From a plasmid, in the sequence record NZ_CP102943.1: a DNA stretch of 38,606 nucleotides; one strand, given 5' to 3'. Positions within the stretch are counted from its first letter, which is position 1, and each line of letters opens with the position of its first letter. The notes beneath the pieces were generated by a model that was not told the origin of the DNA, did no database searches, and worked only from the letters and a program-made list of their open reading frames with translations. This document shows, in pieces, positions 1 to 38,606 of the stretch. The translations under genes and the position numbers were made by a program.

Positions 1-9
1 GGGTTCGGT

Positions 10-2391
10 ATGCAGCGTTTGATGGTTGTGGAGAGCCCCAACAAGATCAAGAAACTTGAGGCCATCTTGGGAGCCGAATGGAAGGTGATGGCCAGCTACG
101 GTCATGTGCGGGATCTACCGCCCAAGGATCTGGGGATAGATCTGGACGATTTCGGCCTGACCTATGAGTACCTGCCGCCGGTTAAGCGGGGCGATAAGAC
201 GTTCCCCGGCAGTGCCGAGCGTGTTGCGGCGATCAAGAAGCAGGCGAAGGGAGCGGACCGGGTTTACCTGGCTTCGGACCCGGATCGCGAGGGCGAGGCG
301 ATCAGCTGGCATCTGCGTGAGGCGGTGGGCCTTGCGCCGGGCCAATACGTGCGCGTCACGTTTGGCGAGATCATGGGCGCAGCAGTCCGCGCCTCGGTGG
401 AGTCGCCGCGCGAGATCGATATGCAGCTGGTGGACGCCCAGCAGGCCCGCCGAGCCCTGGACCGCATGGTGGGCTGGCTGGTGTCGCCAGTGTTGTCGGA
501 CGTACTGGGCCGGAACGTTTCCGCCGGCCGAGTTCAGAGTTTGGTGGTGCGGTTGATTGTGGACCGGGAGCGCGCTATCCGCGCCTTCAAACCGGTGGGG
601 CATTTCGGCGCGATGGTGTCGTTCGCCGCTGGCGGTGACAGTAAGGCAGGGTGGAGCGCTGCATGGGACACGGGCCCGCACCTGAGCGAAGGCCAGCAGT
701 ACGTGCTGGATGAAGCGTTGGCGGGCAAGGCCAGCCAATGCCGGCGGTTTGAAGTCCTGGCATCCGAGGGGAAGGACGCTCGGCAGGCCCCGCCGTCACC
801 GTTCAGCACCGCACTGCTGCTGCAAGCCGCCAGCGCGAAGCTGAAACTGACGGTTGCGCAGGTCGAGAAAGCGGCGCAGAAGCTGTACGAAGACGGCTTC
901 GTGAACTACATCCGTACCGACTCGGTGAACCTGTCGGCCGAAGCGGTGCCGATGATTCGCGCGTACGCCGTGGAAAAGGGGTTCGCAGTGCCGGCAGAGC
1001 CACGGAAGTGGAAGGAAGACGCCGACGCGCAGGAGGGGCATGAGGCCATCAGGCCGATTTCCATGGACGTGGAAGAAGCCGGCAGCGACGACGTGCAGCG
1101 TGCGGTCTATAAGCTCATTCGTGACCGTACCCTCGCCAGCCAGATTGAGGACGCGCGTTACCGCGTCAATACGGTTCGCCTGCGGGCCGTGGGTGCCGAT
1201 GAAGCTTTTGAATTTGACGCGACCGGCCGGGTGATGACGCTTCCAGGGTGGCGAGCGGTGGCCGGCGGCGATGCTGTCGAAGCTGAGGCCGAAGAGGCCG
1301 AGCCCGCAAACGCCGTGCCGGTGTTGGATGTTGGCGCGATCATCGATGCTGTGACGGGGGAAGTGCAGCGCAAGAAGACACAGGCCCCGGCGCGCTACAC
1401 CGAGTCCACATTGGTAAAGAAGCTGAAAAACGAGGGCGTGGGCAGACCGTCCACGTTGCCGGCGATCATCAACACCATTCAGGCGAGGGGCTACGTTGAA
1501 TTGCAGAAACGTCAGTTCGTTCCTACCTCGCTTGGGGAAATGGTCACCGATGTGCTGGTGCGGGCAGGTTTCAGCTTCATGGAAGTGGATTTCACCCGGC
1601 AACTGGAAGGACAGCTGGACGCTATCGCGCGAGGCGCAGCGAGCTATGGGGAAGTGGTCGGACCGGCTTACAGGCTGTTGATCGATGAGTTGGCCAAGGT
1701 GGGTGAGAGCGGCGAGTTCGCCCCGGCCTTCAAGTGCCCGAAGTGCGCGCAAGGGCTGCGCATGTTCAGCGGCAGTGCGGCCCGCTCTGCCTACTGGCGC
1801 TGCGTGAACACCGAAGGGTGCGGGCACTTCATGGATGACAAGGACGGCAAGCCGGTAGAGCGCGCCGTTCACCCATGCCCGAGGTGCGCCACGCCTCTGC
1901 GGCGATACCGCCGCAAGAGCGGCGTCGGCCACCTGTGGGCCTGCCCGGTGGATGAGTGCAACACCCTGCTGGATGACAACGCCGGCAAGCCGGTGGCGAT
2001 CCATAAGTGCGGTAAATGCGGCACGGTCCTTCGCCGTTTCCAGAAGAAGAACCGGGACACAGGGCGCCTCCTTCAGAAATGGGGCTGGTTCTGCCCCAAT
2101 GAGGAAGGGGGCTGTAAGAACTTCTTAGACGACAAGGACGGCGTGCCGGTGCCGGTGCCCGTGCACCCGTGCCCGGCGTGTGGCAAGGCGATGCACCTGC
2201 GGTCAGGGGAACACGGCAAGTTCTGGGGGTGCAGTGGCTACCGCGACGGCTGCAAGACGGTGATGGATGACAAGGGCGGCAAGCCTGTGCCCAAAGGCGC
2301 CGCTGGTGCCGGCGGATCTGCCAGGAAGGCAGGGAAGGGCGCTGGTGGCAAGGCTTCCCCGGCCGTGGTCAGGATCGGGATAAAGCACTAG
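10..2391 (+). CDS. Type IA DNA topoisomerase (TopA/TopB-like) with 4 C-terminal C4 zinc-ribbon repeats
   Basis: N-terminal TOPRIM-like VVESPNKIKKLEAILG...GHVRDLP resembles the topo I N-terminus. C-terminus has four tandem repeats of the form CPxC...W.C...C...DDKxGKPV (zf-C4 topoisomerase type). Full length, with ATG at 10. Confidence 0.85.
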   Translation: MQRLMVVESPNKIKKLEAILGAEWKVMASYGHVRDLPPKDLGIDLDDFGLTYEYLPPVKRGDKTFPGSAERVAAIKKQAKGADRVYLASDPDREGEAISWHLREAVGLAPGQYVRVTFGEIMGAAVRASVESPREIDMQLVDAQQARRALDRMVGWLVSPVLSDVLGRNVSAGRVQSLVVRLIVDRERAIRAFKPVGHFGAMVSFAAGGDSKAGWSAAWDTGPHLSEGQQYVLDEALAGKASQCRRFEVLASEGKDARQAPPSPFSTALLLQAASAKLKLTVAQVEKAAQKLYEDGFVNYIRTDSVNLSAEAVPMIRAYAVEKGFAVPAEPRKWKEDADAQEGHEAIRPISMDVEEAGSDDVQRAVYKLIRDRTLASQIEDARYRVNTVRLRAVGADEAFEFDATGRVMTLPGWRAVAGGDAVEAEAEEAEPANAVPVLDVGAIIDAVTGEVQRKKTQAPARYTESTLVKKLKNEGVGRPSTLPAIINTIQARGYVELQKRQFVPTSLGEMVTDVLVRAGFSFMEVDFTRQLEGQLDAIARGAASYGEVVGPAYRLLIDELAKVGESGEFAPAFKCPKCAQGLRMFSGSAARSAYWRCVNTEGCGHFMDDKDGKPVERAVHPCPRCATPLRRYRRKSGVGHLWACPVDECNTLLDDNAGKPVAIHKCGKCGTVLRRFQKKNRDTGRLLQKWGWFCPNEEGGCKNFLDDKDGVPVPVPVHPCPACGKAMHLRSGEHGKFWGCSGYRDGCKTVMDDKGGKPVPKGAAGAGGSARKAGKGAGGKASPAVVRIGIKH

Positions 2392-2416
2392 CTGCAAAAA
2401 ATCACAGATTGCTTTG

Positions 2417-2435
2417 CCAATATGTACCATCTTGG
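2417..2435. promoter_or_regulatory. 19-bp palindromic operator-like motif copy a (CCAATATGTACCATCTTGG) upstream of virB2; GGTGTAGACT follows
   Basis: Inverted repeat CCAATAT/ATCTTGG around TACCAT; about 110 bp upstream of the virB2 ATG; same family as copies at 8004, 14944, 18169, 25917, 35055, 37261, 37765. Confidence 0.6.
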
Positions 2436-2542
2436 CAATTGAAGGTGTAGACTACAGGCATCGCGCGATGGGCAACCGGATAAGCCATATCCCACCATTG
2501 CGCGGTGCCAACCAACCGTAGTCACCCACACCGGAGATTTCC

Positions 2543-2878
2543 ATGTCTGCATCGTCGTCCACCACCCTGGCTACCCCGAGCAAGGCCAACGCCTTCATGC
2601 GGGCGTTGCCGTACTTCGCCCTGCTGGCGCTCCTGGCCCTGGTTGCCACCTTCGACGTGTCCGCCGCCGATGGCGGGCTGGAAAAGGTCAATGAAGGCGT
2701 CGAAAAGGTGAAGTCGGTCCTGCAACTGGTCGCCGCCGGCGTGGTGACCATTGCCCTGATGTTCGCCGGCTTCAAGATGGGCTTCCAGAAGAGCGGCCTG
2801 ATGGAAGTGATGCCGATCATCATCGGTGGCCTGCTCATCGGCGCCGCGTCCTACATCGCCAGCTTCCTGGTGGGCTAA
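2543..2878 (+). CDS. virB2: VirB2/TrbC-family T4SS pilin
   Basis: 111 aa with a signal-like N-terminus and two hydrophobic segments, typical of pilin. GGAG RBS. First gene of the T4SS block. Confidence 0.85.
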   Translation: MSASSSTTLATPSKANAFMRALPYFALLALLALVATFDVSAADGGLEKVNEGVEKVKSVLQLVAAGVVTIALMFAGFKMGFQKSGLMEVMPIIIGGLLIGAASYIASFLVG

Positions 2879-2884
2879 GCCGCC

Positions 2885-3220
2885 ATGGCGAGCGATCAAG
2901 ACGAAGCCAATACCTACCGGGGCGACCCGATCTTTAAGGGATGCACCCGTCCGGCCATGGTCCTGGGCGTGCCGCTGTTCCCGTTCTTCATCGTCAACTT
3001 CCTCGTACTGATGGTGGCGGTGTGGGTGTGGTTTGGTGCAATCGCGCTCGTCCCGGTGGCGATCATGGTCATGCGACAGATCACCAAGCATGACGATCAG
3101 CAGTTCCGCCTGCTCGGCCTAAAGCTGCTGTTCCGGTTGGGCTTCCTCAACCGGAACGGCCGCTTTTGGCGGGCGTCCACCTACTCGCCGATCAGCTTCA
3201 AGAAACGGAAACGCCAATGA
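2885..3220 (+). CDS. virB3: VirB3 T4SS inner-membrane protein
   Basis: 111 aa; conserved hydrophobic stretch PLFPFFIVNFLVLMVAVWV; overlaps the virB4 start (ATGA). Confidence 0.8.
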   Translation: MASDQDEANTYRGDPIFKGCTRPAMVLGVPLFPFFIVNFLVLMVAVWVWFGAIALVPVAIMVMRQITKHDDQQFRLLGLKLLFRLGFLNRNGRFWRASTYSPISFKKRKRQ

Positions 3221-5823
3221 GCGCGCATCCTGCGTATTTCGACCAAATCAACGGGGAGCGCTCTGTGGCTCCCTTCATTCCGTACCGTGCGCACGTCGAT
3301 GACCACACCATCAGCACCGAAGATGGCGACTACATGCGCATCTGGAAGGTGGCCGGGCTCGCCTTTGAAACCCAAGACCCGGAAGAGACGCTGCGGCGCA
3401 AGGAACAGTTGAACACCCTATGGCGGTCGATTGCCAGCGATGAGGTGGCTGTGTGGACCCATCTGGTTCGTCGGGCAACAACCGATGAACTCAATGGGCG
3501 CTTCCCCGATGCGTTCAGCCGGCGCCTCAACACTAAGTATGGCCGCTCATTCAGTGGCTACAAGATGATGGCGAATGAGTGGTATCTGACCGTCATCTAC
3601 CGCCCCAAGCGCCCCGGCGCAACGCTGCTCAAGGGGTTGGGTGGTGGCGGTCGTCGCAACCTCGCGGACCTGCTGGCCGCGCAGGAAGAGGCCATCGCCA
3701 AGCTCGATGAGATCGCCTTCAATGTCGAGGCCGGCATGCAGCGCTACGGTCTGGACGGCCGGACCGGCATTGAGCCGCTGGGCGTCTATGAGATCGAGAA
3801 CCTGCCGCCAGTGCCGGGCGACATGCGCGGCCCCCGCAAGAGTGGCAAGTGTTCTCAGGCGTTGGAGTTCTTGAACTTCTTGATTACCGGCGTGTGGCAG
3901 CGCGTGCGTCTGCCGGATGGGCCGCTCAACGAGTACCTGGGCAACGCCTGGGTGCATGTGGGGGGTGAAACCATCGAGATCCGCACTCCGGATCGGACCC
4001 GTTTTGCCCGATGCCTCGACTTCAAGGACTACGCCCCGTGGGTCGAGCCCGGCATCCTCAATACGCTGATGTATGCGGACATTGAGTTCGTACTGACCCA
4101 ATCCTACAGCTTCATGAGCAAGCGCGAGGCCCGCAAGTTTCTGGATCGGCAGGCCACGCGGTTGGCGAATGGCGGCGACGGCACGCCGCAGGAAGTCGCG
4201 CAGTTGGATAAGGCCATCGAACAGCTGATGAACGGTCAGTTCGCGATGGGCGAGTACCACTTCGGCCTGATGGTGTTTGGCGACTCTGCCAGGGCGGTCA
4301 AGGTCAATACCACTACGGCAATGAGCCAGCTTCAAGATGAGGGGTTCCTGGCCTCGCTGGTTACCACGGCCACTGATGCGGCGTTCTACGCGCAACTGCC
4401 GTGCAACTGGCGATTCAGGCCCCGAGTTGCCGGCATTTCGTCGCAGGCGTTCGCTTGCCTCTCGGGGTTCCACAACTTCCGAGCCGGCAAGCGCAACGGC
4501 AATCCCTGGGGGGAAGCGCTGGCGTTGCTCAAGTCGCCGTCAGGCCAGCCGGCCTATCTGAATTACCACTACGGCAAGGGCGATGAGGACAACTTCGCCA
4601 AGATGATGTTGGGCAACACCCGCATCATCGGTCAGTCGGGTGCCGGTAAGACGGTCTTGATGAACTTCCTGATGATGCAGGCCCGGAAGTACGAACTGGA
4701 CTCGCCCACCGGCATGTGTCAGGTGGTTCTCGACAAGGACCGGGGCGCAATGGCGGCGGTGCTGGCGGTCGGTGGCAAGTACCTCGCATTTCGTAACGGC
4801 GTCCCGACCGGGTGCCAGCCGTTCCAGATGGAGCCGACGCCAGCCAACATCGGCTTCTTGGAGAAGCTGGTGAAGGTGCTGGCGCACCGGGATGGCAAGC
4901 CGCTGACCACCGCCGATGAGGTCAAGATCTCCCGCGCGGTGAAGACGGTCATGCGGATGGAAAAGCCGTTGCGCCGCATCAGCACGGTTTTGCAGAACCT
5001 GCCCGAAGGCAATACCCGTGAGGACCGGGATGACAGTCTCGCCAAGCGGCTCGCGAAGTGGTGCGCTGATGACGGGCAGGGCCGTGTCGGGTCGCTGGCG
5101 TGGGTGCTGGACTGCGAAAGCGACGAGATCGATTTCAATACGCATACCGTCTATGGGTTCGATGGCACTGATTTCCTCGACAACGAGGAAATGAAAACGC
5201 CCATGTCCATGTACCTCCTGCACCGGATGGACGGCGCCATCGACGGCCGTCGCTTCGTGTACTACATGGATGAGATGTGGAAGTGGGTCGAGGACGGCTC
5301 TGACTCGGAGATCAACCCGTTCGCCGAGTTCGCCGGCAACAAGCAGTTGACCATCCGAAAGCTCAACGGCCTGGGCGTGTTTGCTACCCAGATGCCGAGC
5401 AGCCTGCTGCAATCGAAGATCGCCAGCCAGCTGGTGCAGCAGGTGGCAACTGAGATCTACCTGCCCAACCCGAAGGCCGATTACCGCGAGTACACCGAAG
5501 GTTTCAAGGTGACGGCACAGGAATTCAGGATCATCAAGAACCTCGATGAACTGAGCCGCATGTTCCTGGTCAAGCAGGGCGACAAGTCCATGCTCTGCAA
5601 GCTGGATCTCGGCAAGTTCAAGCCGCAAGGCGCGCGCGAAGACGAATGGGAGGATTTCGACGACGAACTGGCGATTTTGTCAGGCGACAGCAGCAACAAC
5701 GAACTGATTGAACTGGCCATTGCCACGGTGGGGCCCGACCCCGAAGTGTGGGAACCGTGGTTCCAGCAGCAGCGCAAGGCTCGTATTCAGCAATCGAAGG
5801 CCCGAAAGGAGGGCACCCCATGA
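3217..5823 (+). CDS. virB4: VirB4 T4SS ATPase
   Basis: Walker A GQSGAGKTV; about 868 aa; start MSAHPAYF at residue 18 of the listed ORF, overlapping the virB3 stop. Confidence 0.9.
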   Translation: MSAHPAYFDQINGERSVAPFIPYRAHVDDHTISTEDGDYMRIWKVAGLAFETQDPEETLRRKEQLNTLWRSIASDEVAVWTHLVRRATTDELNGRFPDAFSRRLNTKYGRSFSGYKMMANEWYLTVIYRPKRPGATLLKGLGGGGRRNLADLLAAQEEAIAKLDEIAFNVEAGMQRYGLDGRTGIEPLGVYEIENLPPVPGDMRGPRKSGKCSQALEFLNFLITGVWQRVRLPDGPLNEYLGNAWVHVGGETIEIRTPDRTRFARCLDFKDYAPWVEPGILNTLMYADIEFVLTQSYSFMSKREARKFLDRQATRLANGGDGTPQEVAQLDKAIEQLMNGQFAMGEYHFGLMVFGDSARAVKVNTTTAMSQLQDEGFLASLVTTATDAAFYAQLPCNWRFRPRVAGISSQAFACLSGFHNFRAGKRNGNPWGEALALLKSPSGQPAYLNYHYGKGDEDNFAKMMLGNTRIIGQSGAGKTVLMNFLMMQARKYELDSPTGMCQVVLDKDRGAMAAVLAVGGKYLAFRNGVPTGCQPFQMEPTPANIGFLEKLVKVLAHRDGKPLTTADEVKISRAVKTVMRMEKPLRRISTVLQNLPEGNTREDRDDSLAKRLAKWCADDGQGRVGSLAWVLDCESDEIDFNTHTVYGFDGTDFLDNEEMKTPMSMYLLHRMDGAIDGRRFVYYMDEMWKWVEDGSDSEINPFAEFAGNKQLTIRKLNGLGVFATQMPSSLLQSKIASQLVQQVATEIYLPNPKADYREYTEGFKVTAQEFRIIKNLDELSRMFLVKQGDKSMLCKLDLGKFKPQGAREDEWEDFDDELAILSGDSSNNELIELAIATVGPDPEVWEPWFQQQRKARIQQSKARKEGTP

Positions 5824-6557
5824 AGAAGCTCGTTACCGCAATCGTCCTGGGCGGCGCGTTCGCGCTGGCCATGGTCGCCGGCCCGGCGGCGGCGCAGATA
5901 CCGGTGACGGTCACCACGCAGGTGACCGATTCGCCGATGACCTTCGCCGAGTTCGCGGCCAACACGTCTCGCTGGGCCCAGCAGGTCGCGCAGATGAAGT
6001 CGCAGATCAGCCAGATGGAGAATCAATACAAGGCGGTCACCGGAAGCAGAAACATGGGTGACCTGTTCAACAATCCGGCGCTGCGTAGCTACCTTCCCAG
6101 CGACTGGCAGAAGGTCTACGACGCCACGCGTAACGGTGGCTACAGCGGCCTGAGCGGCCGCGCCTCCCAGCTCTACAAGGACAACAAGGTCTACGACCTG
6201 TGCGTGAGGTTCCAGCCGGGGGACGCACGCAAGGCGTGTGAGGCAGCATCGGTCAAGTCCTTCCAAGACAAGGCGTTCGCAATGGATGCCTACGAGTCGG
6301 CTTCCAGCCGCCTCGACCAGATCACCTCGCTGATGCAGTCGATCAACACCACGCAGGACCCGAAGGCCATCGCCGAGTTGCAAGGGCGGATCGCGGCAGA
6401 GCAAGCGATGATCGCCAACGAACAGACTAAACTCCAGCTGTACCAGATGGTCGCGCAAGCGCAGGACAAGGTGCAGGAACAGCGCGAGCGCGAACTGGCG
6501 GCCAAAGAACTGGCACGCCGGGGCCATTTGGATCTCAAGCCGCTCGAATTCAACTAA
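5820..6557 (+). CDS. virB5: VirB5-like minor pilus subunit
   Basis: Signal peptide MKKLVTAIVLGGAFALAMVAGPAAAQ; size and position match VirB5/TraC; AAGGAGGG RBS; ATGA overlap with the virB4 stop. Confidence 0.75.
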   Translation: MKKLVTAIVLGGAFALAMVAGPAAAQIPVTVTTQVTDSPMTFAEFAANTSRWAQQVAQMKSQISQMENQYKAVTGSRNMGDLFNNPALRSYLPSDWQKVYDATRNGGYSGLSGRASQLYKDNKVYDLCVRFQPGDARKACEAASVKSFQDKAFAMDAYESASSRLDQITSLMQSINTTQDPKAIAELQGRIAAEQAMIANEQTKLQLYQMVAQAQDKVQEQRERELAAKELARRGHLDLKPLEFN

Positions 6558-6568
6558 GGAGATCCACC

Positions 6569-6847
6569 ATGAAGCGTATCGCCCTCGTCTCTGCCCTGGC
6601 CGTCCTCGCTGGCTGCTCTCAGGCCCCGGCTCCGGTGGCTGAACCCGTGCAGACGGTGGAATGGTTCAAGGAACACGACGCGGAGCGTTCCGCTGCCCTG
6701 GACAAGTGCCGAGCCAACCCCGGTGAGTTGGCCGGCACCCCCAACTGCATCAACGCCGAAAAGGCCCAGCAGGAGAAAGACGTTGCCCGGCGCGGGCACC
6801 TCAAGCTGGATGCGGCTGACCTGAACAAGCCGACAAAGGGGACGTGA
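6569..6847 (+). CDS. Small lipoprotein between virB5 and virB6 (entry-exclusion Eex-like position)
   Basis: Lipobox LAGC; 92 aa; AAGGAG RBS; synteny with eex of pKM101-type operons. Confidence 0.6.
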   Translation: MKRIALVSALAVLAGCSQAPAPVAEPVQTVEWFKEHDAERSAALDKCRANPGELAGTPNCINAEKAQQEKDVARRGHLKLDAADLNKPTKGT

Positions 6848-7938
6848 TGGAATTCCAACTGGTCCAGTTCATTGGTGAGTCAATCACCAATGCCCTACAG
6901 GCATACGTCAGTGCGGTTTCCAGTGACGTTGCGCAGATGGTGGCCCCCGTGGTGGCTGGGGCCATCGGCCTCTACTACACGGTCATGGGGTTGATGATCG
7001 TGCTGGGCCGAGCGGAAGGAGCGCTCGGCAATCTGGTAATGAGCATCATCAAGTACGCGTTGATCCTGGCGTTTGCGCTGAACATGAGCAACTACAACAA
7101 CTTTGTAGTGCGCGGCATTCAGGGTATGGAAGTGGGCATGGCGAAGGCTTTCGCGGCCAACGATGGATCGGATGCCAAATCGGCGTATCAGACCATTGAT
7201 GAGTCGATTCAACAGGGCTTCGACTTGTCGGCGGTGCTTTACGAGCGTGGGGCCAATCGCAGCATCGCCCAGATCGTCCTGGGGCTCTCCGAGCTTGGAA
7301 TGTCGGTAGGGATCGCGCTCGCCACGGCGGTGATCGCGCTGCCGGCGGCAGCGATGGTGATTGCCGCCAAGGCAATCATCGTCCTCCTGTCGGCCATAGG
7401 GCCACTGTTCATCGCCTGCCTGATTACGCCGCAGACCAAGGGATTCTTTGACCGGTGGTTTGCGGCGGTGATGACGCGGGTGTTTCAGATCGCGCTGCTG
7501 TCTGCCGTGCTGGCCTTGGCGATGAAGATGTTTAGCTACGTCATCATGCAGATCGATGTGGAGTCACCCACGGTAAGCACCCATCTTGCGATGTGGACCC
7601 TGGTCGGCATCACGATAACCATGTCGGTGGTGCTGTATCAGATCTATTCGGTGGGCGCGGAGTTGGGTGGCGGCATGGCATCGGCTGCGATCACGTTCGG
7701 TGGGATGGCGGCGAAGGCCATAGGCTTCACCACAGGCGTGGGCAACACTGTCCGACAGGTAGTGAACCCCATGTCCACCCGCCGCGATCTGGAGTCCGGA
7801 ATGATGGTTACGGCCGGTCGGCTCAACCACCTCGCTGCCGGCAATACAGCGTGGAACCCGCGTTACATGCAGCACGTCATGGGCCAGTTCGGAAAGAACT
7901 GGGGACATGCGCGCGGCGGATCTGTCCGGGGGGGATGA
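6847..7938 (+). CDS. virB6: VirB6/TrbL polytopic membrane protein
   Basis: Multiple transmembrane segments; about 363 aa; follows the lipoprotein with a TGATG overlap. Confidence 0.8.
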   Translation: MEFQLVQFIGESITNALQAYVSAVSSDVAQMVAPVVAGAIGLYYTVMGLMIVLGRAEGALGNLVMSIIKYALILAFALNMSNYNNFVVRGIQGMEVGMAKAFAANDGSDAKSAYQTIDESIQQGFDLSAVLYERGANRSIAQIVLGLSELGMSVGIALATAVIALPAAAMVIAAKAIIVLLSAIGPLFIACLITPQTKGFFDRWFAAVMTRVFQIALLSAVLALAMKMFSYVIMQIDVESPTVSTHLAMWTLVGITITMSVVLYQIYSVGAELGGGMASAAITFGGMAAKAIGFTTGVGNTVRQVVNPMSTRRDLESGMMVTAGRLNHLAAGNTAWNPRYMQHVMGQFGKNWGHARGGSVRGG

Positions 7939-7960
7939 ACCCCGACGCCAACACTGCTCC

Positions 7961-7992
7961 AAAAGCCGCTGTCACAGGCGGCTTTTTTATTG
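7961..7992 (+). terminator. Rho-independent terminator after virB6
   Basis: GCCGCtgtcacagGCGGC stem followed by TTTTTTATTGG. Confidence 0.6.
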
Positions 7993-8003
7993 GTTTCCTT
8001 TAA

Positions 8004-8022
8004 CCAAGATGTACCATCTTGG
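8004..8022. promoter_or_regulatory. 19-bp operator-like motif copy b (CCAAGATGTACCATCTTGG) with downstream GGTGTAGAAT
   Basis: Palindrome AACCAAGATG/CATCTTGGTT, 54 bp upstream of virB7. Confidence 0.65.
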
Positions 8023-8075
8023 TTATGTAGGGTGTAGAATCTGGATGTGACATTCCATCATCCGAGGTTGCCAAT

Positions 8076-8246
8076 ATGCGACACCCCCTGCTAACCGTGA
8101 TGCTGCTCGCCCTGGGCGGGTGCGCGACCACGGCTCCCGTAGTTCCGACACTGGCGGGCAAACCCCGGCAGTCCATCAACGCCGAGCGCCCGGCGACGGT
8201 GCCTCTGCATGCGGCTGATGACGCGTCTTCGGAGGTGTTCAAGTGA
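8076..8246 (+). CDS. virB7: VirB7 lipoprotein (56 aa; below the size cutoff of the ORF track)
   Basis: MRHPLLTVMLLALGGCATTAP gives a LALGGC lipobox. GAGG RBS. Stop overlaps the virB8 GTG start (GTGA). Confidence 0.7.
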   Translation: MRHPLLTVMLLALGGCATTAPVVPTLAGKPRQSINAERPATVPLHAADDASSEVFK

Positions 8247-8956
8247 TCGGCGCCAAGGCCAAGAACGAGTCGCCGGCGAAGGGCGAGAACCCTCATGCCG
8301 ATGCGCGCACCTGGGAAGCAAAGCGGGTGCTTGCGGTGGAACGGTCGGAACGTCGGGCGTGGCTCACTGCCGGCGGATTGGGGGTTGCGGTGGTGTCGAT
8401 GGCGGTGGCCATCGCGGTCATGCTGCCGCTCAAGACCACCGAAGTGCGCGTGGTGCGGGTCGATCAGTCAACCGGCTACGTTGACTATCTGACCACGGCG
8501 ACGAGTACGCCGCGCGAGGTAGAAATGGTTCTGGATGACCATTTCCTTGATGGCTATGTGCGCTCTTACGAGAGCTACGACTGGTATGTGCTGCAACAGG
8601 ACTACGACAGGATCGGGCTCTACTCCTCGTCGTCCGTGGGCAGGGACTACGCCGCGAAGTTCAGCGGCAGCCAGGATCTGACCAAGGTCTACGGCAGCAA
8701 TTGGAAAGAAACGGTCGAGATTCTTTCCATATCGCGGTCGCCATCGAGCGACAGCATCGCCAACGTGCGATTCCGCAAGACCAAGAAGCGAGTGGATGAC
8801 CAAGGGCCGGGGGAATCCCGCGTATGGCTGGCCGTCATCGCCTTCACCAAGAAGCCCGACGAGAAGGCGCCGGAATCTATCCGCCGCCTCAATCCGCTGG
8901 GCTTCACCGTAACCAGCTACCGGGCCTACCCGGAAGCTGCCGGCGGTGCGAAATGA
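8243..8956 (+). CDS. virB8: VirB8 T4SS inner-membrane protein
   Basis: One transmembrane segment plus a periplasmic NTF2-like domain profile; GTG start with GGAGGTG RBS. Confidence 0.8.
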   Translation: MIGAKAKNESPAKGENPHADARTWEAKRVLAVERSERRAWLTAGGLGVAVVSMAVAIAVMLPLKTTEVRVVRVDQSTGYVDYLTTATSTPREVEMVLDDHFLDGYVRSYESYDWYVLQQDYDRIGLYSSSSVGRDYAAKFSGSQDLTKVYGSNWKETVEILSISRSPSSDSIANVRFRKTKKRVDDQGPGESRVWLAVIAFTKKPDEKAPESIRRLNPLGFTVTSYRAYPEAAGGAK

Positions 8957-9843
8957 GCCGGGGCCTGTTGCTGGCGGTCGCCCTGGCCGTGACCAGTCCG
9001 GTGGCTCAGGCGCTCGATGAGCCCACTTCCTCGCCATTCGACAACCGCATCCAGTACGTCAATTACAACGATGGTGATGTGGTCCTGGTACGGGCTGTCG
9101 CCGGTCTGGGCATGCGGATCGTGCTTCACCCCGGCGAGCGGATCATTGGCGTTGCCAGTGGCTTTTCGCAGGGCTGGGAGTTCAGCGATAAGGGGCACAT
9201 CCTGTACCTGAAACCGAAGTCCATCGGCGGCGGTGACAGCGGCCAGGAGGTAATGACTCCCGAGCCGGGGAAGTGGGACACCAACGTCATGGTGACCACC
9301 GATCAGCGCATGTACGACTTTGACTTGCGCCTGTTGCGTGGCGACAACTCGGGTGCACCGCCCAAGAGCCAGCCGGTGGCCTACCGGGTGCAGTTCCGCT
9401 ATCCCGCCGAGGCCAAGCAGCACGAAGTGGCTCAGGCGTCGAAGGAAATGGCACGTGCGCGGCTCGACACCCCACCCCGTCCCGTCAATTGGGACTACTC
9501 CATGCAGGTGGGCGATGCGTCCGAAGGCATCGCTCCGTCGATGGCGTATGACGACGGCCGGTTCACTTATCTGCGATTCCCCAACAACCGCGAGTTCCCA
9601 ACCGCCTTCCTCGTCGCCGGCGACGGGAGCGAGAGCATTGTGAATAGCCATATCGACCCGCGCATGCCGGACATGCTGGTGCTGCATCGGGTATCGCCGG
9701 CGCTGGTGCTGCGGCTCGGCAGCGCGGTAGTGGGCATCTACAACGACAGCTTTGACGCCGATGGCGTGCCGTCGCGCACGGGCACCACCGTGCCGAACGT
9801 TCGCCGTGTCCTCAAGGCAGCAGGGAGTTCCAACGATGAATAA
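8953..9843 (+). CDS. virB9: VirB9 outer-membrane core-complex protein
   Basis: Signal peptide MSRGLLLAVALAVTSPVAQA; ATGA overlap with virB8. Confidence 0.8.
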   Translation: MSRGLLLAVALAVTSPVAQALDEPTSSPFDNRIQYVNYNDGDVVLVRAVAGLGMRIVLHPGERIIGVASGFSQGWEFSDKGHILYLKPKSIGGGDSGQEVMTPEPGKWDTNVMVTTDQRMYDFDLRLLRGDNSGAPPKSQPVAYRVQFRYPAEAKQHEVAQASKEMARARLDTPPRPVNWDYSMQVGDASEGIAPSMAYDDGRFTYLRFPNNREFPTAFLVAGDGSESIVNSHIDPRMPDMLVLHRVSPALVLRLGSAVVGIYNDSFDADGVPSRTGTTVPNVRRVLKAAGSSNDE

Positions 9844-10996
9844 GGTGATGGACCAGACCATTCAGCAGCTGGACGACGATGACCGGGGCATGCCGGGCGT
9901 CAATGAGCGGAAAGGCAGGGGAACGGCAACAAAACTGCTGCTCGTTCTGGTGCCGCTGCTGGCCCTGCTTCTGCTGGCCCTGTGGGGTTACAAGATGCTC
10001 AACCCGTCCACTCCCAGCGCGGCGCCAAAAAAGGTAACGGACGCGCGGACCAGCACTGTCCCCAGCAGGACGTTCAAGTTCACGGATGCGCCGGCGGCGG
10101 ACGCACCGCCGATTCCTGGCCCGGATGCGGTGCCGGCAGTTGACCCTGCGGCACCGGTGCTGCCGGGTCAGGCCGAAGGCCCCATGGCCGCGACCGCGCA
10201 TGCGGACACGGCCAAGCCCGCCCGAAAGCTGGACAAGGCGGGCTCGGGCCTGATGGTAGTCAATGACACCTCGCCATCCGACGCGGGCCAGGGGCCAACG
10301 GGCGCTCCGGGGGCGGCTCAACAGCCTGGACTGGCCGGCGGCGAGAAGAGTGGCGGACCGCTCTCGGCGATGCTTACTGGCACCTACACGCCCGGTGCGC
10401 GGGCGGGCATGTTGCCGGATCGCACCTATCTGCTGACCAAGGGATCATTCATCGACTGTGGCATCCGCGGCCGAATCGACTCGACCGTACCCGGTGCAAT
10501 CGCCTGCACCGTGACCCGCGACATATACAGCGCCAACGGCAAGTTGGTGCTGGTAGAGCGCGGCTCGGTCGTAGAGGGCGAGTACCAAGCCAACATGCGT
10601 GCCGGTATGAATCGGATCTTCGTGTTGTGGACGCGGCTGACAACGCCCTCGGGTGTGTACGTGAACCTCGATTCTCCGGGGGCCGATCCGCTCGGGGGTG
10701 GTGGCCTGCCAGGGCACGTGAATAATCACTTCTGGAAGCGGTTCGGCGGCGCAATGATGCTGAGTGTGGTCGATGATCTTTCCAGCTGGGCCACCCGAAA
10801 CAATCGCAGCGGTGGCGGCAATCAGATCAGCTTCGGGTCCACCAGCGACGCGGCCAATGATATGGCGAGCGAAGCACTGCGAAGCACGATCAACATCCCG
10901 CCAACGCTCTACAAGAACCAAGGCGACCGGGTGGGCATCTACATCATGCGTGACCTTGATTTCTCGGGTGTGTACGCGATTCAGGCGGTGCAGTGA
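9836..10996 (+). CDS. virB10: VirB10/TrbI
   Basis: Cytoplasmic N-terminus, one transmembrane segment, a Pro-rich linker and a conserved C-terminal domain ending RDLDFSGVYAIQ. Confidence 0.8.
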   Translation: MNKVMDQTIQQLDDDDRGMPGVNERKGRGTATKLLLVLVPLLALLLLALWGYKMLNPSTPSAAPKKVTDARTSTVPSRTFKFTDAPAADAPPIPGPDAVPAVDPAAPVLPGQAEGPMAATAHADTAKPARKLDKAGSGLMVVNDTSPSDAGQGPTGAPGAAQQPGLAGGEKSGGPLSAMLTGTYTPGARAGMLPDRTYLLTKGSFIDCGIRGRIDSTVPGAIACTVTRDIYSANGKLVLVERGSVVEGEYQANMRAGMNRIFVLWTRLTTPSGVYVNLDSPGADPLGGGGLPGHVNNHFWKRFGGAMMLSVVDDLSSWATRNNRSGGGNQISFGSTSDAANDMASEALRSTINIPPTLYKNQGDRVGIYIMRDLDFSGVYAIQAVQ

Positions 10997-12054
10997 TGAA
11001 CGCGAGTGTGCAGCCACAGCCTGGGGTGGTGTCGTTCGGCCGGGATACCAGCGTGCGTCATCTGCTCAAACCCTTGCAGCGCTGGTTTGAAGAAGATGGG
11101 GTGACGGAAATCTGTGTGAACCGTCCTGGTGAAGTGTTCATTGAAAAAGAAAGCCGGTGGGAGCGGTTTGAAGTACCTGAATTGACCTTCGACGCCTTGG
11201 AGTCGCTTGCGACAGCTGTCTCCAAGCTGGCCGGCCAGGAGATCAACGAAAGCCACCCGATGCTGTCGGCGGTGCTGCCGGGCCGCGAGCGAGTTCAGGT
11301 GGTGTCGTACCCCGCCTGCGAGCATGGGACGGTTTCGCTGACCGTTCGCCGCCCATCGTTCGGTCGGCGAACGCTGGATCAGTATCAGGCGCAAGGCTTT
11401 TTCAGCCACATCCGGCCGATCTCCGAAGGATTGACACAGGTCGAATCGGATATGGAAGCGATGCTCGGTGCCGGCGACTACATGCAGTTCCTGCGCTCGG
11501 CCGTGCAGCACGAAAAGGTGATCGTGGTGGCCGGCGCAACCGGCTCGGGCAAGACCACGTTCATGAAAGCGCTCATGCAGGAGATCCCCACCCACCAGCG
11601 CATCATCACGATTGAGGACACGCCGGAACTGTTCCTGCCGGACCATCCCAACCACGTGCATCTGTTCTACCCCAGCGAGGCGAAGGAGGAAGAGAACGCC
11701 TCGACCACCGCCGCAACATGCCTGAAAAGCTGCATGCGCATGAAACCCGACCGGATCTTGCTGGCGGAGCTACGCGGGGGTGAAACGTACGATTTCGTCA
11801 ACGTCTGCGCATCCGGCCATGGCGGCAGCATCACCAGTCTGCATGCCGGGTCGTGCGAAATGGCCTTTGAACGGATGGCGCTGATGATCCTCCAGAATCG
11901 CCAGGGCCGCACGTTGCCATACGAGGTTATCCGCCGGCTGCTCTACCTGGTGGTGGACGTGGTGGTTCATGTCCACAACGAGGTCACCTTGCCCGACCTG
12001 GGCCGGCACATTACCGGCATCTGGTTCCAGCCCATGAAGAAGTGGCAGGGCTGA
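10996..12054 (+). CDS. virB11: VirB11 T4SS ATPase
   Basis: Walker A GATGSGKTT; about 352 aa; ATGA overlap with virB10. Confidence 0.9.
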   Translation: MNASVQPQPGVVSFGRDTSVRHLLKPLQRWFEEDGVTEICVNRPGEVFIEKESRWERFEVPELTFDALESLATAVSKLAGQEINESHPMLSAVLPGRERVQVVSYPACEHGTVSLTVRRPSFGRRTLDQYQAQGFFSHIRPISEGLTQVESDMEAMLGAGDYMQFLRSAVQHEKVIVVAGATGSGKTTFMKALMQEIPTHQRIITIEDTPELFLPDHPNHVHLFYPSEAKEEENASTTAATCLKSCMRMKPDRILLAELRGGETYDFVNVCASGHGGSITSLHAGSCEMAFERMALMILQNRQGRTLPYEVIRRLLYLVVDVVVHVHNEVTLPDLGRHITGIWFQPMKKWQG

Positions 12055-12179
12055 GGTGCCACCGCCGGGCTCTGCCTGCGCGGTCCAAAGCAGTTGGGGA
12101 CGGCTGGCCGCATCGAGCGCGGCCAGCTGTCGCCAAGACAGTTTCAGCGCGCCGATGGCGCCCTACTCGGAGAGAACCC

Positions 12180-14894
<2,715 letters not shown>

Positions 14895-14943
14895 GCAATA
14901 CACATTACAGATTGTGGCGTTCACTGCGCCACATATCTAATTA

Positions 14944-14962
14944 CCAATATGTGTATTATTGG
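14944..14962. promoter_or_regulatory. 19-bp operator-like motif copy c (CCAATATGTGTATTATTGG)
   Basis: Inverted repeat CCAATA/TATTGG, 72 bp upstream of the gene at 15034. A hairpin GTGGCGttcactgCGCCAC at about 14915-14933 sits just after the virD4 stop. Confidence 0.5.
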
Positions 14963-15033
14963 CATAGCAGATTACGCGATTCCGCTCATGGTGGGCGGAA
15001 CGCGGTGCGGGCTTTGCCCAGGAGATCACTGCT

Positions 15034-15696
15034 ATGAGCCAAGAGGTACAGACCACGCCGGCGTCGGAGAAAGATCGGCCGTACCGCATACCGGAGAGCG
15101 CCATTACGGACGACGTGCGCGCTGTCATCGCGTCGAAGATCGGCGATCAGGCAGTTGCATACCCTGCGAAGGTGGGCGGCAGCTACAAAGGCCCGGTAAT
15201 CCATGCCGATGACAGCTTCATCGTCCAGGCGGTAGGAAAGGACCGCAACAGTGCGGTGGTGCATCAGCGCAGTGATCTGGAAATGCAGGGTGCGCAGCTG
15301 CGACAGCGCGACCGCAATCACGATCTGGTTGACCGCAATATCCAAGTCCACTACCGGGGCACGTCTGCCAAGGCGTACCCGATGAACCCCGCCTCGCCTG
15401 CTCAGTCGAGCGACAAGCCGGCTGATGAGCGCAGTGCGGCGCCGGCGAAGCCGGACCGCATGTATCGGGAATTCGTGGTTGCAACAGCGGCGGAATATGC
15501 CCAAGGCGCCTTCAAGACCGCCAAGCAACGCGAAGCGTTTGTTGGGCACGTTACAGCGATGCTCGACCCGAATCGGCAGATCTCGCCGGGAACACCTGCG
15601 CCCTCCGCAGAAAAGCCGCAAGCCGCCGCCAAGGGTGGTTTGACCCCTGCGCCAGCGCCCGCCAAGCCGCCTACGCCGGCCGAACCCGCGCGCTAA
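15034..15696 (+). CDS. Hypothetical plasmid protein with a Pro/Ala-rich C-terminal tail (possibly KfrB/KlcB-like)
   Basis: GGAG RBS; 220 aa; no motif I can assign with confidence. Confidence 0.5.
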   Translation: MSQEVQTTPASEKDRPYRIPESAITDDVRAVIASKIGDQAVAYPAKVGGSYKGPVIHADDSFIVQAVGKDRNSAVVHQRSDLEMQGAQLRQRDRNHDLVDRNIQVHYRGTSAKAYPMNPASPAQSSDKPADERSAAPAKPDRMYREFVVATAAEYAQGAFKTAKQREAFVGHVTAMLDPNRQISPGTPAPSAEKPQAAAKGGLTPAPAPAKPPTPAEPAR

Positions 15697-15721
15697 CCCC
15701 TCCGCCTCAAGGAACTGAACG

Positions 15722-17374
15722 ATGGACGACAGAAGCAACGACGAATCGCCGGCGACGGCTGCCGGCATCAGCCAAGGCATCATGCGCATTGACGGGCAAG
15801 CGGCCACGTCGATCAAGTACGCCCGCAGCCGTGAGGGGGATCAAGACCAGTTTGAACTGACGTTCCGCATGGGCGACACCCAAGTGGCTAAGGTCAAGCG
15901 ACTGACGCCCGCCGAGCTGGCCGACGCGGTTGGCGCCCGGAATGCGGAGCGTATGAGTGGGCCGGATACGGTGAAAGGGACTCTGAAAGGTGAAACCCTG
16001 GACTTCGTTGACGGGGTAACCCCGACCGAGCGCGAACTGCGGCAAGCGAGCAACACCGTGGAGAAGGGACTCGCGCCCGAGCATGAAACCGGGCTCGTCA
16101 ACACTGACGAGGCCCTGGCGTTCGCGAGGAAGCTGCGCGAACGGGATCGCAAGCTGTGGGCACGCGAACTGAGCCAGGAAACGTCGGACAAGGCCGAAGA
16201 TCATGCCAAGCGCATTGCTGGCGCATCCCAGCCAGCGGGACCGGCACAGGCGGCGGATCTGCCGGCATCGCCCGAAGACCGCAGCACCCAGCTGCCGGAA
16301 CATGAGCAGGCTCGCCGAGCGGAACTCATCGACCGCCTGCACAGTCAGTACCGGGTCGCGGGGAGCCGGTTCTATTACCGCGATCAGCCGGACAAGATCG
16401 CGTTTCGCGATGGGCAGACCCAACTCAAGACGGCAACCAATGATGAGCGTGTCGCGCAAGCGATGATTGCCAGAGCCGATTCGCTGGGCTGGAAAGTCGT
16501 GAACATCAGTGGTCACCCGGACTTCATGCGCCCGGCCTGGATGGAAGCTCGACTCCGAGGGATCGAGACGACCGGCCCATTCAAGCCAACGCCGGCCGAT
16601 CTGGAAGCGCTACGCGCCGCGCAAGAGAAGTTGATGGGCAATCGCGTGGACCGGGTGCCGGAACGCAGCCAGAAGCCCGCACACGCCGATGGGCGCGATA
16701 CGGATACCCACGGCCAGGGACGCGCCGCCAAGGCCGCTCCTGAGCGCGCTGAGGGGCGGGTGGGCACGGTTGGCGATGATGGCAAGGCGCAAGGGGACAA
16801 AGCCAAGCAGATGCCAGCAGACGGACGGCTCAGTGCGCGGGAGGTTGCAGCAGTTGGCGGCGTCGCCGGCAAGGTGCTTGCCCACGGGCCGGCGCCCTAC
16901 AACAACGATCCACAGGAGAAGCCGAGCTACTTCGTAAGGCTTGCGACCAAGGATGGCGAGCGCACGGTCTGGGGCAAGGAACTGCCGGATGCGCTTGCCA
17001 AAGGTGGCGCGACCGCCGGCGACTTCATCAAGCTCAAGCATGGGGGCGACAAGCCAGTTACCGTCGAAGCGAACAAGCGCGACGAACAGGGCAAGGTAGT
17101 CGGTACCCAGACTATCGACGCCGCCCGGAATACCTGGTCGGTGACGAAGCTGGACCGGGCGGCGGCTGTACTCGCGCTGGGTGAGGCATTGGCGGAGAAG
17201 CACCTGAGCCCCGAGTCACAAGAGCGCCTCCGCGATGCAATCGAACGCCGCGTCATTGCATCGCCGGGCAAGGTGCCGGCGGTTCAGGTGTACGACAAAG
17301 CCGCGCCGCCTCGCGAGGCCGGCAGGGAGCGGTCGGGAATGGGGGTTGACCGGGCACCGGAGAGGAATCGCTAA
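15722..17374 (+). CDS. Large conjugation-associated protein of unknown function (possible LPD7-like domain)
   Basis: 550 aa. Central region YRVAGSRFYYRDQPDKIAFRDGQTQLKT...GWKVVNISGHPDFMRPAWMEARLRGIET is reminiscent of domains found with TraC primases and relaxases; the family call is tentative. Confidence 0.45.
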   Translation: MDDRSNDESPATAAGISQGIMRIDGQAATSIKYARSREGDQDQFELTFRMGDTQVAKVKRLTPAELADAVGARNAERMSGPDTVKGTLKGETLDFVDGVTPTERELRQASNTVEKGLAPEHETGLVNTDEALAFARKLRERDRKLWARELSQETSDKAEDHAKRIAGASQPAGPAQAADLPASPEDRSTQLPEHEQARRAELIDRLHSQYRVAGSRFYYRDQPDKIAFRDGQTQLKTATNDERVAQAMIARADSLGWKVVNISGHPDFMRPAWMEARLRGIETTGPFKPTPADLEALRAAQEKLMGNRVDRVPERSQKPAHADGRDTDTHGQGRAAKAAPERAEGRVGTVGDDGKAQGDKAKQMPADGRLSAREVAAVGGVAGKVLAHGPAPYNNDPQEKPSYFVRLATKDGERTVWGKELPDALAKGGATAGDFIKLKHGGDKPVTVEANKRDEQGKVVGTQTIDAARNTWSVTKLDRAAAVLALGEALAEKHLSPESQERLRDAIERRVIASPGKVPAVQVYDKAAPPREAGRERSGMGVDRAPERNR

Positions 17375-17644
17375 ATGACCGTGCACACCAATCACAGTGA
17401 AAGTTCCGGTCACCCGATGAACGCTGGTTGGAAGTGGCTGCGAACAGCGCTCTATGCTGCAAGGCTCTTGGGGATCGGCGCACTTTGGGGCTTCGCAAGT
17501 GTCGGGATTGTCGTTGTTGTAGGGCTGCACCTCTCGGAGCTTCCCACGACGATCACGCTTCCCGCTGGGGCTGTGATCCTCGACGGGCCCCTCGGAGTAA
17601 TCGCGCTGGTGAGCGCTTTGGTGGGTATAGCCCTTAGCAGGTGA
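17375..17644 (+). CDS. Small two-transmembrane-segment membrane protein
   Basis: 89 aa; TAAATG junction with the upstream gene; two hydrophobic helices. Confidence 0.45.
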   Translation: MTVHTNHSESSGHPMNAGWKWLRTALYAARLLGIGALWGFASVGIVVVVGLHLSELPTTITLPAGAVILDGPLGVIALVSALVGIALSR

Positions 17645-17666
17645 CTCGACTACGCCTTTGAGACAA

Positions 17667-17697
17667 GAAGCCCCGCCCTGGCGGGGCTTCTTCGTTT
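17667..17697 (+). terminator. Rho-independent terminator
   Basis: GAAGCCCCGCC-ct-GGCGGGGCTTC stem then TTCGTTTGG. Confidence 0.6.
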
Positions 17698-17710
17698 GGC
17701 GACGGTGGCG

Positions 17711-18148
17711 TGGCTGGCCAGCTGAGATCCGTCGCCAAGACAGATTCAGCGCAAGGGCGTCCTGCCTGCGCGTGCACACGGGGCCCGGTGTGGAAGTCGC
17801 CTGTGCCGTGCATCCGTGGTTGGTGACAGCGCCGATTCCCTGCCGCGCAGATCGGTCGCCAAGACAGATTCAGCGCAAGCGCAAGACAGATTCAGCGCAA
17901 GCGCACCCTCCCCTGCATATGCCCGGCAACTGCCGCTGCGGGAGGCTGTGCGTGGCGTCCGTGGTTGGCGACTGCGGGTTGGCTGGCCGGCTGAGATCCG
18001 TCGCCAAGACAGATTCAGCGCAAGGGCGTCCTGCCTGCGCGTTCACACGGGGCCCGGTGTGGAAGTCGCCTGTGCCGTGCATCCGTAGTTGGTGACAGCG
18101 CCGAGGCCATGCCGCGCAGATCCGTCACCAAGACAGATTCAGCGCAAT
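17711..18148. repeat. Iteron-like array: five copies of GTCGCCAAGACAGATTCAGCGCAAG inside two roughly 150-bp direct repeats
   Basis: Copies at about 17731, 17855, 17881 (overlapping tandem), 18000 and 18124. Pairs are spaced about 124 bp apart. Unit 17711-17880 is nearly identical to 17980-18148. Confidence 0.8.
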
Positions 18149-18168
18149 AGATCGCACATTGTCAATCG

Positions 18169-18187
18169 CCAAGACGTATAATCTTGG
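18169..18187. promoter_or_regulatory. 19-bp operator-like motif copy d (CCAAGACGTATAATCTTGG) with a TATAAT core
   Basis: Palindrome around a -10-like TATAAT; TTGTCA upstream; immediately 5' of the lipoprotein gene. Confidence 0.6.
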
Positions 18188-18216
18188 CTACCACCAACGG
18201 ACACATGAGATTGCCA

Positions 18217-18732
18217 ATGCACCGCATCACTCTTCTTGCCTCCGCTGCACTTCTGCTGGCGTCCTGCGCCTCCCCACCCAAGCCGCCCACGGTGAGCGGC
18301 AAGCACCGCACGGTCGTGAACTCCATCATCGTCTACGCCAGCAATCCGAGGCCCGCACAGATCTCCGAGGGGCCGGCCAGGGTGGCGCCGGCGGGCGTGC
18401 AGCCCGACCGCCGCCTGAGCATCACCTTCCCCTGGAACAAGTGGAAGTTCCAGCCAACGCCGGAACAGGCGGTGCAGCTGCGGCGACTTCTGGCCGGGAA
18501 CATCGACCACGTGAACGTGCGCGGTCGAACCGATGGCCCCGCCGGCGCTGGTGATGAGCGCGTGGCCCGCCGCCGCGCGGCGGCGGCGAAGGACTGGCTG
18601 GTCGGCCAGGGCATCCCCGGCGAACGGATCTTCGTGAGTTACGTGTCCGCCGGTGACTACCAAGCGAGCAATCTCAACGCGGCAGGGCGGGCCTCGAATC
18701 GTCGCGTTGATATCGAAATCATCCACAACTGA
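18217..18732 (+). CDS. OmpA/MotB-family peptidoglycan-binding lipoprotein
   Basis: Signal and lipobox LLLASCAS; C-terminal OmpA-like domain NVRGRTDGPAG...ASNRRVDIEI. Start uncertain: 18184, 18205 or 18217. Confidence 0.7.
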   Translation: MHRITLLASAALLLASCASPPKPPTVSGKHRTVVNSIIVYASNPRPAQISEGPARVAPAGVQPDRRLSITFPWNKWKFQPTPEQAVQLRRLLAGNIDHVNVRGRTDGPAGAGDERVARRRAAAAKDWLVGQGIPGERIFVSYVSAGDYQASNLNAAGRASNRRVDIEIIHN

Positions 18733-18745
18733 CAGGAAGCACGTC

Positions 18746-19285
18746 ATGAAAAGAACTATCGCAACCGTTGCACTGGCCGCTCTGTTCTCCGCTGGCGCTT
18801 CCTCGGCAGGCGCTCAGGAATTCACCGGAGACGTGAAGTACGCATGCGAGGCCATCATGTGTCTGTCCACCGGGAACCGGCCCAGCGAGTGCCAGCCGTC
18901 GCTGGAACGCTATTTCAGCATCAGCGCCAAGAAGGTTTCGGACACGATCAAGAAGCGCAAGAACTTCTTGCAGCTGTGCCCGGCAGCGGATGACAGCGAA
19001 GATATGAAGAAGCTGGTAGACGACCTAGCCAACGGCGCACAGAAATGCGATGCGGCCACGCTGAACCAAGAACTGCGCGTGGGCAGGTTCGGGATCATCA
19101 GCAACCGTCTCCCGGCTCACTGTGCATCTTCGGGTTCGGCGAAGTACGTGGGCATCCCTGGACGCGGTGGCCGTTGGGTCGATGCCGCAGACTACGACCG
19201 AGCGAACCAACAGCACGAACAGCAGCAGAATGCTGCATCGTGGCGCTACGGCAATGCCGGCGAAACCACGGAACAGCTGCGATGA
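18746..19285 (+). CDS. Secreted cysteine-rich protein (possibly TrbM-like periplasmic)
   Basis: AGGAAG RBS; signal peptide MKRTIATVALAALFSAGASSAGAQE; about 8 Cys. Confidence 0.55.
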   Translation: MKRTIATVALAALFSAGASSAGAQEFTGDVKYACEAIMCLSTGNRPSECQPSLERYFSISAKKVSDTIKKRKNFLQLCPAADDSEDMKKLVDDLANGAQKCDAATLNQELRVGRFGIISNRLPAHCASSGSAKYVGIPGRGGRWVDAADYDRANQQHEQQQNAASWRYGNAGETTEQLR

Positions 19286-19507
19286 AGCCGGCCCCTGGAG
19301 ATTGTCACGGTGCCGCCGCTGCACCGCCATCAGGTGGGACACCGGCCACATCCAAGGCGTTTCCGGGGGCCTGCCCGCGCTGTGTAGACATCGTTCTTGA
19401 TGGCATGCTGGACACGATGCTTGATGTCTACACCGCAGGTGCCGCGTCAGCGCACGGTCAAGCTGGCGACGAACGCGGCAAGTAACGTCTGCGGCAGGCA
19501 GGTTAGG

Positions 19508-19534
19508 GAAAAGCGCGGCAGATGCCGCGCTTTT
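19508..19534. terminator. Bidirectional rho-independent terminator between convergent genes
   Basis: AAAAGCGCGGCAgatGCCGCGCTTTTT. Confidence 0.7.
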
Positions 19535-19537
19535 TCG

Positions 19538-20614
19538 TTAGTCGCGGTCCTGGCCCTTGGGTGGGCTTGCCGGCGGCCGTGGGTCGCTGGCTTTGGCGGG
19601 AGTGAGCGATGGCGCTCTCCCCTGCCCTGCCTGCTCAACCTGCTTGAACTGCTCGACCAGGGCCTGATGACGGGTTTGCAATGTTGGCATGCTCTTAACC
19701 ATGCCAACGATGCCCACCGCAAGTTCGCGGGACTCAACGTCACCCTGGGCAACCAACGTGCGTGCGATCTCGGCGTAGACACGCTGCACGCGCTGTCTTT
19801 GTCTTGCGATGTTCCGCTCCGCCGGATTCGCGCGAGGTTTGCCGCTCTTGGCTTCCTGCCGGGCATCCTGGCGCTGCTGTTCGGCACGGTAGGAAGTCCG
19901 CCCGTCCTGCTCCATCTGCTTGATGGCCTGCCGCACCGGACGTTGAACGACTCCCCTCGCCTTACGCGTGGTGGCATTCGCTTCGATGCCCTGGGCGCGT
20001 AGGTGTTCCGCGAACGAATCGCGCCAGTGCGCCAGATCGGCCTTCCGGTGCTGGAGCCTGTACCCGTCAAAGCCCGCTATCTTGACCACCAGGTGCACGT
20101 GCGTGTGGTCTTCGTCGTCATGCTCGGCAAAGGCGTACTGGTGGCCCTGGAAGTTCTCTCGCGCCAGCTCACGGACAGCCGTGGTCACCGATGGCCGGTG
20201 TGTGCCAGCTGGCATCGAGAACACGATATTGAGGGCCTCTCGGCGTTTCTCGCCATGCTCAGGCATACCGATACCGCCATGCTTCCATTCGTCCCGAAGG
20301 GCACGAATGTCCTCGCGTCCTTCGTATATCTCCCCACGCTCATTCTCTACAGCTACCTCGCCATTGCGTGAGATGTAGTCCATATGTGCTTTGACATGCC
20401 GCATGTTGCGGCCCCCGCCCGAGATCTTCACCACGACTTCGGGGGCGCGCTTAACGATCCGCTTGATCCGCTCGATGGCCGCAGGCCCTGTAAGACCTGG
20501 GCGCCCCTGCTGCTTAGGCGCACGCGTCCTGCCACCACGGACGTTCTTGGCCTTTCTACCCTTGAGGGTATGGCCGCTGAGTTCTTCGCCCCACGCGGGC
20601 AGGAATGTAGTCAT
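19538..20614 (-). CDS. Conjugative relaxase, MobA/VirD2-type (likely MOBP-like)
   Basis: N-terminal VVKISGGGRN...AHMDYISRNG carries the catalytic Tyr motif and AEHDDEDHTHVHLVV is the His triad. The ATG at 20614 overlaps the mobC stop (ATGA). Confidence 0.8.
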   Translation of the reverse strand: MTTFLPAWGEELSGHTLKGRKAKNVRGGRTRAPKQQGRPGLTGPAAIERIKRIVKRAPEVVVKISGGGRNMRHVKAHMDYISRNGEVAVENERGEIYEGREDIRALRDEWKHGGIGMPEHGEKRREALNIVFSMPAGTHRPSVTTAVRELARENFQGHQYAFAEHDDEDHTHVHLVVKIAGFDGYRLQHRKADLAHWRDSFAEHLRAQGIEANATTRKARGVVQRPVRQAIKQMEQDGRTSYRAEQQRQDARQEAKSGKPRANPAERNIARQRQRVQRVYAEIARTLVAQGDVESRELAVGIVGMVKSMPTLQTRHQALVEQFKQVEQAGQGRAPSLTPAKASDPRPPASPPKGQDRD

Positions 20615-21162
20615 TCGATTGGCCACCGTTCAAGGCTTGCTCTGGTTACATCGGACACATGCCGGATGTGCTGCTGAATGACCCCATGCAGTGCGTCCAG
20701 CTTCTCAATCTGTAGTGCTGCGCCCCTCCCCTCATTGAGCCGCCGTGCGATCTGATTGATGTTCCGACCGATGGCCATCAGCTGATAGTTGGAATCCCCA
20801 AGTACCTCGACAGCCCGCATCCCAAACTGCGGTTCACGGGTCAACGCCGCACGGATGGCATCAACCATGAAACGGCGCATCGAGCAGCCCTCAAGGTCGG
20901 CTCGCTCGCGTACCCCGGCCTTCTCCGACGTGGTGAGTAGTAGCTCGCACCGCTCCTTACGCTCAGGCTCGGTCGGCTCTCGGCTGCGTTTGATGGCCGC
21001 AACAGGCTCTGCCTTCCCGGCAGCTTCCAAGATCTGCTCGATGGTCGCCTGAATCAAAGCGGATGAGGTCACGCCCTGGCTCTTGCAGTGCGCTTCCCAC
21101 TGCCGCTTCAACTCCGGCCGCAGCCTGACACTCAATGTGGGGTAACGGGCATCAGTTGTCAT
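20611..21162 (-). CDS. mobC: MobC-family relaxosome accessory protein with two RHH motifs
   Basis: LMAIGRNINQIARRLN matches the MobC signature; an N-terminal RHH-like segment; lies upstream of and coupled to the relaxase. Confidence 0.8.
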   Translation of the reverse strand: MTTDARYPTLSVRLRPELKRQWEAHCKSQGVTSSALIQATIEQILEAAGKAEPVAAIKRSREPTEPERKERCELLLTTSEKAGVRERADLEGCSMRRFMVDAIRAALTREPQFGMRAVEVLGDSNYQLMAIGRNINQIARRLNEGRGAALQIEKLDALHGVIQQHIRHVSDVTRASLERWPIE

Positions 21163-21172
21163 GGCAGATCGC

Positions 21173-21270
21173 GAGGCATAACGGGGAGGGGGGGAGCAAA
21201 GTCACATTGTGTGACAATTTACCGGCCAACGGCCTATCCTGCAATAGCCCCCTCCCCCTCCCTATGCCTC
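21173..21270. other. Candidate oriT: imperfect 25-bp inverted repeats flanking GTCACAttgTGTGAC and an RP4-like nick core CCTATCCTGC
   Basis: Left arm GAGGCATAACGGGGAGGGGGGGAGC and right arm GCAATAGCCCCCTCCCCCTCCCTATGCCTC. Core YATCCTG|C at about 21233-21242. Immediately upstream of mobC. Confidence 0.6.
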
Positions 21271-21462
21271 GGTGAATCTGGCATTTGCGGGTCTGGGGAC
21301 AATCCGCGAGTGCGGATTGGGGCTATTCGCGGTCGGCGGCGGCAGCTGGGTTGCCCTTGGGCAACGCTTCTAAGCTGACCCGCTGCCCTGCTCTAGGCGC
21401 GGCTAGTCGTCCGATGGGCGAAGCCCGAGAAGACTCGCCCGCGCTACCGGCCAGGACTAGAA

Positions 21463-21482
21463 CCCTTAGTCATGACTAAGGG
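21463..21482. promoter_or_regulatory. Perfect 20-bp palindrome CCCTTAGTCATGACTAAGGG (candidate KorB/ParB operator or parS)
   Basis: Perfect palindrome with TTAG...CTAA ends like RP4 OB (TTTAGCSGCTAAA). A near-copy TTTGTCATGACTAAGG lies at about 22453-22468 inside parB. Confidence 0.55.
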
Positions 21483-21630
21483 TGCGAAGGGCAAAAGCTG
21501 TGGCCGGTGGTGGGGGGTCGTGACTGGATGCGGGACGCGCCGGAGACTTGATGAAGGCGCTCAACGGTTCACTGTGCGGGTGGAGCGCGCTCCTTCCAGT
21601 CGCTGGTTTCCGCAGCGGCTGTGCCGCTGC

Positions 21631-22092
21631 CTAGTCGGCTGAGTCCTGCGACGTACACGCGAGGGCATCCAACTTGTCGCCGATGGCGATTCCGGTGCGT
21701 GCGAATTCCCCGGCTGGGAGTTCCAACGCATATCTGGCGGGGGCACCGGAGAAGTAATAGACGGGCAGGGCGCTGCCGGGAGCGTCTACGGACATGGCCT
21801 GTATGTCAAAAACCGTGCCGAGGTCATCGATAAAGGCCACGTCCAACGGAGCGGGGGTGTCCTTCATCCAGAAGACGCGCGGCTCGGCGTCGGTCCATAC
21901 GAACAACAGCTTACCCGTCTTGCCGCTCAACCCCTTGGCTTGCTCGGCCACTGTGCGAGCAACAGCCGCCTCCACTACTGCGCCAGTGGAGAAAGAGACT
22001 CGGCAAGTTTCGGAAGCCAGGACGGGTAGAGGGGTCAAACAGAGTAGGGCAGTGATAAACACTGCCCTACGTCGGCCGAGGCCGTGTGTCAC
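21631..22092 (-). CDS. DUF192-family secreted protein
   Basis: FWMKDTPAPLDVAFIDDLG...YALELPAGE matches DUF192. Probable GTG start overlaps the parB stop (GTGA). Signal peptide present. An alternative ATG lies at 22125. Confidence 0.65.
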   Translation of the reverse strand: MTHGLGRRRAVFITALLCLTPLPVLASETCRVSFSTGAVVEAAVARTVAEQAKGLSGKTGKLLFVWTDAEPRVFWMKDTPAPLDVAFIDDLGTVFDIQAMSVDAPGSALPVYYFSGAPARYALELPAGEFARTGIAIGDKLDALACTSQDSAD

Positions 22093-23231
22093 TTGTCCGC
22101 GTCCTTCAACAGATGGATTCGGCATTCGTCGGCGGGGACCTCGGCGTCACCGCCCCCGTCCTCGTACCTGATGCGGATCAGTCCGGCGTCAGTCGGTCGG
22201 CGATTCAACAGAACGGCCGCAACGCGGTTGTTGTGCGAGATCAGCAGAAGCGGCTTCTTCATGCTGTCCGGATCAGAGACCGCTTTCCCACGCGGCCAGC
22301 TGGTCAGCTCGCCGGTGTCCACATCGCTACCGCCGTCAGCACCGCCGGCACTACTCGGCTTGCGGGAGCCCTGGCCGTTGTCGGGGGTCGATCCGTCGCC
22401 CTTGGCTGACTGTCCACCGGGCTCGCCACCGCCGGTACCCCCTTCGTTTCCTTTGTCATGACTAAGGATCTGAGTCGGGTCCGCACTGCCCGCTTTGGGA
22501 TCGACCGTATTGGTAGCGTCGCCGTGTCCCTTGATGGGAGTAACACGGGTCGTTCCCTTCAAGCGGTCGCCGAGTTCCAGCACCGACTTCCGAGTAACGT
22601 CGTCTTCGCCCTCACACCACGCATCCACCTCGGCGGGGAACTTCTCATGCAGAGACCGAAGTTCGTACAAGGTCTTGGGTGAGGTGCAGCGGCCGGAGCG
22701 ATAGATCGTTTCGATGCTGGCCGGCGCATCGACCAACGACAGCAGTTCGGTGATCGTGCTGGCAGGGCGGGCAAGACGGCGAGCTACTTCGGCCTTCTTC
22801 ATGCCGGCATTCTCGATCTTGTCCCTGATGAACATGGCGAGTTCCATCGGCTTGAGGTTGTCTCGTGCCTCATTCTCAATGACCTGATCGAAGTCATCGC
22901 TAGTGTCATCGATGAAGGCCGGGATGGTGGTCATGCCGGCCCGGATCGATCCCCGGTAACGTCGGGCGCCCCAGTTGAGCAACCACTTGCCGGCCTTCTC
23001 CGGGTGAGGCCGCACCGACACCGGCTGGCGCACACCACGGAGACGGATGCTGGCCTCCATTTCGGCCATCTTCTCTTCGGTGAATTCCTTGCGCGGCTGA
23101 TTGGGATCTTCCTCGATCTCGGTAATCGCCAGCTGCAACGGCTTACCGTCGGAAACCGGGACAGGCGGCGCAGCGGGCGCGGTCGGACCGAGCGGGGACG
23201 CCTTCTTGAGATTGGACAGATCAAGAGCCAT
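22089..23231 (-). CDS. korB: KorB/ParB-family partition and global repressor protein
   Basis: Strong similarity to RP4 KorB: EDPNQPRKEF..., GARRYRGS, IPAFIDD...DQVIENEARD, and C-terminal LLNRRP...IRYEDGG. Confidence 0.85.
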   Translation of the reverse strand: MALDLSNLKKASPLGPTAPAAPPVPVSDGKPLQLAITEIEEDPNQPRKEFTEEKMAEMEASIRLRGVRQPVSVRPHPEKAGKWLLNWGARRYRGSIRAGMTTIPAFIDDTSDDFDQVIENEARDNLKPMELAMFIRDKIENAGMKKAEVARRLARPASTITELLSLVDAPASIETIYRSGRCTSPKTLYELRSLHEKFPAEVDAWCEGEDDVTRKSVLELGDRLKGTTRVTPIKGHGDATNTVDPKAGSADPTQILSHDKGNEGGTGGGEPGGQSAKGDGSTPDNGQGSRKPSSAGGADGGSDVDTGELTSWPRGKAVSDPDSMKKPLLLISHNNRVAAVLLNRRPTDAGLIRIRYEDGGGDAEVPADECRIHLLKDADK

Positions 23232-24034
23232 TAGGCCACCTCCATGATGGATGCCAGCTTGTCAAATACCGGCTTCATTTCAAGCCATGCGGTTCGGCCC
23301 GAGGTCTTGGGATGCTTCCACACGGGTACGCCCGCTGCCTGGGCTTCGGCAATGGCAGTGGTCTTCTTGATCGCAGCGAATCCCTTGGCTTCGGGGGCCA
23401 TGGAAATGAGCAATTCAGGGAAGTGGGTCGCGAGGTCGTGGAAGTTGCCCTTCTGGAACGGCGTGGGTTCCACAAGATTGGGCAAAATGCCAATCAGTTT
23501 CAGATTCGGGTTGACGGATGCTTGGATGTTGTGGATGCCGAGAACGGGATGATTCAACAGGTCGCCGATGCCATCGATAGCTTCCTGGTTCAGCTGAATC
23601 GGTGACAAGACGTAATCCGCCGTGCACAGCGCGCTCAACTGGCGAATGTCTGGGTTCGGGTTGGTGTCGATAAGGCACACATCAAACCGATCGCTTACCG
23701 ATGCCAGGAAAGCATGAAAGTAGTTCACGTACTTGTTGTGTTCTGCATCCCCCTGCTTCTCCATCAGGATCAGATCCGGATGACCTTCGATCAAGACGAA
23801 TTCAGCGTCCTCAATGACAGGCGGGGTAGGGGTGGTGAGCAGGTGAATACTATTCACAGCAGAGACGGTCGCCATGCCGCTGAGGCGGATTGCCTTGCTG
23901 CTGTTCCGCTGGTGATCGAAGTCAACCACCAAGACGCGCAGTTTCCGAATGCCAGCGAGGTGATACGCCTGCTGCGAAAGAACTGCTGACTTGCCTACGC
24001 CGCCCTTCTGATTCGCATATACAACAGTCTTCAT
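23231..24034 (-). CDS. incC: ParA/IncC partition ATPase
   Basis: MKTVVYANQKGGVGKS deviant Walker A; 267 aa. Confidence 0.9.
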   Translation of the reverse strand: MKTVVYANQKGGVGKSAVLSQQAYHLAGIRKLRVLVVDFDHQRNSSKAIRLSGMATVSAVNSIHLLTTPTPPVIEDAEFVLIEGHPDLILMEKQGDAEHNKYVNYFHAFLASVSDRFDVCLIDTNPNPDIRQLSALCTADYVLSPIQLNQEAIDGIGDLLNHPVLGIHNIQASVNPNLKLIGILPNLVEPTPFQKGNFHDLATHFPELLISMAPEAKGFAAIKKTTAIAEAQAAGVPVWKHPKTSGRTAWLEMKPVFDKLASIMEVA

Positions 24035-24426
24035 GCCCGATTGCTCCTGAGAAATTTCTTGACCGTGCTGGCCGTGACGTCCACTCCCAACGACGCGAGA
24101 TAGGTCACAATCTGACCTGCTTCATACCCTTTGTCCCGAAGGGCTAGAACCTCGCGTGCGTAGGGTTCGATTGCTGCATTTGCTGCGAGAGGAGGCACCG
24201 AGGCCATGAAACTGTTCAGCCGGTGCGTCTCTACCTTCTTCAAGAACCTGCTGACCAATACCCTTGCCTGCTTAGCTGACATGTTGTTCGCTTCGCCGGC
24301 CTGTTTCGCTGAATGACCATCTACGAGAATGGATCTGACGGCCTGGATGTTGGCTTCTGACCATCTGCATTGCGCCTTGGCCACCTCGTCGAACTGAGCG
24401 GCATCCATTCGTGGTGTCGCGGTCAT
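24031..24426 (-). CDS. korA: KorA/TrfB-family transcriptional repressor
   Basis: AAQFDEVAKAQ...ILVDGHSAKQAGEANNMSAKQARVLVSRF aligns with RP4 KorA (QFQEAIQG...LVDGKPQATFA...). Start uncertain (24426 or 24408). The order korA-incC-korB is as in IncP. Confidence 0.7.
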   Translation of the reverse strand: MTATPRMDAAQFDEVAKAQCRWSEANIQAVRSILVDGHSAKQAGEANNMSAKQARVLVSRFLKKVETHRLNSFMASVPPLAANAAIEPYAREVLALRDKGYEAGQIVTYLASLGVDVTASTVKKFLRSNRA

Positions 24427-24461
24427 GTGGTAACAGCCATGATGGCCCCCGTGTGTGCTTC

Positions 24462-24482
24462 GGTGTTGCCAATGATAACACC
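24462..24482. promoter_or_regulatory. korA promoter region with inverted repeat GGTGTT-N9-AACACC over a -10-like TATCAT
   Basis: On the minus strand: TTGTTT, 18 bp, TATCAT, then the korA ATG about 35 bp further. Confidence 0.4.
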
Positions 24483-25026
24483 TAGAAAACAATGAAAACA
24501 ACACGCGGGCAACAAATAGATCCACGTATTTGCTTTAGATGAGCCATGAATTCCATTCTCGTTAAGCAAGAATTCATATGTTTTCTATTGCCGCTTGCCG
24601 CCAGTGGCCCTAGAACGCCCTGTAAGCGCGTACAAGGCGGGTTCGTAGGAAGTGCTACCTACCCCTAGCGAAGCGCTCAGTCCGGTCGTATGCGATGCTG
24701 TGGAGCGCCTGTAGGCACATAGCAACGCCATTGGAGCCTATCCACAGATTTCGCCGGTTATTTACAGGTATCTAGAGATAGAGGCAGAAAAGCAACTACA
24801 GGGGACGGCAGTTGCTCAGTCGAAAAGAACTTTAGAATCAAACTGTTGCGGCTGATTCTCTTTGCATCGACAAGACAACATCAGCGTAAAATTGCAAGAC
24901 AACATCAGCGCAGGCATTTGTGGGTAACCTCGCGAAGTCGTGTATTTTCAATGGCTTGCATTGATTCTTAGCGCAAGACTGTTTCAGCGTGGATAACACA
25001 GGAATCCCACAGGCTTACCCCCAATA

Positions 25027-25052
25027 GAAAACCCGGCTATCGCCGGGTTTTT
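25027..25052. terminator. Bidirectional rho-independent terminator
   Basis: AAAACCCGGCtatcGCCGGGTTTTT. Confidence 0.7.
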
Positions 25053-25054
25053 GG

Positions 25055-25249
25055 TCAGTGCAATACGGGTGGGGTGTACCTCGCCCGTGCTGCTGATCGT
25101 GCCAGTGCCCGCAGCTGGTCCGCCAGCATGTCCAGGGCGTACACCGCCGCGATCAGGTCATCTACCGGCACGTCACCGTCTTGACCCTGGCGGTCGAGTG
25201 CCGCGCGACCAGCTGCTATGGCTTCGTCAAAAAACTCTCTGCCGTCCAT
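25055..25249 (-). CDS. Small hypothetical protein
   Basis: 64 aa ORF overlapping the upstream gene; terminator immediately 3'. Confidence 0.3.
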   Translation of the reverse strand: MDGREFFDEAIAAGRAALDRQGQDGDVPVDDLIAAVYALDMLADQLRALARSAARARYTPPVLH

Positions 25250-25661
25250 GGGGAACCTCGGATGTGATGGGGCGTTTCAGGTATCGCGCGGCGGTCGCCA
25301 ATCCGTCGTGCGCATGGGCAATTCGGGTGGTATGCAGCATCAGCTGCTTCTTCAACGCCTCGTATTCCTTGGCCCGCTCAATGCCAGCCTGTGCTTCTTG
25401 GATGCGCTCGGGGTCACAACCAACATAGTCGCGACGGCGCTTCACGCCAGGGATCTGGGGATGCAGCAGGTAGAGGTAGCGTTCCACGCCGGCCGCGTCT
25501 TTGCGCCAATGCGGGGATGCGTAAACGAGGCCGGCTCTCTTGAGGACTTCCATGCGGTGCGCAATGGAATCAATGTCCACCTGAACCGCTGCGATGAGGT
25601 CAGGCAGTTCAAACGCGACGGCCTGCAACGTGGCGGTGGTCTTATGCTTCTTCGATTTCAT
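25227..25661 (-). CDS. Hypothetical protein
   Basis: 144 aa from MKSKKHK; GGAG about 12 nt upstream; no recognised motif. Confidence 0.45.
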   Translation of the reverse strand: MKSKKHKTTATLQAVAFELPDLIAAVQVDIDSIAHRMEVLKRAGLVYASPHWRKDAAGVERYLYLLHPQIPGVKRRRDYVGCDPERIQEAQAGIERAKEYEALKKQLMLHTTRIAHAHDGLATAARYLKRPITSEVPHGRQRVF

Positions 25662-25704
25662 TAACGTTGTGCTCCAAACAGCTGTGCGACGGCCCAAAGG
25701 GGAG

Positions 25705-25845
25705 TCACAAGCACCCCAGAGCAACCGTCGTGACCGCTGCGGCACAGGCCAGAAATTGCAGCCTGACTACGAACTTGGTAACGAAAAACACTGCTTTAGC
25801 GACTACCTGGCCCGCTTCCACAATCGTGTTGTCTATGAAGCCCAT
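25705..25845 (-). CDS. Putative small hydrophobic peptide (46 aa)
   Basis: Strong RBS AAGGGGG 6 nt before ATG; the rest of the listed 154-aa ORF runs through an AT-rich promoter-like sequence. Confidence 0.25.
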   Translation of the reverse strand: MGFIDNTIVEAGQVVAKAVFFVTKFVVRLQFLACAAAVTTVALGCL

Positions 25846-25916
25846 GATGACCCCCTTGTGGGTGCGTGCATCCATAACAATGAATGGCGGATGCCTATTT
25901 GGGTGTTGAGACACAG

Positions 25917-25935
25917 CCAATATATACCATATTGG
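25917..25935. promoter_or_regulatory. 19-bp operator-like motif copy e (CCAATATATACCATATTGG)
   Basis: Perfect 7-bp arms; in an AT-rich segment upstream of the minus-strand genes 25845/25661. Confidence 0.55.
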
Positions 25936-26357
25936 TTCGCGCGTGTCACCAATTACGGCAATATTTTTCTGTGTTTTTTCAACGCCCGGCTCCTTATCGG
26001 CCATGGCCGCGTATTCATTCCGGGGTATGGCTCGCGCTCTAGACCAAAGCAGTAGCCAAATCGCGAGAACGCATGTGGCACAAGGGGTCGGAGCCATCGT
26101 TGGTGACGCGAATGGGGTTTCGTTGGCGACGTGAGTCGCCAAAAACGGGCCGATTGCGACGCAAGACAATTTCAGCGTGCTGGGTCAGCGTCGGCGGCGG
26201 CGAAGCCGCTGCGGAAACCAGCGACTGGAAGGAGCGCGCTCCACCCGCGCAGTCAGTAGCGAATTGCCGGTGCGGATCTTCTGCACGCCCTGGTGAACAG
26301 CCCACCCCCACCACCGCCAACCCCGGCCTTTGCTTGGTGCTGGCGCGGCTGCTCTTA

Positions 26358-26601
26358 GGCTGCGGCTTCTTGCTCCGGCATGGCGCGCTGTCCACATATC
26401 CACGATCCGCGAAGGGGCTCTACGTGGCACCCGCAGCAGGGTTGTGGGTATGTGGGCAGTCGCGTGCTACTGCTGTTGCTCTCGTCCTGGGCTGCGGCTT
26501 CTTGCCTTGGCATGGCGCGCTGTCCACATATCCACGATCCGCGAAGGGGCTCTACGTGGCACCCGCAGCAGGATTGTGGGTATGTGGGCAGTCGCGTGCT
26601 T
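26358..26601. repeat. Two tandem copies of a roughly 131-bp repeat, each with an internal inverted repeat and DnaA-box-like sequences
   Basis: Copy 1 at about 26358-26470 and copy 2 at about 26489-26601, over 95% identical. Each unit has TGTCCACATATCCACGATCC and GTTGTGGGTATGTGGGCAGTC. Directly 3' of rep. Confidence 0.8.
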
Positions 26602-26605
26602 GCCA

Positions 26606-26637
26606 CGAAAAAGCCCGGCGCTGGGCCGGGCTTTTGT
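26606..26637. terminator. Bidirectional rho-independent terminator 3' of rep
   Basis: GAAAAAGCCCGGCgctggGCCGGGCTTTTGTG. Confidence 0.75.
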
Positions 26638-26657
26638 GCGTTCTGTTGGATAGTGGG

Positions 26658-27734
26658 TCAGAAAGGAAGTGCCCGCTGCGTAGGCAGCTTAGGTACGTGC
26701 GTGGGGCTGGGGTACAGGATCAAGCCGGTGTCGCAGGTTGATAGTTTCGCTTCGGTGTAGATGGTGGCCACGTGCTTGAGTTCGCGAAGGAAGGCTCGCT
26801 TAAAGTCGCGCACGCCTTGTTCGTTACGGGCGTAGCCTGCACCGAACTGTGCGGCCAGGGAGAACCACGGTACGACGGTTCGGCGCGACAGATAGCTCAT
26901 GCGATGCGTCAGCCACACATAAATATCCAGCGCCATTGGCGAGTGGCGGAGCGCCTTCATAGCCATCATGTTGACCGGGACGGGGTGGTCAATGCACTCA
27001 TTGAAGAACGGCTTGGACAATTCCAACGTCGAGCGCCATTGTCCAGCTTGCTCCTTGTTCTGTGGCTCCCACCAGTGGACCCCATCGGCCAGCTGCACGT
27101 TGCGCAACGCCCACTCATCGACACCCTGGTACTGGCACGTAATGATGGCGCTGAACAACGTCGTCATCGCGTGCTTCAGGCGCGTAATGTCGCCTCGCTT
27201 GCCGCCCGTGTTTTTCAACCCGAGTGCGCGCAGGTAATCGGCGAGTGTATCCCCTACGAACAACGTCGATTCCCTGGTACGAACTGCTTCGGAGCAAACC
27301 CACGTCAGCAGCAGGCGGGGCAGTGTGCCGTAAGGGAGGCCATCAGGGTGCGCCGTGAGCATGGTGAGGGTGAAGTCACCATTCTTGCGGACAAAACGGT
27401 ACTCATCGACAACCCGACGATGAGGCAGGGTGGCAATAGCGAGGGCTCTCGTCATGTAACCGATAGAGCCGGATGCCTTGGCATCGCTGGCCTCAATCGC
27501 GAGGTGCGCGCTGATGAGGTCTTTGACGCGGCTGGGAAGTTCCTCATACCGGTAGTCATAGACCGGGCGGAAAGCAACCTCCTTCGCACGCTTGCCGGCC
27601 GGCTGGATCTCGCCCTGTTCCGAGTCTGGGCCGCTCATGGCGCTCAGATCGACGGCTGTACGCCGGCGGCTAGTGGATGCGCCGGCCCGTTTACTGGCGG
27701 TTCGGCGCGGTGTGGTAGCATCGGTATCAGTCAT
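26658..27734 (-). CDS. repA: Plasmid replication initiator protein (RepA-type, RepA_C-like)
   Basis: PMALDIYVWLTHRMSYL...VPW..LAAQFGAGY matches the C-terminal signature of plasmid RepA initiators; ATG at 27734 (alternative TTG at 27749). Confidence 0.7.
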   Translation of the reverse strand: MTDTDATTPRRTASKRAGASTSRRRTAVDLSAMSGPDSEQGEIQPAGKRAKEVAFRPVYDYRYEELPSRVKDLISAHLAIEASDAKASGSIGYMTRALAIATLPHRRVVDEYRFVRKNGDFTLTMLTAHPDGLPYGTLPRLLLTWVCSEAVRTRESTLFVGDTLADYLRALGLKNTGGKRGDITRLKHAMTTLFSAIITCQYQGVDEWALRNVQLADGVHWWEPQNKEQAGQWRSTLELSKPFFNECIDHPVPVNMMAMKALRHSPMALDIYVWLTHRMSYLSRRTVVPWFSLAAQFGAGYARNEQGVRDFKRAFLRELKHVATIYTEAKLSTCDTGLILYPSPTHVPKLPTQRALPF

Positions 27735-27763
27735 CGTTGCCTGTCCCAAATTGGTAATGATGC

Positions 27764-27800
27764 AAAGCCGGCAGATTGCCCGATCTGTCGGCTTTTCTAT
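27764..27800. terminator. Hairpin terminator between the RHH gene and rep
   Basis: AAAGCCGGCAGATtgcccgATCTGTCGGCTTTTCTATTTC. Confidence 0.55.
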
Positions 27801-27802
27801 TT

Positions 27803-28018
27803 CTACTGACGTGCGGGCGCATCCTGCTGCCGGTCCGACTGCGCCATGTAACCGGCCTGGGCTTGTCGCATAAGCTCCAACTCTCGGTTCTCCACGTAAT
27901 GACGCACCAAGCGGCGTACTACGTGGGACGCCTTCAAATCTTCCGAGGCAGCAGCAGCGTAGAACCGGGCCAACAACTCCGCGTCCATCCGCGTTTGCAG
28001 GAATTTCTCTTTGCTCAC
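27803..28018 (-). CDS. Small ribbon-helix-helix (Arc/CopG-like) DNA-binding protein
   Basis: 71 aa; pattern KFLQTRMDAELLARFYAAAA...VVRRLVRHYVE fits beta-alpha-alpha; GTG start with GAGG RBS. Confidence 0.5.
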   Translation of the reverse strand: MSKEKFLQTRMDAELLARFYAAAASEDLKASHVVRRLVRHYVENRELELMRQAQAGYMAQSDRQQDAPARQ

Positions 28019-28264
28019 ATAGACCTCAGAGGTGGAGGCGCATCAGGACCGTCCCGATGCCGCCGTGTGACAACGTATTGCAATTGTATTGACAATGCAA
28101 GTCCGCAAATCGACCGTTTTGCGGAGCGCTTTGACCGGGACGATGGCATGCTCATACAGCCGTCCAGAAAGCCGTCCGTTTTTCATCGTCCGTATTCGGG
28201 GCCGAAACACGGCAATCCGAACAAATGGCCGGCTTTCCGACGAACGGTAGCCCATAGGTACCCG

Positions 28265-28312
28265 CTCTGTAATTTGTTGTAGTATGCTACACGCTACAAC
28301 ATACTACAGAGG
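28265..28312. promoter_or_regulatory. Nested palindromes in the kfrA promoter (candidate kfrA autoregulatory operator)
   Basis: CTCTGTA...TACAGAG, TGTAGTATG...CATACTACA and GTTGTAG...CTACAAC, just upstream of the kfrA RBS. Confidence 0.5.
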
Positions 28313-28322
28313 GGTAAGCGCC

Positions 28323-28955
28323 ATGGCTATTTCTCGGGACCAGATCTGGGCGGCAGCTGACGAGCTGGATAGAGCCGGTCACAAGCCCACCCTCAATGCC
28401 GTCCGCAAGGCGATAGGGGGCGGGAGTTTCACCACCATCCAAGAGGGTTTGGCGGAGTGGAAGGCGAAGCGAGCTGCGCAGGCATCGCCGACGCGTGAGC
28501 CGCCGCCGGCAGTGCTGGGCGAGCGCGTGAGCGAGGTGGCGACTGATATTTGGGCGATGGCTATGGATCTGGCATCGGCACGCCTGGGTGCAGACCGCGA
28601 GGCATTGGAGCGGGAACGTGTGGATCTGGATGCTGCACGGCTTGAGGCGGCCGAGGCGGCTGACGAGCTGACCAAGGAGCTGGACGGGGCGCGAGTTCGG
28701 ATCTCCGAGCTTGAGCGTGCCCTTGCTGAGGCACAGGCTGAATCGGCCGGCCGGCTGAAAGAACTAGCCGTGTCGGATGCAAGGTTCACGGACGTGACTG
28801 TGCAGCTGGCCGCAGAGCGCAGTGCGGCCAATGAGGCACGGGCCACTGCTGTTGCGGCGCGTGAGGCGCTTGCGGCCTCTGAGGGCGGCGCGGCCGTACT
28901 CAAGGAGCAGTTGCGCGACGCACTGGCGAAATTGGAGCCGAAGAAGACGCGGTGA
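28323..28955 (+). CDS. kfrA: KfrA-family protein (N-terminal DNA-binding domain plus Ala/Glu-rich coiled coil)
   Basis: MAISRDQIWAAADELDRAGHKPTLNAVRKAIGGGSFTTIQEGLAEWK matches the KfrA_N signature; long coiled-coil tail. Confidence 0.75.
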   Translation: MAISRDQIWAAADELDRAGHKPTLNAVRKAIGGGSFTTIQEGLAEWKAKRAAQASPTREPPPAVLGERVSEVATDIWAMAMDLASARLGADREALERERVDLDAARLEAAEAADELTKELDGARVRISELERALAEAQAESAGRLKELAVSDARFTDVTVQLAAERSAANEARATAVAAREALAASEGGAAVLKEQLRDALAKLEPKKTR

Positions 28956-28974
28956 CCGCTGCGGGAGCTAGCTT

Positions 28975-29541
28975 ATGAAGATTGGATACGCGCGAATCTC
29001 TACCGACGACCAGCGCTTGAACCTACAGCGCGATGCATTGCATGCCGCCGGCTGTGAGCGGGTGTTCACCGACACTGCGAGTGGAGCCCGAGTGGATAGG
29101 CAGGGGCTGGCGGATGCGCTGGACTTCGCCAGGGCTGGCGACGTACTGGTGGTATGGCGGCTGGACCGCCTCGGCCGTTCGTTGAAGGAACTTGTGACCC
29201 TGGTCGAGCGGCTGAAAACTGCCGGCATCGGGTTGGAAAGCCTTATGGAGAAGATCGACACCACAACCGCGTCGGGTGAGTTGATCTTCCACGTGTTCGG
29301 TGCGATCGCTCAGTTTGAACGCCGGTTGATCGTTGAGCGCACCAAGGCTGGATTGTCCGCCGCTCGCGCACGCGGGCGGGCGGGCGGACGGCCACCACTG
29401 TCTCAGGGTACTGTCGAATCGCTGCACGCCTTGGTGCGTGCTGGACGTTCCCCCGCCGAGGTATGTCGGGCGCTCAAGATTGGGCGAACCACGTTCTACA
29501 AGTACAGCCCCGAGTCAACACATAAGGGAAGCGGCGCTTGA
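28975..29541 (+). CDS. Serine recombinase (resolvase/invertase family)
   Basis: MKIGYARISTDDQ...; catalytic Ser; C-terminal HTH. Confidence 0.9.
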   Translation: MKIGYARISTDDQRLNLQRDALHAAGCERVFTDTASGARVDRQGLADALDFARAGDVLVVWRLDRLGRSLKELVTLVERLKTAGIGLESLMEKIDTTTASGELIFHVFGAIAQFERRLIVERTKAGLSAARARGRAGGRPPLSQGTVESLHALVRAGRSPAEVCRALKIGRTTFYKYSPESTHKGSGA

Positions 29542-29941
29542 TCCCTACCAGCAGCCTGGATTGAGGAAGCCTCGCTTTCGCTTCTGGACGGCCACTGGCA
29601 GCAATAAGGCCGGTTGCCCGGCCTTTGTCATGTGATGCTGATGTGGCGCGTTCTAGGGCGCCATGCTCGATAGTGGGCAGCGCCACGCTCTCTTCCCGAC
29701 AAAGGACCATGCGCCCGACCACAGGGTCATGAACGGGAATTGGTTGGTTATCCGGTAGTGAATTACGTGTTCGCATGGGAAGCGAGCATGCTCATCCTGG
29801 CTGCGGCAGGACATGGTGGCAGTGAACTCGCGGATCTGTTGCTGTGGCTCGATCAGCGGGTAGGGAAGGTGGATCAGCATACGGCTCCTGTCTATCGGAT
29901 CTGGGGGCCGGTAGACCGGCCCCGATACAGTCTCTGTGCGT

Positions 29942-32866
29942 TCAAAGATCGATGCCGAAGCCGATGCCGGCGGAAGATTCGCCGCCGCTGATGGCACCGC
30001 CGAAGCTGAAAGATCCGCGGCCGATGGACTTCGACCAGCCAACGGAAAGAGCCCGCTGCCCGCCCGACCAGCCAATGCCGGCACCAACGCGGCCGAACTC
30101 GCTGCGAGATCCGCCGGCATTGGTAGCCATCTGCACCATGGCCGAGGTCATGGCTGACTGCCGATCAATGCGACGGTCCAACTGGCCGAACCGCATGTTC
30201 ACCTGACGGCTCATATCGTCCATGCCCCCCCACACATCAGCGATACGGCTGTCGGTATACGCCTTGGACTCCTTGAGCGTTTCCTGGGCCTTGGTGTCGG
30301 TGTAGGCGCGGCTCTCGCCAATGCCCTGGCGTACCTGATTGAGATTGGCGGCGTCAGTACCGTTGATGCCGGCAGCGAGGTTGGAAATGCGCGTCCCGCC
30401 GGGCCCTTCCAGCGTCAACGCGTCCTTGCTCGCGTCGTCGTAGATCACCGGACGGGTGATGGCCGGGCTCTGCTCAACGTCGCTGACGCGGCCTTCCAGC
30501 CCGGCCAGCTTGCCGTCGACGGCAGCGAACGCGTCGCCGACGTTGCCAAAGTCCACCGATCCGATCCGGTACTGCGGACCGCTGAAACCGCCGTTGTTCC
30601 AGCCAGCGCCAGCGCCCAGCGCACTGGTCAAGGCCGACAGCTGGGTGAAGTTGGTGGCATCGGTTGCATTGACGCCGGCGGCCACGCCAGTGATACGCGT
30701 GGGGGCTCCTGAGCGCTCCGCGTTGTAGGCGGTGCCGTCGAACAGCAGGGCGTCGCCGGCAACGCCGGCAAGCTCGTCCCGCACGGTGTCCAATTGGGAC
30801 TTGTTCACCGCGTCCAGGCTGTCCACACCATCGGCCACCCCTGAAATGCGAGTGGCGGCGCCGCCGCGCGTGGCGTTGTAGGTCGTCCCATCGAACAACA
30901 GAGCGTTCTCGCTTACCTTGCCCAAGTCGGTTGCCACCGCATCCAGCTGGCGCTTGTTGACCGCATCGGTGGCATCGATGCCATCGGCCAGATCCACCAC
31001 GCGGGCCCCCTTGGCGGCAATCGCGCCGTTGGGGCCAGTGAACTGCACCGCACGCGCATCGAGCGCGGCCAGATCCGCGCCCACGTGGTCAGCCGTCCGC
31101 TGCGCGGCCTGGGCCTGACCCTCCACACCATCGAGCTGACCACGGTTCACGGCGTCGCCGGCACCCACGCCATCAGCCACCCCTGAAATGCGCGTGGCAG
31201 CGCCCTCCCGAATGGCGTTGTAGGCCGTGCCGTCAAACTTGAGCGCGTCACCACCGATGACGCCAACCTCGCCAGCCAAGGCATCCAGCTGGCGCTTGTT
31301 CACGGCATCATTGGCATCGGTGGCATCAGCTACCCCGGCAATCCGGGTGGCATAACCATCGCGGCGCGCACTGAATGCCGCGCCGGTATAGCGCATTGCG
31401 GTATCGCGGATCTGGATGACCTCGCCCGTCAACTCGCCGTGTTGCTTCATGGTCACCGCATCGCTTGCGGCGACACCATCGGCAACATTGACGATGCGGC
31501 GCTTCACCTCGGCATTGCCCACGGACACGGTGTTGGCTTCGGTCGCGCGGCTTCCATTGCCGAGAGCCACGCTATCGGCCATGGCGTAGCTGCTGGCGCC
31601 GAAGGCGGAACCGCGTACATCGGCCTCGGCGGACCGGCCCACGGCCACAGCGAAGTCATCCGCCGCAGCCTCGCCGCCAATTGCGGTGGCATTGCCACGG
31701 GCGCGGGCGTTGTATCCCACGGCTGCGCCGCGAGAACCAGGTTCACCAGCCTCCATGGACACAGCACCCTGGCCGACTGCTACGTGGTTGGAGCCTGCCG
31801 TGGTGCCGTAGCCCAGCGCTACGGCGCCTTCTGGGCCAGCCGTGGCGGCTACGTCGCCGGCAGCACCTGGGGTAGCTACCGCATACCGGGCGATTCCGTC
31901 CGCCGTCGCCTGTGCAGCCACAGCCATCCGCCCCGACTGTGCCGCGAGGTCGCTAGCCCCCTTCGCGTCGGTCACTCCCTTGTTGGCGGTGAATTGGGCG
32001 TTTGCTGCCTCAGATCGCGCGGTATCCGCCGTGCCCTGGGCACTTCGGGCCAGCGTCCGGCCTTCATTGCCGACCTGTAGGGCCGTCGCCGCATCGGTTA
32101 CGCCCTTGTCGGCGGTCCACTTCGCGGTGTCTGCGGTGTTCTGCGCGCGGACGGCACGGTTCACCCCGTCCTGGGCAACAGTGGTCACGCTGTTGACCTG
32201 GTTGACGCTCGCCGCATCGTTGCCCGCGACGCCATCTGCAATGTTCGTCACACGACCGCCGACGCTCACCGCGTTTCGGTTGCCGTCGGTGTACTTCACC
32301 GCCAGTGGATCATTGCCACCAGCATTAGCCATTGCAGAGTCCAGCTGCCGCTTGTTCACCGCGTCCATAGGAGCCACGCCATCGGCGAGGTTAGATATCC
32401 TGCCGCCTCCGGAACCAGCGGCCATCGTGTAGCTCAGATCTAGGGTCTTGCCGCTTTCCATCGGGATTGAAGTCGGCGCATACGCGGCTTGCAGCTGTGT
32501 CGTCGGGTAGCCGTATTCGTCAACGCCATCAACGTAGTAATAGAAGACTTGGGACTGGGCATCGTCCATCTCCCACGTTTTGGTCTGGGTGTTGTAGAAG
32601 TTGTAAACATCCATCGCATCGCCCGATCCATCAGCGAACTCGGTAACACGCTGGGTGACAAAGGTTCCATCCGCGTACATCAGACCGTTGTGATAGCAGG
32701 TGCTTCCCCCACCGTCGCAAGGTGACTGTGGCCCTTGCAGGCCGGCATGCGCTGGTGCGGCAGCTGTCATCGCCATCACAAAGCCTGTTCCGCACGCCAC
32801 GGAGAGCAATGAAGCTGTGACGGATTGCGCAAGGCTGCGCCGTTTTGCGCTATTTCGCTTACCCAT
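29942..32866 (-). CDS. Trimeric autotransporter adhesin (YadA/XadA-like)
   Basis: Long signal peptide; repeated ADGV..TDAVNKRQLD neck/stalk motifs in at least 6 copies; Ala/Thr-rich coiled-coil stalk; C-terminal Gly-rich beta-barrel anchor. Confidence 0.85.
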   Translation of the reverse strand: MGKRNSAKRRSLAQSVTASLLSVACGTGFVMAMTAAAPAHAGLQGPQSPCDGGGSTCYHNGLMYADGTFVTQRVTEFADGSGDAMDVYNFYNTQTKTWEMDDAQSQVFYYYVDGVDEYGYPTTQLQAAYAPTSIPMESGKTLDLSYTMAAGSGGGRISNLADGVAPMDAVNKRQLDSAMANAGGNDPLAVKYTDGNRNAVSVGGRVTNIADGVAGNDAASVNQVNSVTTVAQDGVNRAVRAQNTADTAKWTADKGVTDAATALQVGNEGRTLARSAQGTADTARSEAANAQFTANKGVTDAKGASDLAAQSGRMAVAAQATADGIARYAVATPGAAGDVAATAGPEGAVALGYGTTAGSNHVAVGQGAVSMEAGEPGSRGAAVGYNARARGNATAIGGEAAADDFAVAVGRSAEADVRGSAFGASSYAMADSVALGNGSRATEANTVSVGNAEVKRRIVNVADGVAASDAVTMKQHGELTGEVIQIRDTAMRYTGAAFSARRDGYATRIAGVADATDANDAVNKRQLDALAGEVGVIGGDALKFDGTAYNAIREGAATRISGVADGVGAGDAVNRGQLDGVEGQAQAAQRTADHVGADLAALDARAVQFTGPNGAIAAKGARVVDLADGIDATDAVNKRQLDAVATDLGKVSENALLFDGTTYNATRGGAATRISGVADGVDSLDAVNKSQLDTVRDELAGVAGDALLFDGTAYNAERSGAPTRITGVAAGVNATDATNFTQLSALTSALGAGAGWNNGGFSGPQYRIGSVDFGNVGDAFAAVDGKLAGLEGRVSDVEQSPAITRPVIYDDASKDALTLEGPGGTRISNLAAGINGTDAANLNQVRQGIGESRAYTDTKAQETLKESKAYTDSRIADVWGGMDDMSRQVNMRFGQLDRRIDRQSAMTSAMVQMATNAGGSRSEFGRVGAGIGWSGGQRALSVGWSKSIGRGSFSFGGAISGGESSAGIGFGIDL

Positions 32867-32952
32867 AATCGCCTCTCTTGGTTAATTTCAATGTCAAGCA
32901 TGGATTCATTCAGATGAGCTTTTATGGCTCCAAATGAACGCATATGCTCTTA

Positions 32953-32971
32953 CCAAGATGGTGCATATTGC
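32953..32971. promoter_or_regulatory. Degenerate operator-like motif copy h (CCAAGATGGTGCATATTGC)
   Basis: About 13 of 19 matches to the consensus; in the divergent promoter region between the adhesin and the TA pair. Confidence 0.3.
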
Positions 32972-33070
32972 AAATCGGGCAATTCATCTAATGGCGCAAA
33001 TTTCGTGGTGCGTCACGCACTAACCCACATATGTGGTAATGTGGGTCCACACTTGTACCGGGAGCGTGAT

Positions 33071-33325
33071 GTGAGCCGACTGACCATTGATATTCCCGAA
33101 CAGCTTCACCAAAGCCTGAAAGCTAGGGCAGCATTGCAAGGCAAAACAATGAAGCAATACGCCCTCGAACGGCTGTGGCCTAACAACACCGAAGATGCTC
33201 AGGCGTGGGCGGAGCTTCAAGCTACCTTGGGCGAGCGCATCACTGCTGGACTTGCGGGGAAAGTCTCAAGCAAGGGCATCGGTGAGATCCTTGATGAGGA
33301 AGTGCCTGCGGGTAAGCGCGCTTGA
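33071..33325 (+). CDS. parD: ParD/RHH-type antitoxin
   Basis: GTG start 6 nt after GGAG; LTIDIPEQLHQSLKARAALQGKTMKQYALERL; overlaps the toxin start (ATGA). Confidence 0.75.
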   Translation: MSRLTIDIPEQLHQSLKARAALQGKTMKQYALERLWPNNTEDAQAWAELQATLGERITAGLAGKVSSKGIGEILDEEVPAGKRA

Positions 33326-33633
33326 CTGCTTATGTCCTGACGGATGACGCTGAAGCTGATTTGCGCAGCGTCATCCGCTACTCCCGGAGACAATGGGGCG
33401 ATGCCCAGGCGAGGCGCTACGTGACGACAATGCAGCAGGAGGTAGATCGGCTTGTAGCCGGGCACTCAGCGGCTAAAGACATGGGTGACCTCTACCCGTC
33501 GCTACGGATGGGGCGCTGTGGGCATCACTATGTGTTCTTCTTGCCCGCAGGCAACTCCCCCACGCTGGTGGTCGCGATATTCCATGAGCGCATGGATTTG
33601 ATGACCCGAGTTGCTGCACGCCTGGGCGTTTGA
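33322..33633 (+). CDS. parE: ParE/RelE-family toxin
   Basis: 103 aa; LRSVIRYSRRQWG...HHYVFF...VVAIFHERMD matches the ParE pattern. Confidence 0.8.
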   Translation: MTAYVLTDDAEADLRSVIRYSRRQWGDAQARRYVTTMQQEVDRLVAGHSAAKDMGDLYPSLRMGRCGHHYVFFLPAGNSPTLVVAIFHERMDLMTRVAARLGV

Positions 33634-33884
33634 CATTGCCCAGATCGCGGCTCGCTGCGGGATATTCCTGGCGACACTTCGACGACCTTTCGCTGTTGAA
33701 CTTCAACTGCCGGGGGGTTGCCCTCGTCAGGAGAGGGCCTAACGGGAAGTGGCCCCACACGATCAGTTGGCAAAACAAGGAATTTGAAGCCACCGCCGGC
33801 AGCAGAGAGCAGGCGGTGACTTGGATCGAAGCATGGATCTCGGGCCGGCGGGGCGATCTCCCTGGCAACATCCCCCGGCGTTAG
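33630..33884 (+). CDS. Hypothetical protein (TTG start)
   Basis: 84 aa ORF immediately after parE; weak start. Confidence 0.25.
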   Translation: MTLPRSRLAAGYSWRHFDDLSLLNFNCRGVALVRRGPNGKWPHTISWQNKEFEATAGSREQAVTWIEAWISGRRGDLPGNIPRR

Positions 33885-33936
33885 CGGCGTGGGAAAATGC
33901 ACCAGAATGCGGCAACGGGGAGTGTACGGCGCAGCA

Positions 33937-34320
33937 TCAGCGAGCGCTCAGCGGTAGCTGTGGCAACGCCCAGTGCTCAAGGCTCACACCCAGCTGAGCG
34001 AATCCGGCATCCCGAACGACGCGCAGCGCCGTGCTTGCCTCGGAGAACTCGCGGGGCGTGCGATCTGAATTGCGGACCAGCACAATGCGGTCACCGCTGC
34101 GGGCCTGGGCCATCACCAAGAAGATGGAACCGAGGCCGATCAGATCCGCCCGGACGAAAGCGCCGGCCGCGTGCGTGGCCCGGAACTCGGCCAAAGTCAT
34201 GGGCTTAGGCGGGCGATTCGTGTACTCGGCCTTGCTCGTAGGCAAGAGGTTGGCTACTTCAAGGGATGACCAGAACGATTCGGCAAGAGCATCGTTGTAG
34301 CCGGGAGCAGTATTAGCCAT
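33937..34320 (-). CDS. Hypothetical protein (last gene of a minus-strand operon)
   Basis: 127 aa; start overlaps the upstream gene. Confidence 0.45.
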   Translation of the reverse strand: MANTAPGYNDALAESFWSSLEVANLLPTSKAEYTNRPPKPMTLAEFRATHAAGAFVRADLIGLGSIFLVMAQARSGDRIVLVRNSDRTPREFSEASTALRVVRDAGFAQLGVSLEHWALPQLPLSAR

Positions 34321-34609
34321 GGGCTTTGTCCTGTGGATCGAGTATGAGCAACAGTTCGGCCATGAGGGCGATTCCTTCGCGGTAGATGGCTACCTCGCTG
34401 TTGTAGTCGGCTTCCCCTTCGAGTCCGGTCGGCGCGTAGGTCCGAACGCGGCGCGTGCCGGGTGCGCTTGGATCGGCAGGCAGGTGGGTCTGCCACTGCG
34501 CCATGCGGCGCTGTAGCAGTCTGCGGGCAGTTTCGACGCGTGCTATCCATGGGGCGGCGTTCAGCAGCGCGGCAACGCTGTCCGCCTTGACCACGTGTTG
34601 GGCGCTCAT
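34313..34609 (-). CDS. Hypothetical protein
   Basis: 98 aa; 4-nt overlaps on both sides suggest translational coupling. Confidence 0.45.
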   Translation of the reverse strand: MSAQHVVKADSVAALLNAAPWIARVETARRLLQRRMAQWQTHLPADPSAPGTRRVRTYAPTGLEGEADYNSEVAIYREGIALMAELLLILDPQDKAHG

Positions 34610-35013
34610 GAGGTCACCACCTTGCCGTTGCCGGATGCCCGCCGGGTCCGCAGTTCATCGGCCAAGGTCAGGGCAGGCGTAAGCGCCTCACGCAGTCGCG
34701 GACTGTAGTCGGCAAGCGTGTCCCAGCCGTGCCCGCCGTAGCGAAGCTGCACCCACCCGGTCATCTGCGGGCCCCGCTCGGTCGGCAGATAGACGTGGAG
34801 GTGGTCTTCTTCAACAGTGAGCAACGCCCTGGCCACGTCACCCAGCACCGCGCTCGGGGTCTGGACGTACCGCTCGCCGTCGTACACTGCGACGATGTAG
34901 CCGGCCCCGATCAGTGCGGCTACTACCGCTGTCGCGATTTGGCGCTCCGTACGCTCGCGGGATTCGATAAGCGTCGGAACCCGCGTTGCCCTGTGTGACA
35001 TGTGCATGAGCAT
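34606..35013 (-). CDS. Hypothetical protein
   Basis: 135 aa from MLMHMSH; perfect GGAGG RBS; first gene downstream of operator copy f. Confidence 0.5.
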   Translation of the reverse strand: MLMHMSHRATRVPTLIESRERTERQIATAVVAALIGAGYIVAVYDGERYVQTPSAVLGDVARALLTVEEDHLHVYLPTERGPQMTGWVQLRYGGHGWDTLADYSPRLREALTPALTLADELRTRRASGNGKVVTS

Positions 35014-35046
35014 TCTGTGCCTCCGTGTCTGCCAGTGCGGGTAATT

Positions 35047-35081
35047 CCGCACAACCAAAATATACCATCTTGGTTGTGCGG
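35047..35081. promoter_or_regulatory. Operator-like motif copy f inside an extended 12-bp-arm palindrome (CCGCACAACCAA-AATATACCATC-TTGGTTGTGCGG)
   Basis: Core CCAAAATATACCATCTTGG at 35055-35073; 42 bp upstream of the gene starting at 35013. Confidence 0.65.
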
Positions 35082-35118
35082 AATGCAATAAGTGTTTTAG
35101 GAATTGCCCGTTTTGTGG

Positions 35119-35691
35119 TCAGTGGTAGGACGTGTAGAGCATCGGGCGACCATCCCAGCGGTGCAGCCTCCTCCCCTTCCTGACGACAACTCCGGGCGCG
35201 CTCGTCCGGCAGGTGAACGGCTCCGCGTTTTGCAGGAAGGCGTCTTTGGCGGGGACCACGTAGCCGGACATGGCACACGGGCTTGGCCGGTCCGCCTGGG
35301 TGCTGGCGATGGCCCTGACTTCAACCGTTCGCGGCGAAACAACACGCACCACCTGGAAGAAATACACATTGGTCTGGTCGTAGCCGCTCGACTCGGCAAC
35401 CACGTCGCCAACGGCCAAGCCGTGAGCTGCTGCTGCTCGCGCAGTGCGGGCCGTCGCCTTGGCCGCTTCGCGGCGGGCCTGGGATTCGGCATAGGCGTGC
35501 AGGGCGCGCGCGAGTTCTTCTTCGCTGCCGCAACTGACGTGCAGTGCGGCGCGGGTCTGCCGCCCCTTGTAGACCATCAGGCCGTGCCGTCCTCGGCGAA
35601 TGGGGTAGATGTAGGCAACGATGCCGGCAGCGGGGAAAGTCTGCTGTGCGCTGTCGTCGGGGATATAGCGCTCTGGCTTGAAACGTTTCAT
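35119..35691 (-). CDS. Hypothetical protein
   Basis: 190 aa; GGAG RBS; no recognised motif. Confidence 0.5.
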   Translation of the reverse strand: MKRFKPERYIPDDSAQQTFPAAGIVAYIYPIRRGRHGLMVYKGRQTRAALHVSCGSEEELARALHAYAESQARREAAKATARTARAAAAHGLAVGDVVAESSGYDQTNVYFFQVVRVVSPRTVEVRAIASTQADRPSPCAMSGYVVPAKDAFLQNAEPFTCRTSAPGVVVRKGRRLHRWDGRPMLYTSYH

Positions 35692-35736
35692 GCGGATCTC
35701 CGAAAGGGGCCGCGCGGTGAACGCGGCCCGGTTAGA

Positions 35737-36423
35737 TCAGTCTTCGTTTTCGTGGGTGATCGTGATGACCGGCTCCCACTGGTCACCGCCGCTGATGCGC
35801 AGGACCAACGACGCGGTGCGGCTCGTCGGGCCTGTGCGGGCAATGCGGTTGATCTGGAAGGGGCGGGGTGCGCTGTTGTTCTCGCGACGCTGGCGGGCGA
35901 TAGCCGCTGCGCAGCGAAGCAGACGCTCAAGCCGCAGGGCTTGGGTGTCCCACTGGCCGGTGCGGTCGGTGTCGCTTTGGCCCCATTCGATGCAGTCGAA
36001 CCACACCGAACGGGTGACAGCGACCGGGATGCGGAAGCCGGCACTCCGGGCGGCGACGCTCACATCCACCAGCACACCATCTTCAATGGCGTCTGCACGG
36101 GTGTAGCTGTCGATCAGGTCAGCTGCACTGAACAGCGGCTCGTTGTCGGCTTCGCGCGCATGAGCCTGCGCGTCCAACCACGAACCTCTCCACGCGTCGA
36201 GTAGGGCCACCACACTCGCACCAGGACATTGCACGTCCGCGCCGCGCTCGGGATCGAACAGGAAGCTACGGAAAGCCTCATCACAGACGGGGATCAGTGG
36301 GAGCCCGGCCTGATAAGCCGCAGCCCCAAGATGCTTGGCATGGGTCAGCTGCTTTGCTTTGCCCATTGCTTTGCTAGATGTCTTCGCCGGCTCTTGCTGT
36401 TGGCTGTTGTCGTAGTGGTTCAT
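35737..36423 (-). CDS. Hypothetical protein
   Basis: 228 aa from MNHYDNSQQ with GGAGAAAG RBS. The longer listed ORF (to 36594) has a low-complexity N-terminal extension and is probably not translated. Confidence 0.5.
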   Translation of the reverse strand: MNHYDNSQQQEPAKTSSKAMGKAKQLTHAKHLGAAAYQAGLPLIPVCDEAFRSFLFDPERGADVQCPGASVVALLDAWRGSWLDAQAHAREADNEPLFSAADLIDSYTRADAIEDGVLVDVSVAARSAGFRIPVAVTRSVWFDCIEWGQSDTDRTGQWDTQALRLERLLRCAAAIARQRRENNSAPRPFQINRIARTGPTSRTASLVLRISGGDQWEPVITITHENED

Positions 36424-37260
36424 GGTGACTTTCTCCGTGCTTCCTGTTGCGTGGTGAACATTGCTTCGCTGAGTGCCTTGCGCCGTATTGCCCGTAGGTC
36501 GGGCGGGACGGGCTGGGTGTGATGTGCAAGACAGGAAGCCGCAGCCGCGCCGCAGGCGTGGACCGGGTGAGTGGATTGAGCGCTTGCGCGTCACTTCGCA
36601 CCCAGCCCGGCTTGCCCTACCTTTAAGGGCAGGCGTAAGGCACTCGGCGAGTGTTCAGGTACGCGGTAGGGCGGAGAGGGTCACCGGAACCGAAATGCAG
36701 CAGCGACAGCTGCTGCCAGTGACGGCTTGCCGGCACCATCTGCGCCCGTAGGGCGCGCAATAGCGGGGTTGCCTGGGCCGTTGAAATCACGGCCGCGTCG
36801 CGGTCGGCGCTGTTGAATGGGGGGTGGGTAGTGGTGACAGGCCTGCGGCTGGCCAGGGGGCGTCGTGTCACCAAGACAGATTCAGCGTGAAGTGACCCGC
36901 TGTGGCGACATGTCTCGCAGCGGGCAGGGTGGGGGTGTCATCAGTCGGCGCCAGGAAGCCTTACGCCGTGCCGCCGGCGATGGCCTTAACGGCGTTCATA
37001 AATTGGTGACGGGGAACGTGGTTAAGCGGTAGAATCGGTCGCCAATATTGGCTCTGTCGGCTGCTGCCGTTGGTCCGTTTTGCGTCAGGGAGTTCGACGC
37101 AAGACGTGCCCAGCTTTACCGAAAGGGATTGAAGCCCGTAGGGCCGAAACCGGCAGATGCCGGGTTCGGTTCACGAAAGCCCGGCCCCGCCGGTAGGCGG
37201 GGAGAGCCAGCATATCGAGCGTTGCGAAGGTCTGGATGCCGTAACAACCAAGTTCATCTA

Positions 37261-37279
37261 CCAAAACGCTACATTTTGG
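37261..37279. promoter_or_regulatory. Operator-like motif copy i (CCAAAACGCTACATTTTGG)
   Basis: 22 bp upstream of the ATG at 37301. Confidence 0.5.
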
Positions 37280-37300
37280 TAGTAACATAGGACTATTGAA

Positions 37301-37762
37301 ATGACCCAAGACGACAAATTCACAATGCGACCGCCTTGCAGCGCTTCAAACTCGATCTTGGAACCAGACCTCGAACTGGCCGCGAAGCACAACATCATCG
37401 ATCAGTTGGAAGTGCTGGAAACGGATGATGGGTTCTACCTGCTGGCGACGTTCGCCGATCATGGCGAAGTCCTGAAACAGAGTCGTGGGCAGGGTCTTCC
37501 TGAGTGGTTCTACATCCTGGCCCAACTGCTGAGTGAGCCCAACAAGCAGTGGTATCTGACGACGCGCCGGGATCGCGACAGCCCGCGTCTGTTCAAGGAT
37601 CTCAAGCGGCTCAATGAACACCTGAAAGACAAGTACCCGCTCAACAGTTTCACGCTGCACAGGCACGTCAAGATCGAGGGCGCCGGCCCTGAGAAGAAGC
37701 CGCAGACGCGCGGCCGGCGACCGAAAGACAAAATCGAAGCCGCCAAACATATGCAGGCGTAA
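37301..37762 (+). CDS. Hypothetical basic protein upstream of virB1 (candidate DNA-binding regulator)
   Basis: 153 aa with lower GC than its surroundings. The C-terminal KKPQTRGRRPKDKIEAAKH tail is strongly basic. It has its own operator-like site. Confidence 0.5.
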   Translation: MTQDDKFTMRPPCSASNSILEPDLELAAKHNIIDQLEVLETDDGFYLLATFADHGEVLKQSRGQGLPEWFYILAQLLSEPNKQWYLTTRRDRDSPRLFKDLKRLNEHLKDKYPLNSFTLHRHVKIEGAGPEKKPQTRGRRPKDKIEAAKHMQA

Positions 37763-37764
37763 TT

Positions 37765-37783
37765 ACCAAGATATGCTAATCTG
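37765..37783. promoter_or_regulatory. Operator-like motif copy g (CCAAGATATGCTAATCTGG)
   Basis: 31 bp upstream of virB1. Confidence 0.45.
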
Positions 37784-37813
37784 GCTCCCGTACCTACCAC
37801 GGGAGTCTGAGCC

Positions 37814-38605
37814 ATGTTTGAATTATTGGCGCTTGCCCAGCAATGCGCCCCTGACGTATCGCCGCTCACGATGGCCGCGATCGTTGAAGTGGAATCGAGC
37901 CGCAACCCCTTCGCCATCGGCGTAGTGGGCGGCAAGCTACCCCGCCAACCGCGCTCCAAGGGCGAAGCCCTGGCAGCGGTGCAGCAGTTGAAGGCCAACG
38001 GCTTCAACTATTCGGTGGGCATCAGTCAGGTCAACCGCTACAACCTCGCGGTCTACGGGCTGACCGAGGAAACCGCGTTCGATGCCTGCGCGAACCTGCG
38101 AGCAGGTTCGCGCATCCTCCAAGAGTGCTACGGCCGTGCCCTTGCCAAGATGCCAGGGCAAGAGCAGCAGGCACTGCACGCCGCGTTCTCCTGCTACTAC
38201 TCCGGCAACTTCAAGCGTGGCTTCGTGCCGGACAGGCCCGGTGAACTGAGCTACGTTGCCAAGGTCGTTGCGAGGGCTGGAAAAATCGCATCGGCACCGC
38301 CGGCGGTGCCGGCAGTTGGAGTGCAGCCCGAAGCGGCGGCGATTGCCCTGGGTCCAATCGCGCCGATGCAGCTGCTGGGGATGCCTGCCCAGCAGCCGCG
38401 GCCGATGCCGCCGCCGGCGGACCATGCCCCGGTTCTGGCAATCGGCGAGCAGCAACCGCGCCAAGCACGCCAAGCACGCCAAGCAGAATCCCAAGAGTTC
38501 GGCAGCGCAGAGCCTGTGCGCCTGACCGGAACTGCGCCGGCGGCGACGCCGGCACCTGTCGAAACCAAGCCGGCGATGGTTGCCAGCGCGTCGCTCATCT
38601 TCTGA
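37814..38605 (+). CDS. virB1: VirB1 lytic transglycosylase with a Pro/Ala-rich C-terminus
   Basis: N-terminal SLT domain (AAIVEVESSRNPFAIG, GISQVN, YY.GN); C-terminal low-complexity region with a QARQARQA repeat. Confidence 0.85.
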   Translation: MFELLALAQQCAPDVSPLTMAAIVEVESSRNPFAIGVVGGKLPRQPRSKGEALAAVQQLKANGFNYSVGISQVNRYNLAVYGLTEETAFDACANLRAGSRILQECYGRALAKMPGQEQQALHAAFSCYYSGNFKRGFVPDRPGELSYVAKVVARAGKIASAPPAVPAVGVQPEAAAIALGPIAPMQLLGMPAQQPRPMPPPADHAPVLAIGEQQPRQARQARQAESQEFGSAEPVRLTGTAPAATPAPVETKPAMVASASLIF

Positions 38606-38606
38606 G

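Follow-up and report, generated by a model that had tools for sequence, protein, structure and literature searches.

A palindromic dyad at transfer and establishment promoters of a PromA-type plasmid, a probable operator of a plasmid-encoded regulator

RESULTS AND DISCUSSION

A dyad of 19 to 21 bp recurs at promoters throughout the window (the whole 38,606-nucleotide stretch of plasmid DNA analyzed here, record NZ_CP102943.1), and it is probably the operator of a plasmid-encoded dimeric regulator of the PromA-like transfer module, with the product of ORF37301 as the likeliest binder. The window represents a distant PromA-type broad-host-range conjugative plasmid.

Enrichment and conservation of the dyad

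Counted directly, exact matches to CCAA-N11-TTGG occur seven times in the whole window (positions 2417, 8004, 14944, 18169, 25917, 35055, and 37261), compared with 0.62 expected from 100 dinucleotide-preserving shuffles, in which a count of seven was never attained. The intergenic-only Markov-1 null gave an expectation of 0.13 and never more than 2 in 2000 runs, and no copy was found across 33.4 kb of coding DNA; the shuffled-sequence and coding-region control thus came out in favor of the motif. When a PWM was built from the seven exact sites, the next-ranked sequences were two degenerate copies at 32953 (score of 24.9) and 37766 (16.3), confirming the total of nine operator-like copies claimed in the initial annotation. 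The coordinates given there stood apart from 37765, which was off by one (correct position, 37766). Eight of the nine sites outscored the best of 200 shuffles (20.3); the ninth, 37766, scored below it and draws its support from the orthologous sites that all relatives carry. All nine are intergenic (chance probability of 1.5e-8, given an intergenic fraction of 0.135) and lie 21 to 108 nt from the start codon of the next gene, in agreement with the initially reported all-intergenic placement 20 to 110 bp 5' of genes.

The dyad is better described as an inverted repeat with aCCAAnAT(g) arms and a 3-nt center. The palindromic CCAA/TTGG arms of the consensus proposed initially were retained; however, TACCAT is not a constant core. 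With about 12 bp between their centers, the two half-sites share one face of the helix.

The position of the dyad across lineages was likewise read directly. Relatives that include classical PromA, Xanthomonas, Burkholderia, and Pseudomonas plasmids and 36%-GC Acinetobacter plasmids share both the dyad and its promoters, namely those of virB2, virB7, OmpA/traQ, virB1, and the small ORF that precedes virB1; the plasmids designated L001 to L007 carry it at the same promoters. The family consensus is aCCAAaATa-nnn-tATtTTGGt, and among 57 nonredundant external sites the information content is about zero beyond the 21-mer. In the IncU plasmid RA3, a TCAAA...TTTGA variant occupies two of the dyad promoters (virB7 and virB2), and RA3-type variants at the virB7 position stand in 22-bp phased tandems. 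On this comparison, the motif is common to the whole PromA/IncU/LowGC-type transfer-module family rather than peculiar to this plasmid, and its description as a discrete, symmetric operator that is tied to promoters and recurs in a set of transcription units is supported. In the PWM scan, no strong dyad was found at the korA-incC-korB, repA, or mobC-relaxase promoters. The predicted regulon is therefore one of transfer and establishment genes that excludes replication, partition, and the relaxase operon, and the plasmid-wide regulon originally envisaged was not borne out.

Position of the dyad relative to promoter elements

Putative -10 elements were assigned from consensus and conservation. 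Copy 1 (CCAATATGTACCATCTTGG, 2417..2435), an exact match at the virB2 operon promoter, has orthologous sites before virB2 in L001 to L005. Copy 2 (CCAAGATGTACCATCTTGG, 8004..8022), also exact, lies at the promoter of the virB7-virD4 operon, with orthologous sites in L001 to L006 and a variant in RA3. At both promoters TTGG is followed, 12 nt on, by a hexamer that is TATAAT in five relatives and here reads TAGACT at virB2p (2448..2453, plus strand; the TATAAT position is kept in the five relatives) and TAGAAT at virB7p (8035..8040, plus strand; part of a TAnAAT-CTGG block at the same offset in L001 to L005). With the -10 hexamer 12 nt downstream, the dyad covers the -35 region of these promoters, and at virB2p it would span about -43 to -25.

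The -10-like hexamer falls inside the dyad only at the OmpA/traQ, virB1, 14944, 25917, and 35055 promoters. Copy 3 (CCAATATGTGTATTATTGG, 14944..14962; exact), precedes the KfrB-domain/LPD7 (primase-like) operon, whose start is at 15034; it includes TATTAT at 14954-14959 and has orthologous sites in L004 (22756) and L005 (24882). Copy 4 (CCAAGACGTATAATCTTGG, 18169..18187; exact), at the promoter of the OmpA-like/TrbM operon with its ATG at 18217, includes a consensus TATAAT at 18177-18182, and this dyad-internal hexamer is directly seen to be kept in all four relatives with an orthologous site (L001, L003, L004, and L005). Copy 5 (CCAATATATACCATATTGG, 25917..25935; exact) lies, in minus-strand orientation, upstream of the gene for a 46-aa membrane peptide and the 25227-25745 gene, and the arrangement of site, small ORF, and homologous gene is matched in L001 (38908), L003 (1032), and L004 (38307). 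Copy 6 (CCAAAATATACCATCTTGG, 35055..35073; exact) is placed, again for the minus strand, upstream of a three-gene operon starting at 35013. The degenerate copy at 37766..37784 (CCAAGATATGCTAATCTGG), between ORF37301 and virB1, has its -10-like hexamer at dyad positions 12-17, where the orthologous virB1p sites of L001 to L005 carry TATTAT or TATATT. The earlier proposal that the core of the motif is a -10 element accordingly fits these five promoters but not virB2p and virB7p.

A third arrangement is found at the promoter of ORF37301 itself. Copy 7 (CCAAAACGCTACATTTTGG, 37261..37279; exact) lies immediately upstream of the gene as part of an extended dyad (CTACCAAAA...TTTTGGTAG, 37258-37282), and a -10-like TAACAT begins 3 nt past it; a TAnAAT hexamer has the same offset at the orthologous sites before the homologous gene in L001 to L005, so that the dyad lies over the spacer. 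The other degenerate copy (CCAAGATGGTGCATATTGC, 32953..32971) lies between parDE and a YadA-like adhesin gene (minus strand, start at 32866), and in L003 a dyad site is found 54 nt upstream of the homologous adhesin gene.

Overlap with core promoter elements at variable positions fits a repressor operator. The virB2p/virB7p geometry taken by itself would also suit an activator site: these promoters have a good -10 and no recognizable -35, the dyad stands in for the latter at a fixed, conserved 12 nt from a consensus -10, as is typical of activators, and a bound protein could recruit RNA polymerase. However, the dyad lies over the -10 or the spacer at the other promoters, which is incompatible with activation, and a center at -34 corresponds to neither a class I nor a class II activator position. 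Furthermore, the experimentally dissected R388 network is purely repressive, and the tra operons of RA3 have been described as strongly repressed. We consider activation unlikely.

The palindromes could also have a structural role, as hairpin terminators, cruciforms, or recombination sites for instance, and not be protein operators. Copy 6 sits within a perfect 39-bp palindrome (35045-35083) directly after a gene, and copy 2 is preceded by an intrinsic terminator (7961..7986, plus strand; after virB6) in which the terminator scan found a 10-bp stem followed by a T-run, with homologous hairpins present in relatives. Most copies, however, have arms of only 7 to 8 bp that are AT rich and would form weak hairpins, and their distances to the -10 hexamers are fixed. 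In addition, conservation is sequence specific, as the arms stay CCAA/TTGG and no compensatory changes were seen, and Rfam gave no match. A purely structural role is thus very improbable.

Taking the dyad as a repressor operator, we infer both that a protein binds it and that the sign of regulation is negative. A dimer on the dyad would cover the -35 region of virB2p and virB7p, the -10 of the OmpA/TrbM, virB1-topA, 14944, 25917, and 35055 promoters, and the spacer of the ORF37301 promoter, and would exclude RNA polymerase. Expression of the T4SS, primase-like, adhesin, and establishment-type operons would thereby be held at a low steady state.

ORF37301 as the candidate binding protein

ORF37301 (37301..37762, plus strand) encodes a 153-aa protein without a match in Pfam or NCBIfam, a member of an unnamed family of 166 representatives (90 to 160 aa) with homologues beside the dyad. 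Co-occurrence and adjacency are direct observations. Homologues are present in every motif-bearing plasmid, including L006 and, as a remote member, RA3, unlike the KorA-like protein, KfrA, and other small ORFs. At about 15 of 16 independent genome loci, a dyad lies no more than about 90 bp upstream of the ORF37301-family gene and another just after it. In L034, a family gene heads a type IV pilus/secretin operon with three dyads, and no protein other than ORF37301 is shared with the window; in L030, a remote family gene with an adjacent dyad precedes a TonB-dependent receptor gene. The remote RA3 homologue (27375-27728; family HMM, E = 2.6e-4) lies directly behind two variant dyads, and its PRxW subgroup pairs with TCAAA..TTTG(A/C) arms in RA3 and L028. 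No clear dyad was found at the remote loci L027 and L032, and the N10 and N11 spacing classes do not sort cleanly by protein clade. Synteny is a partial confounder of the adjacency: in most cases the gene stands first in the Mpf operon, and this operon would bear a site whichever protein binds it. From these data we infer that the ORF37301 protein is the most likely binder; among the candidates named initially, the basic 37301 protein with its own site comes out ahead of KfrA and the KorA-like protein.

KfrA is excluded as it is missing from most motif-bearing relatives. KorB is likewise disfavored and probably uses a separate palindrome, TTAGTCATGACTAA, a probable KorB/ParB site (parS/OB) in the korB-mobC gap (21466..21479) outside the dyad regulon; this type of arrangement also occurs in L003 and L004, and L006 has 14 copies.

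The KorA-like protein (24031..24429, minus strand), the first gene product of korA-incC-korB, would bind the dyad if the central control operon acted as it does through KorA in IncP-1. No other candidate is clearly of the HTH type: Pfam gave KORA and HTH_28 matches below threshold, and the KORA domain of PDB 7bbq was matched faintly. The protein is also basic (pI 9.8) and has homologues in L001 to L005. However, L006 and RA3 retain the dyad or its variant but lack the homologue, and the dyads of L034 and L030 occur without a KorA-like gene in view. Among the plasmids examined, no strong dyad lies upstream of korA/ssb, so that the autoregulation typical of KorA is missing. The KorA-like protein is therefore a doubtful candidate.

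Plasmids that differ widely in GC content and host carry an almost unchanged dyad, and the ORF37301 family diverges strongly, down to 26-35% identity, a pattern that also fits a conserved chromosomal factor of proteobacterial hosts. ORF37301 would then be a T4SS accessory protein or a co-regulator without DNA contact; indeed, its AF2 model (pLDDT of 76) has no known DNA-binding fold. In contrast, the dyad is multicopy and occurs specifically where an ORF37301-family member is encoded, including non-T4SS contexts, the variant arm in RA3 and L028 accompanies a variant protein subgroup, and published work on RA3 points to a factor encoded in the transfer module. To our knowledge, the dyad matches none of the consensuses of LexA, Fur, CRP, FNR, IHF, Fis, or PdhR. 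We regard a host factor as improbable and retain ORF37301 as the candidate regulator.

Comparison with known plasmid regulatory networks

By analogy, the logic of the dyad appears to resemble that of the IncP global repressor network, as proposed initially, and that of the IncW network. Like IncP-1 plasmids (RK2/RP4; KorA, KorB, and TrbA), the window has multiple palindromic operator-like sites on core promoters of transfer and maintenance genes and a ParB-type KorB that probably has its own palindrome. In IncP-1, the TrbA gene opens the Mpf (trb) operon, and its product acts as a repressor of transfer promoters at their -10. The sites themselves are unrelated, as had been noted: neither OA (GTTTAGCTAAAC) nor OB (TTTAGCSGCTAAA) of IncP-1 nor any OC-like sequence occurs in the window. 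The dyad is also longer (19 to 21 bp versus 12 to 13 bp), its regulon leaves out the korA-incC-korB operon, and neither KorA nor TrbA is related to the candidate binder.

RA3 (IncU), which is under global control by KorC and KorB, has a homologous PromA-type transfer module. Its variant dyad, ATCAAA-N9-TTTGAT, lies at the virB7-position promoter, which by the gene numbering made here seems to correspond to orf23p, an internal promoter described previously, and ahead of the remote ORF37301 homologue and virB2. The RA3 operators OC (TAGGCC-N5-GGCCTA) and OB (TTCGTA-N2-TACGAA) were recovered at their published promoters; both differ from the dyad and are absent from the window, which also contains no KorC homologue. 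Another difference is that the ORF37301-family gene of RA3 lies between topA and virB2 and not before virB1. According to the literature, a transfer-module product, unidentified there, co-represses the RA3 tra operon, and the ORF37301 product is possibly this regulator. No variant dyad was found at orf33p, its reported site of action.

In R388 (IncW), KorA is presumably an HTH protein, and we take the KORA-domain structure 7bbq to be linked to R388 KorA/ArdK. In contrast, the model of ORF37301 has no HTH, and no sequence or fold match to R388 KorA was found. Furthermore, R388 has ArdK as an additional regulator for its establishment genes, whereas in the window a single dyad serves T4SS and establishment-type operons. 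The likeness lies in a repressor that is encoded inside the Mpf region, is autoregulating, and acts on virB2-type and virB7-type promoters, as is proposed for ORF37301. Indeed, an Mpf-encoded autorepressor controls the equivalent promoters of R388, where the small repressor KorA shuts the virB2-type (PkorA), virB7-type (PtrwH), kikA, and korB promoters (Fernandez-Lopez et al. 2014, PMC3937220). Strong promoters under tight negative feedback lead to a transcriptional overshoot after R388 transfer (PMC3937220), and negative autoregulation of the regulator gene here would give a burst of expression upon entering a new cell.

Identity of the replicon

Pfam annotation of the window recovered a complete conjugative plasmid backbone. 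TopA (10-2391) was assigned by Pfam, and the VirB2-VirB11/VirD4 cluster was assigned from ORF positions and tblastn to annotated relatives. Further backbone genes encoded KfrB-domain and LPD7 proteins, OmpA, TrbM, a relaxase, MobC, DUF192, KorB, IncC, a KorA-like protein, RepA of the RepA_C type (26658-27749, minus strand), KfrA, a resolvase, a YadA-type adhesin, ParDE, and DUF6573, and the window closed with an SLT/VirB1 protein gene. The PromA backbone order was present (small ORF-virB1-topA-virB2..virB11-virD4-primase-OmpA-TrbM; mobC-relaxase; korA-incC-korB; RepA_C-type RepA), and gene order was collinear with pSFA231 (L001), a second PromA plasmid (L002), and a Xanthomonas campestris plasmid (L003). 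PromA and Xanthomonas plasmids were the nearest annotated relatives (~45% VirB8 identity). As identity to described PromA proteins was low (about 35-70%) and megablast of the window against PLSDB returned zero matches, the plasmid belongs to a distant PromA lineage. The window starts 9 nt 5' of topA and ends 1 nt past virB1, two genes that are adjacent in all relatives. Given these ends and the presence of every backbone module, the record is probably a complete circle of ~38.6 kb that was opened at the virB1-topA junction.

Downstream of repA, a 132-bp tandem repeat (26358-26600; 1.8 copies, 96% identical) carries a TATCCAC motif that resembles a DnaA box. The repeat is probably part of oriV, and the predicted ORF at 26073-26741 is unlikely to be a real gene. 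A second intergenic element consisted of TGGTGAC-N27/28-GTCACCA pairs followed by AGACAGATTCAGCG(C/T) (18090-18145, 36832-36885, and also 17821). These heptamer pairs formed large intergenic clusters in the related plasmids L001-L005, were absent from the Acinetobacter plasmid L006, and may be bound by a different regulator, for instance KorA. The sequence AAGACAG.TTCAGCGC occurred six times (12135, 17737, 17861, 17883, 18006, and 18130). As no relative had homologues of the ORFs predicted at 17375 and 17658, 17650-18170 is probably a non-coding repeat region.

A conserved dyad in intergenic DNA

Exact copies of CCAA-N11-TTGG were found at seven positions in the window (2417, 8004, 14944, 18169, 25917, 35055, and 37261), compared with 0.62 expected, and none of 100 dinucleotide-preserving shuffles reached seven. 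With up to three mismatches allowed, a tighter consensus gave 8 matches against 0.02 expected. When all spaced 4- and 5-mer palindromes were enumerated without bias, this dyad was among the most overrepresented and was the sole top-ranked one with AT-containing arms. A position weight matrix (PWM) built from the seven exact sites ranked two degenerate copies next, at 32953 (score, 24.9) and 37766 (score, 16.3), whereas scores in mononucleotide shuffles reached 14.9 at the 95th percentile and 20.3 at most. Both degenerate copies had been listed in the initial annotation, the latter one nucleotide off, at 37765. All nine copies were intergenic on a GC3-guided gene map with a coding fraction of 86.5% (P = 1.5e-8), and an intergenic-only Markov null predicted 0.13 exact copies rather than seven. 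The initial annotation had named equal frequency in coding DNA or shuffled sequence as the result that would count against its motif; such equality was not found, and the observation is therefore confirmed. TACCAT, the core in its consensus, was one of several different centres. The dyad consists of aCCAAnAT(g) arms inverted about a 3-nt centre.

The same palindrome enumeration in L003 again returned CCAA-N11-TTGG (8 copies versus 0.65 expected). The window-trained PWM detected strong copies in L001, L002, and L003, as well as in plasmids of Burkholderia pseudomallei (L004), Pseudomonas syringae (L005), and Acinetobacter (L006; 36% GC, two strong copies). Homologous positions in the relatives lay 5' of virB2, virB7/virB8, OmpA/traQ, and virB1 and of the small ORF that precedes virB1, and orthologues of window sites 2417, 8004, 18169, and 37766 were present in L001-L007. 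In the window, aCCAAnAT-N5-ATnTTGGt likewise stood at the virB2, virB7, OmpA/traQ, and virB1 promoters. Across 57 non-redundant external sites the consensus was aCCAAaATa-nnn-tATtTTGGt, with near 2 bits of information in the arms, 0.6 bit at the ±1 flanking positions even though these lie outside the PWM, and approximately zero from the second flanking base outward. This profile indicates a discrete 21-bp dyad and not merely conserved promoter DNA.

Extent of the proposed regulon and promoter architecture

The units downstream of the sites include virB2-virB6 (site 2417), virB7-virD4 (8004), a KfrB-domain/LPD7 operon (14944), OmpA-TrbM (18169), and virB1-topA (37766). Site 25917 precedes the genes for a 46-aa membrane peptide and the gene at 25227, site 35055 precedes a three-gene operon starting at 35013, site 37261 precedes ORF37301 (a 153-aa protein gene, 37301-37762) and perhaps also serves the divergent 36874-35119 operon, and site 32953 precedes the YadA-like adhesin and/or parDE. 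A PWM scan detected no dyad above noise at the korA-incC-korB, repA, or mobC-relaxase promoters. The regulon, described as plasmid-wide in the initial annotation, is thus confined to transfer and establishment-type genes.

The YadA-type trimeric autotransporter adhesin (974 aa; 29942-32866, minus strand) is apparently under a dyad of the kind found at the T4SS genes (32953). The Xanthomonas plasmid L003 carries an adhesin 49% identical to it, likewise with a dyad upstream. Such an adhesin may be a mating-aggregation or host-attachment factor coregulated with transfer.

Upstream regions were aligned in gene orientation for promoter comparison. At the virB2 and virB7 promoters, a near-consensus -10 hexamer began exactly 12 nt after TTGG in every plasmid aligned, with no recognisable -35 hexamer; the virB2p hexamer was TATAAT in five relatives, and the putative window equivalents were TAGACT (2448) and TAGAAT (8035). 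With this spacing, the dyad at virB2p and virB7p would cover about -43 to -25. At the OmpA/traQ promoter, a perfect TATAAT (18177-18182 in the window) coincided with dyad positions 9 to 14 in the window and in four relatives with the orthologous site. At virB1, TATTAT or TATATT occupied positions 12 to 17, which explains why the right arm there reads ATGG or CTGG, and TATTAT, TATATA, or TATATT lay inside each of sites 14944, 25917, and 35055. Upstream of ORF37301, a TAnAAT hexamer began 3 nt past the extended dyad (CTACCAAAA...TTTTGGTAG). The predicted window hexamers at virB1p and at the ORF37301 promoter are at 37777 and 37283, respectively. The suggestion that the -10 element lies within the dyad therefore applies to the OmpA/traQ, virB1, 14944, 25917, and 35055 sites but not to virB2p and virB7p, where it lies downstream. 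These promoter positions rest on phylogenetic footprinting, as a strict sigma-70 scanner returned zero promoters in the first 20 kb of the window. A dyad that overlies the -35 region, spacer, or -10 element depending on the promoter fits a steric-repressor pattern and is hard to square with an activator. From putative start sites, we infer that the dyad would act as a steric repressor site.

A strong terminator (7961-7986) was located directly 5' of the dyad at 8004. The copy at 35055 lies inside a perfect 39-bp palindrome (35045-35083; TTCCGCACAA-dyad-TTGTGCGGAA) directly 3' of the 35119-35691 gene; this palindrome could also serve as a terminator hairpin or an extended binding site. A conserved GC-rich, hairpin-bearing segment (GAAGCCCGTAGGGCCGAAACCGG...CACGAAAGCCCGG...; 37120-37260) precedes the dyad at 37261 and is kept 5' of the ORF37301 homologue in L001-L005 and in the further loci L011, L021, and L030. 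Its DNA fold z-score was -1.9, and Rfam gave zero matches on the window, this segment included. It could be a leading-region single-strand initiation or promoter element, or a small RNA.

Candidate regulators

The initial annotation had offered the KorA-like protein, KfrA, and the 37301 protein as candidate binders. The KorA-like protein (24031-24429, minus strand) scored 16.4 bits against Pfam KORA (TrfB), for which the cutoff is 26.7. Its homologues occurred in L001-L005, and it is disfavoured because it was absent from both L006 and the IncU plasmid RA3 and because no dyad above noise was found at its own promoter in any plasmid examined. KfrA was rejected since, among the motif-bearing plasmids, only L001 had a homologue. 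MobC and the resolvase are common to all relatives, but the mobC promoter and the res region are without a dyad, and both were rejected. So were RA3 KorC, KorA, and orf33-36 (one with an annotated HTH) and the L006 HTH protein, homologues of which were absent both from the window and from other motif-bearing plasmids.

KorB was present in every plasmid profiled and in the window has ParB_N, KorB, and KorB_C domains. It was rejected because it has a probable site of its own, the palindrome TTAGTCATGACTAA, which occupies a parS-like position in the korB-mobC gap (21466-21479), with a one-mismatch copy inside korB (22452-22465). The two-site arrangement recurred in L003 and L004, and L006 carried 14 copies at non-Mpf promoters. 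Judging from this distribution, TTAGTCATGACTAA probably serves this lineage as its KorB/ParB operator or parS, and a separate palindrome at that position argues against the CCAA dyad being the KorB site.

The 37301 protein, with its own site, fared better. Homologues (35 to 64% identity) were found in all profiled motif-bearing plasmids. In the window and L001-L005, one dyad lies directly 5' of the family gene and a second directly 3', and in L006 a strong dyad (15066) lies directly 3'. Together, phylogenetic profile and adjacency favour this protein among the three candidates proposed. ORF37301 had zero Pfam or NCBIfam matches, and a profile search of PDB sequences gave none. When 1.84 billion proteins were clustered at 50%, the family had 166 representatives, and its members are named "hypothetical protein" by their sources, bar one generic JGI label. 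The protein has an acidic N-terminus, a basic core and tail, and the conserved core ...WYLTTRRxRxxPRLFKDLxRLN.... NCBI also has a 99%-identical protein (P0001), encoded on a contig of 3.9 kb.

Adjacency of family gene and dyad was observed in the window (37261/37301), L001-L007, RA3, and genome and remote loci. Among 16 independent loci from species-representative genomes, about 15 had a dyad no more than about 90 bp 5' of the family gene. Another followed just 3' wherever the downstream region was intact, and most loci of sufficient length had one ~3.26 kb downstream at virB2p. At L034 (5001-10420; protein P0120; 26% identity), the family gene stands at the head of a TcpQ/secretin/T2SSE type IV pilus operon, two copies of ACCAAAAYAGGGTGTTTTGGT lie between gene and operon and a third 1.4 kb off, and no window protein other than ORF37301 has a homologue in the 10-kb locus. 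At L030 (186-2895), the family gene precedes a TonB-dependent receptor gene, with ACCAAAATAGATCATTTTGGT 70 bp upstream of it. With a canonical dyad nearby in both contexts, the family is not restricted to MPF-T conjugation modules, and such remote members in other contexts are the most discriminating evidence on the binder. CCAA-N10-TTGG variants stood beside the family gene in L026, L033, and L035, with further copies at the following downstream promoter in L026 and L035. In L028, which encodes an RA3-like PRGW protein, GTCAAAACAGCACACTTTGCG lies just before the start codon and nearly matches an RA3 site (27769). A clear dyad was not seen at the remote loci L027 and L032.

In RA3 (L008), the promoters published as targets of KorC and KorB yielded the palindromes TAGGCC-N5-GGCCTA and TTCGTA-N2-TACGAA. 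A variant dyad, ATCAAA-N9-TTTGAT, was found at the virB7 position (22243) with weaker copies 22 bp to either side, and again as a pair at 27747 and 27769. Both arrays (22221-22285, three copies, two of them weak; 27747-27789, two copies) show exact 22-bp phasing, which points to cooperative binding along a single face of the DNA. BLAST returned zero matches for an ORF37301 homologue in RA3. The family HMM matched the RA3 ORF at 27375-27728 (E = 2.6e-4; RKKPRVWSSLDRLAKHI aligned to RekPRlFkDLkRLndHL), and this family ORF (about 27372-27728) lies immediately behind the 27747/27769 pair. The RA3 dyads stand at virB2p and virB7p. They are absent from orf33p, although the RA3 literature, in which the transfer-module repressor has been listed as unidentified since 2013, places co-repressor action there. 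An internal RA3 promoter, orf23p, is known experimentally (PMC8124265); by our gene numbering, orf23p appears to correspond to the promoter 5' of the lipoprotein gene at the virB7 position, the text of that paper as read being silent on where it lies.

The lack of a variant dyad at orf33p is one of several observations that make binding by a host factor, or by some other plasmid protein not yet recognised, possible. Conservation is far stronger in the dyad than in the ORF37301-family protein, the adjacency of gene and dyad is partly explained by synteny, and, at the sampling used, protein clades do not follow the N10/N11 spacing. The consensus sites of LexA, Fur, CRP, FNR, IHF, Fis, and PdhR are not known to fit the dyad. 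Overall, the sequence evidence favours the ORF37301 family as the candidate cognate regulator. We consider it an even call whether the family constitutes an unrecognised non-HTH, non-RHH alpha/beta class of DNA-binding repressors, acting through the 21-bp dyad as a master switch of conjugative T4SS operons in plasmids of the PromA, IncU, LowGC-type, Xanthomonas, and Burkholderia groups, and also of at least some mobile-element type IV pilus operons, with the RA3 member possibly the missing transfer-module regulator.

Significance and comparison with known systems

Few carriers of catabolic and resistance genes are as promiscuous as the PromA and IncU plasmids, and we know of no identified switch for their mating apparatus. 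Our analysis yields a precise operator (aCCAAaAT-N5-ATtTTGGt), a map of controlled promoters, and a single candidate protein family, and it turns the missing transfer-module regulator, a stated open question, into a direct experiment. If ORF37301 is the binder, it would represent a new DNA-binding fold among bacterial repressors, offer a means to derepress or silence transfer in this plasmid group, account for a dyad nearly frozen from Acinetobacter to Burkholderiales plasmids, and make that dyad a cheap sequence marker for promoter annotation. No description of the dyad was found in the searchable literature, including by motif-string full-text searches; the papers that first reported PromA plasmid sequences and those on RA3 KorC (2013) and KorB (2016) lie outside that scope and may note palindromes descriptively. 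The operator appears to be new, as do its conservation in plasmids of the PromA, IncU, LowGC-type, and Xanthomonas groups and its assignment to an unnamed family with a non-canonical fold.

The kind of system is already known. Multi-operator repressor regulons are a familiar feature of broad-host-range plasmids, and the dyad regulon will be of little surprise to a plasmid biologist. In agreement with the initial annotation, the sites are unrelated to RP4/IncP operators: the 12-bp IncP-1 KorA operator GTTTAGCTAAAC was not found in the window with up to two mismatches allowed, and the IncP-1 and RA3 OB sites, palindromes of the 13-16 bp kind that ParB-family KorB proteins bind and that double as parS, were both absent. 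The OC-like 17-bp TAGG(G/C)C-N5-G(C/G)CCTA of IncU/IncP KorC was likewise absent from the window, and neither the window nor L001-L007 encodes an RA3 KorC homologue. IncP-1 KorA/KorB/TrbA and IncU KorC/KorB form networks of the same kind, but these regulators are unrelated to ORF37301. Judged by analogy, the closest functional analogue of the dyad regulon is IncW R388. Its Mpf-encoded KorA autoregulates and represses PtrwH (virB7-type), PkorA (virB2-type), PkikA, and PkorB (PMC3937220), and all regulators of the R388 network are repressors in negative feedback loops, giving an expression overshoot after transfer (PMC3937220). ORF37301 would resemble R388 KorA in being an Mpf-module gene with its own site (putative autoregulation) and with sites at virB2- and virB7-type promoters, but it did not match the HTH fold of KorA/ArdK (PDB 7bbq/7bcb). 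The dyad system thus works like the IncP-1, IncU, and IncW networks while standing outside all of their regulator and operator families.

What the first reader, a model, noticed from the sequence alone, without database searches (positions are those of the whole stretch)
21173..21270. oriT candidate with an RP4-type nick core next to mobC-relaxase
A 98-bp region immediately 5' of mobC has two 25-30 bp imperfect inverted arms rich in G5-7 runs around a perfect GTCACAnnnTGTGAC palindrome. It also carries the decamer CCTATCCTGC, which matches the MOBP nick consensus YATCCTG|Y (RP4: ACCTATCCTG|C). The relaxase N-terminus has the Tyr motif and the HxDxxxHxHxH-like triad (HDDEDHTHVH). MobC-relaxase coupling is seen in ATGA overlaps.
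Basis: partly seen in the sequence, partly recalled or inferred. Interest (0 to 1): 0.65.

Follow-up and report, generated by a model that had tools for sequence, protein, structure and literature searches.

The report
Transfer origin of a PromA-like plasmid

Summary
All the described features are present: outer inverted arms at 21172-21194 and 21249-21271, the palindrome GTCACATTGTGTGAC at 21201-21215, CCTATCCTGC at 21233-21242, the ATGA overlap between mobC and the relaxase gene, and HDDEDHTHVH in the relaxase.

The nick motif alone is not above chance (5 YATCCTGY sites found, 4.6 expected). The support comes from context and conservation:
- The window is a PromA/IncU-like conjugative backbone.
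- In all 11 relatives the same core lies about 75-110 nt upstream of mobC, on the opposite strand.
- ATCCTGC is invariant in 13 aligned sequences. These include the IncU (RA3-type) oriT, where two substitutions in the motif abolish mobilisation.
- Against an 80%-identical sister lineage, the longest identical run (80 nt, 21207-21286) covers the core.

Predicted nick: G21241|C21242 on the + strand, so the mobC-relaxase operon enters the recipient last, as in RP4.

The inner palindrome is probably the MobC operator. Its sequence changes together with the MobC ribbon-helix-helix β-strand across lineages. The G-rich outer repeat matches RA3 "IR2"; it occurs in only some lineages and is probably stimulatory.

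Verdict: new member of a known kind, low interest.

The parts
21172..21194 (.). Outer inverted repeat, left (G-rich) arm. It is the counterpart of the GC-rich IR2 of RA3 and PromA plasmids, and it lies in the mobC 5' leader.
   Evidence: inverted repeats I1, I7, I8. The ssDNA fold pairs it with 21249-21271. Equivalent arms are present in pFBAOT6, pIPO2T, pYK0413-01, the B. pseudomallei TSV202 plasmid and the Variovorax plasmid. In the Morganella plasmid the arms are AT-rich but still complementary.
21201..21215 (.). Inner perfect palindrome GTCACA-TTG-TGTGAC, the probable MobC (RHH) operator. It sits immediately downstream of the putative mobC -10 hexamer.
   Evidence: unique in the window. 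A palindrome at the same place in relatives has a different sequence in each lineage. That sequence changes together with the MobC N-terminal β-strand. The assignment follows the RA3 operator OM and the operators predicted for PromA plasmids (PMC4175270).
21216..21244 (-). Putative sigma-70 promoter of the mobC-relaxase operon, read on the minus strand: -35 TTGCAG (21244->21239), 17-nt spacer, -10 TAAATT (21221->21216). The -35 hexamer overlaps the nick motif.
   Evidence: Read directly. It matches the consensus at only 7 of 12 positions, and the tool scan does not call it. The same hexamers and spacing of 16-17 nt occur in relatives. PMC4175270 states that PromA nick sites overlap the predicted -35 of the mobC promoters.
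21220..21248 (+). Conserved nick core TACCGGCCAACGGCCTATCCTG|CAATAGC, the presumed relaxase recognition sequence. The predicted nick lies between G21241 and C21242.
   Evidence: It is at the centre of the only stretch with DNA-level matches to PLSDB plasmids. ATCCTGC is invariant in 13 sequences. The block is 100% identical to the 80%-identical sister lineage L095. It aligns to the CGAATCCTGC that was deleted or mutated in RA3.
21249..21271 (.). Outer inverted repeat, right (C-rich) arm. [quoted passage not shown]
   Evidence: It is 100% conserved against L095. G21271 is C in 10 of the 11 near-identical copies whose oriT could be compared (L020 keeps G), which removes the terminal pair.
21272..21357 (+). 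Conserved extension on the leading side of the nick. It includes the hairpin CAATCCGC-GAGT-GCGGATTG (21300-21319) and GGGGCTATT (21319-21327), which is complementary to AATAGCCCC (21243-21251). Its function is unknown; it may be a structured 5' leader of the transferred strand.
   Evidence: 96.5% identical to L095, against 78-87% in the flanking coding DNA. Inverted repeats I9 and I12. The ssDNA fold of 21242-21400 gives -40.9 kcal/mol, z = -3.7.
20611..21162 (-). mobC: an RHH accessory relaxosome protein and presumed autorepressor, 183 aa.
   Evidence: Pfam MobC PF05713 scores above its cut-off; NikA-like PF21983 falls just below. It is 29% identical to IncU MobC and 49-52% to PromA MobC, with the motif AIGRNxNQxAxxxN invariant.
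19538..20614 (-). Relaxase, 358 aa from the ATG that overlaps the mobC stop codon. It belongs to the MOBP superfamily, in the PromA TraS/TraR and IncU NIC lineage.
   Evidence: Pfam Relaxase PF03432, E = 1.5e-11. NCBIfam MobP1, E = 1.3e-35, below the cut-off. Identity is 44-49% to PromA relaxases, 39% to IncU and 23% to the RP4 TraI N-terminal region, with S133, H165, D167, H172 and H174 invariant. ATGA overlap.
21462..21483 (.). 22-bp perfect palindrome ACCCTTAGTCATGACTAAGGGT, a candidate KorB/ParB site (parS). It corresponds to the TTCGTCATGACGAA-type palindrome that directly follows oriT in PromA relatives and to the RA3 KorB site IR-SnaBI.
   Evidence: I2. A second copy with one mismatch lies at 22452-22465; 0.23 copies are expected by chance. 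It is conserved in L095 amid diverged flanks. Counterparts in relatives. The KorB assignment is an inference.

Best explanation
[quoted passage not shown] The plasmid is related to the PromA group and to IncU plasmid RA3.

Proposed mechanism:
1. The relaxase (19538-20614, minus strand) recognises the conserved core TACCGGCCAACGGCCTATCCTG|CAAT on the + strand. It cuts between G21241 and C21242 and becomes joined through its tyrosine (HMDYISR motif) to the 5' C.
2. The + strand is then transferred 5'->3'. The partition and control side (DUF192, korB, incC) enters first. The mobC-relaxase operon and the type IV secretion genes enter last, the same polarity as in RP4.
3. MobC, a ribbon-helix-helix dimer, binds the palindrome at 21201-21215. 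The palindrome abuts the -10 hexamer of the mobC promoter, and the -35 hexamer overlaps the nick motif. MobC would therefore repress its own operon and also stimulate nicking, as shown for RA3.
4. The G/C-rich outer inverted repeat brackets the promoter, operator and nick. It probably acts as a stimulatory structural element, for example by cruciform extrusion or by pairing of the ends of the transferred strand.

What is shown here: the sequence anatomy, synteny, conservation, and covariation between the MobC β-strand and the palindrome. What is inferred by homology: the cleavage position, MobC binding, promoter use, and the role of the outer repeat.
For: Gene context:
- The backbone carries a topoisomerase, virB3-virB11, a VirD4-type coupling protein, KfrB, an LPD7 protein, OmpA, TrbM, the relaxase, MobC, DUF192, KorB, IncC, KfrA, a resolvase and ParDE.
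- The order trbM / relaxase / mobC / intergenic / (DUF192) / korB / incC is the same as in pIPO2T, pYK0413-01, pXAC47, pMRAD02 and the B. pseudomallei plasmid. pFBAOT6 also places oriT between the partition genes and mobC.

Conservation at long range:
- No near DNA match exists in PLSDB, and the relaxase is no more than 51% identical to any PLSDB hit.
- Even so, window 21188-21258 matches PromA, Xanthomonas, Methylobacterium and Aminobacter plasmids at 77-91%.
- All 8 PLSDB relatives have one YATCCTGY 72-104 nt from the annotated mobC start, on the opposite strand.
- Two more distant genomic relatives have it about 100 nt upstream. The IncU plasmid pFBAOT6 carries the variant AATCCTGC at the same place.
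- ATCCTGC is invariant across the 13-sequence alignment.

Conservation at short range:
- Against L095 (80% identical over 1.39 kb), the core and right arm are 100% identical.
- The longest identical run is 21207-21286, while the coding flanks are 78-87% identical.

Experimental anchor in RA3:
- A 417-bp mobCp-oriT fragment is mobilised at about 100%. Two substitutions in the nick motif abolish transfer (<1e-7). MobC represses mobCp through its operator OM, and loss of mobC lowers transfer 1000-fold (PMC4175270).
- The RA3 ΔoriT deletion (9747-9756) is CGAATCCTGC when read on the near-identical pFBAOT6 backbone, whose mobC and nic coordinates coincide with RA3's. That decamer aligns to the window's CCTATCCTGC.

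Relaxase and polarity:
- The MOBP nick consensus (C/T)ATCCTG(C/T) is taken from PMC3772185.
- RP4-type geometry was verified on pBS228: traJ-traI lie to the left on the minus strand and CCTATCCTGC is on the + strand.
- The relaxase has Pfam Relaxase and the invariant H-x-D-x4-H-x-H and Ser motifs shared with RP4 TraI.

MobC operator:
- The palindrome is unique in the window.
- Three MobC β-strand classes map one-to-one onto three palindrome classes (6/6, 6/6 and 3/3), while the rest of the MobC N-terminus stays nearly identical.

Outer repeat:
- The ssDNA fold gives z = -4.4 and -5.0.
- Counterparts with different sequences occur in RA3/pFBAOT6, pIPO2T and others, and in an AT-rich form in the Morganella plasmid.

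The plasmid is current: copies 99.1-99.9% identical occur on ~38-kb contigs, and its relaxase and MobC are indexed in 24 and 32 blocks of the assembly collection.
Against: - There is no experimental evidence for this plasmid. The nick position is inferred only by alignment.
- The 8-mer motif occurs at chance frequency in the window.
- The putative promoter matches the consensus at only 7 of 12 positions and is not called by the scan. No clear Shine-Dalgarno sequence precedes the mobC ATG.
- The palindrome is 25 nt from the nick, whereas the RP4 inverted repeat is 8 nt away.
- In RA3, MobC binding to its operator is largely dispensable for mobilisation (2-3-fold effect). The palindrome may therefore matter for regulation more than for nicking.
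- The outer repeat is significant in only about 7-10 of 39 non-redundant MobC-linked oriTs and is absent from pXAC47 and pMRAD02.
- Changes in the left arm in L095 and L020 are not compensated in the right arm. The outer repeat cannot be essential.
- The metagenome set was collected with the core motif itself, so it says nothing independent about conservation of the core.
Confidence: 0.88

Rival explanations
1. The region is only the promoter and operator of the mobC-relaxase operon. Its conservation reflects transcriptional control, and the real nick site lies elsewhere.
For: The -35 and -10-like hexamers overlap the conserved block, and the palindrome abuts the -10. RA3 MobC is a strong autorepressor acting at this position.
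Against: In RA3/pFBAOT6 the homologous ATCCTGC lies upstream of the promoter hexamers, not inside them. It is still conserved, and it is essential for mobilisation. The invariant positions are ATCCTGC, not a sigma-70 consensus; the -35 is TTGCAG or ATGCAG. No other YATCCTGY site in the window lies outside an ORF assigned as a gene. The two functions are not exclusive, and the best explanation includes the promoter.
Confidence: 0.05
2. oriT lies at the other large inverted repeat, 19379-19436, downstream of the relaxase gene. This is the alternative the first reader named.
For: There is a 14-nt, 93% complementary inverted repeat with a 30-nt spacer. A one-mismatch decamer CCTAACCTGC lies nearby at 19498-19507 on the minus strand.
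Against: No ATCCTG occurs there, and the mismatch falls inside the core hexamer. About 2.2 such one-mismatch hits are expected by chance. The site lies between the convergent 3' ends of trbM and the relaxase gene, next to a perfect terminator-like hairpin AAAAGCGCGGCA-GA-TGCCGCGCTTTT at 19509-19534. In several relatives this interval holds a gene instead. No DNA-level conservation with other plasmids was detected outside 21188-21258 in the query used.
Confidence: 0.02
3. The inverted repeats are chiefly a centromere or global-regulator site (KorB, KorA or parS) at the end of the partition operon. The nick-like motif is incidental.
For: In RA3, parS (the KorB site) directly adjoins oriT. The region sits at the border between the partition and transfer modules.
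Against: Neither the inner palindrome nor the outer arms recur elsewhere in the window, as global operators usually do. A separate palindrome, TTAGTCATGACTAA, does recur (21466 and 22452) and matches the TTCGTCATGACGAA-type sites of relatives, so it is the better KorB candidate. The inner palindrome tracks the MobC β-strand, which points to MobC rather than KorB.
Confidence: 0.03

Closest known systems
oriT/mobCp region of IncU plasmid RA3 (and pFBAOT6), with the mobC-nic operon. Sources: Godziszewska et al. 2014, PMC4175270; Lewicka et al. 2021, PMC8124265.
   Same: - Bicistronic, overlapping mobC-relaxase operon, with oriT in its promoter region at the border with the korB/incC partition module.
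- ATCCTGC nick motif on the strand opposite to mobC.
- G-rich and C-rich outer inverted repeat (IR2) enclosing the promoter, operator and nick.
- RHH MobC with the AIGRNxNQxAxxxN motif.
- A KorB-type palindrome on the leading side.
   Different: - MobC is only 29% identical and the relaxase 39% identical.
- The RA3 motif is GAATCCTGC, and the nick precedes the promoter by 50 nt. Here it is CTATCCTGC and overlaps the -35 hexamer.
- The RA3 operator (AGCGTCTGCCGCCGCT) lies between -35 and -10. Here the palindrome lies just downstream of -10.
- The RA3 KorB site abuts the outer arm. Here the candidate site is about 190 nt away.
Putative oriT of PromA plasmids (pIPO2, pSB102, pTer331, pMOL98, pMRAD02 and the LC6239xx captured plasmids). 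It was predicted in silico: PMC4175270 Fig. 7; PMC6232296.
   Same: - Same gene order.
- Same core TACCGGC-N5-7-GCCTATCCTGCAAT, 72-104 nt from the annotated mobC start.
- The nick overlaps the predicted -35 hexamer.
- A lineage-specific palindrome lies at the -10 hexamer.
- A G-rich outer repeat is present in several members.
   Different: - The proteins are only 44-53% identical, and there is no near DNA match, so this is a separate lineage.
- The outer arms are longer (23 nt, with a CGAGGCATA/TATGCCTCG clamp).
- The palindrome type differs (GTCACA/TGTGAC).
- There is about 190 nt of extra conserved DNA between oriT and the KorB-type palindrome.
- No Rep protein was identified.
RP4/RK2 (IncP-1α) oriT, with traJ-traI and traK.
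   Same: - Identical decamer CCTATCCTGC.
- Same strand and polarity relative to the accessory and relaxase genes.
- An inverted repeat lies 5' of the nick on the nicked strand.
- The relaxase shares motifs II and III.
   Different: - The relaxase is 23% identical and half the length.
- The accessory protein is MobC/NikA-like rather than TraJ.
- There is no divergent traK leader operon.
- The RP4 inverted repeat ends 8 nt from the nick and there is no bracketing outer repeat. Here the palindrome ends 25 nt away.
IncX (R6K-type) MobP1 relaxase with DDP1 accessory protein, as NCBIfam NF041450 and NF041451.
   Same: These are the best NCBIfam matches for the relaxase (E = 1.3e-35) and for MobC (E = 6.4e-6).
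   Different: Both scores are far below the curated cut-offs (123 against 200 bits; 26 against 150 bits). The proteins are relatives, not members.

Membership tests
MOBP-type oriT (RP4-like nick region) | Core hexanucleotide ATCCTG within (C/T)ATCCTG(C/T) (PMC3772185) | tested here: met
   TATCCTGC at 21235-21242 on the + strand. ATCCTGC is invariant in 13 aligned homologous sites.
MOBP-type oriT (RP4-like nick region) | Inverted repeat 5' of the nick on the nicked strand, close to the nick (8 nt in RP4) | tested here: inconclusive
   A palindrome at 21201-21215 lies 5' of the nick but ends 25 nt away. Only a 4-bp GGCC-AAC-GGCC mini-hairpin adjoins the motif.
MOBP-type oriT (RP4-like nick region) | Nick strand oriented so that the adjacent accessory-relaxase operon is transferred last | tested here: met
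   In the window, mobC and the relaxase gene lie to the left on the minus strand and the motif is on the + strand. pBS228 has the same layout: traJ-traI to the left on the minus strand, motif on the + strand.
MOBP-type oriT (RP4-like nick region) | Site- and strand-specific cleavage by the cognate relaxase, and cis-acting mobilisation | not testable with these tools
   This needs mobilisation assays and nick mapping. It has been shown only for the homologous RA3 site.
IncU/PromA mobC-nic oriT module | Overlapping mobC-relaxase operon at the border of the korB/incC partition module, with oriT in its upstream region | tested here: met
   ATGA overlap. KorB and IncC lie immediately beyond DUF192. 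Relatives have the same order.
IncU/PromA mobC-nic oriT module | MobC with an N-terminal RHH and the LxxxGxNxNQxAxxLN mobilisation motif | tested here: met
   LMAIGRNINQIARRLN is present, and AIGRNxNQxAxxxN is invariant in 6 sequences. Pfam MobC scores above its cut-off.
IncU/PromA mobC-nic oriT module | GC-rich inverted repeat (IR2) bracketing the promoter, operator and nick | tested here: met
   Arms at 21172-21194 and 21249-21271. Counterparts are present in pFBAOT6 and several PromA plasmids. The literature says it is present in only some members.
IncU/PromA mobC-nic oriT module | KorB-binding palindrome (parS/OB) directly adjoining oriT | tested here: inconclusive
   The candidate palindrome at 21462-21483 lies about 190 nt beyond the outer arm rather than abutting it. 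KorB binding is untested.
PromA plasmid group (membership in the strict sense) | Backbone genes closely similar to pIPO2, pSB102 or pMRAD02, and a PromA replicon | tested here: not met
   There is no megablast match. The relaxase is no more than 51% identical and MobC 49-52%. The candidate Rep ORF has no plasmid match. The organisation is PromA-like, but the lineage is separate.
MOBP relaxase superfamily (RP4 TraI-like) | Relaxase domain with motif I Tyr, motif II Ser and motif III HxDx4HxH | tested here: met
   PF03432, E = 1.5e-11. S133, H165, D167, H172 and H174 are invariant with RP4 TraI. The Tyr motif HMDYISRNG is conserved among the PromA and IncU relaxases, but its alignment to TraI Y22 is ambiguous.
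NCBIfam MobP1 relaxase subfamily (IncX type) | Score at or above the curated cut-off of 200 bits | tested here: not met
   123.3 bits.

The most novel reading that the evidence does not exclude
The outer inverted repeat may be more than decoration. Its two arms sit about 50 nt before and 7 nt after the nick. After cleavage they are therefore at the 3' and 5' ends of the transferred strand.

Two roles are possible:
- In the donor, supercoil-driven cruciform extrusion could expose the nick (which overlaps the -35 hexamer) in a single-stranded loop. Transcription of mobC-relaxase and nicking would then be mutually exclusive states.
- In the recipient, pairing of the two arms could hold the strand ends together for relaxase-mediated re-joining.

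Sequence-divergent but still complementary arms in the IncU, PromA and Morganella-type lineages would then reflect selection on structure.
Probability: 0.15. Interest if true: 0.45.

Novelty: new member of a known kind. Interest (0 to 1): 0.2.

Why it matters
- It gives a confident oriT and a predicted nick position for an undescribed PromA/IncU-like plasmid lineage. The lineage recurs almost unchanged on about 38-kb contigs in many metagenome assemblies. The annotation is useful for plasmid typing, for oriT databases, and for building mobilisable vectors.
- The comparison adds two modest points to what was known for this oriT class. First, the palindrome next to the nick core changes together with the MobC β-strand. 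That supports its role as the MobC operator and suggests discrete specificity classes. Second, the outer repeat is kept as a structure with different sequences, but only in some lineages.
- Neither point changes the picture of how MOBP origins work.

Tried and rejected
- A megablast of 20600-21500 against PLSDB found nothing. Only the 'distant' mode revealed the conserved core.
- The relaxase scan of one genome per species gave only two 43%-identical relatives.
- The promoter and terminator scan called neither the putative mobC promoter nor the 19509-19534 hairpin. Its only promoter-like hit (+ strand, 21211-21240) has no gene to serve.
- The Rfam gathering scan of the whole window found nothing.
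- PDB sequence searches with the relaxase and with MobC gave no meaningful hit.
- A tblastn with the candidate Rep ORF 35104-36204 found nothing, so that ORF may be spurious.
- A literature search for 'YATCCTG' returned only unrelated papers.
- RA3 itself (DQ401103) is not in the plasmid collection. I used pFBAOT6 as its stand-in because the mobC and nic coordinates coincide.
- The metagenome pattern scan also picked up chance matches inside coding sequences, for example L055 and L110. I therefore restricted the analysis to sites with a MobC homologue 30-200 nt away.
- The gapless inverted-repeat score underestimates the window's bulged arms (p = 0.03).
- I considered a G-quadruplex in the G-rich arm and dropped it, because there are only two G-tracts.
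- I did not run structure prediction of the relaxase, because family membership was already clear.
Full report
**1. What is in the sequence**

The + strand of 21160-21290 reads as follows:

CATGGCAGAT CGCGAGGCATAACGGGGAGGGGGGGAGCAAA GTCACATTGTGTGAC AATT TACCGGCCAACGGCCTATCCTGCAATAG CCCCCTCCCCCTCCCTATGCCTCG GTGAATC...

- CAT at 21160-21162 is the mobC start codon on the minus strand.
- The repeat finder gives outer arms at 21172-21194 and 21249-21271. They are 23 nt long, 78% complementary without gaps, and 54 nt apart.
- The perfect palindrome GTCACA-TTG-TGTGAC is at 21201-21215 and is unique in the window.
- CCTATCCTGC is at 21233-21242.
- The mobC stop and the relaxase start overlap as ATGA at 20614-20611.
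- The relaxase contains HMDYISRNG and HDDEDHTHVH.

**2. Is it more than chance?**

The motif alone is not. YATCCTGY occurs 5 times in the window against 4.56 expected. This copy is the only one outside an ORF assigned as a gene; the other four lie in the virB4, virB9 and YadA-like genes and in an unannotated 168-aa ORF. As single-stranded DNA the 116-nt region folds at -27.4 kcal/mol against -16.1 ± 2.6 for shuffles (z = -4.4). The complementary strand gives z = -5.0. In the predicted fold the outer arms pair, the inner palindrome forms a hairpin, and TATCCTG|CAAT is left unpaired.

**3. Context**

Pfam scans show a complete conjugative backbone:

| Gene or protein | Coordinates (strand) |
|---|---|
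| Topoisomerase | 10-2391 (+) |
| VirB3, VirB4, VirB5-like, VirB6, VirB8, VirB9, VirB10, VirB11 | 2885-12054 (+) |
| VirD4-type coupling protein | 12042-14894 (+) |
| KfrB-domain protein, LPD7 protein, OmpA, TrbM | 15034-19285 (+) |
| Relaxase | 19538-20614 (-) |
| MobC | 20611-21162 (-) |
| DUF192, KorB, IncC | 21631-24034 (-) |
| KfrA, resolvase | 28284-29541 (+) |
| YadA-like protein | 29942-32866 (-) |
| ParD, ParE | 32924-33633 (+) |
| SLT transglycosylase | 37814-38605 (+) |

- Megablast finds no related plasmid in PLSDB.
- By tblastn the relaxase is 46-51% identical to TraS/TraR of PromA plasmids and to relaxases of PromA-like plasmids from Pseudomonas, Burkholderia, Variovorax and Agrobacterium.
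- The gene order trbM / relaxase / mobC / intergenic / (DUF192) / korB / incC is the same in these relatives. The IncU plasmid pFBAOT6 also places oriT between the partition genes and mobC.
- The same plasmid, 99.1-99.9% identical, is found on contigs of about 38 kb. Its relaxase and MobC are indexed in 24 and 32 blocks of the assembly collection.

**4. Conservation**

- With the sensitive blastn mode, the only part of 21100-21500 that matches any PLSDB plasmid is 21188-21258. It matches PromA, Xanthomonas, Methylobacterium (pMRAD02) and Aminobacter plasmids at 77-91%.
- In all eight PLSDB relatives fetched, exactly one YATCCTGY lies 72-104 nt from the annotated mobC start, on the strand opposite to mobC. 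It sits inside the block TACCGGC-N5-7-GCCTATCCTGCA(A/T)T.
- Few or no other copies occur in those 5-kb loci.
- Two more distant relatives found by protein homology alone have GTGCAGC...GCTGCAC-N23-TATCCTG|C about 100 nt upstream of mobC. They come from a Burkholderia gladioli MAG and from Ralstonia syzygii, and their relaxases are 43% identical to the window's.
- In a 13-sequence alignment that includes the IncU plasmid pFBAOT6, ATCCTGC is invariant.
- A metagenomic sister lineage, L095, is 80% identical over 1.39 kb. Against it the nick core (21216-21248) and the right arm are 100% identical.
- The longest identical run in the whole L095 comparison is 80 nt (21207-21286). The mobC, DUF192 and korB coding flanks are 78-87% identical. 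The non-coding core is thus under stronger constraint than the genes around it.

**5. Link to experiment**

- RA3 (IncU) has the same mobC-nic operon with oriT in its promoter region.
- A 417-bp fragment is mobilised at about one transconjugant per donor.
- Two substitutions in the nick motif abolish transfer (<1e-7).
- MobC is an RHH autorepressor that binds an imperfect palindrome in mobCp.
- Loss of mobC lowers transfer 1000-fold.
- Deletions that remove upstream repeats, including one arm of the GC-rich IR2, lower mobilisation 5-20-fold.

These results are from PMC4175270. The same paper aligns RA3 with five PromA plasmids. It notes that IR2 is conserved in RA3 and in three of the five PromA plasmids, and that the in-silico PromA nick sites overlap the predicted -35 of the mobC promoters.

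The RA3 ΔoriT mutant removes 9747-9756 (PMC8124265). pFBAOT6 has the same mobC and nic coordinates as RA3, and in pFBAOT6 those bases read CGAATCCTGC on the nick strand. That decamer aligns column for column with the window's CCTATCCTGC.

The MOBP consensus (C/T)ATCCTG(C/T) and the RP4 nick region are documented in PMC3772185.

**6. Polarity**

My recalled RP4 oriT sequence matched IncP-1α plasmids at 100%. In pBS228, with CCTATCCTGC on the + strand, traJ-traI lie to the left on the minus strand and traK to the right. The window has the same geometry, with mobC-relaxase to the left on the minus strand. If cleavage is at G21241|C21242, the + strand leaves 5'->3' rightwards. The DUF192/korB/incC side then enters first, and mobC, the relaxase gene and the T4SS genes enter last.

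**7. The proteins**

- The relaxase hits Pfam Relaxase (E = 1.5e-11) and NCBIfam MobP1 below its cut-off.
- It is 49% identical to pIPO2 TraR, 44% to the pMRAD02 relaxase, 39% to IncU NIC and 23% to the RP4 TraI N-terminal region.
- Ser133 and H165-x-D167-x4-H172-x-H174 are invariant in that alignment.
- The Tyr motif is conserved among the PromA and IncU proteins. Its automatic alignment to TraI Tyr22 is off by a few residues.
- MobC hits Pfam MobC above its cut-off and NikA-like just below. It keeps the invariant AIGRNxNQxAxxxN motif.
- Neither protein has a relative of solved structure detectable by sequence.

**8. The inner palindrome**

Read on the mobC strand, the sequence is TTGCAG-17 nt-TAAATT followed at once by GTCACACAATGTGAC. 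The hexamers are weak (7 of 12), and the scan tool does not report them. The same arrangement with 16-17-nt spacing recurs in relatives.

A pattern scan of metagenome contigs gave 120 loci. From these, the PLSDB loci and the two genomic loci, 39 non-redundant sites have a MobC homologue starting 30-200 nt away. When the MobC N-termini are sorted, the β-strand and the palindrome switch together:

| MobC β-strand | Palindrome | Agreement |
|---|---|---|
| NPYLN(L/V)YLG | GTACGCGCGTAC-type | 6/6 |
| SR(A/S)(M/L)N(I/L)HLG | TGTGCGCACA | 6/6 |
| AQYLD(L/V)YLG | AAACTACCGGGGTAGTTT | 3/3 |
| KPLLSGRVD | GTGCAGC...GCTGCAC | 2/2 |

In the first three classes the following helix (KKPGAALKEAIEQQLEK) is nearly unchanged. 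The window's β-strand class (TLSVRLR; LSVRLG in L040 and L030) goes with a TGAC(A/G)-(A/T)TTTACC proximal half-site. This is the pattern expected if the RHH β-strand reads the palindrome, so I assign the palindrome as the MobC operator. Shared ancestry is not fully controlled for, which leaves this as supporting evidence rather than proof.

**9. The outer repeat**

- Comparable arms flank the nick in pFBAOT6 (ACATGGGGGGG / CCCCCCCATGT), pIPO2T, pYK0413-01, and the B. pseudomallei and Variovorax plasmids.
- In the Morganella plasmid the arms have a quite different, AT-rich sequence: CGATAAAGATGATGA / TCATCATCTATCG.
- In the 39-site set, 10 reach p <= 0.05 against composition-matched shuffles (about 2 expected). 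Three of those are caused by duplicated KorB-type palindromes. pXAC47 and pMRAD02 lack the repeat.
- Changes in the left arm in L095 and L020 are not compensated.

Together with the 5-20-fold effect in RA3, this points to a stimulatory structural element rather than an essential one. Whether it acts as a cruciform in the donor or by pairing the ends of the transferred strand cannot be decided here.

**10. Rivals**

- Promoter only. In RA3 the conserved, essential motif lies outside the promoter hexamers, which does not fit this reading.
- The inverted repeat at 19379-19436. It has no ATCCTG and lies between convergent gene ends, next to a terminator-like hairpin at 19509-19534.
- A centromere or global operator. 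The oriT repeats do not recur elsewhere in the window, whereas a separate palindrome, TTAGTCATGACTAA, does.

**11. Verdict**

The finding is real and the oriT interpretation is supported. It is the PromA/IncU (RA3-type) form of the MOBP origin, on a plasmid lineage that is not in PLSDB. It is a new member of a known kind, of low general interest but useful for annotation. What remains inferred: the exact cleavage position, MobC binding, promoter use, and the role of the outer repeat.

Noticed in passing
window 21462-21483 and 22452-22465: A 22-bp perfect palindrome ACCCTTAGTCATGACTAAGGGT, with a second one-mismatch copy of its TTAGTCATGACTAA core inside korB (0.23 copies expected by chance). 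PromA relatives carry TTCGTCATGACGAA- or TTGGTCATGACCAA-type palindromes directly after oriT, and RA3 has its KorB site there. This is a likely KorB/parS site, displaced here by about 190 nt.
   Followed up: partly
window 21571-21631 and 26193-26253: A 61-nt inverted repeat, 93% complementary, brackets the DUF192-korB-incC central control block (4.56 kb apart). The copy at 21571-21631 is also well conserved in the 80%-identical sister contig L095 (93.6%). Function unknown.
   Followed up: no
window 21242-21400: The first ~160 nt of the predicted transferred strand fold strongly as ssDNA (-40.9 kcal/mol, z = -3.7). AATAGCCCC, just 3' of the nick, pairs with GGGGCTATT at 21319-21327. The stretch 21272-21357 is 96.5% conserved against L095. 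It could be a leading-strand priming or ssDNA-promoter element.
   Followed up: partly
L001-L011 and metagenome loci L026-L142: The MobC RHH β-strand sequence and the palindrome next to the nick core switch together in discrete classes (6/6, 6/6, 3/3, 2/2), while the rest of the MobC N-terminus stays similar. This suggests interchangeable operator specificities within PromA-like plasmids.
   Followed up: partly
L057, L078, L111, L139 (metagenome contigs): Some relatives carry two nick cores in tandem (ACCGGCG-N-GCCTATCCTGCA), 78-215 nt apart. In L078, L111 and L139 the cores are accompanied by copies of a CTTGTTCATGAACAAG palindrome. These look like duplicated oriT units.
   Followed up: no
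L034, L038, L050, L051, L066, L067, L071, L074, L079, L094, L124, L143: A second family of sites shares the core (CATGGCGCCCAAAACCGGCGGTAGCCTATCCTGCAAT...GTAAACGTTTTGCGC). No homologue of this window's MobC or relaxase was detected nearby. It is probably the oriT of a different MOBP element type, not identified.
   Followed up: no
L017 (Logan SRR31815904 contig), corresponding to window 21119/21120: One otherwise identical contig breaks inside mobC at window position 21119 and continues into AT-rich unrelated DNA. This is either an insertion into mobC or an assembly chimera.
   Followed up: no
window 19379-19436 and 19509-19534: Between the convergent trbM and relaxase 3' ends lie a 14-nt inverted repeat with a 30-nt spacer and a perfect hairpin AAAAGCGCGGCA-GA-TGCCGCGCTTTT. 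The hairpin looks like a bidirectional terminator. The scan tool misses it, probably because its loop is 2 nt and the scan requires 3-8.
   Followed up: partly
window 26353-26600; 17696-17878 and 17965-18147: Two copies of a 116-nt unit (95% identical, 132 nt apart) lie in an unannotated ORF region. A 183-nt stretch that contigs of the near-identical plasmid match at two places in the window (about 93% each) suggests a direct repeat 269 nt apart, between the LPD7 and OmpA genes. Neither was examined.
   Followed up: no
(RP4 oriT query against PLSDB): The 245-nt RP4 oriT query also hit 22 Xylella and 12 Xanthomonas plasmids at 80-90% identity. I did not determine which part of the query matches.
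   Followed up: no

What the first reader, a model, noticed from the sequence alone, without database searches (positions are those of the whole stretch)
21463..22468. Perfect 20-bp palindrome CCCTTAGTCATGACTAAGGG plus a near-copy inside parB: candidate KorB/ParB operator or centromere
This KorB homolog aligns with RP4 KorB over at least 150 residues. RP4 KorB binds a 13-bp palindrome TTTAGC(C/G)GCTAAA whose ends, TTAG...CTAA, are reproduced here. One copy sits in the 470-bp intergenic region between oriT and the end of the korA-incC-korB-DUF192 operon. A 13/14 match, TTTGTCATGACTAA, lies within the parB coding sequence. Intragenic OB sites are known for RP4. Only two copies were found by eye, so others may have been missed.
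Basis: partly seen in the sequence, partly recalled or inferred. Interest (0 to 1): 0.6.

Follow-up and report, generated by a model that had tools for sequence, protein, structure and literature searches.

The report
KorB binding sites of a PromA-like plasmid
The palindrome and its near-copy inside the partition gene korB are very probably the two DNA sites where this plasmid's own KorB protein binds to segregate the plasmid; this is an ordinary but cleanly conserved example of a known kind of plasmid centromere.

Summary
A perfect palindrome, 22 bp rather than 20 (ACCCTTAGTCATGACTAAGGGT, 21462-21483), lies between the korA-incC-korB-DUF192 operon and oriT. A near-copy (22449-22468) lies inside korB. 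An exhaustive search finds no further copy.

The window is a near-complete PromA-like conjugative plasmid. Every related plasmid examined that spans the region carries the same core, TT-N-GTCATGAC-N-AA, in the same two places: the korB linker codons and upstream of mobC/oriT. Both copies tend to change together and symmetrically, for example TTGGTCATGACCAA in pTer331 and TTGTTCATGAACAA in a Massilia contig. The intragenic copy is the most conserved 14 nt of korB, although it sits in the hypervariable linker. Its synonymous positions are frozen while the encoded residues vary.

The experimentally proven KorB site (parS/OB) of IncU plasmid RA3, TTTCGTACGTACGAAA, has the same outer arms. It sits 33 bp from nic, as in eight classical PromA loci (32-34 bp).

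In this clade the intergenic site lies about 230 bp from nic. It is extended by GC-rich arms and, in two relatives, followed by a T-run that looks like a terminator.

Verdict: a new member of a known kind, of modest interest. KorB binding itself is untested.

The parts
21462..21483 (.). Intergenic site: 22-bp perfect palindrome ACCCTTAGTCATGACTAAGGGT, with family core TTAGTCATGACTAA at 21466-21479. Candidate KorB loading site (parS/OB). In this clade it may also be the stem of the operon's terminator.
   Evidence: Identical in relatives L001 and L002 within diverged flanks. Homologous site in 16 of the 19 other KorB loci that span this interval. Terminator-like in L001 and L002 only.
22449..22468 (.). 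Intragenic site TCCTTTGTCATGACTAAGGA, core 22452-22465, 13/14 to the intergenic core. It lies in the codons for KorB linker residues L-S-H-D-K-G (about aa 256-261).
   Evidence: Conserved at the same linker position in 18 of the 21 other loci that include the linker. DNA-level constraint shown by the codon test.
22089..23231 (-). korB (380 aa): ParB_N (CTPase fold, GARRYRGS box), KorB HTH domain, Gly/Pro-rich linker, KorB_C dimerisation domain.
23231..24034 (-). incC/parA (267 aa), a ParA-type ATPase and partner of KorB.
   Evidence: AAA_31, CbiA, MipZ.
24031..24426 (-). Gene at the korA position (131 aa, HTH). It has only a weak, sub-threshold match to the Pfam KORA/TrfB family.
21631..22125 (-). 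DUF192 gene, last gene of the operon and syntenic across the PromA family.
21187..21262 (.). oriT core. G-rich and C-rich arms flank the nic motif TATCCTG/CAATAG (21235-21247, + strand), the predicted mobC promoter, and the palindrome GTCACAttgTGTGAC (21201-21215). The nic lies 231 bp from the centre of the intergenic site.
   Evidence: Motif assignments follow the RA3/PromA oriT alignment described in PMC4175270. This is inference.
19538..21162 (-). mobC (NikA/MobC-like, 20611-21162) and MOBP relaxase (19538-20626). This is the operon whose promoter KorB regulates in RA3.
   Evidence: PMC7414963.

Best explanation
The two sites are the specific binding (loading) sites of the plasmid's own KorB, a ParB-family CTPase. 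They are the PromA-family counterpart of the RA3 parS/OB. KorB dimers recognise the palindromic core TT-N-GTCATGAC-N-AA through their HTH domains at both sites, which are 986 bp apart and bracket the 3' half of korB and the DUF192 gene. By analogy with RK2 KorB and other ParB proteins, KorB then closes as a CTP clamp and spreads over neighbouring DNA, including oriT and the mobC promoter. The resulting nucleoprotein complex is the centromere that IncC (ParA) uses to partition this low-copy plasmid. It probably also damps mobC-relaxase transcription, as KorB does in RA3. Shown here: the existence, uniqueness, conservation, concerted change and DNA-level selection of the sites, their positional and sequence homology with the RA3 site, and the KorB/IncC domain content. 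Inferred: binding by KorB, CTP-dependent sliding, partition activity and repression. In this clade the intergenic site has moved about 200 bp away from oriT and gained GC-rich arms. In two relatives it also has a T-run, so it may additionally terminate the korA-incC-korB-DUF192 transcript.
For: Only two copies exist, against about 0.01 expected. The window's KorB has ParB_N, KorB and KorB_C domains. It aligns to RK2 KorB over 201 residues, including an identical GARRYRGS box. A ParA partner is encoded immediately upstream. Both sites are conserved in L001 and L002 (KorB 83% and 77% identical) while the flanks diverge. The linker copy is found in 18 of the 21 other loci that include the linker, and the mobC-proximal copy in 16 of the 19 that span that interval. 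The copies change in concert and symmetrically. Examples are TTGGTCATGACCAA in all copies of pTer331, TTCGTCATGACGAA in L010, L011 and L013, TTGTTCATGAACAA twice in L014, and GTTCGTCATGACGAAC twice in L016. This pattern is expected for one dimeric reader of both sites. Codon test: of 112 amino-acid-invariant degenerate columns in 11 korB genes, only 7 have an invariant third base. The site's CAT and GAC codons are two of those 7. The site is the best-conserved 14-nt window of the whole gene (12/14 invariant) although it lies in the hypervariable linker. The flanking residues vary S/G/R and K/E/Q exactly as palindrome positions 4 and 11 vary. RA3's KorB site is TTTCGTACGTACGAAA at 9707-9722 (PMC8124265 and PMC4175270; sequence read). 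It shares the arms TTTCGT...ACGAAA with PromA sites such as L010. It lies 33 bp from nic, against 32-34 bp in eight PromA loci. RK2 KorB is a CTP-dependent sliding clamp loaded at OB (PMC11790492).
Against: No binding data exist for any PromA KorB. The window has only two sites, so a global-regulator role like that of RK2 (12 OB sites) is unlikely here. In the window clade the site is 231-243 bp from nic rather than about 33 bp, so direct control of the mobC promoter is less obvious. In L017 and L018 the two copies are discordant: TTCGTCATGACGAA in korB and TTTGCCATGGCAAA downstream. A different, much more abundant conserved motif exists on these plasmids (CAAGACA-NN-TTCAGCG, 12 good copies), and its binding protein is unknown. 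Deleting parS alone did not destabilise RA3 in E. coli, which the authors attribute to the other OB sites (PMC8124265), so the contribution of a single site may be small.
Confidence: 0.8

Rival explanations
1. The intergenic palindrome is primarily or only the stem-loop of a rho-independent terminator ending the korA-incC-korB-DUF192 transcript. On this view the intragenic near-copy is incidental.
For: The palindrome lies 148 bp downstream of the DUF192 stop codon, on the operon's path. In L001 and L002 the identical hairpin is followed by ATTTTTTT and TTCTTTTT, and the terminator scan flags both. The RNA hairpin of 9 bp with a CAUG loop is predicted in all three sequences. In this clade no other terminator-like element lies between the DUF192 gene and oriT. 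pTer331 has a separate hairpin plus T-run directly after its DUF192 gene, which suggests that role was taken over here.
Against: In the window the tail is TTCTAGTCC and the scan does not call a terminator. The fold z-score is only -1.3. A terminator constrains structure rather than sequence, yet the 14-nt core is conserved in sequence across plasmids with 46-83% KorB identity. In most of them it has no GC stem or T-run and abuts oriT. The terminator view cannot explain the second copy inside korB, the DNA-level selection on that copy, or the concerted symmetric changes in both copies. At most it describes an added role in this clade.
Confidence: 0.1
2. The palindromes are bound by a protein other than KorB. 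Candidates are the korA-position HTH protein, the RHH protein MobC, and a host factor. KorB would then recognise something else, such as the abundant CAAGACA-NN-TTCAGCG motif.
For: No binding data exist. The asymmetric 16-mer has 12 good copies in the window and is conserved across the family, a distribution reminiscent of the 12 OB sites of RK2. The intergenic palindrome lies in the region where relaxosome accessory proteins act.
Against: In RA3 the homologous palindrome at the homologous position was shown to be the KorB site, while MobC and KorA have different operators that overlap their own promoters (PMC4175270 and PMC7414963). ParB/KorB proteins bind palindromes as dimers, and the abundant motif has no dyad symmetry. 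One copy of the palindrome is physically inside korB in 18 of the 21 other loci whose sequence includes the linker, and chromosomal KorB homologues (L024, L025) are followed within about 20 bp by a related CATG-centred palindrome. This is the linkage expected between a ParB and its own site.
Confidence: 0.07
3. The intragenic copy is a by-product of selection on the protein (a functional L-S-H-D-K motif in the KorB linker), and its similarity to the intergenic palindrome is chance.
For: His-Asp is invariant in the 11 aligned KorB proteins.
Against: The third codon positions of CAT and GAC are invariant in 11 of 11 genes, whereas the 13 other invariant His and Asp columns mix C and T, 12 of them freely and one in only two genes. 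Neighbouring residues swap among Ser/Gly/Arg and Lys/Glu/Gln, following the palindrome. In L014 even the Asp becomes Glu (GAA), with the symmetric change on the other arm, and the same new sequence appears in the intergenic copy. Chance expectation for the 14-mer at up to 2 mismatches is 0.01.
Confidence: 0.02

Closest known systems
parS / OB (IR-SnaBI) of IncU plasmid RA3, TTTCGTACGTACGAAA, the binding site of KorB(RA3)
   Same: Both are even-length palindromes with TT(T)CGT...ACGAA(A)-type arms, identical to the arms of several PromA sites. The module order is the same: korA-incC-korB-small gene, then the site, then oriT-mobC-relaxase. The spacing is the same in classical PromA plasmids, with the site centre 32-34 bp from nic against 33 bp in RA3. 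Both have few copies per plasmid: RA3 has three perfect ones. The KorB proteins are homologous, 35% identical over the N-terminal and HTH domains.
   Different: The central 4 bp differ: CATG here, ACGT in RA3. RA3 has no copy inside korB; its other copies are at orf02p and inside the transfer region. In the window clade the intergenic site lies about 231 bp from nic, has extra GC-rich arms, and follows a DUF192 gene rather than orf11 and mpR. RA3 Orf11 is not a DUF192 protein.
OB operators of IncP-1 plasmids RK2/RP4, TTTAGC(C/G)GCTAAA, the loading sites of the CTP-dependent KorB clamp
   Same: The cognate protein is homologous: 201 aligned residues, an identical GARRYRGS box, and a KorB_C domain. 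Both are palindromic sites with T-rich outer arms. RK2 also has sites far from promoters. KorB has a dual partition and regulation role there.
   Different: The RK2 site has odd symmetry (13 bp) and a different core, and no RP4-type OB occurs in the window. RK2 has 12 sites forming a global regulon, against 2 here. The korA-position protein here is only marginally KorA-like, so the KorA clamp-locking mechanism (PMC11790492) cannot be assumed.
Chromosomal parS inside the parB/spo0J gene (Bacillus subtilis Spo0J-parS; from general knowledge, Lin and Grossman 1998)
   Same: A ParB-family protein whose recognition palindrome is embedded in its own coding sequence, so that the gene and its site are inherited together.
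   Different: The parS sequence is unrelated. That case is a chromosomal system with about 8-10 sites around oriC. Here the site lies in the flexible linker codons of a plasmid KorB.

Membership tests
ParB/KorB recognition site (parS / OB) of a type Ia partition system | Short palindrome (13-16 bp) suited to an HTH dimer | tested here: met
   Perfect 22-bp palindrome with a 14-bp family core, plus a second copy at 13/14.
ParB/KorB recognition site (parS / OB) of a type Ia partition system | A cognate ParB-family protein (ParB_N CTPase fold, HTH, dimerisation domain) and a ParA ATPase encoded next to the site | tested here: met
   korB has ParB_N, KorB and KorB_C domains and incC has AAA_31/CbiA. 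KorB aligns to RK2 KorB structures 8qa8, 1r71 and 1igq.
ParB/KorB recognition site (parS / OB) of a type Ia partition system | The site is conserved with the protein across relatives and its copies evolve in concert | tested here: met
   Linker copy in 18 of 21 other loci that include the linker, and mobC-proximal copy in 16 of 19 that span that interval. Concerted symmetric variants occur in pTer331, L010, L014 and L016. L017 and L018 are a discordant exception.
ParB/KorB recognition site (parS / OB) of a type Ia partition system | Specific binding by the cognate ParB/KorB | not testable with these tools
   Needs EMSA, ChIP or footprinting. Only the RA3 homologue has been tested experimentally (PMC4175270, PMC8124265).
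ParB/KorB recognition site (parS / OB) of a type Ia partition system | Acts in cis as a centromere: stabilises a replicon with ParA/ParB supplied in trans and exerts incompatibility | not testable with these tools
   Needs a plasmid stability assay.
[quoted passage not shown] | Location between the korA-incC-korB operon and oriT-mobC | tested here: met
   The site is at 21462-21483, between the DUF192 stop (21631) and the mobC start (21162).
[quoted passage not shown] | Immediate adjacency to oriT, with the site centre about 33 bp from nic | tested here: not met
   231 bp in the window and 243 bp in L001 and L002, against 32-34 bp in eight PromA loci and 33 bp in RA3. The window clade is a positional variant.
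[quoted passage not shown] | Sequence relationship to TTTCGTACGTACGAAA | tested here: inconclusive
   The PromA consensus shares both arms; for example L010 has TTTCGTCATGACGAAA. The window's own site, CTTAGTCATGACTAAG, differs at the variable arm position and in the central 4 bp. There is no hit to the RA3 14-mer at up to 3 mismatches.
IncP-1 (RK2/RP4) OB operator | Sequence TTTAGC(C/G)GCTAAA | tested here: not met
   One chance-level hit with 2 mismatches, at 33465 (expected 0.29), and none at the finding.
IncP-1 (RK2/RP4) OB operator | Many copies at or near the promoters of replication, transfer and control operons (a global regulon) | tested here: not met
   There are only two copies and neither is at the korA-operon promoter.
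Intrinsic (rho-independent) terminator | Stable stem-loop at the 3' end of an operon | tested here: met
   A 9-bp stem with a CAUG loop lies 148 nt after the DUF192 stop codon.
Intrinsic (rho-independent) terminator | U-tract immediately after the stem | tested here: not met
   The window tail is UUCUAGUCC and is not called by the scan. The feature is met in relatives L001 and L002.

The most novel reading that the evidence does not exclude
The korB-internal copy may be a family-wide KorB loading site written into the codons of KorB's own flexible linker and selected at the DNA level. The partition gene would then carry its centromere wherever it recombines, and specificity changes would have to be made in both arms and both copies together. 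In the window clade the second site has been detached from oriT and fused with the operon's terminator hairpin. KorB occupancy could then control read-through from the partition operon into oriT and mobC, coupling vertical and horizontal transmission.
Probability: 0.2. Interest if true: 0.5.

Novelty: new member of a known kind. Interest (0 to 1): 0.35.

Why it matters
[quoted passage not shown] The analysis gives a precise, testable consensus, TT-N-GTCATGAC-N-AA. It also gives a two-site architecture, one copy in the korB linker and one beside oriT, that is found in nearly all of the PromA-family loci examined. These could be used to annotate centromeres, predict partition incompatibility between PromA subgroups from the variable arm position, and design mini-replicons. 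The natural variants, together with the differing KorB recognition helices, form a ready-made series for studying how ParB-family specificity shifts. For this window the result is mainly an annotation. The finding is real, and it is the expected centromere/operator of the plasmid.

Tried and rejected
- **Extra copies.** Searches of the window with 20-mer, 14-mer, 12-mer and half-site patterns found none beyond chance.
- **RP4-type and RA3-type OB sequences.** Neither occurs in the window.
- **Near-identical plasmids.** Megablast of the 6-kb region against PLSDB gave only a 72% ParA fragment in pTer331. Relatives therefore had to be reached through the protein.
- **Prior description in the literature.** Searches for the PromA site, including the sequence string itself, found nothing in the held library. 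The key RA3 centromere paper (Kulinska et al. 2011, AEM 77:2414, PMC3067450) is not held. From memory, its abstract says that similar cis-acting motifs are evident in PromA plasmids. I could not verify this.
- **A third site in the coupling-protein gene.** Several PromA plasmids carry one about 215-230 bp before the traN stop codon. It is absent from the window, L001, L002, L010 and L011; L012 also lacks one in the part fetched.
- **A code linking the KorB recognition helix to site variants.** The pairings are suggestive. ITELL goes with A or C at position 4, ITQHL with G, ITRHM with GTTCATGAAC, and RA3's VSDHI with the ACGT centre. They are confounded by phylogeny and are not a clean code.
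- **The KorA clamp-locking mechanism.** The korA-position protein has only sub-threshold similarity to KorA/TrfB, so this step of the RK2 model was not adopted.
- **Not pursued.** A dif/res-type recombination site and a single-strand initiation hairpin were considered and dropped. Neither explains a sequence-conserved second copy inside korB.
Full report
**1. Observation**

The sequence CCCTTAGTCATGACTAAGGG is at 21463-21482. The near-copy TCCTTTGTCATGACTAAGGA is at 22449-22468. The perfect palindrome is in fact 22 bp, ACCCTTAGTCATGACTAAGGGT at 21462-21483. It is the longest perfect palindrome in the 62% G+C window; the next longest are two 20-bp ones made only of G and C.

The 14-nt core TTAGTCATGACTAA has exactly two matches at up to 2 mismatches, against 0.01 expected. 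A 12-mer with 3 mismatches adds only chance-level hits. The half-site CTTAGTCA occurs nowhere else.

**2. Context**

On the minus strand lie, in order:
- a 131-aa HTH gene at the korA position (24031-24426);
- incC/parA (23231-24034);
- korB (22089-23231), with ParB_N, KorB HTH and KorB_C domains;
- a DUF192 gene (21631-22125);
- a 468-bp gap;
- mobC (20611-21162) and a MOBP relaxase gene (19538-20626).

The rest of the window encodes a VirB-type T4SS, a coupling protein (12042-14894), an LPD7 primase-like protein and a RepA_C replication protein (26658-27749).

KorB aligns to RK2 KorB (8qa8) over residues 21-221 with E 1.6e-39, including an identical GARRYRGS box. Its C-terminus aligns to the KorB dimerisation domain 1igq.

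The closest annotated relatives are PromA-family plasmids. These include a B. pseudomallei plasmid at 62% KorB identity and pTer331, pSB102 and the pYK/pMH series at about 51-53%. Two unannotated Logan contigs of 38.1 and 36.6 kb encode KorB proteins 83% and 77% identical to the window's (82% and 74% by the database search) and share the gene order. The window's length and gene content suggest it is a nearly complete plasmid of this lineage. That is an inference, since no terminal overlap was found.

**3. Comparative evidence**

*Close relatives.* In L001 and L002 the intergenic palindrome GACCCTTAGTCATGACTAAGGGT is identical while the DNA immediately around it diverges. The korB-internal copy is kept as CCTTAGTCATGAC(A/G)AAGGAAA.

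*More distant relatives.* The same core appears in the same two places in the B. pseudomallei plasmid (TTAGTCATGACGAA twice) and in pTer331 (TTGGTCATGACCAA twice in that interval). Across the loci fetched, the picture is as follows:
- All 10 PromA plasmids from the first round carry both copies.
- Of the 11 additional genome loci that include the linker, 8 carry the linker copy. Of the 9 that also span the downstream interval, 6 carry the intergenic copy.
- The intragenic copy always sits at about codon 235-257, in the linker.
- The intergenic copy always sits between the DUF192 gene (or korB) and mobC.

*Concerted change.* The arm position next to the core varies between plasmids (A, G, C or T), usually in both arms and both copies together. 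The clearest case is the Massilia contig L014. There the core itself changed symmetrically to TTGTTCATGAACAA in both copies. One exception exists: in L017 and L018 the copy in korB is TTCGTCATGACGAA and the downstream copy is TTTGCCATGGCAAA.

**4. The intragenic copy is selected as DNA**

I aligned 11 korB genes codon by codon.
- Of 112 columns with an invariant amino acid and a degenerate codon, only 7 have an invariant third base.
- The site's His (CAT in 11 of 11) and Asp (GAC in 11 of 11) are two of those 7. All 13 other invariant His and Asp columns contain both C and T.
- The site is the 14-nt window with the most invariant nucleotide columns in the whole gene (12 of 14), although it lies in the hypervariable Gly/Pro-rich linker.
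- The residues on either side change radically, Ser/Gly/Arg before His and Lys/Glu/Gln after Asp. These changes follow exactly palindrome positions 4 and 11.

The protein sequence here is a passenger of the DNA site.

**5. Link to experiment**

[quoted passage not shown] The core of parS, IR-SnaBI, is the KorB operator OB. It lies directly before oriT and the mobC-nic operon. KorB also regulates orf02p, mobCp and orf23p (PMC4175270, PMC7414963 and PMC8124265).

The deleted parS coordinates, 9707-9722, read TTTCGTACGTACGAAA. Perfect copies occur at 2075, 9707 and 23579. The arms TTTCGT...ACGAAA are the same as in PromA sites such as TTTCGTCATGACGAAA in L010 and L013. Only the central four bases differ.

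The centre of the RA3 site is 33 bp from the predicted nic. The corresponding distance is 32-34 bp in eight PromA loci. The PromA palindrome is therefore the positional and sequence homologue of a proven KorB site. RA3 has no copy inside korB.

**6. What is particular to the window clade**

In the window, L001 and L002 the intergenic site lies 231-243 bp from nic rather than about 33 bp. It carries additional ACCC/GGGT arms. In L001 and L002 it is followed by ATTTTTTT and TTCTTTTT, so the scan calls it terminator-like there.

In the window the tail is TTCTAGTCC and no terminator is called. The hairpin is predicted in all three. pTer331 has a separate hairpin plus T-run after its DUF192 gene. 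I read this as a KorB site that, in this lineage, was displaced from oriT and may have taken on the operon's terminator role. In the window itself that second role is doubtful.

**7. Mechanism proposed**

KorB dimers bind both palindromes. By analogy with RK2 KorB and other ParB proteins, KorB loads there as a CTP-dependent clamp and spreads over the roughly 1-kb interval and its flanks, including oriT and mobCp (PMC11790492). IncC/ParA uses this complex to partition the plasmid. Some repression of mobC-relaxase is likely, by analogy with RA3.

With only two sites and none at the korA-operon promoter, a global regulon of the RK2 type is not expected. The korA-position protein is only marginally KorA-like, so KorA-mediated clamp locking is not assumed. 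Binding, sliding, partition and repression are all inferences.

**8. Rivals**

- *Terminator only.* This fails to explain the sequence conservation, the second copy, the concerted changes, or the missing T-run in the window.
- *Another protein binds the palindrome.* This runs against the RA3 data, the dyad symmetry, and the physical linkage of the site to korB. Chromosomal KorB homologues L024 and L025 are likewise followed within about 20 bp by AAAATCATTCATGAATGATTTT.
- *Protein-level selection on the linker.* The codon test excludes this.

The abundant asymmetric motif CAAGACA-NN-TTCAGCG is a separate, conserved element whose binding protein is unknown. It is the main reason my confidence is not higher.

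**9. Comparison and novelty**

The closest known element is the RA3 parS/OB. The RK2/RP4 OB is a more distant relative with a different core and odd symmetry, and it is absent from the window.

A recognition site inside the parB gene has a precedent in B. subtilis spo0J (general knowledge). I found no open-access description of the PromA KorB site. The RA3 centromere paper is not held. From memory, it states that similar cis-acting motifs exist in PromA plasmids.

I therefore class the finding as a new member of a known kind. The family-wide, DNA-selected copy in the korB linker and the displaced, terminator-like copy in this clade are the only modestly new points.

**10. Verdict**

Confidence that these are KorB sites is about 0.8. 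Interest is 0.35.

Noticed in passing
window 12134, 17736, 17860, 17882, 18005, 18129, 23792, 24871, 24895, 24974, 26162, 36872 (all + strand): An asymmetric 16-mer, CAAGACA-NN-TTCAGCG (often GCCAAGACAGATTCAGCGCAAG), has 14 matches at up to 2 mismatches against 0.17 expected. It is conserved across the PromA family, with exact matches in 21 of 28 fetched loci. Copies cluster upstream of the ssb-korA operon, and one recurrent copy lies inside incC. It may be the operator of an unidentified global regulator. It has no dyad symmetry.
   Followed up: partly
window 17700-18150: An apparently non-coding stretch between the primase-like region and the OmpA-like/TrbM genes holds five copies of the 16-mer. 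They lie within long direct repeats of about 135 bp (17715-17850 and 17985-18120). No Pfam hit was found for the ORF that overlaps this stretch.
   Followed up: no
L006 17452-17465, L007 22536-22549, L008 18740-18753, L009 18553-18566, L013 30223-30236: Several classical PromA plasmids carry a third copy of the KorB-type palindrome, about 215-230 bp before the stop codon of the coupling-protein gene traN. It is absent from the window, L001, L002, L010 and L011. L012 also has none in the part fetched.
   Followed up: partly
L017 5014-5027 and L018 5594-5607: In two Methylomonas/Kiritimatiellales contigs the intergenic site is GTTTGCCATGGCAAAC while the korB-internal site is GTTCGTCATGACGAAC. 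This is the only case found where the two copies do not match.
   Followed up: no
L024 4954-4975 and L025 4957-4978: Chromosomal KorB homologues (36-37% identity; Nitrincola and Oceanospirillales MAGs) are followed about 20 bp after the gene by a 22-bp perfect palindrome, AAAATCATTCATGAATGATTTT, also centred on CATG. They have no intragenic copy.
   Followed up: no
window 24546-24577: An inverted repeat, ATGAATTC-N16-GAATTCAT, lies just upstream of the korA-position gene. It may be the autoregulatory operator of that operon.
   Followed up: no
window 21201-21215 and 21300-21319: The palindrome GTCACAttgTGTGAC lies next to the predicted mobC -10 element and is a putative MobC operator. A hairpin, CAATCCGCgagtGCGGATTG, lies between the KorB site and oriT. 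The hairpin is conserved in L001, and in L002 it persists with altered stem bases.
   Followed up: no
window 26658-27749 (minus strand): The replication protein belongs to the RepA_C family (PF04796), as in L001 and L002. In the PLSDB PromA plasmids the repA gene is longer (1.2-1.5 kb) and lies next to a thermonuclease gene. This lineage may therefore pair a PromA-type partition and transfer backbone with a different replicon. The Rep proteins were not compared directly.
   Followed up: no
window 2115-2127 and 18957-18971: Two odd-length palindromes share the core AAGAACTTCTT: TAAGAACTTCTTA and GCAAGAACTTCTTGC. That is two sites (four strand-wise matches) against 0.24 matches expected.
   Followed up: no
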